Source: Promethearchaeota archaeon (lineage in GTDB: Archaea > Asgardarchaeota > Lokiarchaeia > Sigyniarchaeales > SOKP01). From it: a DNA stretch of 64,000 bases. The stretch covers positions 37,146-101,145 of the forward strand of contig SDNY01000001.1 of the NCBI GenBank assembly GCA_004524535.1, in the 5' to 3' direction. Made by a program: the position numbers and the translations under genes. The first letter of the stretch is position 1; every line of letters begins with the position of its first letter. The notes beneath the pieces were generated by a model. The model was not told the origin of the DNA. It ran no database searches and was given only the letters and a program-made list of their open reading frames with translations. Shown in pieces: positions 1 to 64,000 of the stretch.

Positions 1-19
1 GAGTTTAGACGAATTCATA

Positions 20-826
20 ATGGATTGGCTTAGAGATCACGGACAAGCTCATAAGTTGGATGATCAATTTGCGAAAATGAGAAAGGACCCTGCTGGAAGA
101 ATTTATATGCCAATAACTTATCATGGAGCAAAATTTGCCATAAAATGCGGTTTAACACCAAATAAAGTTTCTTATATAAATTTAATTTTATCATTTCTTA
201 TATTTTATGGGGTAATAATGGCTAGTCGGGGCCATACACTTGATTTATTTACTCAACAGCCATATTATGGTGTTTGGTTTATTCCTCTTGCTTTTTTGGC
301 TTTATTTACAGGAATTATTGATGGGATTGATGGAGCAATAGCTAGATTAACAGAAACAAAGTCTAGAGCTGGTGCTTGGTTAGATAATGTGATTGATAGA
401 ATTAGTGATATATTATTATTAGTATGTCTAGTTCCAACCAGCTTTCTCGTCTTTCCTGAATATGGACTTGACTTTACATGGATAATTTGGACGAATATTT
501 TTCTAATTTTTCTTTATGAATACATGAGATCCAGACATGAAGGTTTAGGTTTGCATGAGGCGAAACCATTTGTGGGTGAAAGAATAACTCGTTTTTTTAT
601 TATCTTTACATTTTTTCTAATTTATGGCATTTCGAGTTTCTTTATATTAATTACTAATTGGATCGATCCCTCTGCTACTAAAATCTGGGCACATTCTCAT
701 GGTGGAACAATAAAATGGAATATGCTAATTTTTCAAATCAATTTATTATTGATTATGGTCTTTTCATCAATTAAATTAGCACAATATAGTTTGAAAAACC
801 TAAAAAAATTGGATGGAATCAAATAA
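20..826 (+). CDS. CDP-alcohol phosphatidyltransferase family protein (polar-lipid head-group transferase)
   Basis: Exact family motif DGAIARLTETKSRAGAWLDNVID (D-G-x2-A-R-x8-G-x3-D-x3-D) plus several hydrophobic helices. The frame is open back to base 2, so the true 5' end may lie upstream of the window. Confidence 0.8.
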   Translation: MDWLRDHGQAHKLDDQFAKMRKDPAGRIYMPITYHGAKFAIKCGLTPNKVSYINLILSFLIFYGVIMASRGHTLDLFTQQPYYGVWFIPLAFLALFTGIIDGIDGAIARLTETKSRAGAWLDNVIDRISDILLLVCLVPTSFLVFPEYGLDFTWIIWTNIFLIFLYEYMRSRHEGLGLHEAKPFVGERITRFFIIFTFFLIYGISSFFILITNWIDPSATKIWAHSHGGTIKWNMLIFQINLLLIMVFSSIKLAQYSLKNLKKLDGIK

Positions 827-864
827 TTTATAAGAGGTTTTAAATCATAAATTTCAGAAGTTTT

Positions 865-2196
865 TTGTATACCGTTATTTTAGTAATTTATTTTATTCTT
901 TTACATATCTATTTTCCACCTTTTTTATCAGCAGGAACGAAAAACGCAATTGATACCTTCATTAGTAATCCTTTAACCTATTGGTGGTTTATATTTCCAT
1001 TAATTGGACTAATCACATTATTGATCTTGATCATTTATTATGGAAGATGTTTCTTATCTTCATTTGGGCGTGGTTATCGAACTAAAAAACCCTATAATGC
1101 TAAAATAAGTATACTAATTGCATCTAAAAATGAAAAAACATTATTAGATAGAACATTAAATTCCATTCTCGCATCAGATTATCCAAAAGAAGACATTCAA
1201 ATAATTATTATTACAAGTGGTTCAACAGATGGTACCACTGATTATTCTAACAATTTTGCCAAAGAAAATAGTTCAATTGATATAGAAGTATTATCTGAGA
1301 ATCTACCTAAAAAAGGAAAACCTCCAGCATTGAATTATGGACTTAAATACGTAAAAAATGATATCGTTGTTCTTTATGATTCTGGTTGCATTTTAGAACA
1401 GAATACATTAAGAAATTTAATATCACCATTTCAAAAAGAAAAAAATAATGCAGTTATAGGGCCTGTCCTTGTTAAAAATTGGAAGATCAATAAATTAACC
1501 AGAGCGCTTTTCCTTGACTATGCTTTTTTATCTGGTGGAGGATTATTATTTGAAACGAAAAACAGATTAGGTAAATCTGCTTATTCATTCGGACGAAATT
1601 TTGCCGTAAGAACTAAACACTTAAGAAAATCTGGAGGATTTAACGAAGATTCAATGACAGAAGATCTCTATCTTTCTGTAGTTCTAAATTTAGATGGGAT
1701 TAAAATTCTATTTTCTCCTAAAGCAAAAGTCTATGAATATGTACCAAGTACTTGGGAGATCCTAAAAAAACAACGTACAAGATGGGTTGCTGGATATATT
1801 TATGATATGCCACAATTAATGGAAATGAAAAGCGAAGAAAAAGATGGCAAAAAAATTATAATCGATAGAAATATGACGATGATGCTTTTAGGAAATATAG
1901 ATGCTTGGATTCCAATATTCATTGGATTCGCAATATTTTTCTTTCTTATCGGCGAGTGGTATCTATTAAGTTGGTTTCTTTCCTGTTTAATCTTTCAATT
2001 TGGCTTTTTATTTAAAGCCGTACGAAAATATGGCGATAATCATTTTAGTATTTTGTTTTGGTGGCCAATAAGCGCTTATATTCACCTCTATATGTTTCTA
2101 CGTCAATTCAGTTTGCCAAAAGAAATCAGCTGGGATAAAACTCCAATGATTTTAGAAAAGCAAGAAGAAGAAGTTAAAGCTCTATCGACTAAATAG
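865..2196 (+). CDS. Membrane-bound family 2 glycosyltransferase, processive (cellulose/chitin-synthase-like) type
   Basis: N-terminal TM helices, then ISILIASKNE...IIIITSGSTDGT (GT-A DxD region), LYDSGC, TEDLYLS and the Q(R/Q)xRW motif as QRTRW. C-terminal TM helices follow. Apparent TTG start. Confidence 0.8.
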   Translation: MYTVILVIYFILLHIYFPPFLSAGTKNAIDTFISNPLTYWWFIFPLIGLITLLILIIYYGRCFLSSFGRGYRTKKPYNAKISILIASKNEKTLLDRTLNSILASDYPKEDIQIIIITSGSTDGTTDYSNNFAKENSSIDIEVLSENLPKKGKPPALNYGLKYVKNDIVVLYDSGCILEQNTLRNLISPFQKEKNNAVIGPVLVKNWKINKLTRALFLDYAFLSGGGLLFETKNRLGKSAYSFGRNFAVRTKHLRKSGGFNEDSMTEDLYLSVVLNLDGIKILFSPKAKVYEYVPSTWEILKKQRTRWVAGYIYDMPQLMEMKSEEKDGKKIIIDRNMTMMLLGNIDAWIPIFIGFAIFFFLIGEWYLLSWFLSCLIFQFGFLFKAVRKYGDNHFSILFWWPISAYIHLYMFLRQFSLPKEISWDKTPMILEKQEEEVKALSTK

Positions 2197-2198
2197 CC

Positions 2199-3068
2199 TT
2201 AATACATTACTTTATTATATTTCTTCTTTTTTTTGAACGACCTGTCGAAGATTGATTTTCTATTATCTTTTTTCCATTTTAAACGATTACGCCAGCGTTC
2301 AATAGCTTCCAAAGGAAATCCAAGATTCTTTTTGCGCAGAAAAAAATTAAAAAAACCAAGTAAAAGAAAAGCAATAATCACACTAAGAGCTAGTAGTACA
2401 ATATCAATTACAAAAATTTTTATATAGCTTAAGTAAAAATAAAGAAAATAAATAGAAATTAATGTATTTGATAATAATAGAATATGCATTAAGTCTGTCA
2501 TTTTATTGGTTTTAAATTTTTTTCTTTTGCTTATCCCATGAATCCCAAATTGGAAATTTATAAAAATTGTAAAAAAGGCGAATATATATAGAATTAACGA
2601 AATTTGAGAAATCAAACACGAAATTTGATAATAATACGAAAAAGGAAAAAGTGGAGTTAGATATATAAAATAACGCTCTTTATAGATGGAAAAATGATAG
2701 AGAAAAATGTTTATCATTGCAAAATCGATCGCAATAGCACAAACCGGAGCGGTTTTTGCTGGATTTGAATCAAGCACATGAAGTAAAAAAATAAAGACAT
2801 ACATAGAAAACATAGCTAAGAAAAGATTCAAGAATAAAAGAGTTGAGAATGACATTGAAAAAACAATTTCTTCTATTGATGGAATATCTGTTCTAGTAGG
2901 TAACCTAGGATCGGAAAACTTTGGGTGAAGATAAACCTCAAGAAACCAGGAAAATTCAAGAAAAATCATAAAAATTGTTAATGTCAGAAATAATTGAACC
3001 TGAAATATAAAAGCAGTCCAATTTTTTACTTTATTTTTTTTTTTAGAGCTAATATTTTCCTTTTTCAT
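2199..3068 (-). CDS. Hypothetical polytopic membrane protein with Lys-rich termini
   Basis: Long ORF with about 7 hydrophobic segments. No recognisable catalytic motif. Confidence 0.5.
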   Translation of the reverse strand: MKKENISSKKKNKVKNWTAFIFQVQLFLTLTIFMIFLEFSWFLEVYLHPKFSDPRLPTRTDIPSIEEIVFSMSFSTLLFLNLFLAMFSMYVFIFLLHVLDSNPAKTAPVCAIAIDFAMINIFLYHFSIYKERYFIYLTPLFPFSYYYQISCLISQISLILYIFAFFTIFINFQFGIHGISKRKKFKTNKMTDLMHILLLSNTLISIYFLYFYLSYIKIFVIDIVLLALSVIIAFLLLGFFNFFLRKKNLGFPLEAIERWRNRLKWKKDNRKSIFDRSFKKKKKYNKVMY

Positions 3069-3207
3069 TTGTCTTATTCAGCTTGATATTAAAAGAAAAA
3101 ATTAAACTTTCATGATTTCTATATTAATATTAAGTAATTCTATATTTTTAAAAATTAATCAATATTGAATTTTTTTAAATCTCAAAATAGTAACCATTAA
3201 ACTTCTC

Positions 3208-4542
3208 ATGATTTATGACCATATTCCTGATTTTCTTTATAATCTTATATTAAATGATCAATTGCCTAAAGAATTAAGAAAAAAATATTTCGATTTCAAA
3301 TCACATCAAATTTCAGATAAGAAATTTTGTGAAGATTTACTCAAACAATTAAAATTGTCATATAACAATTGTAATTATTATCAAGAAAAACTCTGTAAGA
3401 AGTTCGATTATACGCTTCCTGAAGATTTAACCATTGGGAATTTAGAAAAAATCCCTTATATCCCGTCTAATGACTATAAAAAATCAGTAAGTCGAAATTT
3501 AGAACTGTTAAAAGCCTCCCTTGATGAAATAGTGCTATTTTCTTGTTCCTCCTCAACGACTGGCATTACTTCAATAATTCCTCGAACATTAGAAGATTTC
3601 GACCAGATCCAATATAATGCAGTTAAAACTTATTCAGAATTTTTTAATTGGAAGGAAATAAAACCAGAACCTTATAAAAGAGCAATAATCTTTAATTTTT
3701 CGCCTGACAGATTCTTTTTATCAATAATGACAAAGAAAAATTCTAAAGGATTTGAATATGTTGATAAAACTCGTTATTTCTCATCTTGTATTAATAAACC
3801 ATTTGAATATTACGCACATGTAGAATATATGATAAAAATTAATCTACTCGTATCGATACGGACATTCTTATCAACTTTATCAGTAAGAGGGGGCTTTGTT
3901 ATGGATGTAAGCAAAATGCTCAAAATAATTAAAAAAGTTCTAAAAACGGGAAAATGGGAGAAGAGAGGAGTTAATAAAATTCTTTTTAATGGAAACCCTG
4001 CTTTAATGAATTATATGTTTGAAAATCGATTATTAAGAGAGAATATTTTTTTTGACCTCGATGAAATATCTTATGTTGGATGCAGTGGTGGAGGATGGGA
4101 TGGTGTTAAAGGGGAAGTTAAGTTAGATGCAGTAAATAAAACTCGATTTATTGAAAATTATGAAAAAATCTTTAATATTAGATCTAAGAATATAAGAGAC
4201 ATTTATTCACTCGCAGAAGTGCCGACTATTTTCGGAGGGCACTGGTCTGAAAAATATCAAGATTTTCTATTCCATTGTCCCGATACTACTCGAATTATTG
4301 TAAGAGATTTAGATAAATTAGAGCCTGTCAATGAAGGTGAAGAAGGATTATTAGAAGTTATTACACCATATGGTGTTAATGGATCAATAAATCAAGCCTT
4401 ACTTGTTGATGATATTGTTGAGATAATTTCAAAAAAGAAGTGTCCAGAATGTGGATACCAGGGAGCGGTTTTTCGAATAATAGGAAGACTGGAAAATGCC
4501 CAAGGAAAATGTTGCTCCTCCTTAATAAATTGGAGCTATTAA
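3208..4542 (+). CDS. LuxE/PaaK-like adenylate-forming enzyme (acyl-protein synthetase / F390-synthetase-like, ANL superfamily)
   Basis: P-loop-like SSSTTGITS (variant of SSGTTG), GGGWDG, and a C-terminal CPECG...FRIIGRLENAQGKCCSS tail typical of LuxE-type proteins. Paralogous to 12288..13478. Confidence 0.6.
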   Translation: MIYDHIPDFLYNLILNDQLPKELRKKYFDFKSHQISDKKFCEDLLKQLKLSYNNCNYYQEKLCKKFDYTLPEDLTIGNLEKIPYIPSNDYKKSVSRNLELLKASLDEIVLFSCSSSTTGITSIIPRTLEDFDQIQYNAVKTYSEFFNWKEIKPEPYKRAIIFNFSPDRFFLSIMTKKNSKGFEYVDKTRYFSSCINKPFEYYAHVEYMIKINLLVSIRTFLSTLSVRGGFVMDVSKMLKIIKKVLKTGKWEKRGVNKILFNGNPALMNYMFENRLLRENIFFDLDEISYVGCSGGGWDGVKGEVKLDAVNKTRFIENYEKIFNIRSKNIRDIYSLAEVPTIFGGHWSEKYQDFLFHCPDTTRIIVRDLDKLEPVNEGEEGLLEVITPYGVNGSINQALLVDDIVEIISKKKCPECGYQGAVFRIIGRLENAQGKCCSSLINWSY

Positions 4543-4612
4543 GGGAGCTCTATTTTGATAAGATTAATAATAACAAAATAACTATTAAGGTTAATTAAGG
4601 AGTATATTAATA

Positions 4613-6058
4613 ATGAAAATCAATCTCATTAACGCTGCGCCTTCAAAGATTAAGGATGGTCAATTTGAGACATTATTTTATGCTTCTGCTCCTCCTTTAG
4701 GATTATTATACCTTGCTACATATTTAAAAGATAAAGGTCATAAAATCTCTATTTTAGATCAAGCAGCTGTTAATTATGAAAATAGTGATGTAATTGACTG
4801 GGTCAAAAAAGCAGATCCAGATGTAGTAGGGTTTTCAGTTATCTGCGCATCTATAGATAATACTAAAATAATCTCTAAAACATTAAAAAGTTGGAATCCA
4901 AATCTGAAAATCATTTTTGGTAATTATCTCTCAACATTCTATGCAAGAAAAATCTTAGAAAACTATGACTGGGTAGATATTTGTGTGAGAGGGGATGGTG
5001 AAATGATATTTTCAGAGCTTATTGAAAAAATCGAATTGAATAATGATTTCAATGAAGTCGATGGAATAACGTACAAGTACAATAGTAAAATTAGAGAGAA
5101 TCAGAATCGTCGATTATTAAAAAACCTTGACATATTACCGTTTCCTGATCGTAAATTGATCCCAAATATCTATAAGAATCGAATCGGTGGAATTGATGTT
5201 TCACCACGAAAATTTACTACGATGGTTTCTTCTCGAGGATGCCCTTTTGGATGTAATTTCTGCGCATGTACAGCATTTTCTCAAGGCGTTTGGAGAACTC
5301 GATCTGTAAATAATATCTTTGAAGAGATTTGTGAATTATCAAATCAAGGTTTTCAAGAAATACTTTTTGTTGATGATAATTTCACATTGAATATGAAAAG
5401 AATCGTCGAGCTATGTAATAAAATTATGAAAGAAAAACTGGATATGGTATTTGTATGTGATGGAAGAGTAAACAATAGCTCTATTAATTTACTAAGAACT
5501 ATGAAAAAAGCAAAATTTGAAATTATAATGTTTGGATTAGAAAGTAGTTCTCAAAGAATGTTAGATTTTTATAATAAAAGAATAACACCACAGATGAGCA
5601 AAACTGCTGTAAAAAATGCGCGTAAAGCGGGTTTTAAGATGATAGTTGGGTCATTTATGATTGGTGGATTTGATGAAACCTATACTGAGGCAATCAATAC
5701 TCTTAGATTTATTTCAAAACTCGATATTGATTTCCCTCATATAATTTTTACTCGAGCATTACCTGGAACTCAACTTTTTAATAGTATGATTCAAAAAAAT
5801 ATTATTGATGAAAATCAATATTGGGAAAGGGGCGTAGATTTAATTGATTTACCTGGAGCAAAAATGAAACGGGACGTAATTTTTAAAATAATAAAAGAAC
5901 AATTCCATCTAAATTTTTTCAGACCTAAATATTTAGTTAAGGCTTTATTACGAACATTAACAAGTAAATATAGACAAGAAATGTTTTCAAGTCATCTAAA
6001 TTTTCGTGATATAGATAAATTTATTAAATTAATCAATAATCCACCTGATTTATTTTAA
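4613..6058 (+). CDS. Cobalamin-binding (class B) radical SAM protein
   Basis: N-terminal B12-binding-like Rossmann region (PPLGLLYLATYLKDKGHKISILD) followed by SSRGCPFGCNFCAC (CxxxCxxC) and a FGLESSS radical-SAM core. Confidence 0.85.
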   Translation: MKINLINAAPSKIKDGQFETLFYASAPPLGLLYLATYLKDKGHKISILDQAAVNYENSDVIDWVKKADPDVVGFSVICASIDNTKIISKTLKSWNPNLKIIFGNYLSTFYARKILENYDWVDICVRGDGEMIFSELIEKIELNNDFNEVDGITYKYNSKIRENQNRRLLKNLDILPFPDRKLIPNIYKNRIGGIDVSPRKFTTMVSSRGCPFGCNFCACTAFSQGVWRTRSVNNIFEEICELSNQGFQEILFVDDNFTLNMKRIVELCNKIMKEKLDMVFVCDGRVNNSSINLLRTMKKAKFEIIMFGLESSSQRMLDFYNKRITPQMSKTAVKNARKAGFKMIVGSFMIGGFDETYTEAINTLRFISKLDIDFPHIIFTRALPGTQLFNSMIQKNIIDENQYWERGVDLIDLPGAKMKRDVIFKIIKEQFHLNFFRPKYLVKALLRTLTSKYRQEMFSSHLNFRDIDKFIKLINNPPDLF

Positions 6059-6084
6059 GGAGTAATTTATTGAGTGAGATATAA

Positions 6085-7590
6085 TTGAAAATTGCATTAA
6101 TTAATCCAAGTTTAGAGGAAAAGATCTATTCTCCGTGGCCTCCTTTAGGGATCCTTTATTTAGGAACAATATTAACAGAGAATGGGTTTACAGTTGAATT
6201 ATTAGATGCGGCAGCAAAGTTTTATGGAAAAAATGATGTATTAAACTGGATTAAACGGGTAAAACCCGATATAGTTGGTATATCCGTCTTTACAGTAGCA
6301 TTTTTACCCGTAATTAATCTAATTAAAGTAATCAAAGACTGGAATCCTTCTATAATAATCGTGCTGGGGCATTATCACCCTACTATGGAGGCAGAGAATA
6401 TACTTCGCAAATATGGGGATTATGTTGACTACTGCGTGAGAGGGGAAGGAGAATATACCTTTTTAGAATTATGTGAATTTTTAGATAAGAATATTAATAA
6501 TTTACCAAATGATATTAAGGGGCTTGCGTTTCAATATTCTAATAAGAAAATTATCTTAACTCCAGATGCTCCTTTAATAACCGATTTAGATGATCTTCCT
6601 TTTCCAGATAGAAAATTACTTGATTTTAATTATAAATGGAATTTTTCTGGATTTGAATTTTCAAAATCAAAGATTACTTCAATCATTTCTTCTCGAGGGT
6701 GTCCATTTAATTGTTCTTATTGTGCGTGTACTAAATTTGCAAAACGCCGATTTCGACCAAGAAGTCCTGAAAATATAGTAAATGAAATACTTTTAGTAGC
6801 AGATCAAGGGTATTCGCAAATAAACTTTGTTGATGATAACTTCACTTTACAACCAAAAAGAACAATAAAGATTTGTCAATTAATAAAAAAAGAGAAAATT
6901 GATATTTACTGGCATACGGATGGTCGAGTTGACCAAACTTCTCAAGATATGTTGAAACAGATGAAAAAAGCCGGATGCAAATCAATATGGTTTGGATTTG
7001 AAAGTGCAAATCAGCGGATACTGAACCTCTATAATAAAAGAACTAAAGTGTCTCAATTCTATGAAGCTATTCGTAAAACACGGAAAGCAAATATTGAATT
7101 AATTGTTGGATTATTTATGCTTGGCGCTCCCACAGAGACGATTGCTGAAGTTAAAAATACAATAAAATTTGCTGTAGATTCTGATATTGATGTTCCCTTT
7201 TTCAATGTTGTTGAGATTTTTTCAGGAACAAAATTTTGGGATGATTATAATTCTAACGGAATAATTAATCAATATGATAACGTAAAAGCTTTAGTAGGTA
7301 CAGAAATCCAAGAAGCCGAACGATGGGAAACAACAACCAGAGTGATGGATTTCCTATTATCTCCAGAAGAACGAGAAAAAATGTTAATTGAAATCCAAAA
7401 TGCATACCAAACATTTTTTTCTTTTGAGAGAAAGATGATATTTTTATGGAAGATGCTCTATAGAACAGTAAGAAGTAAATTTATGCTAAATATGGCATAT
7501 AACATTGTGAGAAATTTTAAAGAAGCTTTTGGAGCTATATCAGCATTCAGGAATTCTAAACCTCGAGGTTTTGGGACATATGATGAGTAA
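6085..7590 (+). CDS. Cobalamin-binding (class B) radical SAM protein
   Basis: PPLGILYLGTIL..GF.VELLD, then SSRGCPFNCSYCAC. The TTG start is supported by N-terminal MKIALINP homology to its neighbours. Confidence 0.85.
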   Translation: MKIALINPSLEEKIYSPWPPLGILYLGTILTENGFTVELLDAAAKFYGKNDVLNWIKRVKPDIVGISVFTVAFLPVINLIKVIKDWNPSIIIVLGHYHPTMEAENILRKYGDYVDYCVRGEGEYTFLELCEFLDKNINNLPNDIKGLAFQYSNKKIILTPDAPLITDLDDLPFPDRKLLDFNYKWNFSGFEFSKSKITSIISSRGCPFNCSYCACTKFAKRRFRPRSPENIVNEILLVADQGYSQINFVDDNFTLQPKRTIKICQLIKKEKIDIYWHTDGRVDQTSQDMLKQMKKAGCKSIWFGFESANQRILNLYNKRTKVSQFYEAIRKTRKANIELIVGLFMLGAPTETIAEVKNTIKFAVDSDIDVPFFNVVEIFSGTKFWDDYNSNGIINQYDNVKALVGTEIQEAERWETTTRVMDFLLSPEEREKMLIEIQNAYQTFFSFERKMIFLWKMLYRTVRSKFMLNMAYNIVRNFKEAFGAISAFRNSKPRGFGTYDE

Positions 7591-7648
7591 AAGTATTGCA
7601 TTTCATTATTAGAGATTATAATAGAAAACTTAATAATAATAAAAAAAA

Positions 7649-9088
7649 ATGAAGATTGCTTTAATTTTTCCAGTTCCAATGGATCTGCAACGAGAAGATC
7701 CAAGGCCTATGTTTTCAAGTTTTGCTGAACCTCTAGGATTATTATATATCGCGGGGGTTTTAATGGAGCATGGATATGATGTATCGATTTTAGATCATGG
7801 AGCAACAAATTATACTTTCGAAGATGTATTAAATTGGATAAAAAAACAGAATCCGGATATTCTAGGTATTTCTGTTCTAACAAGATCTTTTCAATCTGGA
7901 ATAACAATAGCGAAGTTAGCAAAAGATTGGAATCCAAGTCTTACTATAATTTTAGGTAATTATCAAACTGTCTGCGCTGAAAAGATATTAAATAAGTATA
8001 ATTTCATAGATTTTTGTGTTCGAGGTGAAGGTGAATACACAATGCAAGAATTATTACCTTTGATTCGAAAAAATAACACCGATTACGAGAGTATTAAAGG
8101 AATCTATTATAGAAAAAATGGAATTGTCAAATCAACTATGCCTCGTGTATTAGAAAAGGATCTTGATAGGTTTCCAATTCCAGACCGTACATTAATTAAG
8201 GGAGCTAGATACAAGATGTCTATGGGAGGATTAGAGCTTTCTAAAGCAAAATCGGGAACTATTATGATGAGCCGAGGATGTCCTTATCAATGCCGGTTCT
8301 GTTCAGTTAATCATGAGAGTTGGCGACATAGATCAGCTGATAATGTTATTCAAGAATTACATCTCTTGGAATCTCAAGGATATCGAGAAATTATGATTAT
8401 GGATGATAATTTTACCATAAATCCCAAATGGGTAATTGAAATATGTAAAAAAATTATAAAAGAAAAAATCGATCTTATTTTTCATTGCGAAGCCAGAATT
8501 GAAGGAACTAAGGAAATGTATGAATATATGAATAGGGCTAATGTTAAGACTATTTTTTATGGAATGGAGAGTGGTAGTCAACGTGTATTAGACTATTATC
8601 AGAAAAACATAACCCCTTCTCAAAGCAAATTGGCGTTAAAAAAAGCCCGTAGCGCTGGTATTGATATGCTATTTGCTTCATTTATCATTGGGGCGCCTAT
8701 CGAAAAAATTAGTGATATACAAAAAACTGTAAATTTTGCGCTAAATTTAGATATTGATTATGCTATGTTTCACATATTTGAAGTGTTTCCTGGTATTCAA
8801 ATATGGGATGAATTAGTTGAACAAAATAAGGTGGACGAGGAAAAACACTGGGAAACTGGCGTTCGAGTAGCTGAGCTTCCATTTTATAATATCGAACTGG
8901 AATTTTTAATAGATGTAATAAGAAGAACATATAGAAAATTCTATTCAATATCAAGACCAAAATTTCTTTTCACACAATTTCTTAGGTCATTAAAAAGTCA
9001 ATATCGTCGTAATAAATTGAGAGATTTCGGTAAAGATTTTCGATCTTCCATAAGGATGTTGGATTCTTTGAGCGAAAAACGATTTTAA
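7649..9088 (+). CDS. Cobalamin-binding (class B) radical SAM protein
   Basis: EPLGLLYIAGVLMEHGYDVSILD, then MSRGCPYQCRFCSV. Third member of the tandem trio. Confidence 0.85.
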   Translation: MKIALIFPVPMDLQREDPRPMFSSFAEPLGLLYIAGVLMEHGYDVSILDHGATNYTFEDVLNWIKKQNPDILGISVLTRSFQSGITIAKLAKDWNPSLTIILGNYQTVCAEKILNKYNFIDFCVRGEGEYTMQELLPLIRKNNTDYESIKGIYYRKNGIVKSTMPRVLEKDLDRFPIPDRTLIKGARYKMSMGGLELSKAKSGTIMMSRGCPYQCRFCSVNHESWRHRSADNVIQELHLLESQGYREIMIMDDNFTINPKWVIEICKKIIKEKIDLIFHCEARIEGTKEMYEYMNRANVKTIFYGMESGSQRVLDYYQKNITPSQSKLALKKARSAGIDMLFASFIIGAPIEKISDIQKTVNFALNLDIDYAMFHIFEVFPGIQIWDELVEQNKVDEEKHWETGVRVAELPFYNIELEFLIDVIRRTYRKFYSISRPKFLFTQFLRSLKSQYRRNKLRDFGKDFRSSIRMLDSLSEKRF

Positions 9089-9093
9089 TTTTG

Positions 9094-9564
9094 TTAATAA
9101 TGAGTGATAAGTACTGTACACAGTCCTATTGCATTTAAAATAATCCCAAATATTCCAAGAACGCCTCCCTCATCTCCTGCCTTTTTAATATATCCTTTTG
9201 AAAGAATTCCTAAAGTTAATCCTCCACTATGAAGTGTTATCATCACTGTCAGAACAGTAGCTCTCCATCGATAATATTTCAGTGTCCATAAATCTGGTCT
9301 TGTAAGTAGAAATATTGGACCAATTAAAATTAAACTTAATAATCCTATAAGAAAAGATGATATTGCAAAGAGAGAATACAATGTTGAATAGAACCCTCCT
9401 TTCTTGTAAGACATCTGGTACAGTGCACTAGCTTTTGATGTATTTTGGGTGCTCTCAGGTCTTATTTGAGGAAATATAGAAGAGATTAGATTTTCTTTAC
9501 CACAGTTATGGCAAAACTTCTGATTTGGATTATTTAATTCTGTACCACAATTAGCACAATACAT
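9094..9564 (-). CDS. Zinc-ribbon membrane protein
   Basis: N-terminal MYCANCGTEL...KFCHNCG double-CxxC ribbon, then 3-4 TM helices. Paralogue of the next gene. Confidence 0.6.
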   Translation of the reverse strand: MYCANCGTELNNPNQKFCHNCGKENLISSIFPQIRPESTQNTSKASALYQMSYKKGGFYSTLYSLFAISSFLIGLLSLILIGPIFLLTRPDLWTLKYYRWRATVLTVMITLHSGGLTLGILSKGYIKKAGDEGGVLGIFGIILNAIGLCTVLITHY

Positions 9565-9675
9565 ATTTGCACCTCTTTAATTGATTTTTGTAAAAAAAAA
9601 ACCAATTAAATCTTCAATTCCATATTAAAAAATTTCATATTTATACTAATAAATTTTGATGATATTATATATAAT

Positions 9676-10206
9676 CTATAAAAAGAAACCTAGAACTATA
9701 AAGGCACCGCCTAAAGATATACAATTTAAAACAATGCCAAAAATTAAAAAAACACTTCCGACCTTCTCTAAGGGATTGTTAGGTTCAAGTTCTATTGCTT
9801 TTTTACTAAATACTTTTGATAAAATCCCTAATATTAATCCAACTCCATTAATTATCAGAATTACAATCCCTATTATAATTATTGTAGCAAAATCAATTCT
9901 ATAATAATTACGAGAGATTAGAGATAATATTAAATAACTCAAAACGTTTGCACCTAAAATAAAGGTGATTACTACTAAAACAATAGAAACAATTGATAAT
10001 ACAAAACATTTAATTGAATAAGGCCCTGGTCTATCTTGATTAACAACTGGTTTTTCCATGCTAATTGTTTGTTTTGGTATTGCTGCTGGTATATATCTAG
10101 CTTGTACTTGAGGTGCTCCAGAAGTTAATTTAATTCTATATCCACAGCTATAGCAGAAATTTTGATTAGAAGTTTTTATTTCTACGCCACAGTTAGGACA
10201 AAACAT
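9676..10206 (-). CDS. Zinc-ribbon membrane protein
   Basis: N-terminal MFCPNCGVEI...NFCYSCG ribbon, then TM helices. Preferred over the antisense ORF 9656..9904. Confidence 0.6.
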   Translation of the reverse strand: MFCPNCGVEIKTSNQNFCYSCGYRIKLTSGAPQVQARYIPAAIPKQTISMEKPVVNQDRPGPYSIKCFVLSIVSIVLVVITFILGANVLSYLILSLISRNYYRIDFATIIIIGIVILIINGVGLILGILSKVFSKKAIELEPNNPLEKVGSVFLIFGIVLNCISLGGAFIVLGFFL

Positions 10207-10321
10207 AATTTAATCTCTAAAATAATTTTTTATTATTCAAATTGGATTTAATTAATAATATAACTTTATATTTTTAAATTTTAATGTCAGATCAAAAATC
10301 TGGAGATATTATTAAATAGTC

Positions 10322-11416
10322 TTAAAATTTCTTATCAACTTCTTCCTTTTCTGATTCAGTTAGTTGTCGCACTACTTTAGCGGGAGAACCAAAAGCAATT
10401 GAATATGGTGGAATATCCTCAGACACAACTGAATTAGATCCAATAATCGATCCTCGACCAATGGTAACACCAGGTAATACAAGTGAATAAGCACCAATTC
10501 TTGCATTTTCACACACTTTAATAGGTCCGAAACTGAAGCTTCCATGTTTTATATGCATTGCATTATGAGTTAATAGTTTTACACCAATCCCACATCCACT
10601 ACCATCTTCAAATTCAATTAATTCAGGTAAAAGTGGATCAGGTATAGCCTTTTGAGAAATATGGCAATTTCTTCCGATTTTCATCCCTAAAAATCGAAAT
10701 AATTTGTTTCTAGCACGTGGCCACCCAGCTAAATAGGTGACAAGTAAGGAGAATAAATGATTAAATGCACCCCTTACAAACCATGAAACAGAAAAACCCC
10801 TACTCTGTAGGTATTTTGCAATGATTAACATTGGGATAGGTGTGAAGAGATATTCATCAGTTTCAATATTAACATATGTTATTTTCCCCTTAACTTCAAT
10901 TTCAAATTTAGGTCTTTTATGCTTCCAAATTTTTTTCGCTTTGTTCAAATCCTTCAAAAAGATATAGAAATCCACTATTACTATGATTAGGATTAAACTC
11001 AATACAAAATTGATAGGTAAAAAGAGCAAACATAACATTAGCCTTGTATTAAGAGCTAGATTTTTATTAAATAATATACTAAAATGGGCATAATAAATTA
11101 CAAAGAAGGTAACTACTACAAATCCTAGCAAACTGGAGACATATATTCGTGAACCAAACAATTGCTTTGATTTTGCGATGTTATATCCTAAAACATAAAA
11201 TAGAAGAAAAACTGCATAAGCAATAATAACACCCCCATATATAAACATACTATATTCATAGAAAACAAATGATAACCCAAATACTATATAAATATAAATT
11301 TCATCCATCCATGTAATTGAAAAGAATATTCGATGTATTACAAGCAGAATAACAAATATAACGTTGGAGAGTAACAATAGAAATGAAATAATAAATCCTT
11401 TCTTCATATTTTCCAA
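10322..11416 (-). CDS. Membrane-anchored hexapeptide-repeat (left-handed beta-helix) acyl/acetyltransferase
   Basis: About 160 aa of TM helices, then a C-terminal LbH region (ARIGAYSLVLPGVTIGRGSIIGSNSVVSEDIPPYSIAFGSPAKVV). Confidence 0.7.
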   Translation of the reverse strand: MENMKKGFIISFLLLLSNVIFVILLVIHRIFFSITWMDEIYIYIVFGLSFVFYEYSMFIYGGVIIAYAVFLLFYVLGYNIAKSKQLFGSRIYVSSLLGFVVVTFFVIYYAHFSILFNKNLALNTRLMLCLLFLPINFVLSLILIIVIVDFYIFLKDLNKAKKIWKHKRPKFEIEVKGKITYVNIETDEYLFTPIPMLIIAKYLQSRGFSVSWFVRGAFNHLFSLLVTYLAGWPRARNKLFRFLGMKIGRNCHISQKAIPDPLLPELIEFEDGSGCGIGVKLLTHNAMHIKHGSFSFGPIKVCENARIGAYSLVLPGVTIGRGSIIGSNSVVSEDIPPYSIAFGSPAKVVRQLTESEKEEVDKKF

Positions 11417-11494
11417 TATCTGATGATCGATTTAAATATTTTGTAGAATAATAAGAAATCATCTTCTAATAATAAATATATTTTTCATTCTCAC

Positions 11495-12244
11495 ATGATT
11501 AAACCTAAAATATCGGTAATAATTCCAACATACAACGAGGAGAATAATATAAAAGAGACCTTATTAGCCGTTAAAAAACAATTATGTGATTTTCCATATG
11601 AGATTATAGTCACCGATGGACAAAGCTCAGATAAAACAGTTTCTATAGCACAAAATTTTGCAAAAGTAATTATATCACCCCAAAAAGGTAAGGCATTTCA
11701 ATTAAATTATGCAACACCAAAAACATCAGGTGACTTACTACTTTTTTTAGATGCAGATACATTTATAGGACCCTTTTTTTTACAAAGAATTTACCGAATT
11801 TTTGAGAAACACAAAAATCTTTTTGCTTGTAGTGCTAGATTTAAATATTACGATGGAATTGCTCTTGCTTTTAAATTAGGTTCCAAGAGGTTCACCATTA
11901 CGAATTATTTTTTTCTTAATATCAATATGCACTTATACTATTTTTTTAAAACCTTATTTGGATATCCTGAACTTTCAGGATCTAATATAATTGTGAGAAG
12001 AGATATCTTCTTTAAAGCGGGAGGATTTAAACAAACGCCAAGTTCATTGGGGATCGATAAAGTTTTTTCAGATTCTTTATTATATCTAATTAAAAAAATG
12101 AAAGCAGGAAAAGTTAGAACACTTAATTTTGTTTCAGTATTGACAAGCGGAAGACATTTAAATGTTCGTCGTAGTTTTAAACGTATTAGTCAATATCATT
12201 CAAAAAAAGATATTTATTATAAATTAGCAAAAGAAATAGGATAA
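11495..12244 (+). CDS. Family 2 glycosyltransferase
   Basis: ISVIIPTYNEENNI...IIVTDGQSSDKT...LFLDADT (GT-A fold, DxD). Confidence 0.8.
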   Translation: MIKPKISVIIPTYNEENNIKETLLAVKKQLCDFPYEIIVTDGQSSDKTVSIAQNFAKVIISPQKGKAFQLNYATPKTSGDLLLFLDADTFIGPFFLQRIYRIFEKHKNLFACSARFKYYDGIALAFKLGSKRFTITNYFFLNINMHLYYFFKTLFGYPELSGSNIIVRRDIFFKAGGFKQTPSSLGIDKVFSDSLLYLIKKMKAGKVRTLNFVSVLTSGRHLNVRRSFKRISQYHSKKDIYYKLAKEIG

Positions 12245-12287
12245 AATTATTAAAAGACCTTTTATCTTGATTATATTCTTATCATTT

Positions 12288-13478
12288 CTATAATTTAAAT
12301 GCACTTGAATTAAATAAAGAACTGCAACCTTTTCCAATTGAGGGGGTTAATCGTCCCATTATTCTAAAAATAGCACCTTCTCTACCGCATTCGGGACATT
12401 TATCCCAGTTTTCTACTTGAGCAAGATCATCTAATAATACAGCTACACCGGCATAATTATCTACTCCATAGGGTGTTATTAGTTCTAAAATTCCAGTCTC
12501 TCCTGTCTTTCTTATTGACTCTAAAGTATCTTTATCACGGATTACAATTCTACCTTTGTTTTTGTCAACATGGAGTATAAAATCGTTATATTTTTTTGAC
12601 CAATGACCTCCACATGCTAATGGACTTTCAGTAGCAGCAAAATTATCACAGAATTTGTCCGGCGTAATATTGAACATATCACACATTTTTTCAATAAATT
12701 CTGGTTTTTCAACCTGATATCCAATTATAACTCGACCTTTGGTTCCATCCCAACCTCCACCTCCAGTAATAATATTAAAATGACCACTCATATCGAAGGT
12801 TCTTTTTTCTTTTTCATAATAATCACTTAAGACTCTATGCATCCATATCGGAGAATTGGCCATAATTGTTGGAATTTTATTCTTCTCTACCCGATTGAGT
12901 TCTTTTTTTAAATCTTTACCACTAATCCCAATAGCAGCTCTCATTTTACCTGTTTTAAAAAAATTCTTGAGTGTATGACCCAAAAAGAATTGTAATAAAA
13001 AGCTAACATGCTTTCCCTCCCATATATCAACAACAGCCTTATACAAAAGATATGCGTTCTTTTCATAGAATTTGTGTCTTATTGAGTTAATCATATATAA
13101 TTTTGGGGCAAACAGAATTAAATTGTTGATTTTGTCTTTGATTGAAAATGAATTAAAAACATCATTATAATTTGTTTTTAAAACTTCAAGATCGCTTTCA
13201 AGTCTACCAACAACACTAGGATCTCCTGAAGTTGAGGAAGATTCCAACCAAAAGTCCAATTTTTCGAAAGTGTTCCCTCGTAATAATTCTTTAAATTTGT
13301 CATTAGATTTTTTGAAATACACCCACGGTATATATGGTATTTCACCAAGATTAGATTCATTTAAAATCGTATTGAAATCATATTCAACTTCATTACAACG
13401 GTCCTTATATATCTTACAATCCTTTGCAGTTTCCTTTACAATATTTGATAAATCTTCATAAAATCCGTTTGAACTCAT
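12288..13478 (-). CDS. LuxE/PaaK-like adenylate-forming enzyme, second copy
   Basis: SSSTSGDPS, GGGGWDGTKG, CPECGREGAIFRIMGRLTPSIGKGCSS. Collinear with 3208..4542. Confidence 0.6.
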   Translation of the reverse strand: MSSNGFYEDLSNIVKETAKDCKIYKDRCNEVEYDFNTILNESNLGEIPYIPWVYFKKSNDKFKELLRGNTFEKLDFWLESSSTSGDPSVVGRLESDLEVLKTNYNDVFNSFSIKDKINNLILFAPKLYMINSIRHKFYEKNAYLLYKAVVDIWEGKHVSFLLQFFLGHTLKNFFKTGKMRAAIGISGKDLKKELNRVEKNKIPTIMANSPIWMHRVLSDYYEKEKRTFDMSGHFNIITGGGGWDGTKGRVIIGYQVEKPEFIEKMCDMFNITPDKFCDNFAATESPLACGGHWSKKYNDFILHVDKNKGRIVIRDKDTLESIRKTGETGILELITPYGVDNYAGVAVLLDDLAQVENWDKCPECGREGAIFRIMGRLTPSIGKGCSSLFNSSAFKL

Positions 13479-13581
13479 TGAAATACCTCTTTTAATACAA
13501 AAATATACTTTATTAAGTGTATTTGTTATTTAATTTTTTGCTTGTTCTTAAATAAAATGTAGATTTTCTGAACTCACCATA

Positions 13582-14301
13582 TTAAACCTTGCTATGAATC
13601 CAGTCTAATATTTCTTCAACTTGCTTTCCCTCGAAACTATGTCCTCCATCTTTAATGAGTAAGTATCGATCCTTACTTAAATTGTATTTTTCTATTAATT
13701 TTTTTCCAGTTTTTTCGAATGGTACGTATACGTCCTTCATTCCATGAATAATGAATACCTTTTTTATGATCTCGTCATTTAAATGATATTTAGGCATGAG
13801 AAGTGTTTTTCCCTTCGTGACAAACCCTATAAATTTTTTGAACCAATAAGGTGCACTTAATTGTTCCTTAATTTTGCCTAAAATCCCTTTCCCTATTGAT
13901 ACTAAAGATTGGTTTTGTTTCTTTTTTCCTTCTTCCTCCAAAAAATCTTCAATTGAATACAATGAAGACATGGCAAAAACTAAATCAACTTTTGGATTTT
14001 GTATTCCAATTGTTAAGGATGCTACGGCACCCATACTATGACCAATTAAGATTACCCGATCTGGCCCTTTGTCTCTCTCCTCCATTTTGCTGATTGCTAC
14101 ATCAATTACATATTGAATATCACGGATTTGACTTTCAAGGTCTAATTGTGAACCTTTACTTTTACCAATCCCTCTCAGATCATAAGAAAATGTCGAATAT
14201 CCGTATTTTTCCTCTAACGGCTCACAATATTTTTCCGCATCGACAGTGTTGCCCCTTGATCCTGGAGCATAAATAATTAAATCTCTACCACAACCTGCCA
14301 T
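13582..14301 (-). CDS. Alpha/beta-fold hydrolase
   Basis: Nucleophile elbow GHSMGA, a late HGMKD and GGHSF. The frame stays open 63 nt (21 codons) upstream of the first ATG and encodes a typical FFKTKDGTLLHG strand. Confidence 0.75.
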   Translation of the reverse strand: MAGCGRDLIIYAPGSRGNTVDAEKYCEPLEEKYGYSTFSYDLRGIGKSKGSQLDLESQIRDIQYVIDVAISKMEERDKGPDRVILIGHSMGAVASLTIGIQNPKVDLVFAMSSLYSIEDFLEEEGKKKQNQSLVSIGKGILGKIKEQLSAPYWFKKFIGFVTKGKTLLMPKYHLNDEIIKKVFIIHGMKDVYVPFEKTGKKLIEKYNLSKDRYLLIKDGGHSFEGKQVEEILDWIHSKV

Positions 14302-14533
14302 CCGACCATGTAATAGGGTTCCATCTTTAGTTTTAAAAAAAATGTTATTTTCACCTAAATTCTTTCAATTCTATAAATTTTTAAAACTTTCTGATTTTTC
14401 AGCACTTTCAATTTATAGTGTTACACTTATTAATGATTTAGTCAAGATTAAAAAATTATTTAAGATTCCAAAAAAGAATGCATAATATCATTACATAAAA
14501 AATACTTTAAATACGAATAAGTTCATCAAAATA

Positions 14534-15571
14534 ATGAATGTAGCCATAGTTCGAGATTGGATTTTTCAAATATTCAGATTTATCATAAAAAGCAAATTCT
14601 TAAATGAAAATCCTATAAAATACGATATTCTTCGGAAATTATTGTCCTACAGGATTACTAAAACACCAATTTCAATAATGGTGGAACCTATATGCCAATG
14701 CAATTTGAAATGTCCATTATGTACGACGCCCCATAAATATATGACAAGAGAAAAAGGGATGATGAGAATGGAAACATTTCAAAAATTACTTGATGATACA
14801 TACAGATTTGTGTTGCATTATGATTTTGATTTTGCAGGAGAGCCATTTCTTCATCCTCAACTTTTCAAAATGGTTCGACTCGCTTCGGATCGAGGGGTCT
14901 TCACAATTGTTGATTCAAATGGGACTCTAATTAATGATAGAAGAATTAATGAAATATTAGATTCGCGTCTAAATGTGCTTGCTGTAAACATTGATAATGC
15001 TAATCAAAGAACTTTCGAAGAATTTCGATTAGGAGCAGATTTCAATAAAACCATAGAACAGATTAAAAGATTATGTGAGAGAAAAAAAGAAGAGAAATTA
15101 ACTTTTCCATTCATAATTGCAGAGATTATTGTTAGCCGAGAAAATGAAAGAGAACTTCAAATTATTAATAATTTGGCCTTGAATGAGATTGGAGTTGATG
15201 CTGTGTTCTATAAAAGCATCTGCTTTCCACTACATTCAGATGGTTTTAGAAGAGATAATCCCGTTCAAGAGTTGGTAGATAAATATCTTCCGATAATAGA
15301 AAAAGTAAAAAAACGTTATAATATTGTCAATGGGGAATTAAAACTCAAAAATCCAACGTTTGAATGTAATTGGCGGAAAAAATCTCTAGTCTTATGGGAT
15401 GGAAGAGTTTCAGTATGTTGTTACGATTATGATGGACAATATACTTTTGGAAACGTGAATGAAGACCACTTTCTTGATATTTGGAATTCCCCTAAATATC
15501 GATATTACCGAGAAAAACTAATTTATAATAAAAAGCTTGCACTATGTAGAAGGTGTGCTTATAGCTTTTAA
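14534..15571 (+). CDS. Radical SAM protein with a Cys-rich SPASM/twitch-like C-terminal domain
   Basis: CQCNLKCPLC (CxxxCxxC) and a GEPFLHP motif. C-terminal cysteines: CNW...VCCYDYDG...CRRCAY. Confidence 0.75.
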   Translation: MNVAIVRDWIFQIFRFIIKSKFLNENPIKYDILRKLLSYRITKTPISIMVEPICQCNLKCPLCTTPHKYMTREKGMMRMETFQKLLDDTYRFVLHYDFDFAGEPFLHPQLFKMVRLASDRGVFTIVDSNGTLINDRRINEILDSRLNVLAVNIDNANQRTFEEFRLGADFNKTIEQIKRLCERKKEEKLTFPFIIAEIIVSRENERELQIINNLALNEIGVDAVFYKSICFPLHSDGFRRDNPVQELVDKYLPIIEKVKKRYNIVNGELKLKNPTFECNWRKKSLVLWDGRVSVCCYDYDGQYTFGNVNEDHFLDIWNSPKYRYYREKLIYNKKLALCRRCAYSF

Positions 15572-15583
15572 ATAGGCTCTCAA

Positions 15584-17449
15584 TTAAATTTCCCATGTTT
15601 TAAAAAAGTTTGATATTGTATCACATGATAATTTTTGTGTATTATCGAGTTTTACTAATCCAAAACCTTTTTCTATATGGTCACTCCATTCATGAATAAT
15701 CAAACCATTAACAAAAATATCTTTTTTCAACAATTTAAAAACTTCAGCGAATCCGTTCGCTTGTGCTGATTCATCATATTTAAAACTGTTAAAATCTTCA
15801 TGATATTGCACTGGCATTGGCCCCACTCGAATCGTATTTGAGACCGTTTGAAATCCCAATTCGGAGATGATTACAGGTTTTTTAAAAGTCTTAAGATATT
15901 GAATGGTTTGTTTAAACGGTAAAGCTGCGCGGCTTGCGGGACTACCTTTTAATACTTTAAGTATTAGCTTTGGGACATCTTGAATAAACTCTACAAATAA
16001 ATCACTGAAATAAAGGTTGCAACAAATAACATCAAAATGCTTCCAAGGAACATGGCGAACTTCCCATGAGCCAGAAGCATATGAAACCATTCCACTAAAG
16101 TGATCCCTCACTTTTTTAGATAATTTTTCTAAATATCCTTTGATTCTATGTTCTTCTTTTCCAATTTTGCTCAATTTGGCAAGACGGGAGGTGCCTATGC
16201 CCGGAATCATTTCTAAAAATGATGGTGTAAATTGCCTAAAAAAGTCCTGATTAAATCGTTCTATATGACCTGATTTATCATCACTCAATTCTAAAGTGAG
16301 TTCATTTCCAATGCAAAAGATATCGACATCCGCCGTTTGCGCTCTCTGTGAATGATCCAAGCAAAAATCTTCGAATTCTTCAAATGTAAGTGAATGATCT
16401 AGCTTGGGTTTGTCAATTCCTTCAGGATAGACATATTTTGGATTTAATATGACATTAAGACCGAGTTCTTTTGCTACAGACGCAAACTCATATGATTGGG
16501 TTTTTGGCCCCATAGCATCAAGTCTAATAGTGTTAATGTTCATTGTTTGGATTAACTTTTGGAGTTCAGATTTAAATTCATATGGTGTTTTTGGATTCCA
16601 CCCCAAAGATTCGTGCTGAAAATGTATTCCTTTAAAGAGCCCATAAATACCCGCAAACGCATTAATCCTTTTTAATCCCTTTTTAAATAAGATATCAAAA
16701 AATCCTGGGAGCATATGAAAAGGTCTGGCACTCCAACCCATTAATTCTAAAATAGTGATCTTTTTCTGCTTCATTGCTCCTAATACTTCATCAATATCAT
16801 GAACATCGTCAATATCAGGACCAATTAAATTGAAATATCGACCGATTTGATAAACGCTATGAGCATCATCTGCTCCTAAAACGAACATTTGTGGTCTCAG
16901 TTTTATAAGGGCAGAACACATATTGTTAAGGAAGGGGGGTAAGTCAGCATGAAAAACTTCGATTCCATCAAAGTTTAAATTCTTTATTTGCGCTTTTTTC
17001 AATCCCCCGAAGGTTCTGAAAATTCCTTCTCCTGGGTGGAATGGGTGGGCAATAACTGATACTCCACCTTGATCGTGAATAATCTCATTAATTTGTGTGA
17101 TTGGGAGTTTTTCTCCCTCCTTGACTTTAATTTCAGATTGTAGTCCATATGCAAGTATATCACCATGTTGACTGTCAACTTCTTCACTAATTATATAGCC
17201 ACACTCGGGATATTTCTCTTGAATATAAGATTTTGCATGATTCGCTACTCGAATATTGTTATGATCCGTTAATGCTATAAGATTTACACCTACTTTAACA
17301 AGGGCATCAATTACATTGCGGTAGTCATCACCATCTGAAAAATTAGTATGATTATGTGATGCAAAAACGATATATCCCTCGTTTTTAAAGTGTTCCAGCT
17401 CTTTTTTAGAAACCCTCTTAACTTCAGGTAATATATTTTCAGAATCCAA
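15584..17449 (-). CDS. PHP-domain phosphoesterase fused to a clan GH-A-like TIM-barrel glycoside hydrolase domain
   Basis: N-terminal ASHNHTNFSDG...LTDHNNI...AHPFHP...GADDAH (PHP His/Asp ligands). The C-terminal half has IGNELT (acid/base-like NE) and IISELG (nucleophile-like E). Apparent TTG start. Confidence 0.55.
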   Translation of the reverse strand: MDSENILPEVKRVSKKELEHFKNEGYIVFASHNHTNFSDGDDYRNVIDALVKVGVNLIALTDHNNIRVANHAKSYIQEKYPECGYIISEEVDSQHGDILAYGLQSEIKVKEGEKLPITQINEIIHDQGGVSVIAHPFHPGEGIFRTFGGLKKAQIKNLNFDGIEVFHADLPPFLNNMCSALIKLRPQMFVLGADDAHSVYQIGRYFNLIGPDIDDVHDIDEVLGAMKQKKITILELMGWSARPFHMLPGFFDILFKKGLKRINAFAGIYGLFKGIHFQHESLGWNPKTPYEFKSELQKLIQTMNINTIRLDAMGPKTQSYEFASVAKELGLNVILNPKYVYPEGIDKPKLDHSLTFEEFEDFCLDHSQRAQTADVDIFCIGNELTLELSDDKSGHIERFNQDFFRQFTPSFLEMIPGIGTSRLAKLSKIGKEEHRIKGYLEKLSKKVRDHFSGMVSYASGSWEVRHVPWKHFDVICCNLYFSDLFVEFIQDVPKLILKVLKGSPASRAALPFKQTIQYLKTFKKPVIISELGFQTVSNTIRVGPMPVQYHEDFNSFKYDESAQANGFAEVFKLLKKDIFVNGLIIHEWSDHIEKGFGLVKLDNTQKLSCDTISNFFKTWEI

Positions 17450-17660
17450 TTTTTATCTAACCTTATATTGATTAAAATAGATCCATCTTTAGCTTGTATT
17501 TACACTAAACAAATTTATTTAGAGCTAATACATAGAAGCAAGATTTCTCATTAAATTATTAGATTATATAATTAAAAGTGTGTTTTAAGTGATTCTTTTA
17601 ATAAAACTTAATAAAAATGAAAATAGTTTAATTTATATCTTAAATACGGCTGCTATAGTA

Positions 17661-18413
17661 ATGAAGATTGCTCTGACTTTTGATATTGAAAGAGATATTC
17701 CCAACGTTTTAGATATGTATATCGGAGCAAAAGTTGGATTGTTGAAAATACTAGAAATATTAGAAAAATTCACAATTAAAGGGACTTTTTTTTGTACTGG
17801 AAATGTAGTTGAGAAAATACCTGAGTATATAAAATTAATAGAGCGAAAAGGTCATGAAATTGCATGTCATAGCTTTAACCATGAAAGATTAAACCATTTA
17901 AATTTTAAAAAGTGTCAAGAAATAATTTATCAGAATAAAAAGATAATTGAGAGTATCTGTCAAAAATCAAAAATTGTTGGTTTTCGAGCCCCTCATTTAA
18001 AACCTCCAAAATTTCTATTCAAAGTATTAAATAATTTAGGATTCAAATATGATTCTTCAATTAAAACCCCAAAGAAATTGATTTATTTCCAAAAAGAAAA
18101 ATATCAAATTCAAGAATTTCATCCTTCAAATCTGAACATTCTTTTTAGATTACCTATGGGTTCTTCTTTTTTAAGAAAATGGACATATCGAAATGAATTA
18201 GTTGTATTATGTTTTCATCCATGGGAAGCAATAGATGTAAAATCTTTATTTTTTAATAATAAAAACTTATTGGATATCATTAAAAATATTATTTTTAGAC
18301 CAGATCGGGTAGGAAATACAGGAGATGTGTTTATTAGCAGAATTGAAAACTTTATAGAGGAATCTCTATCCAAAGAAGCCGAATTTGTTAGTTTAAACCA
18401 ATTATTAATGTAA
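17661..18413 (+). CDS. Polysaccharide deacetylase (NodB/CE4-like)
   Basis: MKIALTFDIERD, GTFFCTG and HEIACHSFNHERL (H-x4-H-like metal site). I chose the ATG at 17661; the ORF track begins at a GTG at 17589. Confidence 0.65.
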   Translation: MKIALTFDIERDIPNVLDMYIGAKVGLLKILEILEKFTIKGTFFCTGNVVEKIPEYIKLIERKGHEIACHSFNHERLNHLNFKKCQEIIYQNKKIIESICQKSKIVGFRAPHLKPPKFLFKVLNNLGFKYDSSIKTPKKLIYFQKEKYQIQEFHPSNLNILFRLPMGSSFLRKWTYRNELVVLCFHPWEAIDVKSLFFNNKNLLDIIKNIIFRPDRVGNTGDVFISRIENFIEESLSKEAEFVSLNQLLM

Positions 18414-18441
18414 AGAGTTTGATTAATTAATTTTAATTTTT

Positions 18442-19902
18442 TTAATCAGTAAATCTCCCAAAACCAGACATTTTAAGATGTCTAAACTGCATAATCGCTG
18501 TCATTGCTTTTTTCGTATGTACAAGAAAATTTAGAGCAAGTTTTCGTTTGTATGGGCTTAGTAGCATGCTAGGAAGAAATCTTATATTTCTGAACGATAT
18601 ATGTTGCCTATATGCTTGTCTTATCAAACCTAGTATGATATTTCTCTGTGATTCCGTGTGAGTTAAATCCATAACTCTTATAGAATTTTCCCAGTATTTA
18701 TTTTCATCAATAAGCCCTTGTCCAACTAAGTCATCCCACATTGGGATTCCAGGCCAAGCCTCAACAACATTCAGAAAGAAAAAATCCAATCCTGAATTCA
18801 AAGCAAATCTAATAGTGTTTTGACACTCGGATATTTTTTCAGATGGAGCACCTACCATAAATAAACCAATAACAAAATCAATTTTTGCCTTTTTTGCTAT
18901 TTGAATAGCTCTAAGTGATTGGTTAGGTGATATCTTTTTATTATAATAATCTAGAATTCTTTGGTTAGCACTCTCGATTCCAAAACTAACAGATTTACAA
19001 CCAGAAAATGCCATTTGTTCAAAAAATTCCCTTGAAACATTATCTACTCTCATTTCAGCATGCCAATTAACATCTAGATTTTCTTTTCTTAATAATCTAC
19101 AAAATTTTAACACATTCTTAAGATTCAACGAGAAATTATCATCTACAAATGCTATCTCCGAATAACCTTGTGAAGCTAAATAAGAGAATTCCTCAACCAA
19201 ACGCTCAGGAGACTTGGATCGGTATCTATTGTTTGAGAATTTAGCAACAGCGCAATACGCACAACCATAAGGACAGCCTCGGGTAAAAAAAGTTGTGGCA
19301 AGTTTTGAGTCCATCAATTCTATACCAGCTAAATTCTGATGATATTGTATTTTAAGAAGTGAACGATCTGGAAAAGGTAAATCATCTAAATTTTTATTTA
19401 CTGGACAATTTTGATTATGTTTAATTTTACCATTAACCCGATAACTTATCCCCAATATATCAGTAGGTTCATGCTTGGGTTCATTTTCAAGAAAATTAAT
19501 TAAATTAGATAAAATATATTCATTTTCCCCTTTTACACAGTAATCTACAATGTGAGAATACTTTTCTAAAATTTTGTCAGCACATATTGTTGGATGATAA
19601 TGTCCTAAAATAATTTTAATATTTGGATTCCATCTTTTAACCATCTCAGATATTTTAATTGAAGATAAAAATCCAACAGTAAAGGCAGTAATTCCAATAA
19701 CTTCGGGATCAAATCTTTTTATCCAATTTAAAAGGGCTTCAAAACTGAACCCATTAGATGCCTGATCCAATAATCTAACTATATGGCCTTGTTCTTTTAA
19801 AATTGTCCCTATTAATGTAATCCCTAATGGTGGCCATTTTTGTCCATAAAATTGTTCTTTTTCCTCTAAAATTGGACTAGGATTGATTAGAGCTACTCTC
19901 AA
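18442..19902 (-). CDS. Cobalamin-binding (class B) radical SAM protein
   Basis: PPLGITLIGTILKEQGHIVRLLD, then FTRGCPYGCAYCAV. The TTG start is supported by MRVALINPS homology to the 4.6-9.1 kb trio. Confidence 0.85.
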   Translation of the reverse strand: MRVALINPSPILEEKEQFYGQKWPPLGITLIGTILKEQGHIVRLLDQASNGFSFEALLNWIKRFDPEVIGITAFTVGFLSSIKISEMVKRWNPNIKIILGHYHPTICADKILEKYSHIVDYCVKGENEYILSNLINFLENEPKHEPTDILGISYRVNGKIKHNQNCPVNKNLDDLPFPDRSLLKIQYHQNLAGIELMDSKLATTFFTRGCPYGCAYCAVAKFSNNRYRSKSPERLVEEFSYLASQGYSEIAFVDDNFSLNLKNVLKFCRLLRKENLDVNWHAEMRVDNVSREFFEQMAFSGCKSVSFGIESANQRILDYYNKKISPNQSLRAIQIAKKAKIDFVIGLFMVGAPSEKISECQNTIRFALNSGLDFFFLNVVEAWPGIPMWDDLVGQGLIDENKYWENSIRVMDLTHTESQRNIILGLIRQAYRQHISFRNIRFLPSMLLSPYKRKLALNFLVHTKKAMTAIMQFRHLKMSGFGRFTD

Positions 19903-20141
19903 GTTATTTAGTCTCTAGAATTAATTCTTTGTTAACATTGTATTTTAATATGATGTAAAGATATTAATAACTTTTTTTCCTTGATTTTAAATCATAATTA
20001 GAAATAAGTGATCAGATAATGAAAAAACTTTTAATATAAGTTCAATCAACAATATATATTGAATTATTTTAATAAATAATACAAAAATCCAATTATTAAG
20101 AAATCAAAAGGAGGAAGATTGAGTTAAGTGAATTATCATCA

Positions 20142-21038
20142 ATGATTAATAACGAAAAAGATAATATAAAATCTTTAATGATGCAAAAAAAGAAGGGGAA
20201 AGTTGTTAAACTTCTATTTAAACTTGCAGCAAATGTTAATGAAAACAATAAAATGGAATTCTACGATTTTTTCGGGGAATTGCTACATTATAATTGCGAT
20301 TATTTTACGGATTATGCATATTATCCTGTGATCCCGAAACTTAAAAAATACTTCATGGATAATCAATTATTAGAAATGGAGAAGTACCTAATAACTAAGT
20401 ATGCCTTGAGTTCTAAAGAAAATATCTTAGCTGCCTCTAATGCTGTTGCACTTATACATGAGGACAAAGTCGTTGGACGTGTGTATTTAACTAATATGAG
20501 AATGATTGCTGTTGGTCCATTGATAGAGAAAAAGAAAAGTGCAATGTCAATGACTCATGGGATAATTTTTGCGGCTATTGCATCAGGTAGAGATGCAAGA
20601 AGGAAGCGTATTCGAGAAGCTTTACGGCAAAATATAGATGAGGAGGATATATTATATTTTGGTCATCAAATACCCATTAATGAAACAACTAGAATCAAAA
20701 ATACTGGTGGTAAAATTGTATATGTAGCAAATCTTGAAATTGAGAAAAAGGGTAAGACGAGAATTAGAAGCTTCAAAATACAGGTTGTTCCAAAGCCAAT
20801 GAAAAAAGAGCCCGGCAAAGTTTTTAAAAGTAGAAGATTGCAATTCTTAAACACAGTTGAAGAGACACTACATTATTTAGAAAAAGGTTTCCCTGCTCAA
20901 ACTGGCGCACCTGTGAGTTCTTCTTCAACTATTACGCCTGATGCAAATAAAGGTTCATTTTGTCCATTTTGCGGTAAGGAAGTCAATAAAGATTTAAAAG
21001 TTTGTGAAAATTGTGGAAGTTCTATAGTAAAAGATTAA
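20142..21038 (+). CDS. Hypothetical protein with C-terminal zinc ribbon
   Basis: C-terminal FCPFCGKEV...VCENCGSSI. The central GRVYLTNMRMIAVG is faintly GRAM/PH-like, which is weak evidence. Confidence 0.45.
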   Translation: MINNEKDNIKSLMMQKKKGKVVKLLFKLAANVNENNKMEFYDFFGELLHYNCDYFTDYAYYPVIPKLKKYFMDNQLLEMEKYLITKYALSSKENILAASNAVALIHEDKVVGRVYLTNMRMIAVGPLIEKKKSAMSMTHGIIFAAIASGRDARRKRIREALRQNIDEEDILYFGHQIPINETTRIKNTGGKIVYVANLEIEKKGKTRIRSFKIQVVPKPMKKEPGKVFKSRRLQFLNTVEETLHYLEKGFPAQTGAPVSSSSTITPDANKGSFCPFCGKEVNKDLKVCENCGSSIVKD

Positions 21039-21102
21039 CCAATTTTCACAAAATAGAAAAAACCTTATATACTTTTTATAAAATCTTTTTTTTTTTTCAT
21101 TT

Positions 21103-22551
21103 TCATTTTGAAATGATTTCACGTAAAAATGGATCGTATCCTATAGTATCTTTTCTGCTGATTGCTTTGTCAATTACTTTTCTAAAAATTTTAAAGAAAA
21201 TATTTTCAAATCCCGCGCTAAAAACTTCCTTTTTCCATCTAAAATATGCAGGATGTCTAATCAATTTAAATATTGGCACGTTATTGGATTCAAAAACTTT
21301 CCTTCCAACGATTGCACTAGTAATTGAAATCATTTCAAGATAATTTTTATGTTTAATATAGTCTGGAGCGCATTCTCTCCTAATTTTTGCCCAACTAAGA
21401 AGATTAGATGGGGGGGTAAATCCCATTTTTATAGCATGGTCGTAAACTGCTGTTTTAGGATAAGGAAAAAGAATCTTTATTGAAAATTCGCAATTAGGGC
21501 TAATTTCTTTAATTTTCTTGATGATAGCTATTGTTTTTCTTATATCATTTTTAGTTTCACCTGGTATACCAATCATCCAGCTATAATCGGCAATTATATC
21601 TAAATCCTGAGTAATTTTGGCGCTATTAATTATATCTTTTATAGAAATGTTTTTATTCAAGATATTTAATACACGTTGAGAGCCTGATTCTGGTCCAAAA
21701 TACATTTGACTACATCCATGTTCTCTTGCTTCTTTAGCTAATTTATAATTTACTTGATCAACACGCAAATCCGCTTTCCATTTAATATCATGCTCTTTAA
21801 AGTAATTAAAAAGTTCTTTTATTCGGTTTAAATTTGCAAAGAAATTATCGTCATAAAAAGTAAATTTCTCAGCACCAAAATCCAATATTTTATCAAATTC
21901 TTTAAAACACTTCTCAGAAGACCATCCTCTCCAAACATTATTAAAAAGAGCATTATAGCAAAATGCACAGTTAAAAGGACAACCACGACTGGTAATTAGG
22001 TTGAAATTACCATTTTTTAAATATCGTATAGGATTTATTAAATGCCAAGGTACACTCAATTCATTTACTTCAGAATTCTTTAAAATTGTATTGTCAGGAT
22101 TATGAATAATTCTATTACCATTTTTTAGTGAAAGACCTTTTATTTGGGTTTTTTTTTTACCACTTACCAACTCATGATAAGATCTTTCACCTTCTCCTCG
22201 AATAACAAAATCTATTAAATTATTTCGCAGTGTTTGACCTGGAAGAATAGTCGAATGAATGCCTCCCCATACTATTTTAATTTTAGGAAAGTCTTTCTTT
22301 ATAGATTTACAAAATTTCAAAGCTTGAAAAATTTGTGGCCCTGTCATTACTGAAACGCCAATGTATTCAGGTTCATTAATGGAAATAGTATCCTTTACTT
22401 GATTAAGTGAGTCAAATCGTAAATCGAAGATTTTTACATCTATATTTCGTTTAATCAGATAATCAGTGATAAATAAAATAGAATAAGGAGGAGTAGGGAT
22501 TTGAGTCTTAGCAAATTCAAGCTGTGGATAAATTAAAATTGTATGCTTCAT
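21103..22551 (-). CDS. Cobalamin-binding (class B) radical SAM protein
   Basis: B12-like N-terminal domain, then TSRGCPFNCAFCYN and FGPESGSQR. Confidence 0.85.
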   Translation of the reverse strand: MKHTILIYPQLEFAKTQIPTPPYSILFITDYLIKRNIDVKIFDLRFDSLNQVKDTISINEPEYIGVSVMTGPQIFQALKFCKSIKKDFPKIKIVWGGIHSTILPGQTLRNNLIDFVIRGEGERSYHELVSGKKKTQIKGLSLKNGNRIIHNPDNTILKNSEVNELSVPWHLINPIRYLKNGNFNLITSRGCPFNCAFCYNALFNNVWRGWSSEKCFKEFDKILDFGAEKFTFYDDNFFANLNRIKELFNYFKEHDIKWKADLRVDQVNYKLAKEAREHGCSQMYFGPESGSQRVLNILNKNISIKDIINSAKITQDLDIIADYSWMIGIPGETKNDIRKTIAIIKKIKEISPNCEFSIKILFPYPKTAVYDHAIKMGFTPPSNLLSWAKIRRECAPDYIKHKNYLEMISITSAIVGRKVFESNNVPIFKLIRHPAYFRWKKEVFSAGFENIFFKIFRKVIDKAISRKDTIGYDPFLREIISK

Positions 22552-22622
22552 ACTAACTTTTTTAATTCAATTAAATTTCTTGACTATAAAAAAAAGATAA
22601 AAATAAAAGCAAAAAAAAGGAT

Positions 22623-23141
22623 TTATTCTATTTCAGCCCCACATGCACCGCAAAATGTTTCTATCCCATCCAGTTTCACACCACAATTTGGGCAAAACTT
22701 TTTCTCCCCGTTTGTAGTTGGGGGTTTTTCCAATGGAGCGGATTCTACTGGTTCTACTTCTATTTTTTGTGGTGGTGCAAATTGAGGTTCTGCACCATGC
22801 TTGATAGTAATCTCACTATAAATTATACTCCAAATTTTTAGTTCGGAGACCTTAATTCCGTGAGTTGGACAATTCAGGCGAATTAATGTCCACGGTCCTG
22901 ACACTCTTAAATTATGCACTGGTGCTTGTTGTCCACATTTTATACAACGGAAAACACCATCATGAAGAAGATGAGAAACAACATCTTTTCGCATTATAGG
23001 AATTTTAATTACTCTCCCTCCATGGGTTGGACATTTTTGTTTTATGATCATTTGAGTTCCTGCAAGTTTTACTAAATAAATAGAACCAAAACTACTACAC
23101 TTTGGACACTTAAACAACATAGAATAATCTGGTTCAGCCAT
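22623..23141 (-). CDS. Multi-zinc-ribbon protein with an internal duplication
   Basis: Two repeated modules (FKCPKCSS...CPTHGGRVIKI and FRCIKCGQ...CPTHGIKVSEL) plus a C-terminal FCPNCG...FCGACG ribbon. Confidence 0.55.
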   Translation of the reverse strand: MAEPDYSMLFKCPKCSSFGSIYLVKLAGTQMIIKQKCPTHGGRVIKIPIMRKDVVSHLLHDGVFRCIKCGQQAPVHNLRVSGPWTLIRLNCPTHGIKVSELKIWSIIYSEITIKHGAEPQFAPPQKIEVEPVESAPLEKPPTTNGEKKFCPNCGVKLDGIETFCGACGAEIE

Positions 23142-23260
23142 TAAAAATTCTCTCCATATTTAATTTATTATAATAAAAAGTAATAGATAATATTCCTTTA
23201 AATTTTTTATCACATAATAAAAATAAAATGATATAATAATTGGTCAAAAGAAAATTTGAA

Positions 23261-23389
23261 TTAATTAATTTCTTCCCCACAGACGCCACAGAATTTCTCG
23301 GACCCAACTAGACCTGTTCTACAACTTGGGCAAAATTTATATATATTGTTTTTATTAGATTTGTTTAATTCTATTACCTTCCGATACAT
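23261..23389 (-). CDS. Possible small zinc-ribbon protein (42 aa), absent from the ORF track
   Basis: Hand translation: MYRKVIELNKSNKNNIYKFCPSCRTGLVGSEKFCGVCGEEIN. It has the same FCxxCG module as other proteins in the window. Confidence 0.3.
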   Translation of the reverse strand: MYRKVIELNKSNKNNIYKFCPSCRTGLVGSEKFCGVCGEEIN

Positions 23390-23611
23390 ATACGACCATA
23401 AGGAATATGGAAAGATTAAATCCGGGAATCCAAAAAGACGAAATAAATTTGGTCTTAGAGGTTATTGATAAATTTATCAATTGGGATTTGTTATGTAGTT
23501 AATTTTTTTCATATCTCTTTTTTAATTTCGTAATACAAGAACAAAATATTATAAATAAGGAATAATTTATTAGATCCTTTTTTTATTACTTAATTGAGGT
23601 TATATAATAAT

Positions 23612-23893
23612 ATGATGAAAACGGATGCTATAAACGATTCAACGGAAAAAGCAGTGAAAAGCTTCGATAATATAAAAAAAGCTCTAAAAGGTTTGATGGA
23701 AATTGCAAGAATAAGTGCTCCAACCGAAAACGACCTTTATTTTAAATTAACCTTAGATAATATTGTCGTTCTGTATGGTAATATTATAGATTTAATTACA
23801 AACGATAGCGGGATAAAACAACTAAAGAAAAAGTTGCATGATTTAGAAATAAGCAAAAAAACTCCCCTTAAGTTTTTAGAAAGCAACGATTGA
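23612..23893 (+). CDS. Hypothetical small helical protein
   Basis: ORF only. I prefer the ATG at 23612 over the TTG at 23594. No motif recognised. Confidence 0.3.
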   Translation: MMKTDAINDSTEKAVKSFDNIKKALKGLMEIARISAPTENDLYFKLTLDNIVVLYGNIIDLITNDSGIKQLKKKLHDLEISKKTPLKFLESND

Positions 23894-23915
23894 AACGCAT
23901 TTTAAAAATACTTAT

Positions 23916-24542
23916 TTATTTCAAAACTTTTTTAGTTTCCATATACCAAAGGTACAAATCAAGTTCAGCCAAGTTAAACCCTAATCTTTCGGCTATATCT
24001 TTTAATAATTCCTCAATTTCCAAATATTTCTTTTTTGTCATTGTTTTTGGTTTTTCAATTAAACCATGTTTGACTAAGAGATCTATGATGTGAAAATCAA
24101 CAATCGCATAGTTATCAAATCCAATATTTCTTAAAAAATGGCTTGCTTCCTTATATCCTATTCCTTTTATATTACTAACAATCCATTCCCTCAGCATATT
24201 TCCGTTTTTATTAGACTTTATTCTTTTATTCAATTCTTCCTTATTACATCTCGCTTCAACGATGTATTTGGACCGTATATTAGGAAAACGATACCCAAGC
24301 TCTTTAAATTTATTCGTTAATTGATATTGTGAAAGATTTAAGAAATCATCTCCTATATTTTCATGAATTTCGATACATTTTTCTGCACTGCAGTTTGCTG
24401 TCATGATACAAAAACAGAGTTCTGTGAATATTTTATCTGAAGCTTTGTCTTTGATTTCTGAGAATTCGGCTATTCTTGTATTGACTAAATTATTTATTCC
24501 GCTTTTTTTCAGTTTTTCTAAAGAAGTCAATAACTCTTTCAT
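23916..24542 (-). CDS. ogg: N-glycosylase/DNA lyase, archaeal Ogg2-type 8-oxoguanine glycosylase
   Basis: About 208 aa with an HhH-GPD-type motif IKGIGYKEASHFLRNIGFDNYAIVDFH. Size and layout match archaeal Ogg proteins. Confidence 0.75.
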   Translation of the reverse strand: MKELLTSLEKLKKSGINNLVNTRIAEFSEIKDKASDKIFTELCFCIMTANCSAEKCIEIHENIGDDFLNLSQYQLTNKFKELGYRFPNIRSKYIVEARCNKEELNKRIKSNKNGNMLREWIVSNIKGIGYKEASHFLRNIGFDNYAIVDFHIIDLLVKHGLIEKPKTMTKKKYLEIEELLKDIAERLGFNLAELDLYLWYMETKKVLK

Positions 24543-24675
24543 TTTTTCTGGTAATTAATCATAATTTAAAATAAAAACTGTTTAATCATATAAGTCAAGA
24601 AATATATTTTCACGAAATAAATTTAATTGATTATATTTTATTTTATAATATATTTATTAAAAGGGATGAATTATA

Positions 24676-25683
24676 ATGAGTTCCCGAAAAAGTAAAGTAA
24701 TTGTCCTTGGTTCATTAGCTTTTGATTATATCATGAGTTTTGAAGAAAACATTTGCAATGCTGTATCTATGGATCATGAGAAAGGTGAATTTCAATCCAC
24801 GATAACAGCATGTGCCCGTATTAAACATTTTGGAGGCACAGCAGGAAATATAGCTTATAATCTGGGTCTTCTGAATATTGCTAGCGTAAGTTTAGTTGGT
24901 GCTGTAGGACCTGATTTTGACCAATTAGGGTATAAGGAACATATACAAAAATTTGAAAATATTAGTCTTGGAATTGAGGTTCATGAGGATTTATTTACTG
25001 CTGCGTGCTATATTGTGAATGATGTGAAAGCAAATCAGATGATAATTTTTCATGGTGGTGCTCTTGATAAATGCAAAGATATCGATTTAAATGAAAAAAT
25101 TGGAGATCCTCAAGAATATGCTTATGCAATAAATTCAACTCAGAGTGTGGAAGCTATGGAGTGTTTTTCAGATCAATTATTCTCATTAAGAATTCCCATG
25201 ATATTCGATCCTGGACAAGTAACTCCTTTATTTCCTAAGGACTTACTTATAGAGATAATAAAAAAATCGTATATTCTAATTGGAAATAAATATGAAATTA
25301 ATCAGATTACTAAAAAAACGGGAATGACAGAGGATGATCTAATCTCTCATGTCAAAGCGATTATTAGGACCAAAGGTGATGAAGGTTCAGAATTGATTTA
25401 TAAGGATGAATCGGACGCAATATTTAAAAATGAAATACCTATTTGTAAACCTGAAAAAGCTATTCAAGAAACAACAGGTGCGGGAGATGGATATAGGGCA
25501 GGTCTCTTATCTGGACTGATTTTGAACATGACTCTACTTGACTCTTGTCGATTAGGAGCGGTAATTGGATCATTTGTGATTGAAACTCAAGGAGCCCAAA
25601 CACAAAAATACACGATAAATAACGTACGGAAACGTTTCTTTAATGCGTATGGGTATATGCCTCAAGAATTAGAGGGTTTGTAA
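24676..25683 (+). CDS. PfkB-family carbohydrate/nucleoside kinase
   Basis: N-terminal GSLAFDY and FGGTAGN, and a C-terminal TGAGDGYRAGLLSG anion-hole motif. Confidence 0.8.
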   Translation: MSSRKSKVIVLGSLAFDYIMSFEENICNAVSMDHEKGEFQSTITACARIKHFGGTAGNIAYNLGLLNIASVSLVGAVGPDFDQLGYKEHIQKFENISLGIEVHEDLFTAACYIVNDVKANQMIIFHGGALDKCKDIDLNEKIGDPQEYAYAINSTQSVEAMECFSDQLFSLRIPMIFDPGQVTPLFPKDLLIEIIKKSYILIGNKYEINQITKKTGMTEDDLISHVKAIIRTKGDEGSELIYKDESDAIFKNEIPICKPEKAIQETTGAGDGYRAGLLSGLILNMTLLDSCRLGAVIGSFVIETQGAQTQKYTINNVRKRFFNAYGYMPQELEGL

Positions 25684-25724
25684 TGTTCTAATTTCCTGAG
25701 AGAAAAAATAGAAAAATCATAGTT

Positions 25725-25758
25725 AATTCTTTTAATCCATCAACTTTTAAAAAAGAAT
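25725..25758. terminator. Hairpin between convergent genes; copy A of a ~30-nt repeat
   Basis: attctttt (25726-25733) pairs with aaaagaat (25751-25758). It lies between the stop codons at 25683 (+) and 25773 (-). Confidence 0.3.
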
Positions 25759-25772
25759 AGATTTCAGGACAA

Positions 25773-26594
25773 TTATATGTCCCAAACTTCTGATTTTAAT
25801 AAGTGTTCGATGCGAGTTTTCCTTGGTCTGACAAATTTCGTTCGACCTTCTCTGCGTTCCAGTAATAGTGATTTTTCTAAAGTTATTGAATTTACCAACT
25901 GGACTTCTAAATCACCCTCATTAAGGATAATATGATTAAAGCTTGGACTTTCGTCTGCTCGAACTTTATCAGATGTAGACGTTCCACAATAAAGAAAAGT
26001 TGTTGGACCAATTACATAGGCATGTGGAATATGTTTATGTCCCATTATAACTAAATCAATTTTAAATAATAGGGCCAATTCGATTAATTCACCTGCATCC
26101 ACGAGTGTAGTTTGTTTACGACCGCTGTATGGTACGGCAATCGCATGGTGATGCATTGCAATAACTCTATTCTCATAATCTACATTCAGCATACGCCCTA
26201 AATAATCCAATTGTTCATCTCCAAGCTCTCCTACACTTAGATCATCCTTAGCGCTGCAGACTCCAACAATAATGGTTTTTTTCTTTTCAAGAACCAATTT
26301 CGACCTTCTAGGACCAATAAATTTCTCAAAAAAGATCATTCCATTATTTTTGGCATCATGATTCCCGGGAACCGCCAAAAAATTCTGCGTATGTTCTTTA
26401 ATTCTTTGTATATAAGGAACGATCTTTTGATATTGGGTAAAACGCCCTTTATGAACGATATCTCCCGTTAAGACCACGGCGTCTGGCTTATTATCTTTAA
26501 CATATTGAGCAACATTATCAAAATATGAATCCCTAAATTCAGATCCATAGTGTAAATCTGAGATTTGCAAGATCGACACCATATTATTTTTCAC
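25773..26594 (-). CDS. Calcineurin-like metallophosphoesterase
   Basis: ISDLHYG, LTGDIVHKG, PGNHD, MHHH and GHKHIPH motifs in canonical order. Confidence 0.8.
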   Translation of the reverse strand: MKNNMVSILQISDLHYGSEFRDSYFDNVAQYVKDNKPDAVVLTGDIVHKGRFTQYQKIVPYIQRIKEHTQNFLAVPGNHDAKNNGMIFFEKFIGPRRSKLVLEKKKTIIVGVCSAKDDLSVGELGDEQLDYLGRMLNVDYENRVIAMHHHAIAVPYSGRKQTTLVDAGELIELALLFKIDLVIMGHKHIPHAYVIGPTTFLYCGTSTSDKVRADESPSFNHIILNEGDLEVQLVNSITLEKSLLLERREGRTKFVRPRKTRIEHLLKSEVWDI

Positions 26595-27010
26595 CTAATC
26601 TGTAATTAATATTACTTAATATATCATTAAAATATAAAGTTATAAAACTTCTGCAATAATTATTGATTTTTCTTCTTTTTTTTTAAATTTCTTATTTCTC
26701 TAGAGAGGATTTATATATTATATTGCATTTTTTCATAAGGGATAATGTAAGAATTTTAGAATTTTAATAATAAATTCTTAGAAAAGGTTATGGGAAACAA
26801 ATTAAAAAATAATTTTAATTTAGATATTGAACTTAAAAAATTGAAGATTCCGCCAGACACTTATAATTCGAGCGGGACTCATGTTAATGAGCTTTCGCCA
26901 GAAGAAAAGAAAAAATGTCTTTCCATATTAAAAAATGAATTTATCCCAAACTAAATCTATAATTTTACCTCTTTATATAATAAAAAGGAAAAATTTCTTT
27001 CCTTATAGTA

Positions 27011-27048
27011 AATTCTTTTAATCCTTCAACTTTTAAAAAGGATTAAAA
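27011..27048. repeat. Copy B of the ~30-nt repeat, forming a perfect 10-bp hairpin just upstream of the 27072 start
   Basis: aattcttttaatccttcaacttttaaaaag nearly matches 25725..25755. ttttaatcct (27016-27025) pairs with aggattaaaa (27039-27048). Confidence 0.3.
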
Positions 27049-27071
27049 TAAATAATAATAATAAATAACTT

Positions 27072-27698
27072 ATGAGAAGTACTAAAGAATTCAGATTTAA
27101 ATGTACTAGATGTGGTAATTGTTGTACAGATAAAAGTACAATTGTAAACCTTACCTACTCAGATATATTAAGCATTAAGAAAGGATTAAATTTAATGCTC
27201 AATGAAACTTTAGAAATCCTTGGATTTTACACATATGATAAAGAACCTGCCGCTGAAGATCTTGAAAAGATGGTAATACCTCCAATAAGAACAGAAAAAG
27301 GATTAGCATTTGTAGGACTCCTAAAGAGAGATTCAGGAGCTTGTTATTTTTACGATGAAAAGAATGTAAAATGTAAAATTTACAATTTAAGACCAAATTT
27401 CTGTCGAACATTCCCATTTACATTTGAAATTTTTTTTAATAAGGCTGATAGAACTAAAGCCAAAATAAAAATGAGCTATACAGAAAAGGGAGAAGAATAT
27501 TGTCCTGGAATTTCTGCGGATATGCCTCTTATTAATGAAGAACAATGGATTCAATTGGGTAAAAAAACTATTGAAGATTTGAACGACAATAACATTTTCA
27601 TAAATAAGTGGAATGATGCAGTAAGAGGTGGTCAAATTACTCCTACTGTAAAAAATCTCCTATCAACAATTTTTAATTTAGAAAAAAAATTAAAATAA
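27072..27698 (+). CDS. YkgJ/UPF0153-type Cys-cluster (CxxCxxCC) protein
   Basis: CTRCGNCC at the N-terminus and a second cluster ACYFYDEKNVKCKIYNLRPNFCRTFPF. Confidence 0.65.
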   Translation: MRSTKEFRFKCTRCGNCCTDKSTIVNLTYSDILSIKKGLNLMLNETLEILGFYTYDKEPAAEDLEKMVIPPIRTEKGLAFVGLLKRDSGACYFYDEKNVKCKIYNLRPNFCRTFPFTFEIFFNKADRTKAKIKMSYTEKGEEYCPGISADMPLINEEQWIQLGKKTIEDLNDNNIFINKWNDAVRGGQITPTVKNLLSTIFNLEKKLK

Positions 27699-29333
27699 AG
27701 ACGCATTAGAAATTGTTTTGTAGCTTGCGCAGGCCAGCAAAGTCCAGAATAGCATACGCAGTTCTATAGTATATGCTAATTTATCGGTCTTCCAATTAAA
27801 TTCTTTTTTAAGATCTTCTGAATTAAAATACCTTACATTTTTTATAATATGAGTGAGTAAAATTTGACAAATTGTGTACTCGGCTTTTTTCAAATCCAGT
27901 AAATCTATAATTAATAGAGCTCTAGCTGAATCTGTTATTGTATCATTAATCATTCCATTCTGAGTTATCAATTTCTTTAATTTACTCATATATAACGATT
28001 TGAAATGACTTAGATTAGCTTTTTTATCAAGCAATTTTATACTGGCTAAATGTTCTAATATATCTAATACTGGATTATACTCTTTAATGTTTTCTGAATT
28101 AGATAAAATATCTAAACTTAAAATAGAATTTATAAGATTAGTTTTAAGTGCAATTATACCTCCACTTTTTTCTAATATTTTTAAGCATAAAATAGTAAAA
28201 AAATTAAGGTGAAGCTTCTCTGGTATAAAATCTTTTAATTCAGATTCAAGAAACCTTTGTATATCCGTTAGATCTACAAATTCAATATTATCATTATATA
28301 AGAGATTTAATTCTGAAAGTATTGCGAGACCGAAAAAATTATTAATTGGATCAGGAGTGGACTCTTTAGAAGCACGAAAAATCTTTCCATTTACGTATTT
28401 TCTAGCTATTTCAATAATTTGTTTTGCATTTAAGGATAATTCAATATTTAACATCCTCAAAATACTAATAAAATAGAAAAGATTTTCTAAATTGAGAAAT
28501 TCAAGGTTAGAATCTTTCGAATTTTTTAAATTAGCTATGTCGATGTTAAATTCATTAATTATATCCGAATTAATTGGTGAGAAACTTCCAATAGAATCAA
28601 GAAAAAGTTTTTGTTTTTGTGGTAGCTGAAAGTTTAATTTTTCAGGAATTACCTCTTGAATTGAGACTTTTGGTTTAGAAGGACCAACTTTAGACACTAT
28701 TCTTTTTTCCTCAAATTCCTTTAATTCCTCTGGAGTTGCTGATTTTATTACCATATCCCCCTTAATGATTTTCTCCTCTTTCTTGGTTAAATAATCTGAT
28801 GGCACGACTGAATTTTTTATTTCCTCCATACATTCTTTAATTGCCTCTCGAATATCTGAGGATGGTATTTTATTATGCTTGAATTTATTTAAACGATTGA
28901 TAAAACCACGAGGCAAAAGGTCAAAAAGATCTAAATTTTCCATTTTTTTCGTGTCTAAATCAATCAAATAATCAAATAAAATCTCAAAAAGAATTTGATC
29001 AATATAATCTTTTAAATCTCTTTCAAAATAGGAATTATAATCAGGATAATCATCTGGGTTTTTTTTTGTGAGCGTATTAAATTGTTTCATACTTTCTTCT
29101 AGTTTATTTTTTGGGACTCCAATTGTCATAAACGCTAATTTAATAGCGTTTAACATCGTTTCTATATTTGTTTTTCGAGTTTCTTCACTATCTTGCGATG
29201 GTTTTTTTTCTAAGTTAATTTCTTTTTCTGCCAAAATATCCTTAATATAATTAAAACTTCGAAAATAGAAATTAAAAATCTCATCCTTAAACAACTGAAT
29301 AAACTTTTCTAAGATTGGTGCTACTTCTTCCAT
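27690..29333 (-). CDS. Hypothetical large helical protein
   Basis: 547-aa ORF. The C-terminal half looks like repeated helical hairpins. No catalytic motif recognised. Overlaps the convergent gene by 9 nt. Confidence 0.45.
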   Translation of the reverse strand: MEEVAPILEKFIQLFKDEIFNFYFRSFNYIKDILAEKEINLEKKPSQDSEETRKTNIETMLNAIKLAFMTIGVPKNKLEESMKQFNTLTKKNPDDYPDYNSYFERDLKDYIDQILFEILFDYLIDLDTKKMENLDLFDLLPRGFINRLNKFKHNKIPSSDIREAIKECMEEIKNSVVPSDYLTKKEEKIIKGDMVIKSATPEELKEFEEKRIVSKVGPSKPKVSIQEVIPEKLNFQLPQKQKLFLDSIGSFSPINSDIINEFNIDIANLKNSKDSNLEFLNLENLFYFISILRMLNIELSLNAKQIIEIARKYVNGKIFRASKESTPDPINNFFGLAILSELNLLYNDNIEFVDLTDIQRFLESELKDFIPEKLHLNFFTILCLKILEKSGGIIALKTNLINSILSLDILSNSENIKEYNPVLDILEHLASIKLLDKKANLSHFKSLYMSKLKKLITQNGMINDTITDSARALLIIDLLDLKKAEYTICQILLTHIIKNVRYFNSEDLKKEFNWKTDKLAYTIELRMLFWTLLACASYKTISNASLF

Positions 29334-29411
29334 TTTTCAATTTATATCCTTATATTAATCTTATATCAATACTTACATTTATATTTATATCGAACAAAAT
29401 GGCAGTAATTT

Positions 29412-30149
29412 ATGAAAAGTTACTATTATAATAAAATTGCTAAGGATTATGATATAAAAAGAAAAAAGCCGTGGAAAGCGCTTGAAAACTTTTTATCATA
29501 TTTGGCAGAAAAAAATTATGCTTTTAAAGGATATTGTATCGATTTAGGATGTGCGAATGGAAGAAATTTTAAATTATTTAAAAACTCAAGTAATAAATTA
29601 ATTGGTATAGATAAATCTCTCGAATTTTTAAAAATTGCGCACGAAGAATTAAACAGGTCCACACATTATTCTAAAATCGATTCAAATAATATTCAACTAA
29701 TTCTTGGAGGGTTGAAACATATTCCAATCAGGAATAATTCCGTCCAAAATATCTTCTCAATTGCTACAATTCATCATATAAAAGGCAAAACCGAAAGGGA
29801 AAAAATTATAACCCATATATCTGATTTATTAAGCAAGGATGGTTATTTTTTACTAACAGTGTGGCGTAAATGGCAAAAAAAGTATAAGAAATACTTCATT
29901 TCTAATTTAATTAAAAGAATTTTCAATCCAAAATATAGAAAGCACCAAAATGAATTAAAATTATATGAATTTGGTGATAAATATGTACCTTGGACTATTT
30001 CTAAAGAAAAAAAGACTTACAATCGTTTCTATCATTTCTTTTCTAAGCGAGAAGTAAAAAGATTACTCAGAATTTTTAAAATTAAAGAGTTTTCAATAAG
30101 AGGGGGATCAACAAATAAAGATAATTTTTTTATATTAGCTAAAAAATAG
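29412..30149 (+). CDS. Class I SAM-dependent methyltransferase, Trm9/ALKBH8-MTase-like
   Basis: YNKIAKDYDIKRKKPW, motif I CIDLGCANGRN, IATIHHI, and GYFLLTVW followed by a basic tail. The layout resembles Trm9-type tRNA methyltransferases. Confidence 0.6.
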   Translation: MKSYYYNKIAKDYDIKRKKPWKALENFLSYLAEKNYAFKGYCIDLGCANGRNFKLFKNSSNKLIGIDKSLEFLKIAHEELNRSTHYSKIDSNNIQLILGGLKHIPIRNNSVQNIFSIATIHHIKGKTEREKIITHISDLLSKDGYFLLTVWRKWQKKYKKYFISNLIKRIFNPKYRKHQNELKLYEFGDKYVPWTISKEKKTYNRFYHFFSKREVKRLLRIFKIKEFSIRGGSTNKDNFFILAKK

Positions 30150-30190
30150 TGTTCTGAAAAAGAGTTCAATTACATTATAAAAATCTATTA

Positions 30191-30682
30191 CTAATGGCAA
30201 ATAATTGACATAAAAGACTCTAAAATGTAAGGTTTAAATCCTTCATAATGTTCTCTTATAATAACAGAATGCATATTGAATTGTCGCTCTGTTAGTTCGC
30301 AATATAAAACACCATGTAAATTGTTTTCCGGATAATATCTTTTCCTTATCATTTTTGATCGCCCACCAGACCAATATGTAAATTCATGGGTATGGAGCCA
30401 AACTTGTTCCTTTTTTGTAACAACTACATTAATTGCGTTATACATATCTATTGATTCTTGAACCTCTCGACTATGAAGGAATTTAGTTCTGTCCTTTTTT
30501 AACCAATCAAATTCCATTGTAGCATTTGGCCCCCATATCTCATCATAGTTATTATGACTGTGAAATTTTATGGTTCCTTTATTTTCATCTCCTGTTACTT
30601 CGACTTCTTTAAACCAAATTGGTACTTTATTTATTGTGACATTAAATTCTGATTTTTCATAAATAAAATAATTCTTCTGCAT
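30191..30682 (-). CDS. Hypothetical protein
   Basis: ORF only. Confidence 0.4.
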   Translation of the reverse strand: MQKNYFIYEKSEFNVTINKVPIWFKEVEVTGDENKGTIKFHSHNNYDEIWGPNATMEFDWLKKDRTKFLHSREVQESIDMYNAINVVVTKKEQVWLHTHEFTYWSGGRSKMIRKRYYPENNLHGVLYCELTERQFNMHSVIIREHYEGFKPYILESFMSIICH

Positions 30683-30784
30683 CCTTATACCTCTATATTA
30701 CATAACAAAATGATATATAATAAAATTATGTTATAAATTTTTTGAATTCCTAAGATTTTATTGCTGTAATTAAAAAGAGAAGAA

Positions 30785-31462
30785 TTACTTATTTAACAGT
30801 TCTTTTCCTTCCTCTACCCATTTCTTTATTCTATCTGCTGAAACACCTGATATCAGCATAGCTAATTCTTCAGGATCTTCTTTTATTAATCCTTCAACAC
30901 TATTAACCCCAAGATCCTGGAATTTCTTAGCAGTAGCAGAACCTAATCCAGATAACTTTGATAAAGAGATCTCTATTTCTTCTGGTTTGGGGGCAGGTTT
31001 CGGTTTGGCTTTAGTGGCTGGAGTCAGCTTAGTTTTTGGGGGTGTTTTTACTTTAGGTTCAATTACAGTCTTTTTAGGAATAGCTTGCATCTTTTCTTCT
31101 TTTTCGATTTCTTGTACGACTTCTATTTTTTCTTTTGGTATTTTTTTCTTCTTAACTTTCCGTTTAGGACTTGCTTTTACTCTTTCTTCTTTGGGTAAAT
31201 AAGGTTTCTTTTTCTTCTCCTTTTTTTTCAGAGGTTTTAAAGCTTTTAATTGTTCAATATTCCATTCATGTGTGGATTTTCTAAAATAGTCAATTTTTAT
31301 GTTTAATTCTTTTAAGAACGCAATTGTTTTTCCAGCTGCCTTTATTTCTGTCAAAGAAAAACCGTTTCCTTCTCTTATATGCCCTTCTCTAGAGGGAGAC
31401 TTTACCGTCGCAATGGTCTTTTTGACTGTAGTTGTTTTTTCTGTTTTATCCGTTTTTTCCAT
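30785..31462 (-). CDS. Ribosomal protein eL13-like domain fused to a Lys-rich linker and a C-terminal helix-hairpin-helix
   Basis: REGNGFSLTEIKAAGKTIAFLKELNIKIDYFRKSTHEWNIEQLKAL resembles the eL13 core (R.GRGFSL.EL..AGI....A..IGI.VD.RR.N.S.ES...N...L). The C-terminus has LSGLGSATAKKFQDLGVNSVEGL (HhH). Confidence 0.5.
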   Translation of the reverse strand: MEKTDKTEKTTTVKKTIATVKSPSREGHIREGNGFSLTEIKAAGKTIAFLKELNIKIDYFRKSTHEWNIEQLKALKPLKKKEKKKKPYLPKEERVKASPKRKVKKKKIPKEKIEVVQEIEKEEKMQAIPKKTVIEPKVKTPPKTKLTPATKAKPKPAPKPEEIEISLSKLSGLGSATAKKFQDLGVNSVEGLIKEDPEELAMLISGVSADRIKKWVEEGKELLNK

Positions 31463-31558
31463 AATTTAACACGAGTTTGAAATCCTATTAAAGTAATTAT
31501 GATATATCTTGAAAATTTTTATTCTTTTCTATATAAACCAAAGATTGAATAAAATTAT

Positions 31559-32197
31559 TTAAAAAAAGATTAAATCAATTTTTTTCAATTTTTTTAATAT
31601 TTCATTAATTTCAGTTCGATTTTTCTCAGGATACATTCTTGAAATTTTAAGTGGAGAATTTTTACCGTTGCATTGTAAAGCTACACTGTGTTCAAATTCA
31701 GTTATAATTCCATTGGCTAATATTCTTTCTAAAACACTCTCAACAACTAATAATTTGGGAAATACCTCAGAAATTCTTCCTCCAAACGTTATGTTTTCTA
31801 TATCCGCATTAAAGGATTGAAACTTTTTTTCTGTAGTTTCTCTGAATAATTTTAGATCCGATCTATGTTTTTTCCAGAATCTATGACCGATTTTATATAG
31901 TGCCTTCTTAGTTTGACCAATCTCGTCATCAGCATCTGAGACTGAACAAATCAATACCCTTGAGGGATGGTGATAATAAATTAAGAATGTGGTATCTTCG
32001 GACTCCAAAACTCTGTTCATTTCATTTGTACTTTCACTTTTAGCCATTGCTTCTTTAATATTATCTATAGTTCGATTAATTGTTTCAAAAAAACCGGGAA
32101 ATATATTATTTTTAAATTTCTTTTGGAATTCCTTAAAAGAAATTTCCATTAGCGATATACCGTTATCAACATCAATTAAAAAAACTTTATATATCAA
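31559..32197 (-). CDS. Hypothetical protein, possible longin/roadblock-like fold
   Basis: The N-terminus IYKVFLIDVDNGISLMEISF, followed by an alternating strand/helix pattern, resembles longin/roadblock starts. Sits directly upstream of the GTPase gene. Weak evidence. Confidence 0.35.
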   Translation of the reverse strand: MIYKVFLIDVDNGISLMEISFKEFQKKFKNNIFPGFFETINRTIDNIKEAMAKSESTNEMNRVLESEDTTFLIYYHHPSRVLICSVSDADDEIGQTKKALYKIGHRFWKKHRSDLKLFRETTEKKFQSFNADIENITFGGRISEVFPKLLVVESVLERILANGIITEFEHSVALQCNGKNSPLKISRMYPEKNRTEINEILKKLKKIDLIFF

Positions 32198-32296
32198 AAT
32201 TAGAACGGGTTTTATTCACTTTTATTCTTATTATAAATAATAAAAATTCTGCTATATATTGCTGTGGATTAAAAATAGAGATTTTCTTAAATTACC

Positions 32297-33712
32297 CTAA
32301 ATATAACTACTAATTAAATCTATAAGAGTTTTAGAAAATTCTGGCAGACAATTATCAATTTTTTCCATTCCAACAAATTTTTCAATAAATAATAGCAAAA
32401 AAAGATTAAATTTTCCTACTTTTATTTTCTTAAAGATAATATTTTTACTTTCAGATGTTATATCTGAGGATACTATAAAATCTTCCTTTAGCAATTTAAA
32501 TTCTTTAAAAGTTTTATATAAAGTTTGAAAGTGGGGGGCTGAAATCTCAAATACTCTTCGAGAAACTTCGTCTTTAGAATAATTGGCTAATATAATTCCA
32601 TTTTCGTTTAAAAGTAATAACGCATCAGCATTCGTTTTATCTGCAAAAAATTTTAATTGTTTTTTAAAAAATTCACGATTCGGGGAAAGTTGCGAGAGCC
32701 CGAATGAATATGCAGAGATTAAGCTCCAATAATCGAAAATACTCGTCCGAAAGATTTTTATAAAAAATTTATCTGAATTTTTGTTAATTCCATTAGTGGC
32801 ATATTGTACTTTTTTTATTATTTCTTCTGAGAGCTTTAAATCTGGATCATATTTATTTAAACAAACAATAACTGGTGGGAATTCATCCAATTCTCTTAAA
32901 GATTTAATTATTCTAATAAAAAGGTCTATAGATTCATCTAATCTCTCTTTTGAATCTTGGATATCAATTATATAAAATAATAAGTCAACATTATATAGAT
33001 AATATTTGCTTTGTTCAAGATACTTTTCCCTGTATCTTTTTTGTCCACCTAAGTCCCACAGGGTCATTTGAGAGTTTTGATCTTCAAAAATTGTCTCCTC
33101 AGACCTTTCTACTCCTTTTGTGGGGAGCGTCTTTATAATTTCAGAATATTTCTTTTTGATTGCAAGAAGAAAACTTGTCTTTCCAGCCCTATCCAAGCCA
33201 ACAAATATTATCTTTATTTTTCTTTTTACAGAAAAAGGATCTTTTAAATCTGAACTAAAAGCAATCAAGTGTTCCCTTATTTCATTAATAATTTTTTTAT
33301 ATTCATTTAACTCTTTTGTATTTTGTATCTGTGTAGCGCCTTTTTCGAGAATAGCTCTCAGATATTTCATATTCTCGTGAAAAAAATTTTTATTCTCATC
33401 ATCAATTAACACCGTAATTGTGGCGGCCATAGCATTGCCTCTTGCCTTCTCATCCGCTATCAGAAAAAAATATGTAAGTCCACTTAGTTTTAAGTCAGGA
33501 AATGGAAGAATACCGAAATAATTAATATTTAAATCATCGCCATCTTGATATATTTCATCTCCCATAAGTAAACTAATCGTTTTCATAGCTATTATAAGAC
33601 GAGCGCTCTCATCCATATCATCTGGCCAATACACCTTAGGAGTAGGACCTTCTTCGTCAAACACTGACAAGACGATAGATTTGATTATATGCTTTTTTTC
33701 CTGTTCCGTCAT
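32297..33712 (-). CDS. Multidomain Arf-like small GTPase (N-terminal longin-like domain, GTPase, C-terminal roadblock-like domain)
   Basis: G1 GLDRAGKTS, G3 WDLGGQ, G4 NKYD. About 165 aa precede the GTPase domain and about 130 aa follow it (ADALLLLNENGIILANYS). Confidence 0.75.
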   Translation of the reverse strand: MTEQEKKHIIKSIVLSVFDEEGPTPKVYWPDDMDESARLIIAMKTISLLMGDEIYQDGDDLNINYFGILPFPDLKLSGLTYFFLIADEKARGNAMAATITVLIDDENKNFFHENMKYLRAILEKGATQIQNTKELNEYKKIINEIREHLIAFSSDLKDPFSVKRKIKIIFVGLDRAGKTSFLLAIKKKYSEIIKTLPTKGVERSEETIFEDQNSQMTLWDLGGQKRYREKYLEQSKYYLYNVDLLFYIIDIQDSKERLDESIDLFIRIIKSLRELDEFPPVIVCLNKYDPDLKLSEEIIKKVQYATNGINKNSDKFFIKIFRTSIFDYWSLISAYSFGLSQLSPNREFFKKQLKFFADKTNADALLLLNENGIILANYSKDEVSRRVFEISAPHFQTLYKTFKEFKLLKEDFIVSSDITSESKNIIFKKIKVGKFNLFLLLFIEKFVGMEKIDNCLPEFSKTLIDLISSYI

Positions 33713-33929
33713 AGCATTGCCGTAATTAATTATTAGATGATCCTTTTTTTTCCATCCAAAATGTAGAATTTTATTATTTAAGTATCTTGCTTTAAAATAT
33801 ATAAAATGATTACATTATTTATTTTTATTTTATACAAGGGTTGAATTATTTAAAAAAATCAAGAATCAAATTTTAAACATCGAATTCCTGAATTATTAGA
33901 CCTCAAAGATATATTTAATATAGATTAAA

Positions 33930-34418
33930 TCAGTCTAATTTAAATGTAAAATCCCTACTGATCTGTACTACATCAATAAATTCTCTTAAATCCCAGCTAG
34001 AAATACGATATAAGAATTCTTTTCTAATCTTCCTTCTTCTCCGAAGAATTAGTCGTTTGGATAAATTCATTTTAGATAACTCCATTATTTTTTTTATATA
34101 TCCTTCACATAGTTCCTTTAAATCTGCCATTGGTCTTCCTATTCTGGTATATTTTTTTCTCTCTTCTTCATATCCCATCTCTGATAACACAGAGCATACA
34201 ATTTCTCGAATATGTGGTCCTGAAAGGAACCCGATTTCGGAACTTATAATCCTCCTTAAAACAGTTTTAGTAATTTGTTCAGCAGATTCATCATTTAAGG
34301 ATGTTTCTTTTAATAGACTACTATATATCTTATTTTCATCAAAAGGCTTGATACCACTTTTGGTAGCTACATCTGAGGGAAGATATTTTCTAATAATTTC
34401 ATCATTATTTCTGCTCAA
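33930..34418 (-). CDS. ATP-cone-like domain protein
   Basis: The N-terminal region KSGIKPFDENKIYSSLLKETSL..ESAEQITKTVLRRI resembles an ATP-cone. Apparent TTG start. Preferred over the antisense ORF 34057..34434. Confidence 0.45.
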   Translation of the reverse strand: MSRNNDEIIRKYLPSDVATKSGIKPFDENKIYSSLLKETSLNDESAEQITKTVLRRIISSEIGFLSGPHIREIVCSVLSEMGYEEERKKYTRIGRPMADLKELCEGYIKKIMELSKMNLSKRLILRRRRKIRKEFLYRISSWDLREFIDVVQISRDFTFKLD

Positions 34419-34766
34419 CCTGAATCCCCTTTAATAAAATTTAAAAATCCAATCTCTATTCAGTTTCATCTATATAAACTCCATCATTATTACTTTACTT
34501 GTATCTACAAGATCATTACTTTCTTTTAGATACAGGCTTTAAAACCACGATTAATCTTTTAACTTAATAAATAGTTTTCCAAGTATAAAATTAAAGGGAA
34601 TTTAAAAAAAGGTTATTATTAACACATTAAAGTTGAGAGATCTATCTTTTAAAATGAATGTGAACAAAGAAAGGAGAATATTCTTTATAAGGGACTTCTA
34701 AATCATAAAATTTAGAATTTTATTAACCTCTTTTCATTTTTTTAAATAGTAATTCTAATTATTTTT

Positions 34767-35564
34767 ATGTCAAATTTATATTCTCCATCCTCCATAAAAT
34801 GCTTTTTTTCTGAGCTTTATAAAATTATAGGAGATACAGACAAAGCTGTGTCTGAAATCTGGTTTGAAATTTCAGAGATTAAGATTCTAGAACAATTAGA
34901 TAAATACGAATTGAGTGAATTTTTAGATAATTTTGAATTTATTGAAAAAAAGCGTGGAAATTATATGGATTATATCTCAATCGATAAAATCAAATTTGTA
35001 GCAGAAGCTATTAAATATCTTGAGATTGATATTAAGAATCTATCAGAATTATTAGATTTCAATGGATTTGAAGCCTTGGTTCAGGAAATATTATTAAGGA
35101 ATGATTATAGAGCCATAAAAAATTTTAGATTTACAGATAAATCAGATTTTAAATCAAAAACAGGGCAAAAGAAATACGAAATTGATGTTATTGGAGTCTA
35201 CCGAAATTTCTTTCTAATTATTGATGCTAAACAATGGAGGCGCAAAGATTCATTCAGTCAAATCAATAAAGCTGCTAATTTGCAACTTCAGCGTGTTATA
35301 GCATTAAAGAAAAATCCAGAAATATTTACACAACTAATTCATAAACTTCTTGGACTAAATCCTCGCATTAGATCTTATTTGCCGTTAAAGCTTATCCCAA
35401 TCATTGTATCTATAGAAGATAATGGAATCAAAATAAACGATAAACAAGTACCACTCGTTTCAATTACAAATTTTAATGCTTTTTTGAATGAATTTCAAAA
35501 TTATTTACATTATTATAAGGTTGTAGAAATTAAGAAAGTAAATATACAGAAACAATTGGTTTAA
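34767..35564 (+). CDS. Hypothetical protein with a PD-(D/E)xK nuclease-like core
   Basis: YEIDVIGVYRNFFLIIDAKQW fits D...(D/E)-x-K spacing. Confidence 0.4.
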   Translation: MSNLYSPSSIKCFFSELYKIIGDTDKAVSEIWFEISEIKILEQLDKYELSEFLDNFEFIEKKRGNYMDYISIDKIKFVAEAIKYLEIDIKNLSELLDFNGFEALVQEILLRNDYRAIKNFRFTDKSDFKSKTGQKKYEIDVIGVYRNFFLIIDAKQWRRKDSFSQINKAANLQLQRVIALKKNPEIFTQLIHKLLGLNPRIRSYLPLKLIPIIVSIEDNGIKINDKQVPLVSITNFNAFLNEFQNYLHYYKVVEIKKVNIQKQLV

Positions 35565-35576
35565 ATATTTTAGATA

Positions 35577-36848
35577 TTATAGTTGATAATTAACCCCTGG
35601 GATTATACCTGCGATTCGAAATAATTCTTTGCCAGCAATTAAATTCTCTAACGTTTCTTGTTTAATTTGGTTAAAAAATATAGGAAACAAAAAATCTTGA
35701 TTTTCTGAGTAAGAGCTTATCAATTGTTTTTTTAAATTTGTATCTTCTTCTATTAACTTTGCTAGCGCCGTATTTTTATATATACGATAATAAAAACTAA
35801 TTCCAACTGTTTTAGGAGGATTATTTTCAAAAAATTTAAGACATTTTTTGGTTGACTCAAGTGATTCATTAGGATAGCCTGTTAATAAATCAATTGCTAA
35901 ATCTATTTTATATTTATCACAATATTCGATTATTATATCTAAATCTTTATAAGAATAATTATTTAGAGCTTGAATTCGCTCATCGCTATCTACAGTAAGC
36001 GTAATAAGGTAAGCGTTTGATTCATGTAATACTCGAAATAATTCTTCATTATATGGGCTTGGTTTCATATATAAAGCCCATTTCATCTCTAACTTTTGTT
36101 CAATTAAGCTTTTACAAAACTCTATTGAGTAATCTATATTAGTATTAAACTCACTGTCGCATAAGTGAAAATGGGTGTAACCTGAATCAACTAAATATCT
36201 TAACTCTTCTATGATATTTGAAATTTTTTTCAAGTATACAGGAGTATTTGCTTCAATACAGTAAGGACACTTGTTAGTGCATCCCACATGCGTTTCAAAA
36301 CCAATAATTCCCTCTTTTGAAATGTACGAAGGATAATCTATCTTCTTTCCTCGATAATGAATTAAATCTGTATCAAGTCCATATTGCCAACCGTCAAATA
36401 ATTTTTTATCTAATTGATTAGATTGCCATTGCTTTAAAAAACGAGGGAATATAACTTCTCCTGGACCTATTATACCATAATCTGCTTCAAGATATTTTAA
36501 TATTTCATTTGGCATACTTGAGAATCCAGACCCCCCCAAAATTACAGGAATTCTATAAATTTTAGCACATTGGATTAATTTTTTGACATCAAATAGAAAA
36601 AATTCATTATTAAAATAAATTGCTGAATCAATATTCCTTAAAGAGAAAGCAATTAAATCGTAAGAACTTTCCTTAAGTTTTTGATTTAATTTATCTATTG
36701 GCGAATTTTCAAAACATAAATCCAAAATATCGGCATTATAACCATGCTTCTCTAACACTGTCATTAAGTATTCTAAACCTACTGGAATTACAGGTGGATT
36801 TTTAAAAGTGTTTGGATTTACTAATAAGATGTTCATGCTATTTGCCAT
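35577..36848 (-). CDS. Cobalamin-binding (class B) radical SAM protein, divergent sixth copy
   Basis: PVIPVGLEYLMTVLEKHGYNADILD, then HVGCTNKCPYCIE (CxxxCxxC). Confidence 0.8.
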   Translation of the reverse strand: MANSMNILLVNPNTFKNPPVIPVGLEYLMTVLEKHGYNADILDLCFENSPIDKLNQKLKESSYDLIAFSLRNIDSAIYFNNEFFLFDVKKLIQCAKIYRIPVILGGSGFSSMPNEILKYLEADYGIIGPGEVIFPRFLKQWQSNQLDKKLFDGWQYGLDTDLIHYRGKKIDYPSYISKEGIIGFETHVGCTNKCPYCIEANTPVYLKKISNIIEELRYLVDSGYTHFHLCDSEFNTNIDYSIEFCKSLIEQKLEMKWALYMKPSPYNEELFRVLHESNAYLITLTVDSDERIQALNNYSYKDLDIIIEYCDKYKIDLAIDLLTGYPNESLESTKKCLKFFENNPPKTVGISFYYRIYKNTALAKLIEEDTNLKKQLISSYSENQDFLFPIFFNQIKQETLENLIAGKELFRIAGIIPGVNYQL

Positions 36849-36955
36849 CCTTAAATCTTCGCTAATTTTAAGAGAAACTTGTTTAAATATTAATTACTAT
36901 AATAAAATAGATAAAATAATATATAGTAATGATGTAAGAAAGAAAATTATTGTAT

Positions 36956-38026
36956 TTATTTTTCAATTTTTAAATAATCTTTCAACTGTTTTTTAACAAT
37001 ATCTACGGCGAATCCAATAATACCACTCTTAACCTTTGGATGTGAGAATATTATCAATACCATATCTTTCAATGATGGCATCTCAACATCAATTGGTGCG
37101 ATGTCTAGAATGCCTTCAGTGCCTCGCAAGGAGATAGACTTTAATTTACCAGCGTTTAATCCTTCAATGATATCTGATCCAATCATTGTAAGATTTTGCC
37201 CTATTGCAGGAAGTAAAGTCTCCGAAATTCTGCTTGAAATTGCTGAAGCTATGATTTTATCTCCTTTTAAAATAGATGAAGCTTCAATGTGTAAATCTAA
37301 ACTTAAAAGATTTTTTAGAATATCGGTCATATTTGCCGGAGGTATTTTTTCTTTTGACTTTTTGTCTTTTAAGGACTCTGATTTTGGTTTCTCCTCTTTT
37401 GGTACCTTTAATTTTTTTGAAAGAACACTTAACACTTCAGTCATATCCTTTTCTAATCGTTTTTGTTTAATAAGTGAATCATCCCGAGGAGCCCCCGGAC
37501 CGGCAACCGCTGCAGACGTTGGATTTTGTTCCACGCATTGTATTTCTGGTTTATGCTTAAATGTTCCATATATTCTGTCAGGAGCAATAACCGAACCAGA
37601 ATAAGGTTTAGGTTCAATTTCTTTAAGCATTTTATTTTCTTTTTTAGTAGTTGTTTTAGCTATAAAGGAAGGTGTATTAGATATTTCTATTCTATCTAGT
37701 TCATTATTCTTTCTATTTGGAGATTTTAAAGATTCCATCGGTTGATTCGGTAGAGGCTCTATTTTAGGGATTTCATGTAAATCTAAATTGTTTGATGTTT
37801 GTATTTTATTAAGGTTAGGATTAAAAAATCTTGTTTCACTGGGGATTTTTTCTGCTTCTCTTCTTATTTTTTTTTTTTCCTTTTTTTTTTTAATTTCTTT
37901 AGGTTTTTGAGTTGCTATTTTAATTCTAGGAGACTTTGAAGGAACTGGAAGCAATGCCCCGCACTTTCTACAAAAACGACCATTTTCCTCGTTGTTAGTA
38001 ACGCCACAGTTGCTGCAAATTATCAT
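36956..38026 (-). CDS. Zinc ribbon, Lys-rich disordered linker and Roadblock/LC7 (MglB-like) domain protein
   Basis: MIICSNCG...FCRKCG, a low-complexity K/E/P linker, then a C-terminal ~115 aa roadblock-like region (HIEASSILKGDKIIASA...ISLRGTEGILDIAPI). Confidence 0.6.
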   Translation of the reverse strand: MIICSNCGVTNNEENGRFCRKCGALLPVPSKSPRIKIATQKPKEIKKKKEKKKIRREAEKIPSETRFFNPNLNKIQTSNNLDLHEIPKIEPLPNQPMESLKSPNRKNNELDRIEISNTPSFIAKTTTKKENKMLKEIEPKPYSGSVIAPDRIYGTFKHKPEIQCVEQNPTSAAVAGPGAPRDDSLIKQKRLEKDMTEVLSVLSKKLKVPKEEKPKSESLKDKKSKEKIPPANMTDILKNLLSLDLHIEASSILKGDKIIASAISSRISETLLPAIGQNLTMIGSDIIEGLNAGKLKSISLRGTEGILDIAPIDVEMPSLKDMVLIIFSHPKVKSGIIGFAVDIVKKQLKDYLKIEK

Positions 38027-38194
38027 GGGAATTAAATTTTAGTTTTAAATGTTATTTTAATTATAAAAATTCGATTTTATTAATGTTTATATTATAATTT
38101 AAAATTCAAAAAAACTAACCAGAGTTTTAAAATATCAGGATATATTATATTAGATAAAATAATTCACCTTCTTTATATAGGATTTCTTTTAGTC

Positions 38195-39133
38195 TCATTT
38201 ATATAAGATTTCTTTTAATAAATTAACAAGTGTGAGGTATTCATCTTTATTAATATCTGGATCTTCTCTGATTGCTAATAAATAATAGGGCGGGCCATTT
38301 TCTTTTATTGTAAATGGTTTGAATAAAAAAAATCTTCCAAATCTTTGGATTATCATTTTTTCTTCGGATTTTTCATAGATAAATTCCGAATATAGAAAAC
38401 TGTCATTTAAACTTAAGAAATAAGGAGTGGTTTGGTTCAAAATATCCTTTACTGCCGCATTATTATAGTATGAACCAACAATGAGAGAATTATCGTCTAT
38501 AATTTGAACACCTTCTGCTTTAAATTTAGTAGCGAAAGTTTCAATAGTTTTTTGAATTAAATTCGCTTTTGGATATAACGTTAAAAATATTTCCGATATT
38601 GCAGTGATAATCGACGATAAGTAGTAGATTGAAGTTCTGTAAAAATAGAATTTTTTGTATTCCATTGAATTTTTAATTTTATCCTGTAAGCTTAGTAAAA
38701 ATTTATCCAAATCATCTTGGTCCTCTTTAGCCAAGTTTGGGTCACATTTATGAAAAAAAACATAAATAGGGGGTTCAATTTCAAGGGTCTTAAATTGTTT
38801 AATAACATCACTTAAATAAGACAAGGATTCTTGAATTCTTTCTTTATCTCGCACGTCGATTACATAAATGGCAATTTCGGTTTTATCGAAGTATTTATTT
38901 GGACTTTTGAGGTATGAAATCCGATAGGCTATTTGCCCTCCTAAATCCCATTCTGAAATGTTTCTCCCTAAATATTGGAAAACCAGTCGTTGTGCACCTC
39001 GAGTAGGTTCAATATTAGCTATTTTTGAGAATTCTCTCTTAAGTGCAAATATAATTGAAGTCTTACCTGCGGAATCAAGACCTGTAAATAGAATTTTTTG
39101 AAGTTTAGCACTTTCATCTTTTAAATATTCCAA
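38195..39133 (-). CDS. Small GTPase with a C-terminal roadblock-like domain (Rag/Gtr-like architecture)
   Basis: G1 GLDSAGKTS, G3 WDLGGQ, G4 HKCD (HKxD as in Rag/Gtr GTPases). Its 312 aa leave about 135 aa C-terminal to the G domain. Confidence 0.75.
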   Translation of the reverse strand: MEYLKDESAKLQKILFTGLDSAGKTSIIFALKREFSKIANIEPTRGAQRLVFQYLGRNISEWDLGGQIAYRISYLKSPNKYFDKTEIAIYVIDVRDKERIQESLSYLSDVIKQFKTLEIEPPIYVFFHKCDPNLAKEDQDDLDKFLLSLQDKIKNSMEYKKFYFYRTSIYYLSSIITAISEIFLTLYPKANLIQKTIETFATKFKAEGVQIIDDNSLIVGSYYNNAAVKDILNQTTPYFLSLNDSFLYSEFIYEKSEEKMIIQRFGRFFLFKPFTIKENGPPYYLLAIREDPDINKDEYLTLVNLLKEILYK

Positions 39134-39198
39134 ATATTCGCACCAAAATTCTTTCTATCTTCCTAATATCTTCTATAAATATAATTGTTATATTAAAT

Positions 39199-40575
39199 TT
39201 ATTTATTGAAAATTTCAACTAAATAATTCTTAAAATCACTATAATCGTTGATTACCACTGGATTTGGAAATTCAGACTTATTTTGAATAATTTCCAGGGA
39301 TTTAGGAATCTTAGGAGTTATATTTATTAAAGAAATTATTTCTTCTGGGAATTTAGCGGGATCAGCAGTTTCAAAATTAATGAGCTTATAACTGTTATCT
39401 TCGGGAAAATCGATACGATATTTTTCTAAACAAGCCCAACCTACAGCTCCATGTGGTTCAATTATTTTTTTATTATATTTCTTATAGAAATTTACAATTG
39501 TTTCTTTAGTTAGCTCATTAGTTATGGAATAAGACACTATATCTTTGCGTATTCTTTCCAAATCGGGTATCTTATGCATAACACCTGTTTCATCAATTTG
39601 ACCCCCATATAGATCAATTAATCTAGCGAAATTCGAAGGATGTCCTACATTCATGGCATTACTAATACATTTCTTTGAGGGTTCAACCTTTTCATATTTC
39701 CCAGTTTCTAAGAATTTTGGAAATTCATCATTCTCGTTTACGGCAGAAATGAACCTTTTAACTGGGAGCCCCATATTAGATGCAATTAATCCTCCCATTA
39801 AGTTTCCGAAATTTCCAGAAGGTACTGAAAAAATAACTTCTTCCCCTTTCTTTTCAATCACACTTGAATAACTGTAAAAATAATAGAGGGTTTGAGGCAT
39901 CAATCTTCCAAAGTTTATAGAATTTGCTGAAGAAAGGCCTATATGCTGTAAATCGGGATCTGCGAAGGCAATTTTGACCAAACGTTGACAATCATCAAAT
40001 TTTCCTGTGATTCCGATAGCCGTAACATTTTTTCCAAGTGTAGTCATCTGTTTCCTCTGTAAATCACTTATCTCATCCTTTGGAAAAAGCACTACTACTT
40101 TTATACGATTCATTTCATAAAATGCTTGAGCAACTGCTCCTCCTGTATCTCCAGAGGTTGCTGTTAAAATTACAGCATTTTTATTATCTTCTTCAAGGAA
40201 ATATTCCATAATTCTCGCAAGCGTGCGAGCCCCGAAATCTTTAAAACTAGCGGTAGGTCCTTGATCAAGATAGCACTGGTAATCATTGTTTCCGATATGT
40301 TCAACGGGAACTGAGAAATTTAGAGCACCTTTCAAAATCTTTTTAAGCTCAGGCTTAGGTATTATATTACCAATAATATTGGATATTACTATGAATCCTA
40401 TTTCATCAAGGGACAAGTCCTTAAATGAATAGATTTGCTCTTCGGTTAGTTTAGGTATTTCATTTAGCATATAGAGTCCTTTATCTAAAGCTTGACCTCT
40501 TATTATCGCTGTCTTAAAATCCACATCGGGAGTATTTTTGTTAGTAGAATGAAACATTATACCATTAGTTGTCAT
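39199..40575 (-). CDS. thrC: Threonine synthase
   Basis: PLP-lysine motif GPTASFKDFGAR, TSGDTGGA and PSGNFGN. Length is typical of long-form ThrC. Confidence 0.85.
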   Translation of the reverse strand: MTTNGIMFHSTNKNTPDVDFKTAIIRGQALDKGLYMLNEIPKLTEEQIYSFKDLSLDEIGFIVISNIIGNIIPKPELKKILKGALNFSVPVEHIGNNDYQCYLDQGPTASFKDFGARTLARIMEYFLEEDNKNAVILTATSGDTGGAVAQAFYEMNRIKVVVLFPKDEISDLQRKQMTTLGKNVTAIGITGKFDDCQRLVKIAFADPDLQHIGLSSANSINFGRLMPQTLYYFYSYSSVIEKKGEEVIFSVPSGNFGNLMGGLIASNMGLPVKRFISAVNENDEFPKFLETGKYEKVEPSKKCISNAMNVGHPSNFARLIDLYGGQIDETGVMHKIPDLERIRKDIVSYSITNELTKETIVNFYKKYNKKIIEPHGAVGWACLEKYRIDFPEDNSYKLINFETADPAKFPEEIISLINITPKIPKSLEIIQNKSEFPNPVVINDYSDFKNYLVEIFNK

Positions 40576-40680
40576 GATTCTATTCTTTTTATTTTAAGCT
40601 ATTAAATTTAAAAAGTGTTTTAAAATTCAAAATATTTTCCCTTAGTTAAAAAAATAAATCTTATATCAAATTCATTAATT

Positions 40681-41988
40681 CTATATTTGTTCAATATTCC
40701 TTTGACCAGGAATAATTGAATTAGGTCCACTAGTGATATAAGCAATAATTGTTGCTACCCCTGCGGGAATAAATAATAATGGAACCCATGTCATTTCTAT
40801 TATAATAAATATAGACGCAATAGGATTATTGGTTGCTGCGCCTAATGCTGCTGAGATTCCCAGTAATACAAATAATTCAGGATTTTCTGGATAAAAAAAC
40901 ACCCCAAAAACGCCTCCAAGAATTGCCCCTAAGAACATCAGTGGCATTATTATACCTGCGCTATTCATAGTTCCAATAGATAAAATTATAGCAATTGTTA
41001 TTATTAGTAATAATATTAAGAGAAAAGTCAATAGATTCAACCCTAAATTCTCAGTTAATATCGAAATAAAATTAAAATCAGGATGAGAGAGTTCTGAACG
41101 GTACCCAACTTTAATAATTGGTATTGTAAGAAGAAGAAAAAGACCATAAGCACATCCTCCAATCAATGGTAAAATCCAGAGTCCTGGTTTTTTTTTTAAT
41201 TTATTCCTTAATATGCTCGTTAATCCTCTTAAAAAATAAGTTAAGAATAAAATAAATATCCCAACAAAAACACCAAACGCGATTAAAAAGGGTAATAAAG
41301 AAATATAATTCACTTTATCCGGGCTAATGGATGAAAGGTTTGTTTTTATTAGAGGACTAAATCCAAAGAATAAACAAAAAATGATATAACCTATTATAGC
41401 AGCAATAATTGAGGGTATTAACGATTTATATCTTATATGATTATTATAAGGTAGTTCTGCACAAAATAATGCCCCACTTATCGGGGCTTTTAATATGGCT
41501 GCGGTGCACGCGCTAGCACCTATAAAAGATGCATCCTCTTTATCTTGACCGAGCTTTTCTGAAAGTAGTGCTCCTAGATTAGCTCCAATTAATAAGCCAG
41601 GACCTTCCCTTCCACATATCATTCCAGACCCATAAGTCCATGATGTTGCAAAAGTTTTACCAAAGACTATCGATATTCTTTTGGAAGCATTTTCTTCTTC
41701 ACTGGAAGTTACCTCTCTTATGAATTCTGGTGATCCCGTACCTAAAATCTCTTCTAAATTACCAAATTTAACCAATAAACTCGTTAATATTCCTGCCAAA
41801 ATCGGAGCTAAAAAATATGGCAATAATGAAAATGTTATTTGAAAGAAAATTAAGAGATAGTTAAATAAAACCATAATAAATCCGCAAATCACACCCAAGA
41901 TAATTGCTAATAGAAGAATCTGGATTAAATCCTTAGTCCAAGAAACAGTTCGTTCGATTTCTATTGAAATTGAAGTTTTTTTTGACAT
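40681..41988 (-). CDS. ClC-family voltage-gated chloride channel/antiporter
   Basis: GTGSPE, GREGPGLLIGANLG and GIIMPLMFLGA selectivity-filter-like motifs in a polytopic protein. Confidence 0.8.
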   Translation of the reverse strand: MSKKTSISIEIERTVSWTKDLIQILLLAIILGVICGFIMVLFNYLLIFFQITFSLLPYFLAPILAGILTSLLVKFGNLEEILGTGSPEFIREVTSSEEENASKRISIVFGKTFATSWTYGSGMICGREGPGLLIGANLGALLSEKLGQDKEDASFIGASACTAAILKAPISGALFCAELPYNNHIRYKSLIPSIIAAIIGYIIFCLFFGFSPLIKTNLSSISPDKVNYISLLPFLIAFGVFVGIFILFLTYFLRGLTSILRNKLKKKPGLWILPLIGGCAYGLFLLLTIPIIKVGYRSELSHPDFNFISILTENLGLNLLTFLLILLLIITIAIILSIGTMNSAGIIMPLMFLGAILGGVFGVFFYPENPELFVLLGISAALGAATNNPIASIFIIIEMTWVPLLFIPAGVATIIAYITSGPNSIIPGQRNIEQI

Positions 41989-42018
41989 AGGATATTTTTA
42001 AGAAGAATTTTATATATT

Positions 42019-42576
42019 TTAAAATGTGTCTGTGAATCTTAAATTCTCAGAGTTATTGAATTTTAATAATTCATTAATTTTCTTCACAGCTTCCTCTGCT
42101 GTTTTTACACCATAAACCATATCTGATCTTCTGTCATCTACTTTTTTATTTGCCATCTCGGAAGACCAGCCTCCTACATCAGTCAAAGCAACAATAGGTT
42201 TCTGATATATCCAAGCAAGAGCGATTTCTGTCAATGTACCCGCTTTTCCCGCAATAGCTATGCAAGCGTCTCCACTAAGAACGACTACTAAATTTCTCGC
42301 TTGAGAAAAGGGTACGGGAATAGCAATATCAACATATTTGTTTGCAGCACTTTTTTCCTTAGAAGGTACAATTCCAATAGTTAATCCGCCTTCTTGTTTG
42401 GCACCTTTACACACTGCTTCCATTACTCCTGAAAGACCTCCACAAGAAATAGCATATCCGTTTTTCGCTAATAGTCTCCCTATTTCAATTGTTTTTTTTT
42501 CTGTATCACTATCAATATCGCTAGCCCCAATAACTGAGATAACACCTCGACAATCTTTTTTAAAGTCGAATTTCAT
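42019..42576 (-). CDS. LOG/TIGR00725-family Rossmann protein
   Basis: ISVIGASD, GGLSGVMEAVCKGA and IAIAGKAGTLTEIALAW match the LOG-like layout. Confidence 0.6.
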   Translation of the reverse strand: MKFDFKKDCRGVISVIGASDIDSDTEKKTIEIGRLLAKNGYAISCGGLSGVMEAVCKGAKQEGGLTIGIVPSKEKSAANKYVDIAIPVPFSQARNLVVVLSGDACIAIAGKAGTLTEIALAWIYQKPIVALTDVGGWSSEMANKKVDDRRSDMVYGVKTAEEAVKKINELLKFNNSENLRFTDTF

Positions 42577-42583
42577 AGAAGAA

Positions 42584-43597
42584 TTATCCCCTTTTTTTAA
42601 CTATATTAATCAAATCATTCAATATAGCTGATGCCGCTTCAGGTCCACCCGCCCCTCTTCCCATCAGAACGATTGGTCCTGCATATTTTGTCTGTAATTC
42701 CATTACATTAAGTGTTCCCGAGATATTTAAAGGTGAATCTCTTTCAATTAACCTTGGCTCTACGATCAATTCATCTTCATCAACTATAGCTAAATGTTTA
42801 ATTATAAGACCATCACTTTTGGCCAACTCTATGGTTTGTGGTGTTATTTTAGAGATCCCTTTAATTTTTACATCTTTAATGGTTTTTCTCCAACCAAGTA
42901 ACTTATTAGCTAATATCACCAATTTTCCAGCAGCATCGAAACCTTCAATATCCAGAGTTGGATCTGTCTCAGCGATTCCTAATTCTTGAGCTTCCTTTAA
43001 AGCTTTGGAAAATGTGATTCCCTCAGCAGCCATTCGACTAAGAATGTAGTTACATGTCCCATTTAATATTGCCTTGATCCGAGTAATTTGATTTCCTATA
43101 AGACAATCAGCGATTGATAAAGCGGGCACAACACTAGCAACTGACGCTTCATATTTAACAATTAAATTATTATTTTTTGCTAAATCCTCAATTTGTTGAT
43201 ATTTTAAATAAAATGGCCCTTTATTTGAAGAAACAACGTTTATTCCATTATTTAAAGCCTCCATAATATGTGATAATGCTGGTTCTCCAGTATTAGGATT
43301 GGTTGGTGTGGCTTCAACACAGATATTTATATCCAATTTTTTATATAAATCCGTAGGTTTGGAATCAACTTTCCAATAAGGAAGTTCCCTAAATCTTTCT
43401 CCTTTACTTAGAACTTCTTCTAAATTAATTCCATCTTCATTTATTAATGCTCCATCATATTCCACGATTGCAACCATTTTAATATTTAAATTAAATTTTT
43501 CGTTCAGAATTTCACTCTTTTCTTTTAATAATTCAATTAAACTCGTTCCAACGTTGCCCTTTCCAATCAAACAAATTTTAATATCCATTTTATTCAC
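42584..43597 (-). CDS. hom: Homoserine dehydrogenase
   Basis: N-terminal LIGKGNVGTSL Rossmann motif, VSSNKGP, and a C-terminal catalytic region AETDPTLDIEGFDAAGKLVILAN. Confidence 0.85.
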   Translation of the reverse strand: MNKMDIKICLIGKGNVGTSLIELLKEKSEILNEKFNLNIKMVAIVEYDGALINEDGINLEEVLSKGERFRELPYWKVDSKPTDLYKKLDINICVEATPTNPNTGEPALSHIMEALNNGINVVSSNKGPFYLKYQQIEDLAKNNNLIVKYEASVASVVPALSIADCLIGNQITRIKAILNGTCNYILSRMAAEGITFSKALKEAQELGIAETDPTLDIEGFDAAGKLVILANKLLGWRKTIKDVKIKGISKITPQTIELAKSDGLIIKHLAIVDEDELIVEPRLIERDSPLNISGTLNVMELQTKYAGPIVLMGRGAGGPEAASAILNDLINIVKKRG

Positions 43598-43849
43598 AGA
43601 TTACTAAAAAAATTATCAAATATATTTTCTATTTGAATATTACATAAAAATTTATGCTACTATTAAACTTTAATAGAAAATTGAAATTTTATTATCATTC
43701 AATAATTAATAATTTGGTTATGAAATATTATTAAGATTTATTTTATATTCTATTGGTAGCCATAAGATATCATATATCTGTTCTAAGATAATAGATAGAA
43801 ATGAAAAAAATGAAAAATTTATAATTCATTGATTTTAAGGATTTAACTC

Positions 43850-45505
43850 TTATTGAATGAAATAATAAAGGAAGATTTCTCTTACAAAATTAAAAATTGG
43901 TTTAAAAAATTTAAAAAATAGATTAATAATGATTAAGTATATTACCATAAAAATCGCAAAAATATATATAACATAATTAAATAATGAGTCATCTTCAATG
44001 TTAACGACCATTCTATTACTATCGAATATTAAAATCCCTATTAAAAAGCAAGATATCGGAGCTATATGTAAAAGCATTCTATCATATGATGTACTTACGT
44101 GAAACTTGACTGGTAACGGTGTTATTATATATACATAGATATAAACTAAGAAGTGAATGAAAACTAAAAGAAAAAGGAAAAAATTATCCTCTTTAAATAG
44201 CACATTGTAGTTAAGGATTATTAAAAAGACTATAACAATCCAAAAAAAAATACCCCAATTATACGGTTGAATAATTAATATAAATCCCCATATTGAAATA
44301 TTTGAAATTCTTCTTAGAGTTCCTCGAAAATACAAAATAATCAAAACACGACCGAGATACATAGATGGATATCTATTTAAAATAACAAACAATAACCATG
44401 GTAAAAAAATTATGAAACCTAAAATAAAAGAACTCAAAAAATTCTTAAGAACATCATTTGGGATAATCATGTTCTTTCGATATTGAAACAAAAAATATAA
44501 GGTTAGTATCAGGATATTAACGAAAAAGAGATAATATCCTTCTTGTTTTGTCCATGCCATTAATCCCATAAATATGGATGAATAGATTAGATAATATTGC
44601 TTCTTAGTTTTAAAATAGAAAAATATGAAAATTGTACTAATAGTATAAAAAAAAGTAAACGGAATATCGGCATATACGCATTTTGCCATTTTAAAGGTTT
44701 CTCCAACGATGGCGAATAATGTAGTAATTAGTATAGAGTATGTTCGACTTAACTTGAAAGATCTCAAGGAATAGTATAGGAATATAAGTAAGGAAATGAA
44801 ATAAAAAAGAGTTAGAATTTTAGCAAAATGATATTCAGTAAGATAAAGAGAATAAAAGAAACATAAATTTAAAGGAACTAATAATGGATAATTTTGTCTA
44901 TCCAATTTATTTAAAAATTTAAAATCCCCTCCATTAAAAAGTTTTTTGGCTCTTAGATTCCATATAAACACTTCATCCCAACCCCTAAAGGGATATATAA
45001 ACCAATGGGAACTAAGATAAATTAACTCAATTATTAATAGGAAAATGCAAAAATATTCTATTTTATTAAATCTTTGACGTTTTATTGTTTTCACAATCTC
45101 ATTTATATCCCCTTTCAAATTAATATAGATTTTAAAGAATATCAATAAAAATATCGATAGAATCAATATAGGTAAAAATGATAATCTTGAATGAAGCCCC
45201 ATTAAAATACTGAGAAACATTGATAAACAAAGGAATCCAGTTCCTAAGCCATAACTAAGAGCACATTTCACTAATGGAGGAAATTCATTATTACTAGGAA
45301 GAAAATATAGTACAGTGTATCCAATAAAAAAAATTATTATTAGGCCTAAAATAGTAGTAGATATGAACCATAGATATTCCAAAAATGTTAAAGGATCTAA
45401 ATTATAAAAGCGTGGCTTAAAAATGTAAAATGTAAAGATCGCACATAATGTTGTTGTCCCTAATAAAAAAAAAAATATTAGACGGGGGATAGAATATTCT
45501 TTCAT
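43850..45505 (-). CDS. Large polytopic membrane protein, possible GT-C-fold (ArnT/PMT-like) glycosyltransferase
   Basis: 551 aa with more than 12 hydrophobic helices. The loop motif RGWDEVFIW resembles the DE-containing first loop of GT-C enzymes. Weak evidence. Confidence 0.45.
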   Translation of the reverse strand: MKEYSIPRLIFFFLLGTTTLCAIFTFYIFKPRFYNLDPLTFLEYLWFISTTILGLIIIFFIGYTVLYFLPSNNEFPPLVKCALSYGLGTGFLCLSMFLSILMGLHSRLSFLPILILSIFLLIFFKIYINLKGDINEIVKTIKRQRFNKIEYFCIFLLIIELIYLSSHWFIYPFRGWDEVFIWNLRAKKLFNGGDFKFLNKLDRQNYPLLVPLNLCFFYSLYLTEYHFAKILTLFYFISLLIFLYYSLRSFKLSRTYSILITTLFAIVGETFKMAKCVYADIPFTFFYTISTIFIFFYFKTKKQYYLIYSSIFMGLMAWTKQEGYYLFFVNILILTLYFLFQYRKNMIIPNDVLKNFLSSFILGFIIFLPWLLFVILNRYPSMYLGRVLIILYFRGTLRRISNISIWGFILIIQPYNWGIFFWIVIVFLIILNYNVLFKEDNFFLFLLVFIHFLVYIYVYIITPLPVKFHVSTSYDRMLLHIAPISCFLIGILIFDSNRMVVNIEDDSLFNYVIYIFAIFMVIYLIIINLFFKFFKPIFNFVREIFLYYFIQ

Positions 45506-45619
45506 TTCAATAGAAATCCATTAATATAACGTAAAAATATAATTTCATTGGTTATTATTTCAAATAATAAATATGTTATTATCATTTAAAAATTAATATT
45601 TTTAAAAGATTCCTATACT

Positions 45620-45754
45620 TTAATTTTGTGTCCAGCGTAAGTGTTTTGGGATTCTCTTGCCACATTCGGGGCAAAACTGCAATTCTTTCTCAATAAGCTC
45701 TTTACATTGAGGGCATTTGATTTTTCCTTCAGGGTTTTTGCTCTTTTTAGGCAT
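45620..45754 (-). CDS. Small zinc-ribbon protein (44 aa), absent from the ORF track
   Basis: Hand translation: MPKKSKNPEGKIKCPQCKELIEKELQFCPECGKRIPKHLRWTQN, with two CPxC pairs. Confidence 0.45.
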   Translation of the reverse strand: MPKKSKNPEGKIKCPQCKELIEKELQFCPECGKRIPKHLRWTQN

Positions 45755-45789
45755 TTTTGATAGGATATTATTATAATATTTTTAATAAA

Positions 45790-46293
45790 TTATGCTCTAA
45801 TTAAAGATAGATTCTTTTCTTCACATATCTTTTTAAGTTCTTCTATGAATTCTTTTTCTTCAATTGTTTCTGGGACTTCAAATTTAAACTTAACATTGCT
45901 AACTTCTTCAAGTTCCGTAAATTTAGCTTGTAATTCTTTGGTTTTAATCCCTTTAGCCGCCAATCTTTTAATCGTATCAAGAACATCTGTATCAAATACA
46001 TGTCCAGTTATTATTATAACAAAATGCCTCTTTTTCGCACCGAAAGTTATTTTGTCAATTGGAATGTTCTTTTCGAAGAGTTCTTTTTGAATTTTCTCCA
46101 AGCTGATATCTTTTAATTCTTCGTTCAAATCAAAAGTTATTTCGACAGGAATCATATTATTTATTTTCTTGTCATGATAGTGAAGTATAGAATAGATATT
46201 CCCGCCGTTATCTGAAATTGGGGAAATCAACTCAACCAGAGTACCAGGCGTATCAGGCAATTTTACTACTATATTTACTTCTAAATTTGTCAT
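45790..46293 (-). CDS. ACT-domain protein
   Basis: VVKLPDTPGTLVELISPISDNGGNIYSILH is a typical ACT beta-alpha-beta start. The gene is near hom and thrC. Confidence 0.6.
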   Translation of the reverse strand: MTNLEVNIVVKLPDTPGTLVELISPISDNGGNIYSILHYHDKKINNMIPVEITFDLNEELKDISLEKIQKELFEKNIPIDKITFGAKKRHFVIIITGHVFDTDVLDTIKRLAAKGIKTKELQAKFTELEEVSNVKFKFEVPETIEEKEFIEELKKICEEKNLSLIRA

Positions 46294-46314
46294 TTTTAAT
46301 AAACCAATTAAAAT

Positions 46315-47271
46315 CTAAAATTTAATTACATCTACTTTATCTTTACCATCATTTATTTTTAGAATCTTTTGTTTAATAATTTTTCCAATAACATTAGCCT
46401 CTAAACCGTATTTTTTAAAAACTTTAATTATCGATTCAGTATTATTATCTGAAGCTGTTAATATAAAAGAGGTTGTTAAATACATTTTAATATACATTTC
46501 TAATGTATAATTAAGCCCTTTTAATTGAGGAGGTATTATAATTTTATTTACATTCACATCTGCACCAACATTAGAATAATTTGATAGTTGGAGAATAGTT
46601 CCAAAAATTCCCCCATTTGAAATATCTTTAGATGCATTTGCGAGGTGTTTTTCAGCTATTATATTCATAGATTTTCTTTTCATTAATATATCTTCAGAAT
46701 TTTTGAAAGTCACTGTATCAAAATAGAGTTTGCTTGCTTTTCCTATTCTTCCGTCAAAATCAACAGCTAATATTATATTATCGTTAATCTGAGCATTTAT
46801 TGCCGATATATAATTATTTTTATCAATCTCTCCAATCATAGTGGAACTAAGCTCATAACAAATTCCATTTGGATTAGTGTGCCCCCTGATTATTGGAACA
46901 TGAAATTTTTTAGAAGCTTCACATATACCTTCTAAAATAATTTTGCATGTATCAATGTTCTTAACTGAGATGATTAAACTTGCGGCAATAGGAATCCCTC
47001 CACAGGCGTAAATATCATCTACACTAACTAATATTGAACTAAATCCGGCCCCAAAAGGAAACTTCTCAATAAAGCCAGTTTTTATTCTATCTGTTGTAAC
47101 TAATATATATCTATCATTATCTTTTATAGCAGCTGAATCTTGACCTATATCTGAAAAAATTCGAGAACTTTTAAATGAATTATAATCGATATATTGAACT
47201 ATAGGGCTAATCGCTATTTTTTCTATTATATTTTCGTTTTTTCTTATGCTTTCAGCTATTTTTTTTAACAT
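46315..47271 (-). CDS. AIR-synthase-related (PurM/ThiL/HypE superfamily) protein
   Basis: GQDSAAIKDNDRYILVTTDRI plus a Gly-rich GGIPIAASL N-domain, and a C-domain with DISNGGIFGT. Confidence 0.6.
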   Translation of the reverse strand: MLKKIAESIRKNENIIEKIAISPIVQYIDYNSFKSSRIFSDIGQDSAAIKDNDRYILVTTDRIKTGFIEKFPFGAGFSSILVSVDDIYACGGIPIAASLIISVKNIDTCKIILEGICEASKKFHVPIIRGHTNPNGICYELSSTMIGEIDKNNYISAINAQINDNIILAVDFDGRIGKASKLYFDTVTFKNSEDILMKRKSMNIIAEKHLANASKDISNGGIFGTILQLSNYSNVGADVNVNKIIIPPQLKGLNYTLEMYIKMYLTTSFILTASDNNTESIIKVFKKYGLEANVIGKIIKQKILKINDGKDKVDVIKF

Positions 47272-47645
47272 CTAAGTTTCTTATATAAAGCTATTAATAA
47301 TTATTTTACCTAAAATTATGATAAGAGATTGGAAATTGATCTTTAAAAAAATAATTAGATGAAATTTTATAGAAATCAATCCTTTATTTTCTTTTTTTAC
47401 GAAAAAACCACGTTGTAAAAGTTTTTTAAAATGGTATTATGTTTTAACTCTTTTCTTTCCTAACCTTTTTATTATTTCTTGATAATTTTTAATAAGATTA
47501 TCTCTAATATCGCCCTTTTAATTTAGAAATCATATATAATAATAGATATTAAAAATGTATTAATTTCTATTATATATAACTAAAGATTTTTTTATTTAAT
47601 AAATATAAAAAAAAAAAATATAAAAGTTAAAATTTTGAAAAATTA

Positions 47646-47846
47646 GTGAAAATTATGGAGACTAAAACTTTAATTATGATGTTATTCAATGTTGCTTTAA
47701 TTTTGGCTGTTGCTGGAATCATTACAACCATAGCTCGAATTTTTATAATCTATAAACCAATAATTTTTCTTTATGTTCCAATAATCCTTATCGCACTTGG
47801 TTTACTTTTACAGATATATTTGAAAGAGAAAGAATTAACAGATTAA
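47646..47846 (+). CDS. Small two-TM membrane protein
   Basis: ORF with two hydrophobic helices. GTG at 47646 or ATG at 47655. Confidence 0.35.
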   Translation: MKIMETKTLIMMLFNVALILAVAGIITTIARIFIIYKPIIFLYVPIILIALGLLLQIYLKEKELTD

Positions 47847-47988
47847 ATACTTTTCAATTTTTTTTTTTACTTATTTCCAGAAACTTAAATCTTTATTTAA
47901 GAGCTCTAAAAAAGATTGAATTGATCTTAATCTAAAATTTTTTAGATTCTTTCAACATTTACTATTAACCTTAGCATTAATTATTTTC

Positions 47989-48891
47989 TTAAAAGATTAA
48001 CTTCATTGGTGTTTTTTCCGATATTTTTTCTCTTAATATTCTCTTACGGTAATAAGAATTTATTCCTGAGATTAATGCGATTGAAGGAACAACACATTTT
48101 GCGTATTTCACACCACCAAATAATATAAAATCACTACCTGCATCTGCACAATATGTCATAAGAGAAGCAATTGCTCCACATCGAGAACTAATTCCAAACT
48201 TTTTGACAAACTCCCACCCATATATTGCATTAGAAGGAGCAAATCCTGTAGGTAGACCTAATTCACTTTTAACTAGTCGTGTGGTTTCCACATTTATACA
48301 AATTGAAGGCAAGTCCAACACTGCCGCATCCACAATAATATTTTCAATTTGTGCTTTTTGAGACATAGGAATTAATTTTTCATTAAGTAGTTTTAATTTT
48401 TGTTCAGGAAAGATATATCTATTGCCGAAGGCTAAAAGAACAGCGTTTCTCACTCCAATATTTTTTAATTTATCTAAATTTTCATCGCTCGTGTTATCAT
48501 CAATACTATTTAATATAGCCCTGGCTAATAATCCGATTTCTTTTAATCCTTCCATTGCTGGGATCCGAATACTATCATTTAATCCATCAACTAAAAATGG
48601 ACAATCTACTATATCAGCAATGTATTCACATTGTTTTATAAGTGCTTCAGGATGCGCTCCTACAACATCAATAATCGCCTGCATCCCTGTTTCTTCTATA
48701 ATTGTTAAAAACTCGTTTAATTCTTGTTCTACTATATTTTTATCGATTCTCCCTGCCTTTTCATCTAATAGAGCTTTATGATTTTTATAAAAGACAGATC
48801 CAATCAAAACTATTGGATTTTCACCGGGTTGTCCTCCGATTTTAACATTTCCAATTTCTACTACTTTTTGGTTTTTTTCAAATTTTAGCAT
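47989..48891 (-). CDS. mtrH: MtrH-like methyltransferase (tetrahydromethanopterin S-methyltransferase subunit H family)
   Basis: The N-terminus MLKFEKNQKVVEIGNVKIGGQPGENPIVLIGSVFY closely matches the MtrH signature (F.KEQ.V.EI.G.K.GGQPGE.PT.L.G..FY). Confidence 0.75.
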   Translation of the reverse strand: MLKFEKNQKVVEIGNVKIGGQPGENPIVLIGSVFYKNHKALLDEKAGRIDKNIVEQELNEFLTIIEETGMQAIIDVVGAHPEALIKQCEYIADIVDCPFLVDGLNDSIRIPAMEGLKEIGLLARAILNSIDDNTSDENLDKLKNIGVRNAVLLAFGNRYIFPEQKLKLLNEKLIPMSQKAQIENIIVDAAVLDLPSICINVETTRLVKSELGLPTGFAPSNAIYGWEFVKKFGISSRCGAIASLMTYCADAGSDFILFGGVKYAKCVVPSIALISGINSYYRKRILREKISEKTPMKLIF

Positions 48892-48997
48892 AAACTAGTA
48901 AAGAATATCAAAAATAAAAGATATACTCTAAATTTGAGTTTGAAATAATTCTCAGGAAAACTTCCCAGTAAAGTGGAAAAATCTGGTAATAAGAAAA

Positions 48998-50323
48998 TTA
49001 ACTTTTTGTTTCAACAATATAATAATCTTTATCAAAATGTAGTTTTAACAAACAAATTCCAAGTAATACAGTAAAAATTAGATAACCAATACCCCCACCA
49101 AACAAATTAGGATAATTTGGATTCAATAATTCTATTCTGGTATCAAATGTTAAATAAATGCCTAAAATGGAAATTAATCCAATGAGTACGTATTTATTTT
49201 TTTTAATAAAATCTCTTCCTATTATATCTTGATAAAAGAAAGGTATAAAAAATAAAACAGTTAGGGGTAATAGAATTATTATAGTTTTATAAGCCAAGTG
49301 ATTTAAGAATATGAAAGCAATCGCAAAATAACTGAATTTTTCGTGTATCTTCAATTTTTTAGTTATTATTAAGAATCCTATGATTTCGTACATAAAAATC
49401 ATGAGTATAAGGTTTACTAAATATTTAGCTAAGCGCGGAATAATAAAAATCTCATCTATGAAAATTAAATAATAACACACTGAGTTTAATTGTACCCATT
49501 GAAAAAATCTAAAAACTTTGTAATAATCAAAAATAAGTTCTGGATAAATAAAAAACAGAAAATTTTGAGCTAGAAGAATTATTGCTACTAATCCATAGGT
49601 CTCAAGATTTTCTTTCTTTAATAATTCGCCAAGAGTGATATCGTGAAATATAAAGATTAATAACAAAAAAATAAAATAAGGGATCATCGAAACAATCAGA
49701 CCAAAAAGAAAATAAGTAATAAATTTATATTTGATATCTTTCTCTTTTTCTTCTTTTTTGTATTGAATTTCTCTTCTAAGGATAAATAATAATATTGTCC
49801 CTGCCAAGAATTTTGATTGATTTGTCAAAAACTGAAAATATATGAGAAATCCATTTGAAATTACCATGAGAAACAAAAATCTATGAATTTTTTCTTTAAC
49901 ACCTAATAATTTTAAGATTTTATTGAATTCTAATACGAATAAAACTGCAAAAATATAATTTAAACTATACCAGATAAAGTAAGAGATACTATAAGGCAAT
50001 AATGATAAGGATATTGCCCAAAGCATAAGGAAAAATGGTAAATATGTATTTAGAAGCCAAAATTCATTTTTTTCTTCGTAAACTCTATTTGGGTCAATTA
50101 AAAGCTGTCTTCCAGATCGATAATAAGTCCAGGAATCAGAATAATATAAATATGGGAAATGGTTCACTACAATTAAAAAATGTATTGCCCATGTGCCAAT
50201 ACATATCAACGGAATAATAATATAAAGGATTTCGTTATTTTTCTTTTTTCTAAGGTATAAAAACAAGCATATAAGGAAAAATATTAATGAAAACCATATA
50301 ATTGATAAAAAAAGAAATAGCAA
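48998..50323 (-). CDS. Array paralogue P1: polytopic membrane protein, DUF2029/GT87-like putative GT-C glycosyltransferase
   Basis: 441 aa, TTG start, loop SDSWTYYRSGRQLLIDPNRVY. C-terminal class C (IVETKS). Confidence 0.65.
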   Translation of the reverse strand: MLFLFLSIIWFSLIFFLICLFLYLRKKKNNEILYIIIPLICIGTWAIHFLIVVNHFPYLYYSDSWTYYRSGRQLLIDPNRVYEEKNEFWLLNTYLPFFLMLWAISLSLLPYSISYFIWYSLNYIFAVLFVLEFNKILKLLGVKEKIHRFLFLMVISNGFLIYFQFLTNQSKFLAGTILLFILRREIQYKKEEKEKDIKYKFITYFLFGLIVSMIPYFIFLLLIFIFHDITLGELLKKENLETYGLVAIILLAQNFLFFIYPELIFDYYKVFRFFQWVQLNSVCYYLIFIDEIFIIPRLAKYLVNLILMIFMYEIIGFLIITKKLKIHEKFSYFAIAFIFLNHLAYKTIIILLPLTVLFFIPFFYQDIIGRDFIKKNKYVLIGLISILGIYLTFDTRIELLNPNYPNLFGGGIGYLIFTVLLGICLLKLHFDKDYYIVETKS

Positions 50324-50455
50324 GGCTCATTCTCACTTTCTTTATTTCACTATTTAATGATAAAATTAATCTTTCTTTAAAAATATTGATATGAACGTCT
50401 ATAATTAATGAAATTGAAGCTTAATATATTTCTAGTTTAATTCTCTTCAGAATCA
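50324..50455 (-). repeat. Conserved inter-paralogue spacer U1 (putative promoter plus 5' UTR)
   Basis: A 132-nt spacer; a near-identical copy precedes each of the nine genes. In sense orientation it contains caatatttttaaagaaag (TATA-like) about 55 nt before the TTG. Confidence 0.6.
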
Positions 50456-51796
50456 CTATCCATCTTCCGTTTTTCTTTCAACAATATAAAAATCTTTGTC
50501 TAAATGTAGTTTTAACAAACAAATTCCCAGTAATACGGTAAAAATTAGATAACCAGCACTCCCACCAAATATATTAGGATATAATGGATTTTCTACAGGA
50601 TTAAATGGATTTACTACATTTACAGATAGATAAATACCTAAAACGGATAATAATCCAATCAGTATGTATTTATTTTTTTTAAAAAAATCTCTTCCTCTTA
50701 CATCTTGATGGAAGTAAGGAATAAAAAGTAAAAGAGTTAGGGGTAATAAAATTATTAAAGTTTTATCAGCTAAGCTATATAAAAATATGAAAGAAATTGC
50801 AAAATAGCTGAATTTTTCGTGTATCTTCAATTTTTTAGTTATTATTAAGAATCCTATGATTTCGCCCAAAATAATGAGAAGTATAAGGGAGACTATAAAT
50901 TGAGTCATGTTTGGAATAATAAAAATCTCATTTATAATAATTAAATAATAATGCACTAATCTAAATTGTAAAATTTGATAAAATTTTAAAACTTCGAAAT
51001 AATCTAAAATAAGTCCTGGATAAATAAAAAACAAAAAATTTTGAGATAAAAAAATTACTGCGACTAATCCATAGGTTTTAAGATTTTCTTTCTTAAATAA
51101 TTCGCCAAAAGGAATATCGTGAAACATAAAGATTAATAACAAAAAAATAAAATAGGGGGCCATCGTTACAATCATACAAAAAAGAAAATAAGTAATAAAC
51201 TTATATTTGAAATCTTTCTCTTTTTCTTCTTTGTTGTATTGAATTTCTCTTCTAAGGATAAATAATAATATTGCCCCTACCAAGAATTTTGATTGATTTA
51301 AAGCAAACTGGTGAAATATAAGAAATCCATTTGAAATTACCATTAGAAACAAAAATCTATGCATTTTTTCTCTAATCCCTAATAATTTTAAGATTTTATT
51401 GAATTCTAATACGAGTAAAATCGCAAAAATATAATTTAGACCATACCAAATTAAGTAAGATATATTATAAGGTAATAATGATAGAGATATTGCCCAAAGC
51501 ATAAGAAAAAATGGTAAATATATCACCCCCCAATAACCATAATCTTTTTTATAAAAGCTATTTGGGTTAATTAAAAGCTGTCTCCCAGAGTAATAGTAAA
51601 TCCCAAAATCCCAAAAAGGAATTTCTTGGTTAATGGTTACTAAAGTTAAGCAATATAGAGCCCATATGCCAATACATATCAACGGAATAATAATATAAAG
51701 GATTTCATAATTTTTCTTTTTTCTAAGGTATAAAAACAAGCATATGAGGAAAAATATTAACGATAGCCATATAATTGATAAAAACCAAATTAGCAA
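50456..51796 (-). CDS. Array paralogue P2
   Basis: 446 aa, TTG start, loop WDFGIYYYSGRQLLINPNSFY. Tail ERKTEDG (class B). Confidence 0.65.
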   Translation of the reverse strand: MLIWFLSIIWLSLIFFLICLFLYLRKKKNYEILYIIIPLICIGIWALYCLTLVTINQEIPFWDFGIYYYSGRQLLINPNSFYKKDYGYWGVIYLPFFLMLWAISLSLLPYNISYLIWYGLNYIFAILLVLEFNKILKLLGIREKMHRFLFLMVISNGFLIFHQFALNQSKFLVGAILLFILRREIQYNKEEKEKDFKYKFITYFLFCMIVTMAPYFIFLLLIFMFHDIPFGELFKKENLKTYGLVAVIFLSQNFLFFIYPGLILDYFEVLKFYQILQFRLVHYYLIIINEIFIIPNMTQFIVSLILLIILGEIIGFLIITKKLKIHEKFSYFAISFIFLYSLADKTLIILLPLTLLLFIPYFHQDVRGRDFFKKNKYILIGLLSVLGIYLSVNVVNPFNPVENPLYPNIFGGSAGYLIFTVLLGICLLKLHLDKDFYIVERKTEDG

Positions 51797-51928
51797 GACT
51801 CTATCTCACTTTCTTTATTTCACTATTTAATGATAAAATTAATCTTTCTTTAAAAATATTGATATGAACGTCTATAATTAATGAAATTGAAGCTTAATAT
51901 ATTTCTAGTTTAATTCTCTTCAGAATCA
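51797..51928 (-). repeat. Conserved spacer U2
   Basis: 132 nt, essentially identical to U1. Confidence 0.6.
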
Positions 51929-53272
51929 CTAGCCATCTTCCGTTTTTCTTTCAACAATATAAAAATCTTTGTCTAAATGTAGTTTTAACAAACAAATTCC
52001 CAGTAATACAGTAAAAATTAGGTAACCAGCACTCCCACCAAACAAATTAGGATAAAGTGGATTTTCTATAGGATAAAATAGATTTTCTACATTCACTGAT
52101 AAATAAATACCCAAAACGGAAATTAATCCAATCAATATGTATTTATTTTTTTTAAAAAAATCTCTTCCTATTTCATCTTGATGGAAGAAAGGAATAAAAA
52201 GTAAAAGAGTTAGGGGAAATAAAATTATAAGAACTCTATGAGCTAAGTGATTTAATAATATAAAAGAAAATGCAAAATAGCTGAATTTTTCTTGTATCTT
52301 CAATTTTTTAGTGATTAATAAGAATCCTATGATTTCGTACATAATAATGAGGAATATAAGGGTAAGTATAAATTTAGCTCCGTTTGGAATTATAAAAATA
52401 TCATATATAAACATAAAATAATAAAGCGCTAATCTAAATTGCAAATTTTGAAAATATCTAATAATTTTAAAATAATCAAAAATAAGTCCTGGATAAATAA
52501 TAAATAAAAAATTTTGAGCTAAAAAAATTACTGCGACTAATCCATAGGTTTTAAGATTTTCTTTCTCAAATAATTCGCTAAAAGGGATATCGTGGAATAT
52601 AAAGATTAATAACAAAAAAAGAAAAAAAGGGATCATCCCCACAATCATAACAAAAAGGAAATACGTAATAAATTTATATTTGAAATCTTTCTCTTTTTCT
52701 TCTTTGTTGTATTGAATTTCTCTTCTAAGAATAAATAATAATAGTGCACCTACGAAGAATTTTGATTGATTTAAACCAAATTGTAGAAATATAAGATAAC
52801 CATTTGAAATTACCATGAGGAACAAAAATCTATGAATTTTTTCCTTAATCTCTAATAATTTTAAGATTTTATTGAATTCTAATACGAATAAAACCGCAAA
52901 AATATAATGTAAAATATACCAGATAAAGTAAGCTACAACATAAGGCAATAATGAAATGGATATTGCCCAAAGCATAAGAAAAAATGGTAAACTTGTCATT
53001 CCCATCCAATAACCATGATCCTCTTTATAAAATCTATTTGGGTCAATTAAAAGCTGTCTCCCAGAGTAATAGTAAATCCCAAAATCAAAATAAAGAAATT
53101 TTGGGTTAAAAGATAGTATAATTAACCAATGTATCGCCCATAACCCAATAGAAATCAAGGGAATAATAATATAAAGGATTTCGTTATTTTTCTTTTTTCT
53201 AAGGTATAAAAACAAGCATATGAGGAAAAATATTAGCGATAGCCATAAAATTGATAAATAAATAAATAGCAC
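51929..53272 (-). CDS. Array paralogue P3
   Basis: 447 aa, TTG start, loop FDFGIYYYSGRQLLIDPNRFY (Asp codon at 53084..53086). Tail ERKTEDG (class B). Confidence 0.65.
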   Translation of the reverse strand: MLFIYLSILWLSLIFFLICLFLYLRKKKNNEILYIIIPLISIGLWAIHWLIILSFNPKFLYFDFGIYYYSGRQLLIDPNRFYKEDHGYWMGMTSLPFFLMLWAISISLLPYVVAYFIWYILHYIFAVLFVLEFNKILKLLEIKEKIHRFLFLMVISNGYLIFLQFGLNQSKFFVGALLLFILRREIQYNKEEKEKDFKYKFITYFLFVMIVGMIPFFLFLLLIFIFHDIPFSELFEKENLKTYGLVAVIFLAQNFLFIIYPGLIFDYFKIIRYFQNLQFRLALYYFMFIYDIFIIPNGAKFILTLIFLIIMYEIIGFLLITKKLKIQEKFSYFAFSFILLNHLAHRVLIILFPLTLLLFIPFFHQDEIGRDFFKKNKYILIGLISVLGIYLSVNVENLFYPIENPLYPNLFGGSAGYLIFTVLLGICLLKLHLDKDFYIVERKTEDG

Positions 53273-53446
53273 GGCTTACTATCACTTTCTTGTTTCAGTA
53301 TTTAATGATAAAATTAATTATTCTTTAAAAATATTGATATGAAAGGTTATACTTAATTCAATTGAAGCATAATATATTTCTAGTTTAATTCTTTTCAGAA
53401 TCACTAGCAATCCCCCGCTTTTCTCTTAATTTCTTTATAGGTCTAC
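53273..53446 (-). repeat. Conserved spacer U3, long form
   Basis: 174 nt. It is longer because P4 stops early inside the long relic of the upstream gene's tail (53385..53459). Confidence 0.6.
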
Positions 53447-54775
53447 TTAGAGTTCCTGTTTTCTTTCAACAATATAAAAATCTTTGTCTAAATACAGTTT
53501 TAACAAACAAATTCCAAGTAATATAGTAAAAATTAACCAACCAGCACTCCCACCAAACAAATTAGGATAATGTGGATTAAATCCTAATACTCCTTCCCAT
53601 GTAAAATAAATGCCTGAAACGGAAATTAATCCCATCAGTACGTATTTATTTTTTTTTATAAAATCTTTTCCTCTTACCTCTTGATAAAAGAAAGGAATAA
53701 AAAGTAAAAGAGTTAGGGGTAATAAAATTATTAGGATTCTATAAGCTAGGTAACTTAAAAATATGAAAGAAATGGCATAATAACTGAATTTTTCTTGTAT
53801 ATTCAATTTTTTAGTTATTAATAAGAAACCTATGATTACGTACATAAAAATGAGGAATATAAAGGATACTATAATTTTAGCTAGTATTGGAATAATAAAA
53901 ATCCTATTTAAGATAATTAAATAATAATTCTCTAAAAAAAGACTAAAAATATGCCATTTTTGAGAAATTAGAAAAAAATCAAAAATAAGTCTTGGATAAA
54001 TAATAAACAAAAAATTTTGAGCTAGAAAAATTGATCCTACTAATCCATAGGTTTTAAGATTTTCTTTCTCAAATAATTCGCCAAAAGGGATATCGTGAAA
54101 GATAAAAATTAATAACAAAAAAAGAAAAAAAGGGATCATCCCAACAATCATACAAAAAAGAAAATAAGTAATAAATTTATATTTGAAATCTTTCACTCTT
54201 TCTTCTTTTTTGTATTGAATTTCTCTTCTAAGGATAAAAAATAATAGTGTCCCTACGATGAATTTTGATTGATTGCTAAAAAATTGAAGATATATGAGAT
54301 AACCATTTGAAGTTACCATGAGAAACAAAAATCTATGAATTTTTTCTTTAATCCCTAATAATTTTAAGATTTTATTGAATTCTAATACGAGTAAAACCGC
54401 AAAAATATAATTTAAACCATACCAGATAAAGTAAGATATCCTATAAGGCAATAATGAGAGCGATGTTGCCCAAAACATAGGAAAAAATGGTAAATATATC
54501 ATTCCTGTCGAGTCACCATTTTTTTCTATGTACAATCTATTAGGGTCAATTAAAAGCTGTCTACCTGAGTAATAATAAATAGAAAAATCTATATAAGCAT
54601 TTAATGGGAAAAAATATGCTACAATTAAACTATGTATCGCCCATATGCCAATACAAATCAAGGGGATAATAATATAAAGGATTTCGTTATTTTTCTTTTT
54701 TCTAAGATATAAAAACAAGCATATAAGGAAAAGTATTAACGATAGCCATATAATTGATAAAAACCGAAATAGCAA
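53447..54775 (-). CDS. Array paralogue P4
   Basis: 442 aa, TTG start, loop IDFSIYYYSGRQLLIDPNRLY. Tail ERKQEL (class A). Confidence 0.65.
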   Translation of the reverse strand: MLFRFLSIIWLSLILFLICLFLYLRKKKNNEILYIIIPLICIGIWAIHSLIVAYFFPLNAYIDFSIYYYSGRQLLIDPNRLYIEKNGDSTGMIYLPFFPMFWATSLSLLPYRISYFIWYGLNYIFAVLLVLEFNKILKLLGIKEKIHRFLFLMVTSNGYLIYLQFFSNQSKFIVGTLLFFILRREIQYKKEERVKDFKYKFITYFLFCMIVGMIPFFLFLLLIFIFHDIPFGELFEKENLKTYGLVGSIFLAQNFLFIIYPRLIFDFFLISQKWHIFSLFLENYYLIILNRIFIIPILAKIIVSFIFLIFMYVIIGFLLITKKLNIQEKFSYYAISFIFLSYLAYRILIILLPLTLLLFIPFFYQEVRGKDFIKKNKYVLMGLISVSGIYFTWEGVLGFNPHYPNLFGGSAGWLIFTILLGICLLKLYLDKDFYIVERKQEL

Positions 54776-54907
54776 GGCTCTATCTCACTTTCTTTATTTC
54801 ACTATTTAATGATAAAATTAACCTTTCTTTAAAAATATTGATATAAAAGGCTATAATTAATTCATTTGAATCTTAATATATTTCTAGATTAATTTTCTTC
54901 AGAATTA
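54776..54907 (-). repeat. Conserved spacer U4
   Basis: 132 nt, same sequence family. Confidence 0.6.
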
Positions 54908-56269
54908 CTAGCAATCTTCCGTTTTTCTTTCAACAATATGAAAATCTTTATCTAAATGTAGTTTTAATAAACAAATTCCAAGTAATATAGTAAAAATTAA
55001 CCAACCAGCACTCCCACCAAACAAATTAGGATAATATGAATATGGATTTAATATATTTAATCTTGTCTCACTGGTTAAATTAATGTCATATGTTAAATAA
55101 ATGCCTAAAACAGAAATTAATCCAATCAGTACGTATTTATTTTTTTTAATAAAATTTCTCCCTATTTCATCTTGATGGAAGAAAGGAATAAAAAGTAAAA
55201 GAGTTAAGGGGATTAGAACTATCAAAGTTTTAAAAGCTATGCTATTTAAAAATATGAAAGAAATTGCAAAATAGCTGAATTTTTCGTGTATCTTCAATTT
55301 TTTAGTTATTAATAAGAATCCTATGATTTCGTACAGAATAATGAGAAATATAACGGAGACTATAACTTTAACTGCGATTGGAATAATAAAAATCTCATGT
55401 ATAAAAGTTAAATAATAAAACGCTAAGCTAATTTGGTAAATTTGATAATATCTAAAAATTATGAAATAATAATCAAAAATAAGTCTTGGATAAATAATAA
55501 ATAAAAAATTTTGAGATAGAAAAATTACTGCGACTAATCCATAGGTTTTAAGATTTTCTTTCTCAAATAATTCGCTAAAAGGGATATCGTGAAAGATAGA
55601 GATTAATAAAAAAAAAATAAAATAAGGGACCATCCCAATAATCATACCAAAAAGAAAATAAGTAATAAATTTATATTTGAAATCTTTCTCTTTTTCTTCT
55701 TTGTTGTATTGAATTTCTCTTCTAAGGATAAATAATAATAGTGCACATACGAAGAATTTTGATTGATTTAAAGCAAATTGCATAATTATGAGAAATCCAT
55801 TTGAAATTACTATGAGAAACAAAAATCTATTAATTTTTTCTTTCACACCTAATAATTTTAAGATTTTATTGAATTCTAATACGAGTAAAGCTGCAAAAAT
55901 ATAATTTACCCCATACCAGATAAAATAAGCTATGTGATAAGGGAATAATGAAATGGATATTGCCCAAAGCATACCAAAAAATGGTAAACATGGGATTGAG
56001 TCCCAGTAATAAGGATGTTCTCTGTAAAATTTATTAGGGTCAATTAAAAGCTGTCTACTAGGGTAATAGTAAATCCCAAAATCAGAATAAAAAAATCTTG
56101 GGTTAAAGTATAGTATAATTAACCAATGTATCGCCCAGAGACCAATACAAATCAACGGAATAATTATATAAAGTATTTCATTATTTTTCTTTTTTCTAAG
56201 GTATAAAAACAAGCATATAAGGAAAAATATTAATGAAAACCATATAATTGATAAAAAAAGAAATAGCAA
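54908..56269 (-). CDS. Array paralogue P5
   Basis: 453 aa, TTG start, loop SDFGIYYYPSRQLLIDPNKFY. Tail ERKTEDC (class B). Confidence 0.65.
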   Translation of the reverse strand: MLFLFLSIIWFSLIFFLICLFLYLRKKKNNEILYIIIPLICIGLWAIHWLIILYFNPRFFYSDFGIYYYPSRQLLIDPNKFYREHPYYWDSIPCLPFFGMLWAISISLFPYHIAYFIWYGVNYIFAALLVLEFNKILKLLGVKEKINRFLFLIVISNGFLIIMQFALNQSKFFVCALLLFILRREIQYNKEEKEKDFKYKFITYFLFGMIIGMVPYFIFFLLISIFHDIPFSELFEKENLKTYGLVAVIFLSQNFLFIIYPRLIFDYYFIIFRYYQIYQISLAFYYLTFIHEIFIIPIAVKVIVSVIFLIILYEIIGFLLITKKLKIHEKFSYFAISFIFLNSIAFKTLIVLIPLTLLLFIPFFHQDEIGRNFIKKNKYVLIGLISVLGIYLTYDINLTSETRLNILNPYSYYPNLFGGSAGWLIFTILLGICLLKLHLDKDFHIVERKTEDC

Positions 56270-56404
56270 GGCTCAATCTCACTTTCTTTATTTCACTATT
56301 TAATGATAAAATTAATCTTTCTTTAAAAATATTGATATGAAAGGCTATACTTAATTCAATTGAAGCTTAATATATTTCTAGTTTAATTCTCTTCAGAATC
56401 ATTA
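56270..56404 (-). repeat. Conserved spacer U5
   Basis: 135 nt, same sequence family. Confidence 0.6.
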
Positions 56405-57733
56405 TCAATCTTCCGTTTTTCTTTCAACAATATAAAAATCTTTGTCTAAATGTAGTTTTAATAAGCAAATTCCAAGTAAAACAGTAAAAATTAACCAACC
56501 AGCATTCCCACCAAACAAATTAGGATAATGTAGATTTATTGGTACTATTCCATCCCATGTTAAATAAATACCTAAAACGGAAATTAATCCAATCAATATA
56601 TATTTATTTTTTTTAATAAAATCTATTTCTATTTCATCTTGATGGAAGAAAGGAATAAAAAGTAAAAGGATTAGGGGTAATAAAATTATTAAAATTTTAA
56701 AAGCTAAATAATTTAAAAAGATGAAAGAAAGTGCAAAATAACTGAATTTTTCGTGTATCTTCAATTTTTTAGTTATTAATAAGAATCCTATGATTACGTA
56801 CATTAAAATGAGGAATATAAGGGAGACTATAATTCTAGCTATAATTGGAATAAAAAAAATCTTATTTATAAAAATTAAATAATAATGTGGTAAAAAAAAC
56901 TGTAAATTATGAAAATATTGAGAAATTAGAAAAAAATCAAAAATAAGTCCTGGATATATAAAAAATAAAAAATTTTGAGCTAGAAAAATTAATAACACTA
57001 ATCCATAGGTTTTAAGATTTTCTTTCTCAAATAATTTGCCAAAAGGGATATCGTGAAAGATAAAGATTAATAATAAAAAAAGAAAATAAGGAATCATTCC
57101 CACAATCATAACAAAAAGAAAATAAGTAATAAATTTATATTTGAAATCTTTCTCTTTTTCTTCTTTTTTGTATTGAATTTCTCTTCTAAGGATAAAAAAT
57201 AATATTGCCCCTACGAAGAATTTTGATTGACTAAAAAAAAATTGAAAAAATATGAGAAATCCATTTGAAATTACTATGAGAAATAAAAATCTATGAATTT
57301 TTTCTTTTACACCTAATAATTTTAAGATTTTATTGAATTCTAATATGAATAAAACCGCAAAAATATAATTTAAGATATACCAGATAAAGTAAGAGATATA
57401 ATAAGGCAATAATGAGAGCGATATTGCCCAAAGCATAAGGAAAAATGGTAAATATGCTATTGTAACAAATAAGCTACTTCTTTTTTTGTATAATCTATTG
57501 GGGTCAATTAATAGCTGTCTACCAGAGTAATAATATATATCAAAATCATAATAAGAAATTTGTGGATTATGGTATACAATAATTAAGCTATGTATTGCCC
57601 AAATGCCAATACAAATCAATGGAATAATAATATAAAGGATTTCAATATTCTTCTTTTTTCTAAAGTATAAAAACAAGTATATAAGGAATAATATTAACGA
57701 TAGCCATATAATTGATAAATTACGAGGTATCAA
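56405..57733 (-). CDS. Array paralogue P6
   Basis: 442 aa, TTG start, loop YDFDIYYYSGRQLLIDPNRLY. Tail ERKTED (class B). Confidence 0.65.
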   Translation of the reverse strand: MIPRNLSIIWLSLILFLIYLFLYFRKKKNIEILYIIIPLICIGIWAIHSLIIVYHNPQISYYDFDIYYYSGRQLLIDPNRLYKKRSSLFVTIAYLPFFLMLWAISLSLLPYYISYFIWYILNYIFAVLFILEFNKILKLLGVKEKIHRFLFLIVISNGFLIFFQFFFSQSKFFVGAILFFILRREIQYKKEEKEKDFKYKFITYFLFVMIVGMIPYFLFLLLIFIFHDIPFGKLFEKENLKTYGLVLLIFLAQNFLFFIYPGLIFDFFLISQYFHNLQFFLPHYYLIFINKIFFIPIIARIIVSLIFLILMYVIIGFLLITKKLKIHEKFSYFALSFIFLNYLAFKILIILLPLILLLFIPFFHQDEIEIDFIKKNKYILIGLISVLGIYLTWDGIVPINLHYPNLFGGNAGWLIFTVLLGICLLKLHLDKDFYIVERKTED

Positions 57734-57867
57734 ATTTCACTTTCACTTTTTCTGTTTCACTATTTAATTATAAAATTAATCTTTCTTTAAAAATATTAAT
57801 ATGAAAGGCTATAATTAATTCAATTGAAGCTTAATATATTTATAATTTAATTCTCTTCAGAATCACA
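57734..57867 (-). repeat. Conserved spacer U6
   Basis: 134 nt, same sequence family. Confidence 0.6.
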
Positions 57868-59190
57868 TTAATCTTCCGTTTTTCTTTCAACAATATAAAA
57901 ATCTTTGTCTAAATGTAGTTTTAATAAACAAAATCCAAGTAATAAAGTGAAAAATAGATAACCAGCAGTCCCAAAAAACAAATTAGGATAAAAGGTGTTT
58001 TGTTTTTCTATTGTTAAATAAATTCCCAAAACGGAAAGTAATCCAATCAGTACGTATTTGTTATTATTAATAAAATCTCTTCCAATTGCATCTTGATGGA
58101 AGTAAGGAATAAAAAGTAAAAGAATTAAGGGGAATAGAATTATTATAGTTTTATAAGCTAAGGTATTCGTTAATAAGAAAGAAAGTGCAAAATAGCTGAA
58201 TTTTTCGTGGATCTTCAATTTTTTAGTAATTAATAAGAATGCTATAATTACGTACATAAGAATTATGAGTATAAAGGAGATTATAAATTTAGTTTCGAGT
58301 GGAATATAAAAAATCTTTTTAATGAAAACTAAATAATAACACAATGATTTTAATTGTATAGATTGAAAATATCTAAAAACTATGAAATAATAATCAAAAA
58401 TAAGTCTTGGATAAATAATAAGTAAAAAATTTTGAGATAGAAAAATAACTGCGACTAATCCATAGGTTTTTAGATTTTCTTTCTCAAATAATTTGCCAAA
58501 AGGGATATCGTGAAAGATAAAGATTAATAATAAAAAAAGAAAATAAGGAATCATTCCCACAATCATAGCAAAAAGAAAATAAGTAATAAATTTATATTTG
58601 AAATCTTTCTCTTTTTCTTCTTTTTTGTATTGAATTTCTCTTCTAAGGATAAAAAATAATATGACTCCTACGAAGAATTTTGATTGATTTAATGCAAATT
58701 GATGAATTATAAGCCATCCATTTGAAATTACCATGAGAAACAAAAATCTATGAATTTTTTCTTTAAGTCCTAATAATTTTAAGATTTTATTGAATTCTAA
58801 TATGAATAAAATCGCAAAAATATAATGTAAACCATACCAAACAAAATAGGATATATTATAAGGTAATAATGAAATGGATATTGCCCAAAGCATACAAAAA
58901 AATGGTAAAGATGTTATTCCAATCCAAGAACCATAATTTTCTCTGTAAAATCTATTTGGGTCAATTAAAAGCTGTCTCCCTGAGTAATAATAAACACCAA
59001 AATCCCAAAAAGGAAGTTTCTGGCGAATGTATATTACAATTAACCAATGTATCGCCCAGATGGCAATACATATTATTGGGATAATAATATAAAGGATTTC
59101 ATTATTTTTCTTTTTTCTAAGGTATAAAAACAAGCAAATAAGGAAAAATATTAACGATAGCCATATAAATAATAAAAATCGTAATATCAA
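57868..59190 (-). CDS. Array paralogue P7
   Basis: 440 aa, TTG start, loop WDFGVYYYSGRQLLIDPNRFY. Tail ERKTED (class B). Most similar overall to P8. Confidence 0.65.
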   Translation of the reverse strand: MILRFLLFIWLSLIFFLICLFLYLRKKKNNEILYIIIPIICIAIWAIHWLIVIYIRQKLPFWDFGVYYYSGRQLLIDPNRFYRENYGSWIGITSLPFFCMLWAISISLLPYNISYFVWYGLHYIFAILFILEFNKILKLLGLKEKIHRFLFLMVISNGWLIIHQFALNQSKFFVGVILFFILRREIQYKKEEKEKDFKYKFITYFLFAMIVGMIPYFLFLLLIFIFHDIPFGKLFEKENLKTYGLVAVIFLSQNFLLIIYPRLIFDYYFIVFRYFQSIQLKSLCYYLVFIKKIFYIPLETKFIISFILIILMYVIIAFLLITKKLKIHEKFSYFALSFLLTNTLAYKTIIILFPLILLLFIPYFHQDAIGRDFINNNKYVLIGLLSVLGIYLTIEKQNTFYPNLFFGTAGYLFFTLLLGFCLLKLHLDKDFYIVERKTED

Positions 59191-59276
59191 GGCTCGCTCT
59201 TACTATTTTTATTTCAATATTTAATGATAAAATTAATTATTCTTTAAAAATATTGATATGAAAGGCTATAATTAAT
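59191..59276 (-). repeat. Conserved spacer U7, truncated
   Basis: Only the promoter-proximal ~86 nt match the spacer family. Unique sequence follows (59277..59489). Confidence 0.55.
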
Positions 59277-59489
59277 TCTCTACATAAGTATGGATATGAT
59301 GTATCAGACGATGAGATAGAGGCTGTATAAAGGATCATTAAAAATGATGTTTTAATGGGTTACAAGACAATCTCCTTTTGGGCGATTGATCCAAGCGAAT
59401 ATAATGATTTAATTGAAAATTTGAAATAATTCTCAGAATAATTATCCGGTACAGATAAGGAATCTAGAAATTCTACCTTATAAAAAAAA

Positions 59490-60803
59490 TTAACTTTTTG
59501 TTTCAACAATATAAAAATCTTTGTCTAAATGTAGTTTTAACAAGCAAATTCCAAGTAATAAAGTGAAAATTAGGTAACCAGCAGTCCCAAAAAACAAATT
59601 AGGATAAAATGGATTTTCTACTCCCTCTGTTAAATAAATACATAAAACGGAAAGTAATCCAATCAGTACGTATTTATTATTTTTAATAAAATCTTTTCCG
59701 ATTTCATCTTGGTGCAAGAAAGGAATAAAAATTAAAAGAATTAAGGGGAATAGAATTATTAAAGTTTTTTCAGCTAAGGTATTCGTTAATAAGAAAGAAA
59801 GCGCAAAATAGCTGAATTTTTCGTGTATCTTAAATTTTTTAGTTATTAATAAGAATGCTATGATTACGTACATGAAAATGAGGCGTATAAAGGAGAGTAT
59901 AAATTTAGCTCTGGGCGGAATAAAAAAAATCTTTTTAATGAAAACTAAATAATAACCCAATGAGTATAATTGTACCCCTTGAAAATATCTAAAAACATGG
60001 TAATAATCAAAAATAAGTCCAGGATAAATAAAAAACAAAAAATTTTGAGCTAGAAAAATTATTATCACTAATCCATAGGTTTTAAGATTTTCTTTCTCAA
60101 ATAATTCTCCAAGAGGGATATCGTGAAATATAAAGATTAATAACAAAAAAAGAAAAAAAGGGATCATCCCCACAATCATAACAAAAAGAAAATAAGTAAT
60201 AAATTTATATTTGAAATCTTTCTCTTTTTCTTCTTTTTTGTATTGAATTTCTCTTCTAAGGATAAATAATAATAGTGCTCCTACGAAGAATTTTGATTGA
60301 TTTAAAGCAAATTGTAGAAATATAAGATAACCATTTGATATTACCATGAGGAACAAAAATCTATGAATTTTTTCTTTAACACCTAATAATTTTAAGATTT
60401 TATTAAATTCCAATATGAATAAGACTGCACAAATATAATGAAAACCATACCAAACAAAGTAAGCTATATTATAAGGTAATAATGAAATCGATATTGCCCA
60501 TAGCATACAAAAAAATGGTAAAGATGTTATTCCAACCCAAAAACCATAATCTTCTTTGTAAAATCTATTTGGGTCAATTAAAAGCTGTCTACCTGAGTAA
60601 TAATAAACACCAAAATCCCAAAAAGGAATATTCTGACGAATATATATTATAATTAAACTATGTAGTGCCCAGATGCCAATACATATCATTGGGATAATAA
60701 TATAAAGAATCTCATTATTCTTCTTTTTTCTAAGGTATAAAAACAAGCATATAAGAAAGAATATTAACGATAGCCATATAATTGGTAAAATATAATGAAG
60801 CAA
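59490..60803 (-). CDS. Array paralogue P8
   Basis: 437 aa, TTG start, loop WDFGVYYYSGRQLLIDPNRFY. C-terminal class C (IVETKS), as in P1. Confidence 0.65.
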   Translation of the reverse strand: MLHYILPIIWLSLIFFLICLFLYLRKKKNNEILYIIIPMICIGIWALHSLIIIYIRQNIPFWDFGVYYYSGRQLLIDPNRFYKEDYGFWVGITSLPFFCMLWAISISLLPYNIAYFVWYGFHYICAVLFILEFNKILKLLGVKEKIHRFLFLMVISNGYLIFLQFALNQSKFFVGALLLFILRREIQYKKEEKEKDFKYKFITYFLFVMIVGMIPFFLFLLLIFIFHDIPLGELFEKENLKTYGLVIIIFLAQNFLFFIYPGLIFDYYHVFRYFQGVQLYSLGYYLVFIKKIFFIPPRAKFILSFIRLIFMYVIIAFLLITKKFKIHEKFSYFALSFLLTNTLAEKTLIILFPLILLIFIPFLHQDEIGKDFIKNNKYVLIGLLSVLCIYLTEGVENPFYPNLFFGTAGYLIFTLLLGICLLKLHLDKDFYIVETKS

Positions 60804-60971
60804 GGCTCACTCTTACTTTTTTGTTTCACTATTTAATGATAAAATTAATGATTCTTTAAAAATATTAATATGAAAGGCTATAATTAATTAAATTGAAGCT
60901 TAATATATTTCTAGTTTAATTCTCTTCAAAATCACTAGCAATCCCCTGTTTTTCTTTTAATTTCTTGCTAA
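60804..60971 (-). repeat. Conserved spacer U8, long form
   Basis: 168 nt. It includes most of the long relic (60916..60984), which overlaps the P9 stop codon. Confidence 0.6.
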
Positions 60972-62339
60972 TTAAACTTCCTGTTTTCTTTCAACAATAT
61001 AAAAATCTTTGTTTAAATACAGTTTTAACAAACAAATTCCAAGTAATACTGTAAAAATTAGGAGACCAGTACCCCCACCAAACAAGTCAGGATAATGTAG
61101 ATTTAATCCTTCCATAGTGACATTTGATAAATAAATACCCAAAACGGAAATTAATCCAATCAGTACGAATTTATTTTTTTTAATAAAATCTCTTCCAATT
61201 TCATCTTGGTGCAAGAAAGGAATAAAAAGTAAAAGAATTAAGGGGAATAGAATTATAAAAGTTCTTTCAACTAAGCAATTTAAAAATATGAAAGAAATTG
61301 CGAAATAGCTGAATTTTTCGTGGATCTTCAATTTTTTAGTTATTAATAAGAATCCTATGATTTCGTACAGAATAATAAGGAGTATAAGGGAGATTATAAA
61401 TTTAGCAGCATTTGGAATAATAAAATTCGTATTAATAAAAGCTAAATAATATAACGCTAAGCTAAATTGTAATCCTTGATAATCCCTAAAAATTTTGAAA
61501 TAATCAAAAATAAGTCCTGGATAAATAATAAATAAAAAATTTTGACCTAGAAAAATTAATGTTACTATTCCATAGGTTTTAAGATTTTCTTTCTTAAATA
61601 ATTTACCAAAAGGGATATCGTGAAAGATAAAGATTAACAACAAAAAAATAAAATAAGGGTCCATCCCAACAATCATAACAAAAAGAAAATAAGTACTAAA
61701 CTTATATTTGAAATCTTTCTGTTTTTCTTCTTTGTTGTATTGAATTTCTCTTCTAAGGATAAATAATAATATTGTGCCTAACAAGAATTTTGATTGATTT
61801 AAAGCAAATTGGAAAAGTATGAGATTTCCATTTGAAATTACCATAAGAAACAAAAATCTATGAATTTTTTCTTTAATCCCTAATAATTTTAAGATTTTAT
61901 TAAATTCTAATACGAATAAAACCGCAGAAATATAATGTAAAATATACCAGATAAAGTAAGATATAATATAGGGCAATAATGAGAGAGATATTGCCCAAAG
62001 CATAAGAAAAAATGGTAAACTTGTTATTGCCCAAGTGCCATGCTTTTTTTGGTAAAATCTATTTGGGTCAATTAAAAGCTGTCTCCCAGCGAAATAGTAA
62101 AACCCAAAATCAGTATAAGGAACCCCCTGATAAGCCCAAATCCCATAATCATAATAATCTACTTTAAACCAACCAAAATATAATAAAATTAACCAATGTA
62201 TCGCCCACATGCCAATACATATCAACGGGATAATAATATAAAGGATTTCATTATTTTTCTTTTTTCTAAGGTATAAAAACAAGCATATGAGGAATATTAT
62301 TAACGATAGCCATATAATTGATAAAAACCAAAATAGCAA
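60972..62339 (-). CDS. Array paralogue P9
   Basis: 455 aa, TTG start, extended first loop (GWFKVDYYDYGIWAYQGVPYTDFGFYYFAGRQLLIDPNRFY). Tail ERKQEV (class A). Confidence 0.65.
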   Translation of the reverse strand: MLFWFLSIIWLSLIIFLICLFLYLRKKKNNEILYIIIPLICIGMWAIHWLILLYFGWFKVDYYDYGIWAYQGVPYTDFGFYYFAGRQLLIDPNRFYQKKHGTWAITSLPFFLMLWAISLSLLPYIISYFIWYILHYISAVLFVLEFNKILKLLGIKEKIHRFLFLMVISNGNLILFQFALNQSKFLLGTILLFILRREIQYNKEEKQKDFKYKFSTYFLFVMIVGMDPYFIFLLLIFIFHDIPFGKLFKKENLKTYGIVTLIFLGQNFLFIIYPGLIFDYFKIFRDYQGLQFSLALYYLAFINTNFIIPNAAKFIISLILLIILYEIIGFLLITKKLKIHEKFSYFAISFIFLNCLVERTFIILFPLILLLFIPFLHQDEIGRDFIKKNKFVLIGLISVLGIYLSNVTMEGLNLHYPDLFGGGTGLLIFTVLLGICLLKLYLNKDFYIVERKQEV

Positions 62340-62452
62340 AGCTCTCTCTCACTTTCTTTATTTCACTATTTAATGATAAAATTAATCTTTCTTTAAAAAT
62401 ATTGATATGAAAGGCTATAATTAATTAAATTGAAGCTTAATATATTTCTAGT
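62340..62452 (-). repeat. Founder copy of the spacer (U9), between the sortase-like gene and P9
   Basis: 113 nt, same sequence family as U1-U8. Confidence 0.6.
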
Positions 62453-63559
62453 TTAATTCTCTTCAGAATCACTAGCAATCTTCCGCTTTTCTTTTAATTT
62501 CTTGCTAATTAAAGTTCCTGTATAAATTATAGAGAGAATAAATTCTGGGATCCATTTATGCATTAATAATACGATTATTGCAGCTATAAAAGAGCTCGCA
62601 GCGCTTATAGAATAATGAATATCATTCCAGGCATATCCCAAATAAAATAAATATAGTTGTATGATCATTCGGATTATATTTACGACATAAAATATTATTG
62701 ACGAAATAATCAGAGATTTTGTTTTCCTCCAGATAATATCTTCATTTGTTTTACGATCTCGAGAATGAGGTGTAAAAATAATAATCCCTGCGAAAACGCA
62801 AATTGCTTGAACCCCCGTACAAAAGGTTTCGAAATCTATTGGTCCCCTATCAGGTATAATAAATCTCCAATGATATGTTGATTCAGGTGAATAAACAGCT
62901 TTAGCGTCCATATCAAATAATAAATTCAAAAAAAAAACGGTCTGCTTCACTACAATTTCATGTAGCCAATAATTCATCTCTGTATCAAAGAATAAATATA
63001 CTAAATATGCTAACACGGGTGCACCAATCGCTAGTATTGCAATTGAACGAATAGTGAAATAATATTTTTTTCCTTCAAATTCTATGACAGGACTGTCTAT
63101 CTCTCCTTTTTTGTTCTCATTTTTGAGAGAAGTTTCGTTTAATTCTTTATCCCTAGCATGTCTTAAATAGTAATGAAACCTATCAATGATAATATAGTTG
63201 AGAATTATTAATAAAGGAATCATTATTAAGCCCATATTATATCTTGTCGTTAATTTTGATTCCATTAAAGGAATTGTTGCCCCAATAATAAAAGCAAATA
63301 ATAAATTAATTGTCAACATTAACCATATTGATACTTTCTTTTTAAGTATTTGAACCATAGCATCTATCTTTAGAAAATTTAATACTAAATAAGTAAAAAT
63401 TATAGATATTATCATAATAATAAATCCAAATATGAAACTATTTACAGTCATTATTGTGAATAAATATAACCCAATAAAAAAAGCAACTAATAAATTAATT
63501 GACTGTAGTCCCCATATTATGATTTTCCTATTAATTATCTTTTCCATGGTATCTCTCAT
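62453..63559 (-). CDS. Exosortase/archaeosortase-family-like polytopic membrane protein
   Basis: The C-terminal half carries, in order, FETFCTGVQAICVF (Cys in a C-S/T-G context), VVNIIRMIIQ (N-x-x-R) and NDIHYSISAASSF (His). This matches the Cys/Arg/His order of exosortase/archaeosortase domains. The N-terminal half has duplicated TM hairpins. Confidence 0.5.
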   Translation of the reverse strand: MRDTMEKIINRKIIIWGLQSINLLVAFFIGLYLFTIMTVNSFIFGFIIMIISIIFTYLVLNFLKIDAMVQILKKKVSIWLMLTINLLFAFIIGATIPLMESKLTTRYNMGLIMIPLLIILNYIIIDRFHYYLRHARDKELNETSLKNENKKGEIDSPVIEFEGKKYYFTIRSIAILAIGAPVLAYLVYLFFDTEMNYWLHEIVVKQTVFFLNLLFDMDAKAVYSPESTYHWRFIIPDRGPIDFETFCTGVQAICVFAGIIIFTPHSRDRKTNEDIIWRKTKSLIISSIIFYVVNIIRMIIQLYLFYLGYAWNDIHYSISAASSFIAAIIVLLMHKWIPEFILSIIYTGTLISKKLKEKRKIASDSEEN

Positions 63560-63679
63560 TTAAAATTTTTTAGGAATAAAATTTATTATTTTAAAAGTTG
63601 TAATTAGTAGAAGTAAATATAGAATTTCTTTTAATTTTATTTTTTAAGATAAATAAGAGCTTATCATCTTTTGAAAGTG

Positions 63680-64000
63680 TCACTGATATTTATGAACTAA
63701 CATAAATAACGAGTTTACAAATATCCATATAACTATTGATATTGTCCATATCCACTCTGTTAGTGGTATTTGCGTTAAGAAAAAAGTTATAATTATGCCT
63801 CCTACTGCAAAAGAATAATAAGCTTGAAATCTATTATAATTAAAATCTTGAATCATTAAAATTCCAAAAATTATAATCGATATGAATGCATGTATCCAAT
63901 GAATTACAGCTAGAGTTCCATGAGTAGCATTTATTAATCTATTCTCTTCAGTCAGAGGAAAAAAGCCTATTAATGAAAATGTAATTGAAGAAATAAGCGC
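63680..64000 (-). CDS. Partial hypothetical membrane protein (3' portion; 5' end beyond the window)
   Basis: Hand translation is open for 106 codons from base 64000 to a TGA stop at 63680..63682 (...HGTLAVIHWIHAFISIIIFGILM...IWIFVNSLFMLVHKYQ). Hydrophobic helices. Not in the ORF track. Confidence 0.4.
   Translation of the reverse strand, partial: ALISSITFSLIGFFPLTEENRLINATHGTLAVIHWIHAFISIIIFGILMIQDFNYNRFQAYYSFAVGGIIITFFLTQIPLTEWIWTISIVIWIFVNSLFMLVHKYQ

Follow-up and report, generated by a model that had tools for sequence, protein, structure and literature searches.

Within a metagenome-assembled genome of Promethearchaeota (Loki), the first 23 kb or so of the DNA analyzed here (64,000 nucleotides, the window) carry genes for a lipid head-group transferase, glycosyltransferases, adenylating enzymes and several radical SAM (rSAM) enzymes, raising the question of whether these genes serve one pathway and what that pathway makes. 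A preliminary description had proposed a unit for an envelope glycolipid or polysaccharide and had raised the possibility of an accessory island of foreign composition. Domain calls were repeated with Pfam, NCBIfam equivalog cut-offs were also applied, and the nearest PDB relatives were compared. All enzymes previously listed for the first 22.5 kb were present with intact motifs. None of the cluster proteins reached an NCBIfam equivalog cut-off, so only superfamily-level assignments are justified; the functions given below are predicted at that level, and substrates are not fixed by homology. The region 1-22551 was 93% coding, with intergenic gaps of 239 bp or less.

Related loci, which were gathered through orthologues of LuxE1 and therefore form a biased sample, came from 49 species-level Asgard genomes, with one subset of 41 loci spanning 12 kb or more and one of 31 spanning 18 kb or more. 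A cultured strain was named in none of the 64 locus titles.

A conserved core of three genes

CDPOH, 1..826, plus strand: CDP-alcohol phosphatidyltransferase, 5'-truncated (PF01066, CDP-OH_P_transf, 48.9 bits, at 20-826)
GT2a, 865..2196, plus strand: synthase-type membrane family 2 glycosyltransferase (GT2; PF13641/PF00535/PF13632)
TM289, 2199..3068, minus strand: 6-TM membrane protein of no recognized family, between GT2a and LuxE1
LuxE1, 3208..4542, plus strand: LuxE/PaaK-type adenylate-forming acyl-protein synthetase (PF04443, 74.5 bits, above the gathering score)

The order and orientation of CDPOH, GT2a and LuxE1 were kept across the 49 Asgard genomes; in the loci of at least 18 kb, order and strand were kept in 25 of 31, with at least seven different families immediately upstream. 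Scattering in relatives had been named beforehand as the observation that would count against a unit, and the orthologues were found grouped, not scattered. Because the core is so widely conserved, the cluster is not obviously acquired or accessory, a possibility raised beforehand; only the tailoring genes are mosaic. Composition was not foreign either (GC 0.301 vs. 0.286; tetranucleotide r = 0.990 vs. an internal yardstick of 0.984).

CDPOH retained the motif DGxDGxxAR...G...D...D but lacked about 43 N-terminal residues, including one TM helix, and its gene runs past the left end of the window. Since the window edge cuts this gene, coordinate 1 is no biological boundary, and the island start previously placed there is an artefact. 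The nearest NCBIfam and PDB relatives, all below cut-off, were archaetidylinositol-phosphate (AIP) and PIP synthases, AF2299 and IPCT-DIPPS; the AIP/PIP-synthase models scored 46-68 bits against cut-offs of 170-350. Orthologues of CDPOH (60-82% identity) were found in 36 loci and those of GT2a (65-78%) in 39, the latter always immediately 3' of CDPOH; in the window the two genes lie 38 bp apart on the same strand. GT2a has QRTRW at residue 303, two N-terminal TM helices and approximately two to three C-terminal ones. Its top NCBIfam match was PgaC/IcaA (103 bits vs. a cut-off of 422), and its best PDB match was 6yv7, a family-2 glycosyl transferase.

The predicted fold of LuxE1 is of the PaaK-type ANL class (AF2 model, pLDDT 82.8), with BT_0428, PaaK1/2, ClxA and NatL2 as top Foldseek matches. 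The P-loop SSSTTGxPS is conserved and the C-terminal Cys436, which lies in the low-confidence tail of the model, is invariant; self-acylation of LuxE at Cys364 is a precedent for such a cysteine (PMC9157457). Each of the 137 LuxE1 homologues that had a source name came from an Asgard metagenome-assembled genome. TM289 had no Pfam or NCBIfam match; homologues (36-54% identity) were present in four related loci.

Glycan-modifying genes downstream of the core

HexAT, 10322..11416, minus strand: membrane-anchored hexapeptide (LbH) acetyltransferase (PF00132)
GT2b, 11495..12244, plus strand: soluble GT2 (PF00535, 98.7 bits)
LuxE2, 12288..13478, minus strand: second LuxE/PaaK-type adenylating enzyme (PF04443, 64.5 bits)
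ABH, 13582..14301, minus strand: alpha/beta hydrolase (PF12146/PF00561)
CE4, 17589..18413, plus strand: cytoplasmic CE4 (NodB-homology) deacetylase (PF01522, 72 bits)

HexAT, which has about four N-terminal TM helices, had orthologues in 28 loci (61-82% identity), always paired divergently with GT2b, HexAT on the minus and GT2b on the plus strand. GT2b orthologues (63-82%) occurred in 24 loci, and in the 49-genome comparison this pair and CE4 usually lay a few kb after the triad. GT2b scored 94.6 bits on TIGR04283 (cut-off 182), and its best PDB match was the dolichol monophosphate mannose synthase 5mlz. The 20 orthologues of CE4 all open with MKIAL-TFD, which places its true start most likely at nucleotide 17661; none of the 20 has a signal peptide or TM helix. 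The best PDB matches of CE4 were 3rxz and 3qbu, and its top NCBIfam match was the XrtA-system polysaccharide deacetylase. LuxE2 is 33% identical to LuxE1 and had orthologues of 72-74% identity in two loci and of 48-51% in four others. ABH orthologues (69-72%) lay between GT2b and CE4 in two loci, and an analogous hydrolase family was found in 19. The pan-cluster of the relatives adds a third membrane GT2, a UDP-galactopyranose mutase (Glf) and a sulfotransferase.

Radical SAM enzymes

B12a, 4613..6058, plus strand: B12-binding rSAM (PF02310 and PF04055; CPFGCNFC)
B12b, 6085..7590, plus strand: B12-binding rSAM (Pfam B12-binding and Radical_SAM)
B12c, 7649..9088, plus strand: B12-binding rSAM (Pfam B12-binding and Radical_SAM)
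SPASM, 14534..15571, plus strand: radical SAM/SPASM enzyme (PF04055 and PF13186)
B12d, 18442..19902, minus strand: B12-binding rSAM, paralogue of B12b (45% identity; Pfam)
B12e, 21103..22551, minus strand: B12-binding rSAM of a distinct family (top NCBIfam match HpnJ, 151 bits vs. 578)
B12f, 35577..36848: sixth B12-binding rSAM, of another family (23-25% identity), outside the cluster

The CxxxCxxC motif was kept in all seven enzymes. Five B12-binding rSAMs fall among the roughly 20 island genes vs. one in the window's remaining 41 kb. The unusual density noted in the preliminary description was borne out near LuxE1 orthologues, where 59 of 764 ORFs encode B12-rSAMs vs. 0 of 159 in a small control set of Asgard DNA (192 kb; Fisher p = 1.8e-5). 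Of the 41 loci that span 12 kb or more, 39 had an rSAM of some kind, and the B12-rSAMs near the cluster fell into 11 distinct families.

B12a, B12b and B12c follow LuxE1 on the same strand with gaps of 70, 26, and 58 bp. The triplet stood immediately after LuxE1 or GT2a in 10 genomes (64-85% identity): B12a orthologues were directly 3' of LuxE1 in nine loci (64-85%) and 80% identical in L065, a locus from a close relative, B12b orthologues were 56-87% identical, and B12c (68-83%) always came last. In L065, GT2a, B12a-c, HexAT, GT2b, CE4, B12d and B12e form nine contiguous genes, in which the B12d orthologue (81%) adjoins B12e and CE4. LuxE1 and the rSAMs need not share one substrate moiety, because L065 has no LuxE1 between GT2a and B12a. 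The B12 paralogues are 37-45% identical to each other and therefore represent old, separately conserved functions.

B12b matched the NCBIfam models BchE (213 bits) and HpnJ (170 bits), without reaching either cut-off, and AprD4, TokK, OxsB and CysS in the PDB. B12e orthologues (57-82%) were widespread in Loki/Hel genomes and lay between GT2b and CE4 in four of them. SPASM had no orthologue in the related loci examined and was only 24% identical to the recurrent rSAM of the cluster. B12f, which had been described together with the island, is present, but nothing ties it to the cluster; among the NCBIfam matches, it alone gave a lipid-type signal (TIGR04072, 189 bits).

Zinc-ribbon proteins and window-specific genes

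Zn156, 9094..9564, minus strand: small N-terminal Zn-ribbon and TM protein (PF13240)
Zn176, 9676..10206, minus strand: N-terminal Zn-ribbon protein with 3-4 TM helices (PF13240)
PHP-GH113, 15584..17449, minus strand: fusion of a PHP (CehA/McbA-like) metallohydrolase and a GH113-like glycoside hydrolase (NF038032, 53 bits, residues 26-169; PF22612, 43 bits, residues 438-592)
Zn298, 20142..21038, plus strand: C-terminal Zn-ribbon protein (PF13240, residues 273-294)
Zn172, 22623..23141, minus strand: C-terminal Zn-ribbon protein (PF13240)

The region also holds four small Zn-ribbon/TM genes and one 6-TM gene. Zn156 and Zn176 are 30% identical, and two families homologous to Zn176 adjoined LuxE1, directly downstream, in about 19 loci. 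Zn172 homologues (36-52% identity) adjoined CE4 in four loci, and Zn172 likely marks the right-hand end of the conserved neighborhood. Neither PHP-GH113 nor Zn298 had an orthologue in any related locus examined.

A predicted pathway to a membrane-anchored glycoconjugate

We favor, with moderate confidence, a conserved biosynthetic cluster of the Loki lineage for an envelope glycoconjugate assembled in the cytoplasm, the likeliest product being a phospho-glycolipid or lipoglycan anchored in the membrane. The envelope unit proposed earlier gained support from the clustered orthologues and the extra glycan genes of the pan-cluster, while the nature of the product, like every step below, is what we infer from the observed gene content. 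CDPOH would form a phospho-polyol lipid anchor, whose polyol may be inositol-phosphate-like because the nearest relatives of CDPOH use inositol phosphate. GT2a, presumably co-transcribed with CDPOH, would add one or more HexNAc residues, and GT2b could extend or decorate the glycan, aided in other species by the third GT2, Glf and the sulfotransferase. The cytoplasmic CE4 would then remove N-acetyl groups. The LuxE-type enzymes may activate carboxylic acids with ATP and pass them through the conserved C-terminal Cys to the freed amine or to a hydroxyl, and HexAT may catalyze O-acetylation. The B12-rSAMs (B12a-e, a species-variable set) and SPASM could carry out C-methylation or other radical tailoring of the sugar, polyol or acyl parts. 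Some B12-domain rSAMs are known to act on sugar-type substrates, including HpnJ and, among the PDB matches, AprD4 and OxsB; GenK is another. The core genes appear to be vertically inherited, with tailoring genes exchanged at a hotspot immediately downstream of LuxE1. The window's cluster lacks flippase, ABC exporter and sugar-nucleotide genes, and no myo-inositol-phosphate synthase or phosphatase gene was seen near it.

Parts of this pathway have precedents. Acylated phosphatidylinositol mannosides, the anchors of LM/LAM, depend on the mycobacterial pgsA1-acyltransferase-pimA operon, which combines a CDP-alcohol transferase, a glycosyltransferase and an acyltransferase, and in the synthesis of the eukaryotic GPI core and of GlcN-archaetidylinositol GlcNAc is added and then de-N-acetylated. 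The Loki cluster likewise joins a PI/PIP-synthase-like transferase to glycosyltransferase and acyl-transfer functions, but it has GT2 rather than GT4 and CE4 rather than PIG-L/LmbE enzymes, and an inositol-phosphate synthase gene is absent nearby. To our knowledge, the pgsA1-pimA, GlcN-archaetidylinositol and GPI pathways have no rSAM enzymes.

Synthesis of Nod factor, a lipo-chitooligosaccharide, by NodC-NodB-NodA with NodL is similar in that a QxxRW membrane GT2 is joined by a cytoplasmic CE4 of the NodB type, the amine so freed is acylated anew and a hexapeptide enzyme transfers O-acetyl groups, each step preceding export and taking place in the cytoplasm. The archaeal cluster differs in having a CDP-alcohol transferase and rSAMs but no NodIJ exporter or NodA, in whose place a LuxE/PaaK-type ATP-dependent enzyme would provide the acyl group; the NodC and NodB models scored 30 bits (cut-off 550) and 58 bits (cut-off 240).

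HexNAc addition by a GT2, cytoplasmic deacetylation and a B12-rSAM acting on a membrane lipid recall the hopanoid HpnI-HpnK-HpnJ module and the archaeal calditol synthase Cds. HpnK is of the YdjC type, a different family from CE4. The hopanoid enzymes convert BHT-GlcNAc to BHT-glucosamine and then to BHT cyclitol ether, the B12-domain rSAM remodeling the sugar (PMC13459092). Both the HpnJ match and the four-genome position of B12e fit this likeness, but HpnI and HpnJ scores were far below cut-offs (29 vs. 310 and 151-173 vs. 578), hopanoid genes are absent, B12e is unlinked in some genomes, and the Loki cluster adds a CDP-alcohol transferase, LuxE-type ligases and four more B12-rSAMs.

The archaeal B12-rSAMs Grs, Gmm, Cgm/Pgm (methylases) and Ted (a desaturase) tailor isoprenoid tails, form paralogous families with divergent chemistry and were not reported in glycan clusters by that study (bioRxiv 10.1101/2025.10.20.683597). 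Compared by description only, the Loki enzymes are similar as archaeal paralogue families, but the lipid-type signal fell outside the cluster, on B12f.

Alternative explanations

A rather unlikely alternative is a secreted, synthase-dependent exopolysaccharide of the PNAG or chitin-oligomer type, in which GT2a would polymerize and translocate HexNAc, CE4 partially deacetylate it, HexAT and the LuxE enzymes add O- or N-acyl groups, and CDPOH supply a phospho-alcohol decoration or primer. The PgaC/IcaA match of GT2a, its QRTRW motif and PgaC/NodC-like TM layout, a CE4 of the NodB/PgdA type, the O-acyl modification shared with pgaABCD/icaADBC and the GH113-like hydrolase are consistent with this, as are the XrtA-system match of CE4 and a weak match of GT2a to an XrtG-associated glycosyltransferase. 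All of these scores are far under equivalog cut-offs, however, and every CE4 orthologue is a cytoplasmic protein, which PgaB/IcaB are not. The cluster has no PgaA, PgaD/IcaD-like partner, export or chain-length gene, or signal peptide on the tailoring enzymes, and the rSAM genes are extra to PNAG systems, as is the tightly linked CDP-alcohol transferase, which has no role in those known. Enzymes that depend on acetyl-CoA, ATP or SAM necessarily work on the cytoplasmic side of the membrane. Because all the tailoring enzymes are cytoplasmic, the lipid-linked glycoconjugate is favored over a PNAG-type secreted polymer.

It is also unlikely that no single pathway exists and that a small conserved glyco-operon merely sits in a recombination hotspot, rSAM density being a neighborhood effect. 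B12-rSAMs were as frequent in flanks as in the core (1.01 per 10 kb in the immediate flanks vs. 0.49 in the core span), 15 of 41 loci had none within 10 kb, and the slot 3' of LuxE1 was filled, depending on the genome, from at least nine different gene families, with an unrelated U32/ABBA-prenyltransferase/rSAM module among the occupants. B12b homologues from out-groups have housekeeping genes as their surroundings, two genomes have B12e at a distance from glycan genes, and the window alone carries SPASM, PHP-GH113 and Zn298. Against this stand the 10 genomes in which B12a-c directly adjoin LuxE1 or GT2a, separated by short gaps on one strand, the presence of all five B12-rSAMs among glyco genes in L065, and the significant enrichment over control, with some rSAM in nearly every locus. 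The earlier view that all the genes form one unit is supported in part; the three window-specific genes and, in two genomes, B12e do not bear it out.

Tailoring of protein glycans, with the GT2s building or charging dolichol-phosphate sugars and the other enzymes decorating an N- or O-glycan before its transfer to surface proteins, seems improbable. The closest solved relative of GT2b and its weak AglJ and AglG matches point this way, as does 6yv7, which we take to be an archaeal N-glycan mannosyltransferase; relatives also have a sulfotransferase, Glf and a GT2 whose TM helices are C-terminal, all of them typical of archaeal agl clusters. Yet AglB, an initiating phosphosugar transferase and a flippase are absent from both window and pan-cluster, and the CDP-alcohol transferase lies outside known agl pathways.

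A RiPP or small-molecule cluster, in which B12-rSAMs and SPASM modify a peptide that glycosyltransferases and acyl ligases decorate, is very improbable. B12-rSAMs matched ApyD (135-161 bits) and TIGR03975 (about 63-112 bits), SPASM resembles peptide maturases, and the closest structural neighbors of LuxE1 include ClxA, NatL2 and AjiA1, presumably natural-product ligases, but every RiPP score was below cut-off, precursor-peptide, protease, leader-recognition and exporter genes were absent from this densely coding region, and the conserved core consists of membrane lipid and glycan enzymes.

Conservation of the gene cluster among Asgard genomes

An alignment of homologues of LuxE1, the LuxE/PaaK-type adenylating enzyme encoded at 3208-4542, was scanned against one genome per prokaryotic species and yielded 64 loci, all 64 from Asgard MAGs by the record titles as deposited. 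The names of the cultured strains 'Ca. Prometheoarchaeum syntrophicum' MK-D1 and 'Ca. Lokiarchaeum ossiferum' do not occur in these 64 titles. LuxE1 orthologues were present in 49 of the 64 loci at 58-69% identity, with one Hel MAG at 44%, and 15 loci (L050-L064) contained a third LuxE paralogue with about 35% identity to LuxE1. The surroundings of this paralogue (192 kb, 159 ORFs), a small sample, served as control DNA. The loci were seeded on LuxE1 with flanks limited to 10 kb and were analyzed by tblastn and de novo clustering of naively called ORFs.

The core of the cluster was found in 47 species-level genomes. The order CDPOH (CDP-alcohol phosphatidyltransferase, 1-826), GT2a (membrane GT2 glycosyltransferase, 865-2196) and LuxE1, all on the plus strand, was kept in 25 of the 31 loci that span 18 kb or more, and 13 of these 31 held all six core families. 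HexAT (minus strand), a membrane hexapeptide acetyltransferase, and GT2b (plus strand, 11495-12244), a soluble GT2, were found as a constant, divergently oriented pair in 24-28 loci, followed in 20 by the deacetylase CE4. Same-strand gaps were short: 38 bp between CDPOH and GT2a, and 26-70 bp joining LuxE1 to B12a, B12b and B12c, the B12-binding radical SAM (rSAM) enzymes starting at 4613, 6085 and 7649. A closer relative (L065, 76-83% identity) carried nine contiguous genes in the arrangement GT2a-B12a-B12b-B12c / HexAT / GT2b-CE4 / B12d-B12e, a block from which LuxE1 was absent. Cluster genes were nearly absent around the third LuxE paralogue, with HexAT and GT2b in L057 only and a TM289 homologue in L055. 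The orthologues are thus grouped in relatives; their scattering, which the preliminary description had named as a refutation, was not seen.

The gene directly 5' of CDPOH belonged to at least seven families across the loci, and the slot directly after LuxE1 was also variable.

Occupants of the slot directly after LuxE1 and, in the last line, a gene beside GT2b
Membrane GT2, rSAM and alpha/beta-hydrolase trio: 20 loci
Zn-ribbon/TM proteins: about 19 loci
Sulfotransferase: 14 loci
B12a-B12b-B12c triplet: 9 loci, 64-85% identity
LuxE2 (second LuxE/PaaK-type enzyme, 12288-13478 in the window): among the occupants
U32 peptidase / ABBA prenyltransferase / rSAM module: among the occupants
UDP-galactopyranose mutase: beside GT2b, 13 loci

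The U32-type module lay downstream of LuxE1 in L003, L009, L018, L025, L031 and L045 and upstream of CDPOH in L012, and was absent from the window. Its parts were a U32 peptidase, a small ORF, an ABBA aromatic prenyltransferase (PF11468, 176 bits), a B12-rSAM, two rSAM-SPASM proteins and another B12-rSAM, which suggests prenylated-aromatic or quinone-type chemistry beside the glycan cluster.

The extent first assigned to the region, 1-22551, was correct for the enzyme coordinates and needed revision at both ends. The conserved neighborhood takes in a Zn-ribbon gene at 22623-23141, and the CDPOH gene is cut by the left edge of the window, so that about 43 residues including one TM helix are absent; from nt 2, frame 2 translates as SLDEFIMDWL and matches orthologues of about 311 aa that have one more TM helix at the N-terminus. 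Exact look-ups of three proteins of the window, LuxE1 and B12a among them, and an exact 48-nt search of the metagenome collection, aimed at DNA to the left of the window, gave no match. A further B12-rSAM (family f21) was located directly upstream of CDPOH in L007, L012 and L019 and three genes upstream in L032, and the rSAM-rich region may therefore extend past the window edge.

The idea of a foreign island did not hold. The GC content of the cluster was 0.301 compared with 0.286 in the adjacent 25 kb (window, about 29%), and its tetranucleotide correlation was r = 0.990 (internal yardstick, 0.984), which is no deviation from the host. Neither a tRNA nor an integrase was detected at the cluster edges, and the window as a whole gave no match to a tRNA or an Rfam family. 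Composition, edges and the breadth of the core's distribution speak against a horizontally acquired island. Vertical inheritance in the Loki lineage is one part of the explanation that we favor, to which as a whole we give about an even chance. LuxE1 (locus tag EU529_00190, on a 110-kb contig), B12e and B12b were 100% identical to proteins of a Promethearchaeota (Loki) MAG.

Lipid and glycan enzymes

Pfam and NCBIfam searches recovered every enzyme of the preliminary description where it had been placed. Catalytic motifs were intact, including the CDP-alcohol motif of CDPOH, QRTRW of GT2a and CxxxCxxC in all seven rSAM enzymes. No cluster protein reached an NCBIfam equivalog cut-off, and only superfamily-level names are therefore justified.

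CDPOH (PF01066, 48.9 bits) has the motif DGIDGAIAR...G...D...D (consensus DGxDGxxAR..G..D..D) at residue 101. It scored below the equivalogs for archaetidylinositol-phosphate (AIP) and PIP synthases (NF040950, 68 bits vs. a cut-off of 180; NF045883, 46 vs. 170; NF052561, 63 vs. 350), but its best matches were nonetheless AIP/PIP synthases in NCBIfam and AF2299, IPCT-DIPPS and PIPS in the PDB. Its nearest relatives are thus enzymes that use inositol phosphate. The closest solved relative of GT2b was dolichol monophosphate mannose synthase. GT2a is a synthase-type membrane GT2 with QRTRW at residue 303, whose best matches were PgaC/IcaA (TIGR03937, 103 bits vs. a cut-off of 422) and the family-2 glycosyl transferase 6yv7 in the PDB.

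All 20 CE4 orthologues examined begin MKIAL-TFD and none has a signal peptide or TM helix; the true start of CE4 is probably at nt 17661. Since CE4 lacks an export signal and HexAT, the two LuxE-type enzymes and the rSAM enzymes use acetyl-CoA, ATP and SAM, respectively, all tailoring must take place in the cytoplasm, ahead of export; the Nod-factor, GPI, lipid A and HpnIJK pathways work in this way. This bears on a secreted polymer resembling PNAG, a product to which the best match of GT2a would point and which we regard as unlikely. PgaB and IcaB deacetylate the exported polymer, unlike the cytoplasmic CE4 conserved in the 20 orthologues; GT2a falls short of the PgaC/IcaA equivalog of the PgaABCD/IcaADBC system, and partner genes are missing.

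LuxE-type enzymes

Both LuxE-type enzymes scored above the PF04443 gathering score of 24.9 (LuxE1, 74.5 bits; LuxE2, 64.5 bits) and far below the LuxE acyl-protein synthetase equivalog (NF052244, 550 bits), at 46 and 27 bits. The predicted model of LuxE1 (pLDDT 82.8) has a PaaK-type ANL fold with a conserved P-loop, and no sequence match to LuxE1 was found in the PDB. Cys436, located eight residues before the C-terminus within a tail of pLDDT below 50, was invariant in 14 diverse sequences. In Vibrio LuxE, Cys364 in the motif TRxxKGCxLS takes the acyl group from acyl-AMP (PMC9157457), and Cys436 parallels this residue as a putative acyl acceptor. No LuxC/ALDH-like gene was detected in the cluster or the pan-cluster, which means that the acyl group must have another recipient. 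The third LuxE/PaaK paralogue family, 31-38% identical to LuxE1, occurred in the same Asgard genomes.

Radical SAM enzymes

Six proteins (starting at 4613, 6085, 7649, 18442, 21103 and 35577) matched PF02310 and PF04055 above gathering scores and contained CxxxCxxC. An N-terminal B12-binding (Rossmann) domain followed by the rSAM core places all six in class B. The proteins at 4613, 6085, 7649 and 18442 (B12a-d) are paralogues with 37-45% identity, and that at 21103 (B12e) is 26-31% identical to them. B12a-e scored 148-173 bits against the HpnJ equivalog (TIGR03471, 577.6 bits); AprD4, OxsB, TokK and CysS are among the closest solved relatives of B12b. The sixth B12-rSAM, which the preliminary description had associated with the region, is present but belongs to a different family (23-25% identity to B12a-e) and has no glycan genes in its flanks.

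35577-36848, minus strand: sixth B12-rSAM; best NCBIfam match TIGR04072, 189 bits vs. a cut-off of 360

TIGR04072 is named 'lipid biosynthesis B12-binding/radical SAM protein'. The neighbors of the sixth B12-rSAM are a NERD-domain ORF and a Zn-ribbon ORF, and it shares 29% identity with family f36 of the U32/prenyltransferase module.

B12-rSAM enzymes accounted for 59 of 764 ORFs near LuxE1 orthologues (0.69 per 10 kb, 11 distinct families) and for none of the 159 ORFs in the 192 kb of control loci (Fisher p = 1.8e-5); in the window there were five in the 22.5-kb region and one in the other 41 kb. They were no less dense in the flanks than within the core, and 15 of 41 loci had none within 10 kb. 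Orthologues of B12e were widespread in Loki and Hel MAGs (57-82% identity), adjacent to GT2b and CE4 in the order GT2b-B12e-(f38)-CE4 in L020, L027, L042 and L049, part of the compact block in L065, and in L066 and L067 remote from any glycan genes. The SPASM rSAM gene, together with PHP-GH113 and Zn298, was unique to the window's genome among the related loci. Flank density, loci without a B12-rSAM, unlinked B12e and a genome-unique SPASM protein indicate that the rSAM enzymes behave as variable tailoring modules and not as part of the core. Out-group homologues of B12a-d (n = 3, 41-45% identity) lay amid ribosomal, tRNA-synthetase and housekeeping genes, a context uninformative as to function.

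A hotspot that has gathered functionally unrelated rSAM enzymes would also fit their density in the flanks, but we consider it improbable, given that B12a-c are contiguous and that the genes are compacted in L065. The unlinked copies in L066 and L067 led us to reject, as a general rule, a strict HpnJ-like partnership of B12e with GT2b and CE4. The family f38, a convergent 160-aa ORF, followed B12e orthologues in L020, L027, L032, L042, L049, L066 and L067 and was the sole neighbor kept in the last two, where glycan genes were not nearby; it was absent from the window and had no Pfam or NCBIfam match.

Proposed product and alternatives

We are fairly confident that the genes form a real cluster for a glycoconjugate, with tailoring by rSAM enzymes. 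The fuller statement, that a vertically inherited Loki-lineage cluster makes a cytoplasmically assembled, probably lipid-anchored glycoconjugate, has roughly an even chance of being correct as a whole. What the analysis establishes is gene content, its conservation, enzyme localization and folds, whereas the substrates, order of steps and product are inferred. CDPOH would form the anchor, to which the GT2 enzymes would add HexNAc and other sugars; CE4 would free amines, the LuxE-type enzymes may re-acylate them via an acyl-Cys intermediate, HexAT may O-acetylate, and the variable B12-rSAM enzymes could methylate or otherwise remodel the product. The succession of a GT2, a deacetylase and HpnJ is a precedent for rSAM remodeling of a lipid-bound amino sugar, and Cds provides the calditol precedent (PMC13459092). 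The cluster is alike in logic to HpnIJK, NodCB(A)L, pgsA1-pimA/GPI and PNAG systems, although every equivalog test failed; for NodABC the scores were 29.6 bits vs. 550 (NodC) and 57.7 vs. 240 (NodB), with no NodA-like match among the cluster proteins.

Glycan tailoring of proteins would draw on the same sugar enzymes, yet we doubt it strongly, as the cluster is without AglB or an initiating transferase. A RiPP cluster is scarcely credible and was rejected: region 1-22551 is 93% coding with intra-cluster gaps of at most 239 bp, leaving no room for a precursor gene, and no precursor peptide gene was found there beside the maturases.

Within the lipid-anchored glycoconjugate reading, a more specific proposal is a Loki-specific glycolipid head group in which an inositol-phosphate-type archaeal lipid receives GlcNAc, is de-N-acetylated in the cytoplasm, is re-acylated by LuxE-type enzymes and undergoes sugar C-methylation or aminocyclitol ring contraction by HpnJ/AprD4-like B12-rSAM enzymes. 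In its boldest version, this glycolipid would be the anchor for an archaeosortase H system encoded 40 kb away. We consider the proposal very unlikely; if true, it would give Asgard archaea a counterpart to GPI anchoring and supply a lineage-specific lipid biomarker.

Eukaryotes have no closer known relatives than the Asgard archaea, whose cell-surface chemistry is, to our knowledge, essentially unknown. A cluster conserved across dozens of Loki-lineage species, in which a lipid head-group enzyme and glycosyltransferases are joined by a cytoplasmic de-N-acetylase, ATP-dependent acyl loaders and up to five cobalamin-dependent radical enzymes, would offer a concrete and testable handle on the Asgard envelope. 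A glycoconjugate cluster in which a CDP-alcohol transferase occurs with LuxE-type acyl loaders and several cobalamin rSAM enzymes has so far been seen only in Asgard MAGs, and no published description of the cluster was found in the literature searched. The cluster predicts specific lipid or glycan masses, such as hexosamine-phospho-lipids with N-acyl and +14 Da methyl series, in cultures and sediments, and several uncharacterized B12-rSAM families gain a plausible sugar or head-group substrate. Should it perform ordinary glycan decoration, the cluster would still be useful as a marker locus in comparing Loki genomes.

Other genes in the window

The archaeosortase H gene lies about 40 kb from the cluster and adjoins a tandem array of paralogous genes.

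47989-48891, minus strand: MtrH-like methyltransferase (PF02007, 203 bits), adjoining the tandem array
48998-62339, minus strand: 9-10 tandem paralogous ORFs of 437-455 aa, 72-78% mutual identity
62453-63559, minus strand: archaeosortase H (equivalog NF041736, 334 bits vs. a cut-off of 200, and ArtH N-terminal domain)

Archaeosortases process and lipid-anchor surface proteins, and archaeosortase H is thus another envelope-biogenesis element in the window. The array proteins are very hydrophobic, polytopic membrane proteins, with TTG starts called in most, and their genes lie where the GC content of the window is lowest (0.23-0.25). They had no Pfam, NCBIfam or PDB-profile match, their AF2 model was unusable (pLDDT 45) and the ORFs were absent from all 64 related loci. 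The first-loop motif D-F-G-I-Y-Y..G..L..P..Y loosely recalls, we presume, GT-C/GT87 enzymes.

Asgard-type signature proteins encoded in the window comprise two small GTPases, which we take to resemble Asgard 'eukaryotic signature' proteins.

32297-33712, minus strand: Gtr1/RagA/Arf-family small GTPase, also with a weak N-terminal Folliculin-family match
38195-39133, minus strand: Gtr1/RagA/Arf-family small GTPase

A weak match to UFD1_N2 was detected at 27690-29333.

Follow-up and report, generated by a model that had tools for sequence, protein, structure and literature searches.

The mechanism of LuxE, with which the first enzyme of the operon described here is most readily compared, has been described (PMC9157457). 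All characterised archaeal lipid class-B (cobalamin-domain) radical SAM enzymes have GDGT or archaeol tails as their substrates, and Ted and Gmm homologues are known from Asgard archaea (10.1101/2025.10.20.683597, PMC11214058). On the side of sugars and head groups, comparison is offered by the HpnI, HpnK, HpnJ sequence and by Cds ring contraction (PMC13459092), and by the YvoF-type ether-lipid O-acetyltransferases (PMC9179154). The literature we searched contained no link between LuxE and Asgard archaea and no account of the cluster reported here.

An operon within a larger island

The window, by which we mean the whole 64,000-nucleotide stretch of DNA analysed, comes from a Lokiarchaeial (Asgard) MAG. 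It carries, as the first-pass annotation proposed, an operon of four + strand genes with intergenic gaps of 70, 26 and 58 nt, encoding proteins of 444 (LuxE-A), 481 (rS1), 501 (rS2) and 479 (rS3) amino acids. The four-gene operon is real, but it belongs to a larger unit, an island that spans no less than 22 kb, with the following features:

20..826, +: CDPOH, CDP-alcohol phosphatidyltransferase, polytopic membrane protein, core island gene (PF01066, 1.2e-12)
865..2196, +: GT2a, membrane GT2, cellulose-synthase-like, core island gene (Glyco_tranf_2_3, Glycos_transf_2, Glyco_transf_21, Chitin_synth_2)
2199..3068, -: TMx, polytopic membrane protein (~6 hydrophobic segments)
3208..4542, +: LuxE-A, LuxE-type acyl-protein synthetase paralogue A, first gene of the operon (PF04443, 74.5 bits)
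4613..6058, +: rS1, class-B radical SAM (PF02310 + PF04055)
6085..7590, +: rS2, class-B radical SAM, TTG start (PF02310 + PF04055)
7649..9088, +: rS3, class-B radical SAM (PF02310 + PF04055)
9094..10206 (9094-9564, 9676-10206), -: two zinc-ribbon + TM proteins, convergent with the operon, conserved neighbours
10322..11416, -: TMHex, membrane-anchored hexapeptide (LbH) acyltransferase (Hexapep PF00132 in the C-terminal third)
11495..12244, +: GT2b, small soluble GT2 (PF00535, 4.6e-28)
12288..13478, -: LuxE-B, LuxE-type acyl-protein synthetase paralogue B (PF04443, 64.5 bits)
13582..14301, -: alpha/beta hydrolase (Hydrolase_4, Abhydrolase_1)
14534..15571, +: radical SAM/SPASM protein (PF04055 + PF13186)
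15584..17449, -: PHP-like metallohydrolase fused to a GH113-like TIM barrel (GH113 PF22612, 4.2e-11)
17589..18413, +: PDA, NodB-type polysaccharide deacetylase (PF01522, 4.9e-20)
18442..19902, -: rS4, class-B radical SAM (PF02310 + PF04055)
21103..22551, -: rS5, class-B radical SAM (PF02310 + PF04055)

Several of these had been passed over in the first reading of the window: the second LuxE, two further B12-rSAMs, the rSAM-SPASM protein, both GT2s, the CDP-alcohol phosphatidyltransferase, the membrane hexapeptide acyltransferase and the deacetylase.

The enzymes and their families

Assignment of the first gene to the ANL-type LuxE-like enzymes is borne out by Pfam (74.5 bits; gathering score 24.9), and the LuxE-A family profile matches P. 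phosphoreum LuxE (7xc6_E) at 4.6e-17. LuxE-A has a PaaK-like fold and retains the hallmarks of LuxE: it lacks the ANL C-terminal subdomain, Arg427 aligns with the basic Arg355 position, and Cys436, which aligns with the acylated Cys364, lies on a tail (430-444) that is disordered in the AF2 model (pLDDT 86.7). Cys436, Lys301, His345, His356 and Cys415 recur unchanged in 40/40 relatives; Lys238 of LuxE, however, pairs with Asp298, and the invariant Lys sits three residues later. Of the original LuxE/PaaK-like label the first half survives, since the enzyme belongs to the LuxE type, in which the acyl intermediate is expected to be bound covalently to an enzyme Cys, and not to the PaaK type, which forms acyl-CoA. 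Homologues numbered 137, and every match carrying a taxon name came from an Asgard MAG. LuxE-B is 33% identical to LuxE-A and shares with it a C-terminal GKGCSS motif; its orthologue group takes in Ca. Sigynarchaeum and Helarchaeota, and it adjoins TMHex in three different arrangements.

TMx, which stands on the opposite strand between GT2a and LuxE-A, matched nothing in Pfam or NCBIfam. All six other homologues found directly adjoin a type A or type C LuxE-like gene, and an invariant Cys lies within the motif TAPxCAxAID, making TMx a candidate membrane partner of LuxE-type enzymes.

The following three genes do encode class-B radical SAM paralogues, each with PF02310 (70-79 bits) and PF04055 (77-104 bits). 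They are 39-40% identical pairwise, begin MKINLINA, MKIALINP and MKIALIFP, and all hold the annotated (S/M)SRGCP(F/Y)xCx(F/Y)C motif, with an invariant CX3CX2C (C210, C214 and C217 in rS1). For rS2 the AF2 model (pLDDT 91.4) predicts a class-B radical SAM fold with high confidence, with Foldseek matches to MgmA, OxsB, TsrM, AprD4, CysS and TokK (TM 0.61-0.69, 15-19% identity). No curated family claims rS1-3: the best NCBIfam models, BchE and HpnJ, score 160-214 bits against cut-offs of 481-578. No model reached its cut-off with rS1, BchE gave 214 bits vs 481 with rS2, and HpnJ 173 bits vs 578 with rS3. Of the further paralogues, rS4 is 45% identical to rS2 (P0199) and has orthologues in the loci L086 and L087, and the best curated match of rS5 is HpnJ (151 bits vs 578). 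The closest non-Asgard homologues of rS1-3 (42-45% identity) are solitary among housekeeping genes. The radical SAM/SPASM protein likewise reached no NCBIfam cut-off.

CDPOH, GT2a and PDA all retain their catalytic motifs. The CDPOH signature D..DG..AR...G...D...D is present in 37/37 orthologues; its best NCBIfam match is archaetidylinositol-phosphate synthase (68 bits vs a cut-off of 180), and its best PDB matches are AF2299, DIPPS and PI synthases. GT2a, the GT domain of which is flanked by TM segments, has QxxRW and [ST]ED motifs in 40/40 orthologues, PgaC/IcaA as best NCBIfam match (1.5e-29, under cut-off) and PDB matches to 6yv7 and BcsA; on fold and motifs it could be either a lipid glycosyltransferase or a processive polysaccharide synthase. 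TMHex has four N-terminal hydrophobic segments, PDB matches to LacA/Maa-type O-acetyltransferases and, as its nearest likeness, the YvoF-type heptaprenylglyceryl-phosphate O-acetyltransferase (72 bits vs a cut-off of 300). GT2b is closest to TIGR04283 (95 bits vs 182). PDA matches the XrtA-system deacetylase, PdaB and NodB models, and its TFD[IV]E motif is kept in 21/21 orthologues; its true start is probably Met26, the L087 orthologue (252 aa) having no N-terminal extension, and it is probably cytoplasmic and lacks a signal peptide. The PHP-like/GH113-like fusion opens with a CehA/McbA metallohydrolase domain. Other alpha/beta hydrolases occur in the island at 18 sister loci.

Conservation and linkage across loci

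The gene-neighbourhood check found the neighbourhood conserved in related genomes. With rS1-3 lying outside curated families, neither of the findings named in advance as speaking against the proposed system was therefore made. The extent of conservation differs: the island is shared between lokiarchaeial orders, the operon kept in part of Lokiarchaeia. Of 40 evaluable loci, 35 have CDPOH upstream of LuxE-A and 34 have GT2a there, and LuxE-A loci also carry TMHex (23/37), GT2b (21/37, beside TMHex in every case where present) and PDA (17/37). The order LuxE-rS1-rS2-rS3 was found in 8/41 evaluable species-level loci, in the window itself and in two truncated loci. The triple is thus much rarer than CDPOH and GT2a, and once occurs without LuxE, which makes the operon an accessory cassette of the island. 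Just downstream of LuxE-A a zinc-ribbon + TM homologue is found with or without the triple, indicating that the triple is gained or lost there as a cassette. These counts tell against the mutual dependence of LuxE and radical SAM enzymes assumed when the operon was first read as one-substrate acyl-adenylate formation followed by iterative methylation. So does L087, which has the CDP-OH transferase, GT2, rS1, rS2 and rS3 with no LuxE between (rS1-3 follow straight after GT2a, at 83% identity); in L086 the triple lies apart from LuxE-A and not downstream of it.

Each of rS1-3 has its own orthologues (about 64-85% identity) in constant order at about 10-14 other loci, so that the arrangement is not chance. 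Orthologues of rS1 (64-85% identity) lie upstream of rS2 in all 12 other loci and those of rS3 downstream of rS2 in all 10; rS2 has orthologues in 13. A B12-rSAM homologue is present in 27/37 LuxE-A loci vs 1/29 control loci, the controls being those with the unlinked paralogue LuxE-C. Across the variable islands there are at least 10 B12-rSAM orthogroups, with five to eight paralogues per island. Orthologues of rS5 (66-71% identity) are flanked by GT2b and PDA in four loci (L023, L030, L045, L053) and directly after LuxE-A in two Helarchaeota loci (L003, L049).

A 1.17-Mb Loki contig keeps LuxE, three rSAMs and the zinc-ribbon gene among otherwise different neighbours. Helarchaeota loci keep LuxE, rS5, hydrolase, deacetylase, CDP-OH transferase and two GT2s. 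A 55%-GC contig, whose LuxE shares 65% identity with its Ca. Sigynarchaeum counterpart, retains GT2, LuxE-B, TMHex and B12-rSAMs, with a weak CDP-OH transferase match. An rSAM also directly follows LuxE in a locus labelled Bathyarchaeia. In the LuxE-A NJ tree, triple-bearing loci form basal Loki branches; since LuxE-A is immediately followed by an rSAM in Helarchaeota too, this adjacency looks ancestral, with losses later on. Sister islands add a further GT2, a sulfotransferase, UDP-galactopyranose mutase, hydrolases, U32 proteins and an SCP2 domain.

Possible products of the island

The simplest scheme would be a linear pathway in which LuxE-A loads one acid, rS1-3 modify the held acyl in turn, and the product passes to an acceptor. 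Given LuxE-type chemistry, the held acyl would be the Cys436 thioester and LuxE-A its own carrier protein. A tight same-strand operon (26-70 nt gaps), its order kept in eight species, the window and two truncated loci, an apparently ancestral adjacency that extends to Helarchaeota and the Bathyarchaeia-labelled locus, and a Cys436 tail suited to a swinging arm all agree with this, as do the PDB titles of the B12-rSAM methylases CysS and TokK, which take pantetheine-tethered substrates. Yet L087 retains the triple after GT2a without LuxE-A, the L086 triple is not downstream of it, ~80% of LuxE-A orthologues have no triple, and no class-B rSAM is known to act on a LuxE-type acyl-enzyme; we regard the scheme as rather unlikely. 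About as improbable, in our estimate, is that rS1-3 act on archaeal ether lipids at their isoprenoid tails, as do the GrsA/B ring synthases, the Gmm, Cgm and Pgm methylases and the Ted desaturase, with LuxE-A a mere head-group neighbour. The triple without LuxE-A in L087 would then be explained, and the tail substrates of the characterised archaeal enzymes, with Ted and Gmm homologues in Asgard archaea, favour it, together with the adjoining polar-lipid-type CDP-alcohol transferase, U32 proteins and the SCP2 lipid-binding domain in sister islands, and full-length matches, through the C-terminal helical region, to BchE and HpnJ, which have hydrophobic substrates. However, most other island genes are sugar enzymes, the nearest non-Asgard homologues are solitary among housekeeping genes, and the triple has a patchy distribution (8/41), whereas enzymes that modify core lipids have no need of such an island.

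Sugar-based products draw on other parts of the island. In an HpnI/HpnK/HpnJ- or calditol-like route, a GT2 would add GlcNAc to lipid, the deacetylase free the amine and a B12-rSAM contract the ring to a cyclitol head group; rS5 would fit best, with rS1-3 as further radical sugar tailoring. HpnJ is the best or second-best curated match of all five rSAMs (best for rS5), four Loki loci have GT2b, rS5 and PDA side by side, as Helarchaeota have LuxE, rS5 and PDA, and the best PDB sequence match of rS2 is AprD4, an aminoglycoside sugar dehydratase. The HpnJ scores are nevertheless ~25-30% of cut-off, GT2 likeness to HpnI/HpnB is weak (1e-7), PDA (PF01522) differs from HpnK, which we take to belong to another deacetylase family, and LuxE is left without a role, so that we think this route quite improbable. 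Doubtful to a like degree is a secreted beta-glycan, de-N-acetylated in part and re-acylated, which could be a PNAG/Ica-like exopolysaccharide or a Nod-factor-like lipo-oligosaccharide. The Nod and Ica systems supply counterparts in NodC/PgaC for GT2a, NodB/IcaB for PDA, NodL for TMHex and NodH for a sulfotransferase; LuxE would supply the N-acyl and the rSAMs tailor acyl or sugar. This agrees with QxxRW and TED in 40/40 GT2a orthologues (best curated match PgaC/IcaA, NodC also matched), the NodB match of PDA (signal peptide absent), the LacA/Maa class of TMHex, and sulfotransferase and UDP-galactopyranose mutase in sister loci. But Nod and PNAG systems alike do without a CDP-alcohol phosphatidyltransferase, a NodA homologue is absent, a GT21/HpnI-type reading of GT2a fits equally, and export or porin components were not found. 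There is very little chance that the rSAMs are BchE, the anaerobic Mg-protoporphyrin IX monomethyl ester cyclase, or RiPP maturases. BchE is the top NCBIfam match of rS1-4, some homologues are so named in JGI records, and the RiPP methylase models ApyD and rSAM_ocin_1 also score; against this, BchE scores are 175-214 bits vs 481, no locus has other (bacterio)chlorophyll genes, and five to eight paralogues per island make no sense for BchE, which is effectively refuted. Neither precursor-peptide gene, protease nor transporter was found for a RiPP, the neighbours being lipid/sugar enzymes. The "BchE" labels on rS1-3 are probably misannotations.

From gene structure, domains, catalytic residues, conservation and linkage, all directly observed, we infer a substrate, a chemistry and an order of steps for a tailoring cassette. 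Going by family membership, CDPOH would install a phospho-alcohol, probably of inositol-phosphate type, GT2a, as a membrane enzyme bearing QxxRW, would add a hexose or HexNAc, and GT2b, PDA and TMHex would extend, de-N-acetylate and acylate the product. LuxE-A, to judge from residue-level conservation, would convert acid and ATP to acyl-AMP and transfer the acyl group to its own Cys436, as LuxE does to Cys364. As there is no LuxC reductase, the thioester is probably handed to a membrane partner (TMx, TMHex or both), and the acyl group would end up joined to the lipid or glycan through an ester or amide bond. rS1, rS2 and rS3 would be non-redundant, each performing one radical step on an unactivated carbon of a common pathway product, most likely C-methylation, or else ring contraction, cyclisation or desaturation. 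Co-location in a variable island could partly reflect an envelope-gene hotspot and not a single pathway, and LuxE-A and the triple, each of which occurs alone, may serve different parts of the product or even different pathways that share the island. Taken together, the chances are about even that these four genes form an accessory cassette for tailoring within a Lokiarchaeia-specific island that builds and decorates a membrane-anchored glycoconjugate, whether the polar head group of an ether lipid (a glycolipid) or a lipid-primed surface glycan.

The LuxE-rSAM operon and its island

The ORF coordinates bear out the first-pass annotation of four same-strand genes separated by gaps of 70, 26 and 58 nt, and Pfam agrees that a LuxE-like gene is followed by three proteins with B12-binding and Radical_SAM domains.

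Genes of the operon
3208-4542, +, LuxE-A, LuxE-like enzyme, 444 aa; PF04443, 74.5 bits (Pfam)
4613-6058, +, rS1, 481 aa; PF02310 + PF04055 (Pfam)
6085-7590, +, rS2, 501 aa, TTG start; PF02310 + PF04055 (Pfam)
7649-9088, +, rS3, 479 aa; PF02310 + PF04055 (Pfam)

Sequence comparison of the three cobalamin-binding radical SAM (rSAM) proteins, here called the triple, recovered the common N-terminal MKI(A/N)LI motif described earlier; their mutual identity is 39-40% and the CX3CX2C motif is invariant. The window has a GC content of ~30% throughout, and tRNA and Rfam scans of it found nothing. In its most AT-rich part (GC 0.23-0.25) lies an array of ten tandem paralogous ORFs at 48998-62339 (-), of 437-455 aa, with mostly TTG or GTG starts and ~130 nt spacing, for which none of the three ORFs sampled gave a Pfam match. 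A separate gene at 32297-33712 (-) encodes a 471 aa protein of the Asgard 'eukaryotic signature' type, which combines a small GTPase domain (Gtr1/RagA-Arf type) with a weak Folliculin-like match at its N-terminus.

The operon sits in a larger neighbourhood, the island, whose genes were catalogued from window position 20 to about 23,100.

Other genes of the island
20-826, +, CDP-alcohol phosphatidyltransferase (CDPOH)
865-2196, +, membrane GT2 (GT2a) with QRTRW and TED motifs
2199-3068, -, TMx, a polytopic protein of no known family
10322-11416, -, TMHex, membrane-anchored hexapeptide acyltransferase
11495-12244, +, GT2b, a small GT2
12288-13478, -, LuxE-B, second LuxE paralogue, 33% identical to LuxE-A
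17589-18413, +, PDA, NodB-type deacetylase
18442-19902, -, rS4, and 21103-22551, -, rS5, two further B12-rSAMs
Also in the island: two Zn-ribbon membrane proteins, an alpha/beta hydrolase, an rSAM-SPASM protein and a PHP + GH113-like hydrolase

The mechanical ORF of PDA begins at GTG, but Met26 (MKIALTFDIE) is the probable start of the conserved protein because an orthologue has 252 aa; with this start an apparent N-terminal hydrophobic segment disappears.

The comparison took in 78 loci of species-representative genomes in which LuxE aligned; onto these, 22 window proteins were mapped by tblastn, and all ORFs of the loci were clustered and then counted. LuxE-A orthologues were present at 47 loci in all. 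The neighbourhood, which the first-pass annotation had singled out for comparison with related genomes, proved to be conserved, and the exact order LuxE-A, rS1, rS2, rS3 recurs in 8 of 41 evaluable loci besides the window and two truncated loci.

Conservation of island genes at LuxE-A loci
CDP-alcohol transferase upstream of LuxE-A: 35/40 evaluable loci
GT2a upstream of LuxE-A: 34/40 evaluable loci
TMHex: 23/37 LuxE-A loci
GT2b: 21/37 LuxE-A loci
PDA: 17/37 LuxE-A loci
Any B12-rSAM homologue: 27/37 LuxE-A loci, against 1/29 control loci of LuxE-C, a third, unlinked paralogue group

The neighbourhoods of LuxE-C are not conserved and are uninformative save for adjacency to TMx. The variable stretch of the island in other genomes holds a further GT2, a sulfotransferase, a UDP-galactopyranose mutase, hydrolases, non-B12 rSAMs and U32-family proteins. 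One Lokiarchaeial locus (L086, 1-21512 of JGI Ga0248667_100034) carries eight B12-rSAM genes, two LuxE paralogues, a GT4 and two Peptidase_U32 genes, one of whose products has a weak SCP2 match. U32 and SCP2 proteins together also compose UbiU/UbiV/UbiT, an O2-independent hydroxylase system, and this would hint at hydrophobic substrates.

Across species the island holds at least 10 B12-rSAM orthogroups, among which rS1, rS2 and rS3 are never found apart or in another order. Loci lacking the triple have the same Zn-ribbon gene directly after LuxE-A, so that the triple behaves as a cassette. It can also be parted from LuxE-A: in one locus (L087) a CDP-OH transferase and GT2a are accompanied by rS1, rS2 and rS3 (83% identity) with no LuxE-A between, and in L086 the triple lies separate from LuxE-A. 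An old link is nonetheless supported by a 1.17-Mb Loki contig on which LuxE and three rSAMs are kept among unrelated neighbours. In a neighbour-joining tree of LuxE-A, moreover, loci with the triple form the basal branches of the Lokiarchaeal part, and the triple is missing from two large derived clades, which suggests that the adjacency was ancestral and was later lost.

Further loci also speak for an old link. In Helarchaeota LuxE-A is followed immediately by an rS5 orthologue, and a deacetylase, a CDP-alcohol transferase and two GT2s are close by. LuxE, an rSAM and TMHex occur together at a locus labelled Bathyarchaeia. On a contig of 55% GC with a LuxE similar to that of Ca. Sigynarchaeum, LuxE-B and TMHex are joined by B12-rSAMs, a GT2 and a gene that weakly matches CDP-alcohol transferase. 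Several MAGs of one study (L008, L011, L014, L024, L025 and others) bear the names Thor-, Hod-, Hermod-, Heimdall- or Odinarchaeota; yet their LuxE-A is 63-69% identical to the Lokiarchaeial protein with the same synteny, and these phylum labels may be unreliable.

A LuxE-type enzyme with putative membrane partners

LuxE-A (74.5 bits) and LuxE-B (64.5 bits) both exceed the PF04443 gathering score of 24.9 in Pfam. The 137 homologues of LuxE-A are mostly 60-70% identical and carry only the database names "hypothetical" or "LuxE/PaaK family acyltransferase"; LuxE-A shows 100% identity to one such hypothetical protein, encoded on a 110-kb contig of a Promethearchaeota (Lokiarchaeial) MAG. Those with a taxon name are all from Asgard MAGs except the one locus labelled Bathyarchaeia, and none of the taxon-named homologues listed is Promethearchaeum syntrophicum or Lokiarchaeum ossiferum. 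Of 1.84 billion cluster representatives, a family profile picked out only 806 relatives at E <= 1e-3 and 60 at E <= 1e-30. The single sequence gave no match in the PDB by phmmer even at E = 1; the profile matched Photobacterium phosphoreum LuxE (7xc6_E) at 4.6e-17 and, more weakly (about 1e-4 to 1e-5), PaaK ligases over their N-terminal part.

In bacterial LuxE, of the LuxCDE fatty-acid reductase (PDB 7xc6), Cys364 accepts the acyl group from acyl-AMP; the ANL C-terminal subdomain is absent and Cys364 sits on a flexible tail some 20 residues long (PMC9157457). LuxE-A belongs to the same Pfam family, likewise has the ANL N-terminal domain only, and shares the P-loop SS(S/G)T(S/T)G, the GGGW motif and a short flexible C-terminal tail bearing an invariant Cys aligned to Cys364. 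In the profile alignment Cys436 falls on Cys364 (GkSCSS vs KGCSL), eight residues before the C-terminus, and Arg427 falls on Arg355, a position that stays basic (of 40 relatives, 31 have Arg and 9 have Lys). Cys436, Lys301, His345, His356 and Cys415 are invariant in all 40 relatives, which span the three paralogue groups. Unlike LuxE, LuxE-A is ~70 residues longer, has an extra invariant CxxC and two invariant His, and has no Lys at the position of LuxE Lys238, which aligns to Asp298; the invariant Lys301 lies three residues downstream, within GGGWDGVKG. The score against the NCBIfam LuxE equivalog NF052244 is 46.4 bits, below the cut-off of 550.

The AF2 model of LuxE-A (pLDDT 86.7) has a PaaK-like fold with a disordered tail at 430-444. 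Its closest structures are PaaK-family ligases (PaaK1/2, BT_0428, ClxA) and EhpF, at a TM of about 0.55, which also share N-terminal sequence similarity. PaaK makes its CoA thioester with the C-terminal subdomain, which LuxE-A lacks because, by the alignment, its sequence stops directly after the GR hinge motif. From the alignments and the model we conclude that LuxE-A is LuxE-type, a predicted self-acylating acyl-protein synthetase and not a CoA ligase.

Neither the scanned ORFs of the island nor the related loci gave a match to PF05893 (LuxC). Unlike bacterial LuxE, LuxE-A is accompanied by no LuxC, LuxD or LuxAB, and its partners appear to be membrane proteins. All six TMx homologues besides that of the window adjoin a LuxE-like gene of type A or C (L022, L035, L046, L060, L078 and L079), and the Cys of the TMx motif TAPxCAxAID is invariant. 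LuxE-B stands beside TMHex in three different gene arrangements. Thioester donors are used by hexapeptide acyltransferases, so acyl-S-LuxE would be a chemically reasonable donor. The hexapeptide domain of TMHex is closest to YvoF-type ether-lipid O-acetyltransferases and LacA/Maa enzymes. Its best curated match is YvoF (Bacillus, Haloferax), which acetylates archaeol and archaetidylglycerol (PMC9179154), at 72 bits against a cut-off of 300. Unlike YvoF, TMHex carries several TM segments in an N-terminal domain of ~230 aa, and it is a neighbour of a LuxE paralogue, a pairing that suggests an acyl donor other than acetyl-CoA.

The radical SAM enzymes

All five island rSAMs, rS1 to rS5, combine PF02310 and PF04055, and the Cys triad of CX3CX2C (C210, C214, C217) is invariant in the triple. 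A sixth B12-binding rSAM gene, of 423 aa, lies outside the island at 35577-36848 (-). The AF2 model of rS2 (pLDDT 91.4) superposes on the class-B enzymes MgmA, OxsB, TsrM, AprD4, CysS and TokK with TM 0.61-0.69 and 15-19% identity, no single match being prominent. AprD4, a near match to rS2 in both structure and sequence, is described as a diol dehydratase and not a methylase, so methylase chemistry cannot be assumed for rS1 to rS5. Distant homologues in other archaea (42-45% identity) are isolated among housekeeping genes and offer no functional lead.

The best NCBIfam matches of the rSAMs are BchE and HpnJ, and no curated family cut-off is reached: 120-214 bits against 481 for BchE (TIGR02026) and 148-173 bits against 578 for HpnJ (TIGR03471). 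There are no bch genes in the window or any related locus, and a BchE identity was rejected for both scores and context. Several rS1-3 orthologues in JGI records are labelled 'anaerobic magnesium-protoporphyrin IX monomethyl ester cyclase' or 'YgiQ'; these labels are probably misannotations, given scores far below the BchE cut-off and the gene context, and they point to a probable systematic "BchE" misannotation in Asgard genomes. We had suspected a Heimdallarchaeota "photosynthesis" preprint of resting on BchE-like matches; BchE is not mentioned there and the idea was dropped. A role as RiPP maturases was also rejected, there being no precursor, protease or transporter.

What the island may make

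The best-supported reading is that the island encodes a membrane glycolipid or envelope-glycoconjugate pathway with the CDP-alcohol transferase, GT2a and LuxE-A at its core, and that the LuxE-rSAM operon is a single optional tailoring cassette of it. LuxE-A would most likely act as a covalent acyl-Cys436 enzyme and deliver its acyl group to a membrane acceptor, and rS1-3 would perform three distinct radical steps on one common pathway product.

The first-pass annotation had instead proposed a linear route, in which activation of an acyl group precedes its modification by all three rSAMs. This is a less likely reading, most plausible as tailoring on an enzyme-bound thioester. The cobalamin rSAM methylases CysS, TokK and ThnK work iteratively on substrates tethered to pantetheine or a carrier, and are a precedent for methylating, by radical chemistry, an acyl group that an adenylating enzyme has loaded and a thioester holds; pantetheine-tethered substrates are present in the solved structures of CysS and TokK, and the class-B fold is common to these enzymes and rS2 (TM 0.63-0.67). 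The identity is 15-17%, however, the C-terminal domains differ, a single enzyme iterates where the operon has three distinct paralogues, and the operon has no carrier protein except possibly LuxE itself. The route is further weakened because LuxE-A and the triple are independent of each other. An extension of it, to which we give little credence, makes the Lokiarchaeia LuxE both activator and acyl carrier, its thioester on the C-terminal Cys being remodelled by rS1-3 and moved by TMx or TMHex to a lipid head group. The cargo on the swinging Cys may be a carboxylic acid, possibly a fatty acid, with, for example, successive C-methylation by the triple, and the acceptor may be an isoprenoid ether lipid whose head group is inositol or an amino sugar freed of its N-acetyl group.

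Two further alternatives start from known lipid enzymes. That rS1-3 modify lipid tails, like Grs, Gmm or Ted, is unlikely: as described, GrsA/B, Gmm, Cgm/Pgm and Ted resemble rS1-5 in being archaeal B12-binding rSAMs of similar size, often in multi-paralogue clusters near lipid genes, but no LuxE-type genes are reported with them (cgm and pgm are accompanied by AMP-binding genes, PF00501, from catabolic pathways), whereas the context of rS1-5 is one of head-group and sugar enzymes. Cyclitol formation in the manner of HpnI/K/J seems improbable, even though HpnI-HpnK-HpnJ (bacteriohopanetetrol cyclitol ether) and Cds (calditol synthase) bring a GT2, a de-N-acetylase and a B12-domain rSAM to a lipid head group, as the island does, and HpnJ is among the top curated matches of all five rSAMs. 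Against it, the scores are far under the HpnJ cut-off, the deacetylase is of a different family, the island has three to eight rSAMs and not one, and its LuxE paralogues and CDP-alcohol transferase have no counterpart in either system. Hopanoid (hpn) genes are absent, only the analogous GT2, deacetylase and rSAM set being found.

The gene combination was not recognised at first as a known pathway, and the literature searched has no description of the cluster and no paper linking LuxE to Asgard archaea. The enzyme families themselves are already known; what is undescribed is their combination, the absence of LuxC and an Asgard-restricted island with many class-B rSAM paralogues. To our knowledge LuxC is the sole known partner of LuxE, and the covalent acyl-Cys enzyme predicted here would give LuxE chemistry a second biological context beyond bioluminescence, in a compact set of 4 to 8 genes. 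Ideas of eukaryogenesis (the lipid divide, cell-cell contact, protrusions) centre on Asgard membranes and cell surfaces, and almost nothing is known of lipid decoration in these archaea. Lokiarchaeales, Helarchaeales and a lineage resembling Sigynarchaeum all keep the island, which has up to eight cobalamin rSAMs and two or three LuxE-type enzymes without LuxC, and thus predicts a family of radically tailored, possibly acylated lipid head groups or glycans. Were LuxE itself the acyl carrier, the island would give the closest archaeal relatives of eukaryotes a glycolipid that bears an acyl group, comparable to a GPI anchor or a lipo-chitooligosaccharide.

Follow-up and report, generated by a model that had tools for sequence, protein, structure and literature searches.

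A hallmark of nutrient signaling in eukaryotes is the presence of Rag GTPases together with longin-domain GAPs such as folliculin and GATOR1. The eukaryotic Rags are obligate heterodimers held together through their C-terminal domains, and the substrates of the FLCN-FNIP, GATOR1 and C9orf72-SMCR8 complexes are Rag and Arf GTPases. In bacteria, the Ras-like GTPase MglA has a roadblock dimer, MglB, as its GAP; to our knowledge, MglB has no arginine finger of the folliculin kind.

In Asgard archaea, fusions of a longin domain to a GTPase, with or without a roadblock domain, were reported in 2016 (Klinger, as cited in PMC4917890), and a 2020 study described GTPases joined to a longin domain, a roadblock domain or both (bioRxiv 10.1101/2020.10.19.343400). 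The longin-GTPase-roadblock (LGR) architecture is present in Ca. Prometheoarchaeum MK-D1, and AF2 predicts homodimers that form via the roadblock or the longin domains (Tran et al., 2024, PMC10933270). A reading of the present locus from its sequence only had called a GTPase flanked on both sides by such domains unusual, but these three reports document fusions of this type in Asgard archaea. A 2025 study reported that a Gly-Pro (GP) motif is specific to GAP-type longins and absent from non-GAP longins, and that this motif plus an arginine finger occurs in Asgard FLCN/SMCR8-type longins; it also poses the question of which Asgard GTPases partner with these longins (PMC12290439).

We analyzed a 64,000-nucleotide stretch of DNA (the window) from a genome of the Promethearchaeota, a lineage formerly called Lokiarchaeota. 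The gene at positions 32297..33712 encodes a 471-amino-acid protein, referred to here as LGR, and the gene at 31559..32197, which has a TTG start, encodes a 212-amino-acid neighbor; our ORF check returned the protein sizes given by the sequence-only reading. These genes and all features described below lie on the minus strand. The two genes do share a strand, as had been noted, but on this strand the GTPase gene comes first and the 212-aa gene follows 99 nt downstream, rather than standing just upstream and preceding the GTPase. Full-length LGR homologs are found in Asgard MAGs at 62-93% identity, in at least 80 species genomes, and the neighbor has 370 homologs at 50-100% identity, one of which (P0121) is 100% identical. 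Because hundreds of full-length homologs exist, both ORFs are real genes. A promoter and terminator scan, of a bacterial type that is inapplicable to archaea, gave background levels at the locus. The database name of proteins of the LGR kind is ‘ADP-ribosylation factor-like’, although they are laid out like Rags and carry a folliculin-type longin.

The N-terminus of LGR, in which the strings quoted by the earlier reading are present, had been likened over some 165 residues to longin/uDENN-type domains, and structure prediction bears this out for about 130 of them. As modeled by AF2 (pLDDT 82.2, pTM 0.80), residues 9-131 (33320..33688) are a longin domain, with the ββαβββαα element order of that fold (strands at 10-19, 22-29, 65-71, 76-86 and 94-104; helices at 35-51, 105-113 and 115-130). 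The best Foldseek match of the model is a Lokiarchaeota longin (8yqg, 5.5e-8, TM 0.72), followed at modest E values of 5e-4 to 2e-2 by GATOR1 (NPRL2/3) chains, Lst4, FLCN-FNIP2 and C9orf72-SMCR8; the chain 6ulg_L among these matches was looked up and is folliculin. The nearest solved folds are thus the longins of GAP complexes, of the uDENN/FLCN-NPRL-SMCR8 kind, ahead of SNARE, TRAPP or SRX longins. By fold alone, however, the catalytic subunits (FLCN, NPRL2, SMCR8) are no nearer to LGR than the non-catalytic ones (Lst4/FNIP, NPRL3). The Pfam Folliculin family (PF11704) matches all 20 N-terminal domains scanned, at best with 6e-6, and scores 22.8 bits on the 471-aa protein, just below the gathering score of 23.3. 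Because a profile of the longin domain matched no PDB sequence even at E 10, the link to FLCN-type longins rests on Pfam, the motifs and the fold search.

No DENN domain scores above noise in Pfam. Where FLCN and SMCR8 have a DENN domain and NPRL its C-terminal domain, the longin is followed instead by a helical linker (residues 132-160, 33233..33319; AF2 helix at 135-155) that ends in a conserved KDPF and leads into the GTPase domain. Longin-profile matches of 500-680 aa, one of which at 579 aa has the length of human FLCN, were considered as eukaryotic folliculins and rejected, as Pfam identified them as Asgard longin-Rag-like GTPases with N-terminal extensions. No eukaryotic proteins were identified among the longin-profile matches examined.

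Two motifs in the longin domain are strictly conserved in an alignment of 37 orthologs with a mean column identity of 75%. Gly22-Pro23 (33644..33649), the GP motif, lies past the β1-β2 turn at the start of β2 and is invariant in 37/37 sequences, and Arg91 (33440..33442), which sits in an ARG motif in the β4-β5 loop and is a candidate arginine finger, is invariant across them together with Gly92. Phe18 and the G1-G5 residues of the GTPase domain are likewise invariant or nearly so. In an hhalign comparison, FFLIADEKARG of LGR pairs with TFFIKDSLARG of human FLCN, whose sequence was confirmed against the PDB, so that Arg91 corresponds to FLCN Arg164, in a short and weak local match (E 0.017). 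Beyond the orthologs, most relatives in the longin family keep the GP motif. Longins with both GP and Arg-Gly are fused to Rag-like GTPases (~470-680 aa), to Ras/Rab-like GTPases (~345 aa) and also to roadblock domains, and 36/42 short longin-GTPase proteins retain both motifs. Because it is repeatedly fused to small GTPases, this type of longin appears to be functionally tied to them. Given the invariance of GP and Arg-Gly and the alignment of Arg91 with the folliculin Arg164 finger, we infer that the LGR longin is a built-in regulatory platform, probably of the GAP type.

The G domain (residues 164-335, 32708..33223) has complete nucleotide-binding and catalytic motifs. All three motifs cited earlier were found, namely GLDRAGKTS with the P-loop lysine at residues 172-180, WDLGGQ with the G3 glutamine Gln224 at 219-224 and NKYD at 286-289, and they are joined by Thr198 in switch I and RTSIFD at 322-327; Asn286 is kept in ≥90% of the orthologs. 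In Pfam, Gtr1_RagA (PF04670) matches best, at 1.8e-25 and 90.2 bits (cut-off 22), and Arf (PF00025) follows at 1e-20. The Gtr1_RagA match covers residues 167-384, or model positions 1-219 of 232, and thus runs past the G domain. BLASTP aligns LGR with human RagA at 2e-13 and 25% identity over 246 aa, and the G domain plus roadblock (G-R) part matches the PDB entries 8yl2 (4.2e-36) and 8zla (6e-21). Switch II exceeds that of Arf1 by 4 residues, as seen from a 4-residue gap in Arf1 in the phmmer alignment, whereas the same stretch aligns to RagA with no more than a 1-residue gap, on the query side. The G5 motif reads FRTSIFD in LGR and FRTSIWD in RagA, a ‘PN’ linker is common to both, and in several LGR clusters at a greater distance the G4 motif is the Rag-type HKxD. 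The designation Arf-like given to the protein thus agrees with its database label and with the Arf-type G1 and G3 motifs, but its layout, switch II length and G5 motif are Rag/Gtr-like.

The C-terminal part (residues 336-471, 32300..32707) had been described as roadblock-like, and sequence homology bears this out: it is homologous to the C-terminal roadblock domain of the Rags. The BLASTP alignment to RagA continues beyond the G domain and, across the PN linker, takes in RagA residues 181-240; a profile of residues 336-471 alone matches 8yl2 in its C-terminal part only (2.4e-5). An hhalign comparison with the RagA C-terminal domain alone is weak (E 0.008), and the domain has no match in Pfam. 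A second Rag-like GTPase of 312 aa with a G domain and a roadblock domain and without a longin is encoded 4.5 kb upstream of the LGR gene, at 38195..39133 (Gtr1_RagA, 1.4e-24; 8yl2, 2.7e-79), and it is 33% identical to LGR, in an alignment that runs through LGR residue 438. A 356-aa zinc-ribbon protein encoded after this second gene was considered to end in a roadblock domain, and this was rejected for lack of sequence support.

The 212-aa neighbor had been said to begin like a longin/roadblock fold. Its N-terminal ~140 residues (31778..32197) are marginally longin-like in the AF2 model, which has a pLDDT of 76.9 over the whole protein, a poorly formed β2 and four C-terminal helices. Foldseek places longins first (Sec22b at 1e-3, with a probability of ~1.0 and a target-relative TM of 0.63, then VAMP7 and Mon1/Ccz1) and roadblock proteins second (MglB, LAMTOR), so the suggestion agrees with the ranking, but at an E value of only ~1e-3 and on a model of pLDDT 77. 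At the sequence level, the family profile reaches only E 0.4-0.9 against the PDB, with the VAMP7-like longin 2dmw as a weak match (E 0.94), and the single sequence has no PDB match; Pfam Longin matches are weak and occur in 3/36 family members, and hhalign detects no similarity between the neighbor and the LGR longin. The C-terminal helical tail (residues 150-212, 31562..31750) is a probable winged helix-turn-helix. TrmB (PF01978) matches 23/36 members at about residues 170-212, at best with 2.9e-4 and in all cases below the 25.6-bit cut-off, and matches to HTH_24/27/36 map to the same region.

Taken together, these observations lead us to read LGR as an Asgard Rag/Gtr-like (also called ‘Arf-like’) small GTPase of longin, G domain and roadblock, in which the longin acts as a tethered regulator, and we give this reading a probability of roughly 60%. 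In our model, LGR would dimerize through its roadblock domains and probably through its longin domains too, which would sandwich the pair of G domains between one platform of roadblock domains and another of longin domains. The resulting layers would resemble the Rag C-terminal domains, Rag G domains and FLCN-FNIP longins of the lysosomal folliculin complex. The longin would then regulate GTP hydrolysis, with Arg91 reaching into the nucleotide pocket of its own G domain or that of the partner. The 312-aa paralog is a candidate heterodimer partner, and the conserved downstream protein, with its longin-like and winged-helix-like parts, is a candidate partner or effector.

Alternatively, the longin could be a non-catalytic platform for dimerization, scaffolding or GEF-like activity, as in FNIP/Lst4, NPRL3, Mon1-Ccz1, TRAPP and Ragulator, in which case Arg91 and the GP motif would be structural and regulation would come from separate factors. 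Such a role would fit the best eukaryotic fold matches, which include Lst4 (4zy8) and NPRL3-sized chains, and most longin and roadblock platforms are GEFs or scaffolds (PMC3747258). It would also fit the divergent LGR paralogs, which keep the domain and lack the arginine, and the lack of association between the longin arginine and the catalytic G3 glutamine across 52 longin-GTPase fusions (29/10/9/4). We nevertheless regard this explanation as rather unlikely, for GP and Arg-Gly are invariant in the orthogroup and widely retained over four architectures, and the GP motif is reportedly absent from non-GAP longins (PMC12290439). Far less probable, in our view, is that LGR works as an Arf-type membrane switch that relies on an amphipathic helix at its N-terminus and on an interswitch toggle. 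The G1 and G3 motifs and the Pfam Arf match do point that way, as does the comparison of the G domain alone, in which Arf1 and Gtr1/RagA score similarly and Arf1 chains are the top eukaryotic matches (58 bits versus 51 for Gtr1); the nomenclature of Klinger names the longin-fused Loki GTPases ‘Arf-like’ (PMC4917890). However, an Arf has its amphipathic helix in front of a single ~180-aa G domain, whereas the LGR G domain starts at about residue 164 of 471, behind a 160-aa longin and linker, and there is no N-terminal amphipathic helix and no Gly2. The higher Gtr1_RagA score and its reach past the G domain, the Rag-length switch II, the Rag-like G5 and linker and the Rag-type C-terminal domain all argue against an Arf-type switch as well.

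The genes around LGR raise two further questions, the first being whether its longin acts in trans, with LGR bringing the GAP element to its partner in a RagA/RagC-like heterodimer with the 312-aa paralog. The two Rag-like genes lie close to each other in a conserved neighborhood, with a homolog of the paralog at the same relative position in loci L001 and L004, the G-R parts show the identity given above, and eukaryotic Rags pair in this way through their C-terminal domains. An operon pair of MK-D1 is also predicted to heterodimerize; LGR-type proteins, on the other hand, are predicted to be homodimers (PMC10933270), and the two genes here are separated by unrelated ones, so that we consider a trans arrangement unlikely. 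The second question is whether the 212-aa gene is a mere syntenic neighbor, functionally unconnected to the GTPase, which we judge to be nearly an even bet. Of 84 related loci, 76 have it downstream of LGR on the same strand and 8 are without flanking sequence, but the whole block, from NrdD to the L13e-like/HhH gene, the 163-aa protein and the methyltransferase, is conserved with it. In most genomes a transglutaminase-like gene on the opposite strand stands between it and the GTPase gene, the 99-nt spacer contains an AT-rich, TATA-like stretch, and a 40%-identical LGR (L086) has no neighbor of this type. Against mere synteny, the gene keeps its downstream place in a lineage at only 44%/28% identity, the 44% being that of its LGR, even though neither the genes upstream nor the L13e-like gene are the same there, and its product is longin-type, a fold typically paired with GTPases or with other longins.

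LGR bears on when the pairing of Rag GTPases with longin GAPs arose. In the LGR orthogroup, and in the related longin-Ras/Rab and longin-Rag fusions, this longin type is covalently joined to small GTPases, which is Rosetta-stone evidence for a functional pairing before eukaryotes. As a very conserved protein of one chain, LGR also lends itself to biochemical work. A bolder proposal is that LGR, with its own folliculin-type longin as the source of the arginine finger, and the adjacent longin/winged-helix protein form a minimal prokaryotic module of a Rag, a FLCN/FNIP-like longin pair and a DNA-binding output. We hold this to be improbable; if true, the module would be a pre-eukaryotic counterpart of Rag-folliculin nutrient signaling, with its output via a prokaryote-style transcription factor and not TORC1. 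In the Asgard Rag-like GTPase literature, we found no description of the GP/Arg motifs and the conserved longin/winged-helix neighbor of this orthogroup.

Compared to known systems, LGR resembles the eukaryotic RagA-D and Gtr1/2 in its G domain followed by a C-terminal roadblock domain, its long switch II, its FRTSI(W/F)D motif and its PN linker. It differs from them in the extra N-terminal longin and in having NKYD instead of HKxD as its G4 motif, and we found no evidence for a Ragulator, TORC1 or lysosome context. With FLCN-FNIP (Lst7-Lst4), GATOR1 NPRL2-NPRL3 and C9orf72-SMCR8, it shares the longin fold and the GP after the β1-β2 turn, and its β4-β5 arginine aligns, weakly, with FLCN Arg164. 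In these GAP complexes, however, the longin proteins are separate heterodimers, whereas the LGR longin is fused to the GTPase and has no DENN or C-terminal domain. The MglA-MglB and SRX-SRβ systems are alike in that a small GTPase is controlled by a platform of longin or roadblock type, but they are made of separate polypeptides and belong to other GTPase subfamilies.

The closest relatives are the Asgard Rag-like GTPases with L-G-R, L-G or G-R layouts. The solved structures compared here are of Rag-like GTPases (8yl2, 8zla) and of a longin (8yqg), none being of an LGR protein itself, and none of the papers searched dealt with 8YL2 or ‘LokiRag’. The G-R part of LGR matches 8yl2 and 8zla, labeled ‘LokiRagM’, and its longin model is like 8yqg, the longin of a Loki Roadblock-Longin protein. 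Relative to the Rag-like GTPases of the MK-D1 type, LGR comes from another MAG and forms a different, highly conserved orthogroup. Its layout is already known for Asgard archaea, and LGR is a well-preserved example of it, not a new kind of system.

The 471-aa open reading frame (ORF) listed at 32297..33712 on the minus strand encodes a three-domain small GTPase, which we call the longin-GTPase-roadblock (LGR) protein. It combines an intact G domain with a longin domain of the GAP-complex type, bearing a GP motif (Gly22-Pro23) and an Arg-Gly pair (Arg91-Gly92), and with a Rag-type C-terminal domain, and we are highly confident of this architecture. A second ORF, listed at 31559..32197 (minus strand, TTG start), encodes a 212-aa protein, hereafter the neighbour. 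The window is AT-rich (G+C ~25-32%), and both ORFs are real genes. Full-length homologues of LGR number in the hundreds (62-93% identity), and those of the neighbour number 370, including one at 100% identity ('hypothetical protein EU529_00320 [Promethearchaeota archaeon]'). These matches assign the window to the Asgard phylum Promethearchaeota. The two genes are separated by 99 nt, and because both are on the minus strand, the 212-aa gene follows the GTPase gene, whereas the sequence-only reading had put it upstream.

The GTPase motifs quoted in that reading, G1 GLDRAGKTS (aa 172-180), G3 WDLGGQ (aa 219-224) and G4 NKYD (aa 286-289), are all present, together with switch I Thr198 and a G5-like RTSIFD (aa 322-327). 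The top Pfam match is Gtr1/RagA (PF04670, 1.8e-25, aa 167-384), with Arf placed second at 1e-20. A sequence search of the PDB is headed by the Asgard entries 8yl2 (4.2e-36, aa 163-413) and 8zla (6e-21; 'monomeric Rag-like small GTPase from Asgard Lokiarchaeota (LokiRagM)' in the fold-library description), followed by Arf1, Gtr1 and RagA chains at 1e-15 to 1e-12. Human RagA, whose sequence as used here, like that of FLCN below, is one residue off its best-matching PDB chain, is 25% identical to LGR over 246 residues (BLASTP, 2e-13). Aligned residues extend from the P-loop over FRTSIFD/FRTSIWD and a common 'PN' linker to RagA residues 181-240, the first half of the RagA roadblock C-terminal domain. 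Switch II of LGR is four residues longer than that of Arf1, whereas the same stretch aligns to RagA with a one-residue gap only.

With a profile restricted to the last 137 residues, the one match is to the C-terminal part of 8yl2 (2.4e-5), and hhalign pairs the LGR C-terminus weakly with the RagA C-terminal domain (E 0.008). Homology to RagA, to 8yl2 and to the 312-aa paralogue described below identifies the LGR C-terminus as a roadblock domain of the Rag type, in line with the roadblock call made from the sequence. The G4 motif is NKxD in the 471-aa orthogroup and the Rag-type HKxD in several more distant LGR clusters.

The N-terminal longin call also held. An AlphaFold2 model of LGR aa 1-160, built with 20 homologues (pLDDT 82.2, pTM 0.80), has the predicted longin topology β(10-19) β(22-29) α(35-51) β(65-71) β(76-86) β(94-104) α(105-113) α(115-130), followed by a long linker helix (aa 135-155). 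The first Foldseek match in the PDB is 8yqg, 'Longin domain from a Lokiarchaeota archaeon Roadblock-Longin protein' (5.5e-8, TM 0.72), and behind it come GATOR1 chains, the Lst4 longin domain, FLCN-FNIP2 and C9orf72-SMCR8 (5e-4 to 2e-2); chain 6ulg_L is folliculin. No SNARE, TRAPP or SRX longin stands near the top of this list. The Pfam Folliculin model scores LGR just below threshold (22.8 bits against 23.3) and matches 20 of 20 homologous domains scanned (best 6e-6).

Six residues, F18, G22, P23, P25, R91 and G92, are invariant in 37 orthologues. G22-P23 starts β2, directly past the β1-β2 turn, and R91 is in the β4-β5 loop; judging from the topology of the 2-1-5-4-3 antiparallel sheet, these two loops should adjoin. 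In a short, weak hhalign match (E 0.017), LGR FFLIADEKARG pairs with FLCN TFFIKDSLARG, which would put R91 at the position of the FLCN Arg164 finger. A recent survey gives a GP motif ahead of β2 plus an arginine finger as the mark of the GAP-type longins FLCN, NPRL2, SMCR8 and C9orf72, reports the same pairing in one class of Asgard longins, and raises the question of their GTPase targets in Asgard archaea (PMC12290439).

Searching 1.84 billion representative proteins with the longin-domain profile gave 165 matches at E ≤ 1e-3, 77 of these at ≤ 1e-10, and architectures were assigned for the best 150 of the 165 by Pfam scans and motif extraction. LGR proteins of ~460-490 aa retain GP and Arg-Gly in the clusters nearest the 471-aa orthogroup and lack the arginine in divergent clusters. 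Among Gtr1_RagA-positive LGR proteins with N-terminal extensions (500-680 aa), the arginine is missing in most and the GP region is often unaligned. The same longin type is fused to a Ras/Rab-like GTPase in proteins of ~345 aa (PF00071, up to 1e-49), and 36 of the 42 short longin-GTPase proteins have both motifs. Both are also present in every fully aligned domain of the roadblock-longin proteins (~285 aa) and in most stand-alone longins, which vary in size. All named examples are Asgard, and the matches examined include no eukaryotic folliculin; a 579-aa match considered as one was rejected, since a Pfam scan identifies it as an Asgard GTPase. Across the longin-GTPase fusions compared, retention of the longin arginine shows no association with retention of the G3 glutamine. 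Locus L086, which has a 40%-identical LGR, contains 1.5 kb upstream of the LGR gene a further gene (1764..2273, minus strand) for a stand-alone LGR-longin homologue of 169 aa, which shares 31% identity with aa 10-118.

The neighbour itself has no match in Pfam or PDB sequence searches. In its AlphaFold2 model (pLDDT 76.9, pTM 0.57), a β-(β)-α-β-β-β-α-α unit takes up the first ~140 residues, and aa 150-212 form four short helices. Foldseek places Sec22b nearest to the N-terminal unit (1e-3, probability 1.0), together with VAMP7, Mon1/Ccz1 and Ykt6 longins, and next the MglB and LAMTOR roadblocks, which fits the longin- or roadblock-type start proposed for it earlier. A profile search adds a marginal match to the VAMP7-like longin 2dmw, and the C-terminal ~45 residues give recurrent sub-threshold matches to TrmB and other winged-helix models in 23 of 36 family members. 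No sequence similarity to the LGR longin was detected, and the GP motif is absent. An invariant Arg80 (31958..31960, minus strand), within a conserved HPxSR motif, lies in the neighbour's own β4-β5 loop, the arginine-finger position of GAP-type longins.

We scanned one genome per prokaryotic species with two peptide patterns, a search that reaches close orthologues only, and found 124 stretches encoding an LGR orthologue, from which 80 loci were kept. Their taxon labels, as given by depositors, are Promethearchaeota/-ia, Hod-, Hermod- or Thorarchaeota, or 'uncultured archaeon', with one exception. That locus (DATKTW010000091.1), labelled 'Candidatus Nanopelagicaceae bacterium', carries a complete Asgard-type cluster of LGR, neighbour, L13e-like and 163-aa genes and is probably a mis-binned contig. 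Of 84 loci, 76 have a neighbour homologue downstream in the same orientation, and the remaining eight have ≤1.5 kb of downstream sequence. The spacing is ~100-300 nt in 13 loci, the window's among them, ~2-2.5 kb in three, and ~1.4-1.55 kb in most, which have a transglutaminase-core gene on the opposite strand between the two. This gene (418-473 aa) is present in L001, L004, L010 and most related loci and is missing from the window and about a dozen others.

The conserved block is wider, with NrdD upstream and, on the downstream side, genes for the L13e-like/HhH protein, the 163-aa protein and a methyltransferase, so that synteny by itself is no proof of a functional link between LGR and the neighbour. 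Two distant lineages give mixed evidence. In one, with a 44%-identical LGR, both the neighbour (28% identical) and the 163-aa gene keep their downstream place, although the genes on the upstream side and the L13e-like gene are different; in the other, L086, the neighbour is missing. The 163-aa protein (30191..30682, minus strand) has no family match and remains part of the cluster in the former lineage too. The adjoining 225-aa protein (30785..31462, minus strand) is L13e-like at its N-terminus and Lys-rich in the middle and has a helix-hairpin-helix at its C-terminus; its conservation is limited to closer relatives. A 162-aa ATP-cone-only ORF (33930..34418, minus strand) occupies the position of the 600-aa anaerobic ribonucleotide reductase NrdD of most relatives; it is probably a real gene and not a remnant, given full-length copies at 82-86% identity in L005 and L006.

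The window encodes a second Rag-like GTPase, a 312-aa paralogue without a longin (38195..39133, minus strand), closely related to 8yl2 (2.7e-79) and 33% identical to LGR aa 167-438 (9e-38). It is followed by a 356-aa protein (36956..38026, minus strand) with no recognisable domain besides an N-terminal zinc ribbon. The pair, whose second member ranges from 316 to 356 aa, lies ~4.5-5 kb upstream of LGR in the window, L001 and L004, and in L001 and L004 it comes after threonine synthase. Elsewhere, at 48998..62339 (minus strand), nine tandem paralogous ORFs of 437-455 aa, mutually 70-85% identical and all with TTG starts, resemble polytopic membrane proteins; Pfam gave no match for the two scanned, and G+C falls to ~24-25% across them.

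We propose that LGR would dimerize via its roadblock domains, and probably its longin domains also, so that the G domains would be sandwiched between two platforms. The tethered longin would then control GTP hydrolysis, most simply with Arg91 given in cis or across the dimer. We give the overall reading, architecture included, a probability of about 0.6; the GAP role for Arg91, as read from the sequence, is a tentative assignment to which we give slightly less than even odds. The longin could instead be a non-catalytic scaffold or a GEF-like platform, or it could work in trans on the 312-aa paralogue, inside a heterodimer. An Arf-type membrane switch is unlikely because LGR lacks an N-terminal helix and its switch II and C-terminal domain are Rag-like. 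That the neighbour is a direct partner of LGR seems doubtful to us; the competing explanation is that the two are functionally unrelated.

The architecture had been called unusual, which does not hold within the Asgard lineage. Lokiarchaeal GTPases of the 'Arf-like', Ras-like and Rag-like kinds with fused longin and roadblock domains have been on record since 2016, according to the passage of PMC4917890 that reports Klinger et al. Tran et al. (PMC10933270) report Rag-like GTPases of L-G-R, L-G and G-R layout from Ca. Prometheoarchaeum MK-D1, and structures of Asgard Rag-like GTPases (8yl2, 8zla) and of a roadblock-longin protein (8yqg) are solved. The literature consulted contained no statement of an FLCN-type GP/Arg signature in this highly conserved LGR orthogroup, of repeated fusion of one longin type to Rag-like and Ras/Rab-like GTPases, or of a longin plus winged-helix-like gene travelling with LGR; these three are modest extensions of the known picture. 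The proposed LGR dimer sandwich resembles the lysosomal folliculin complex, with its layers of Rag C-terminal domain, G domain and FLCN-FNIP.
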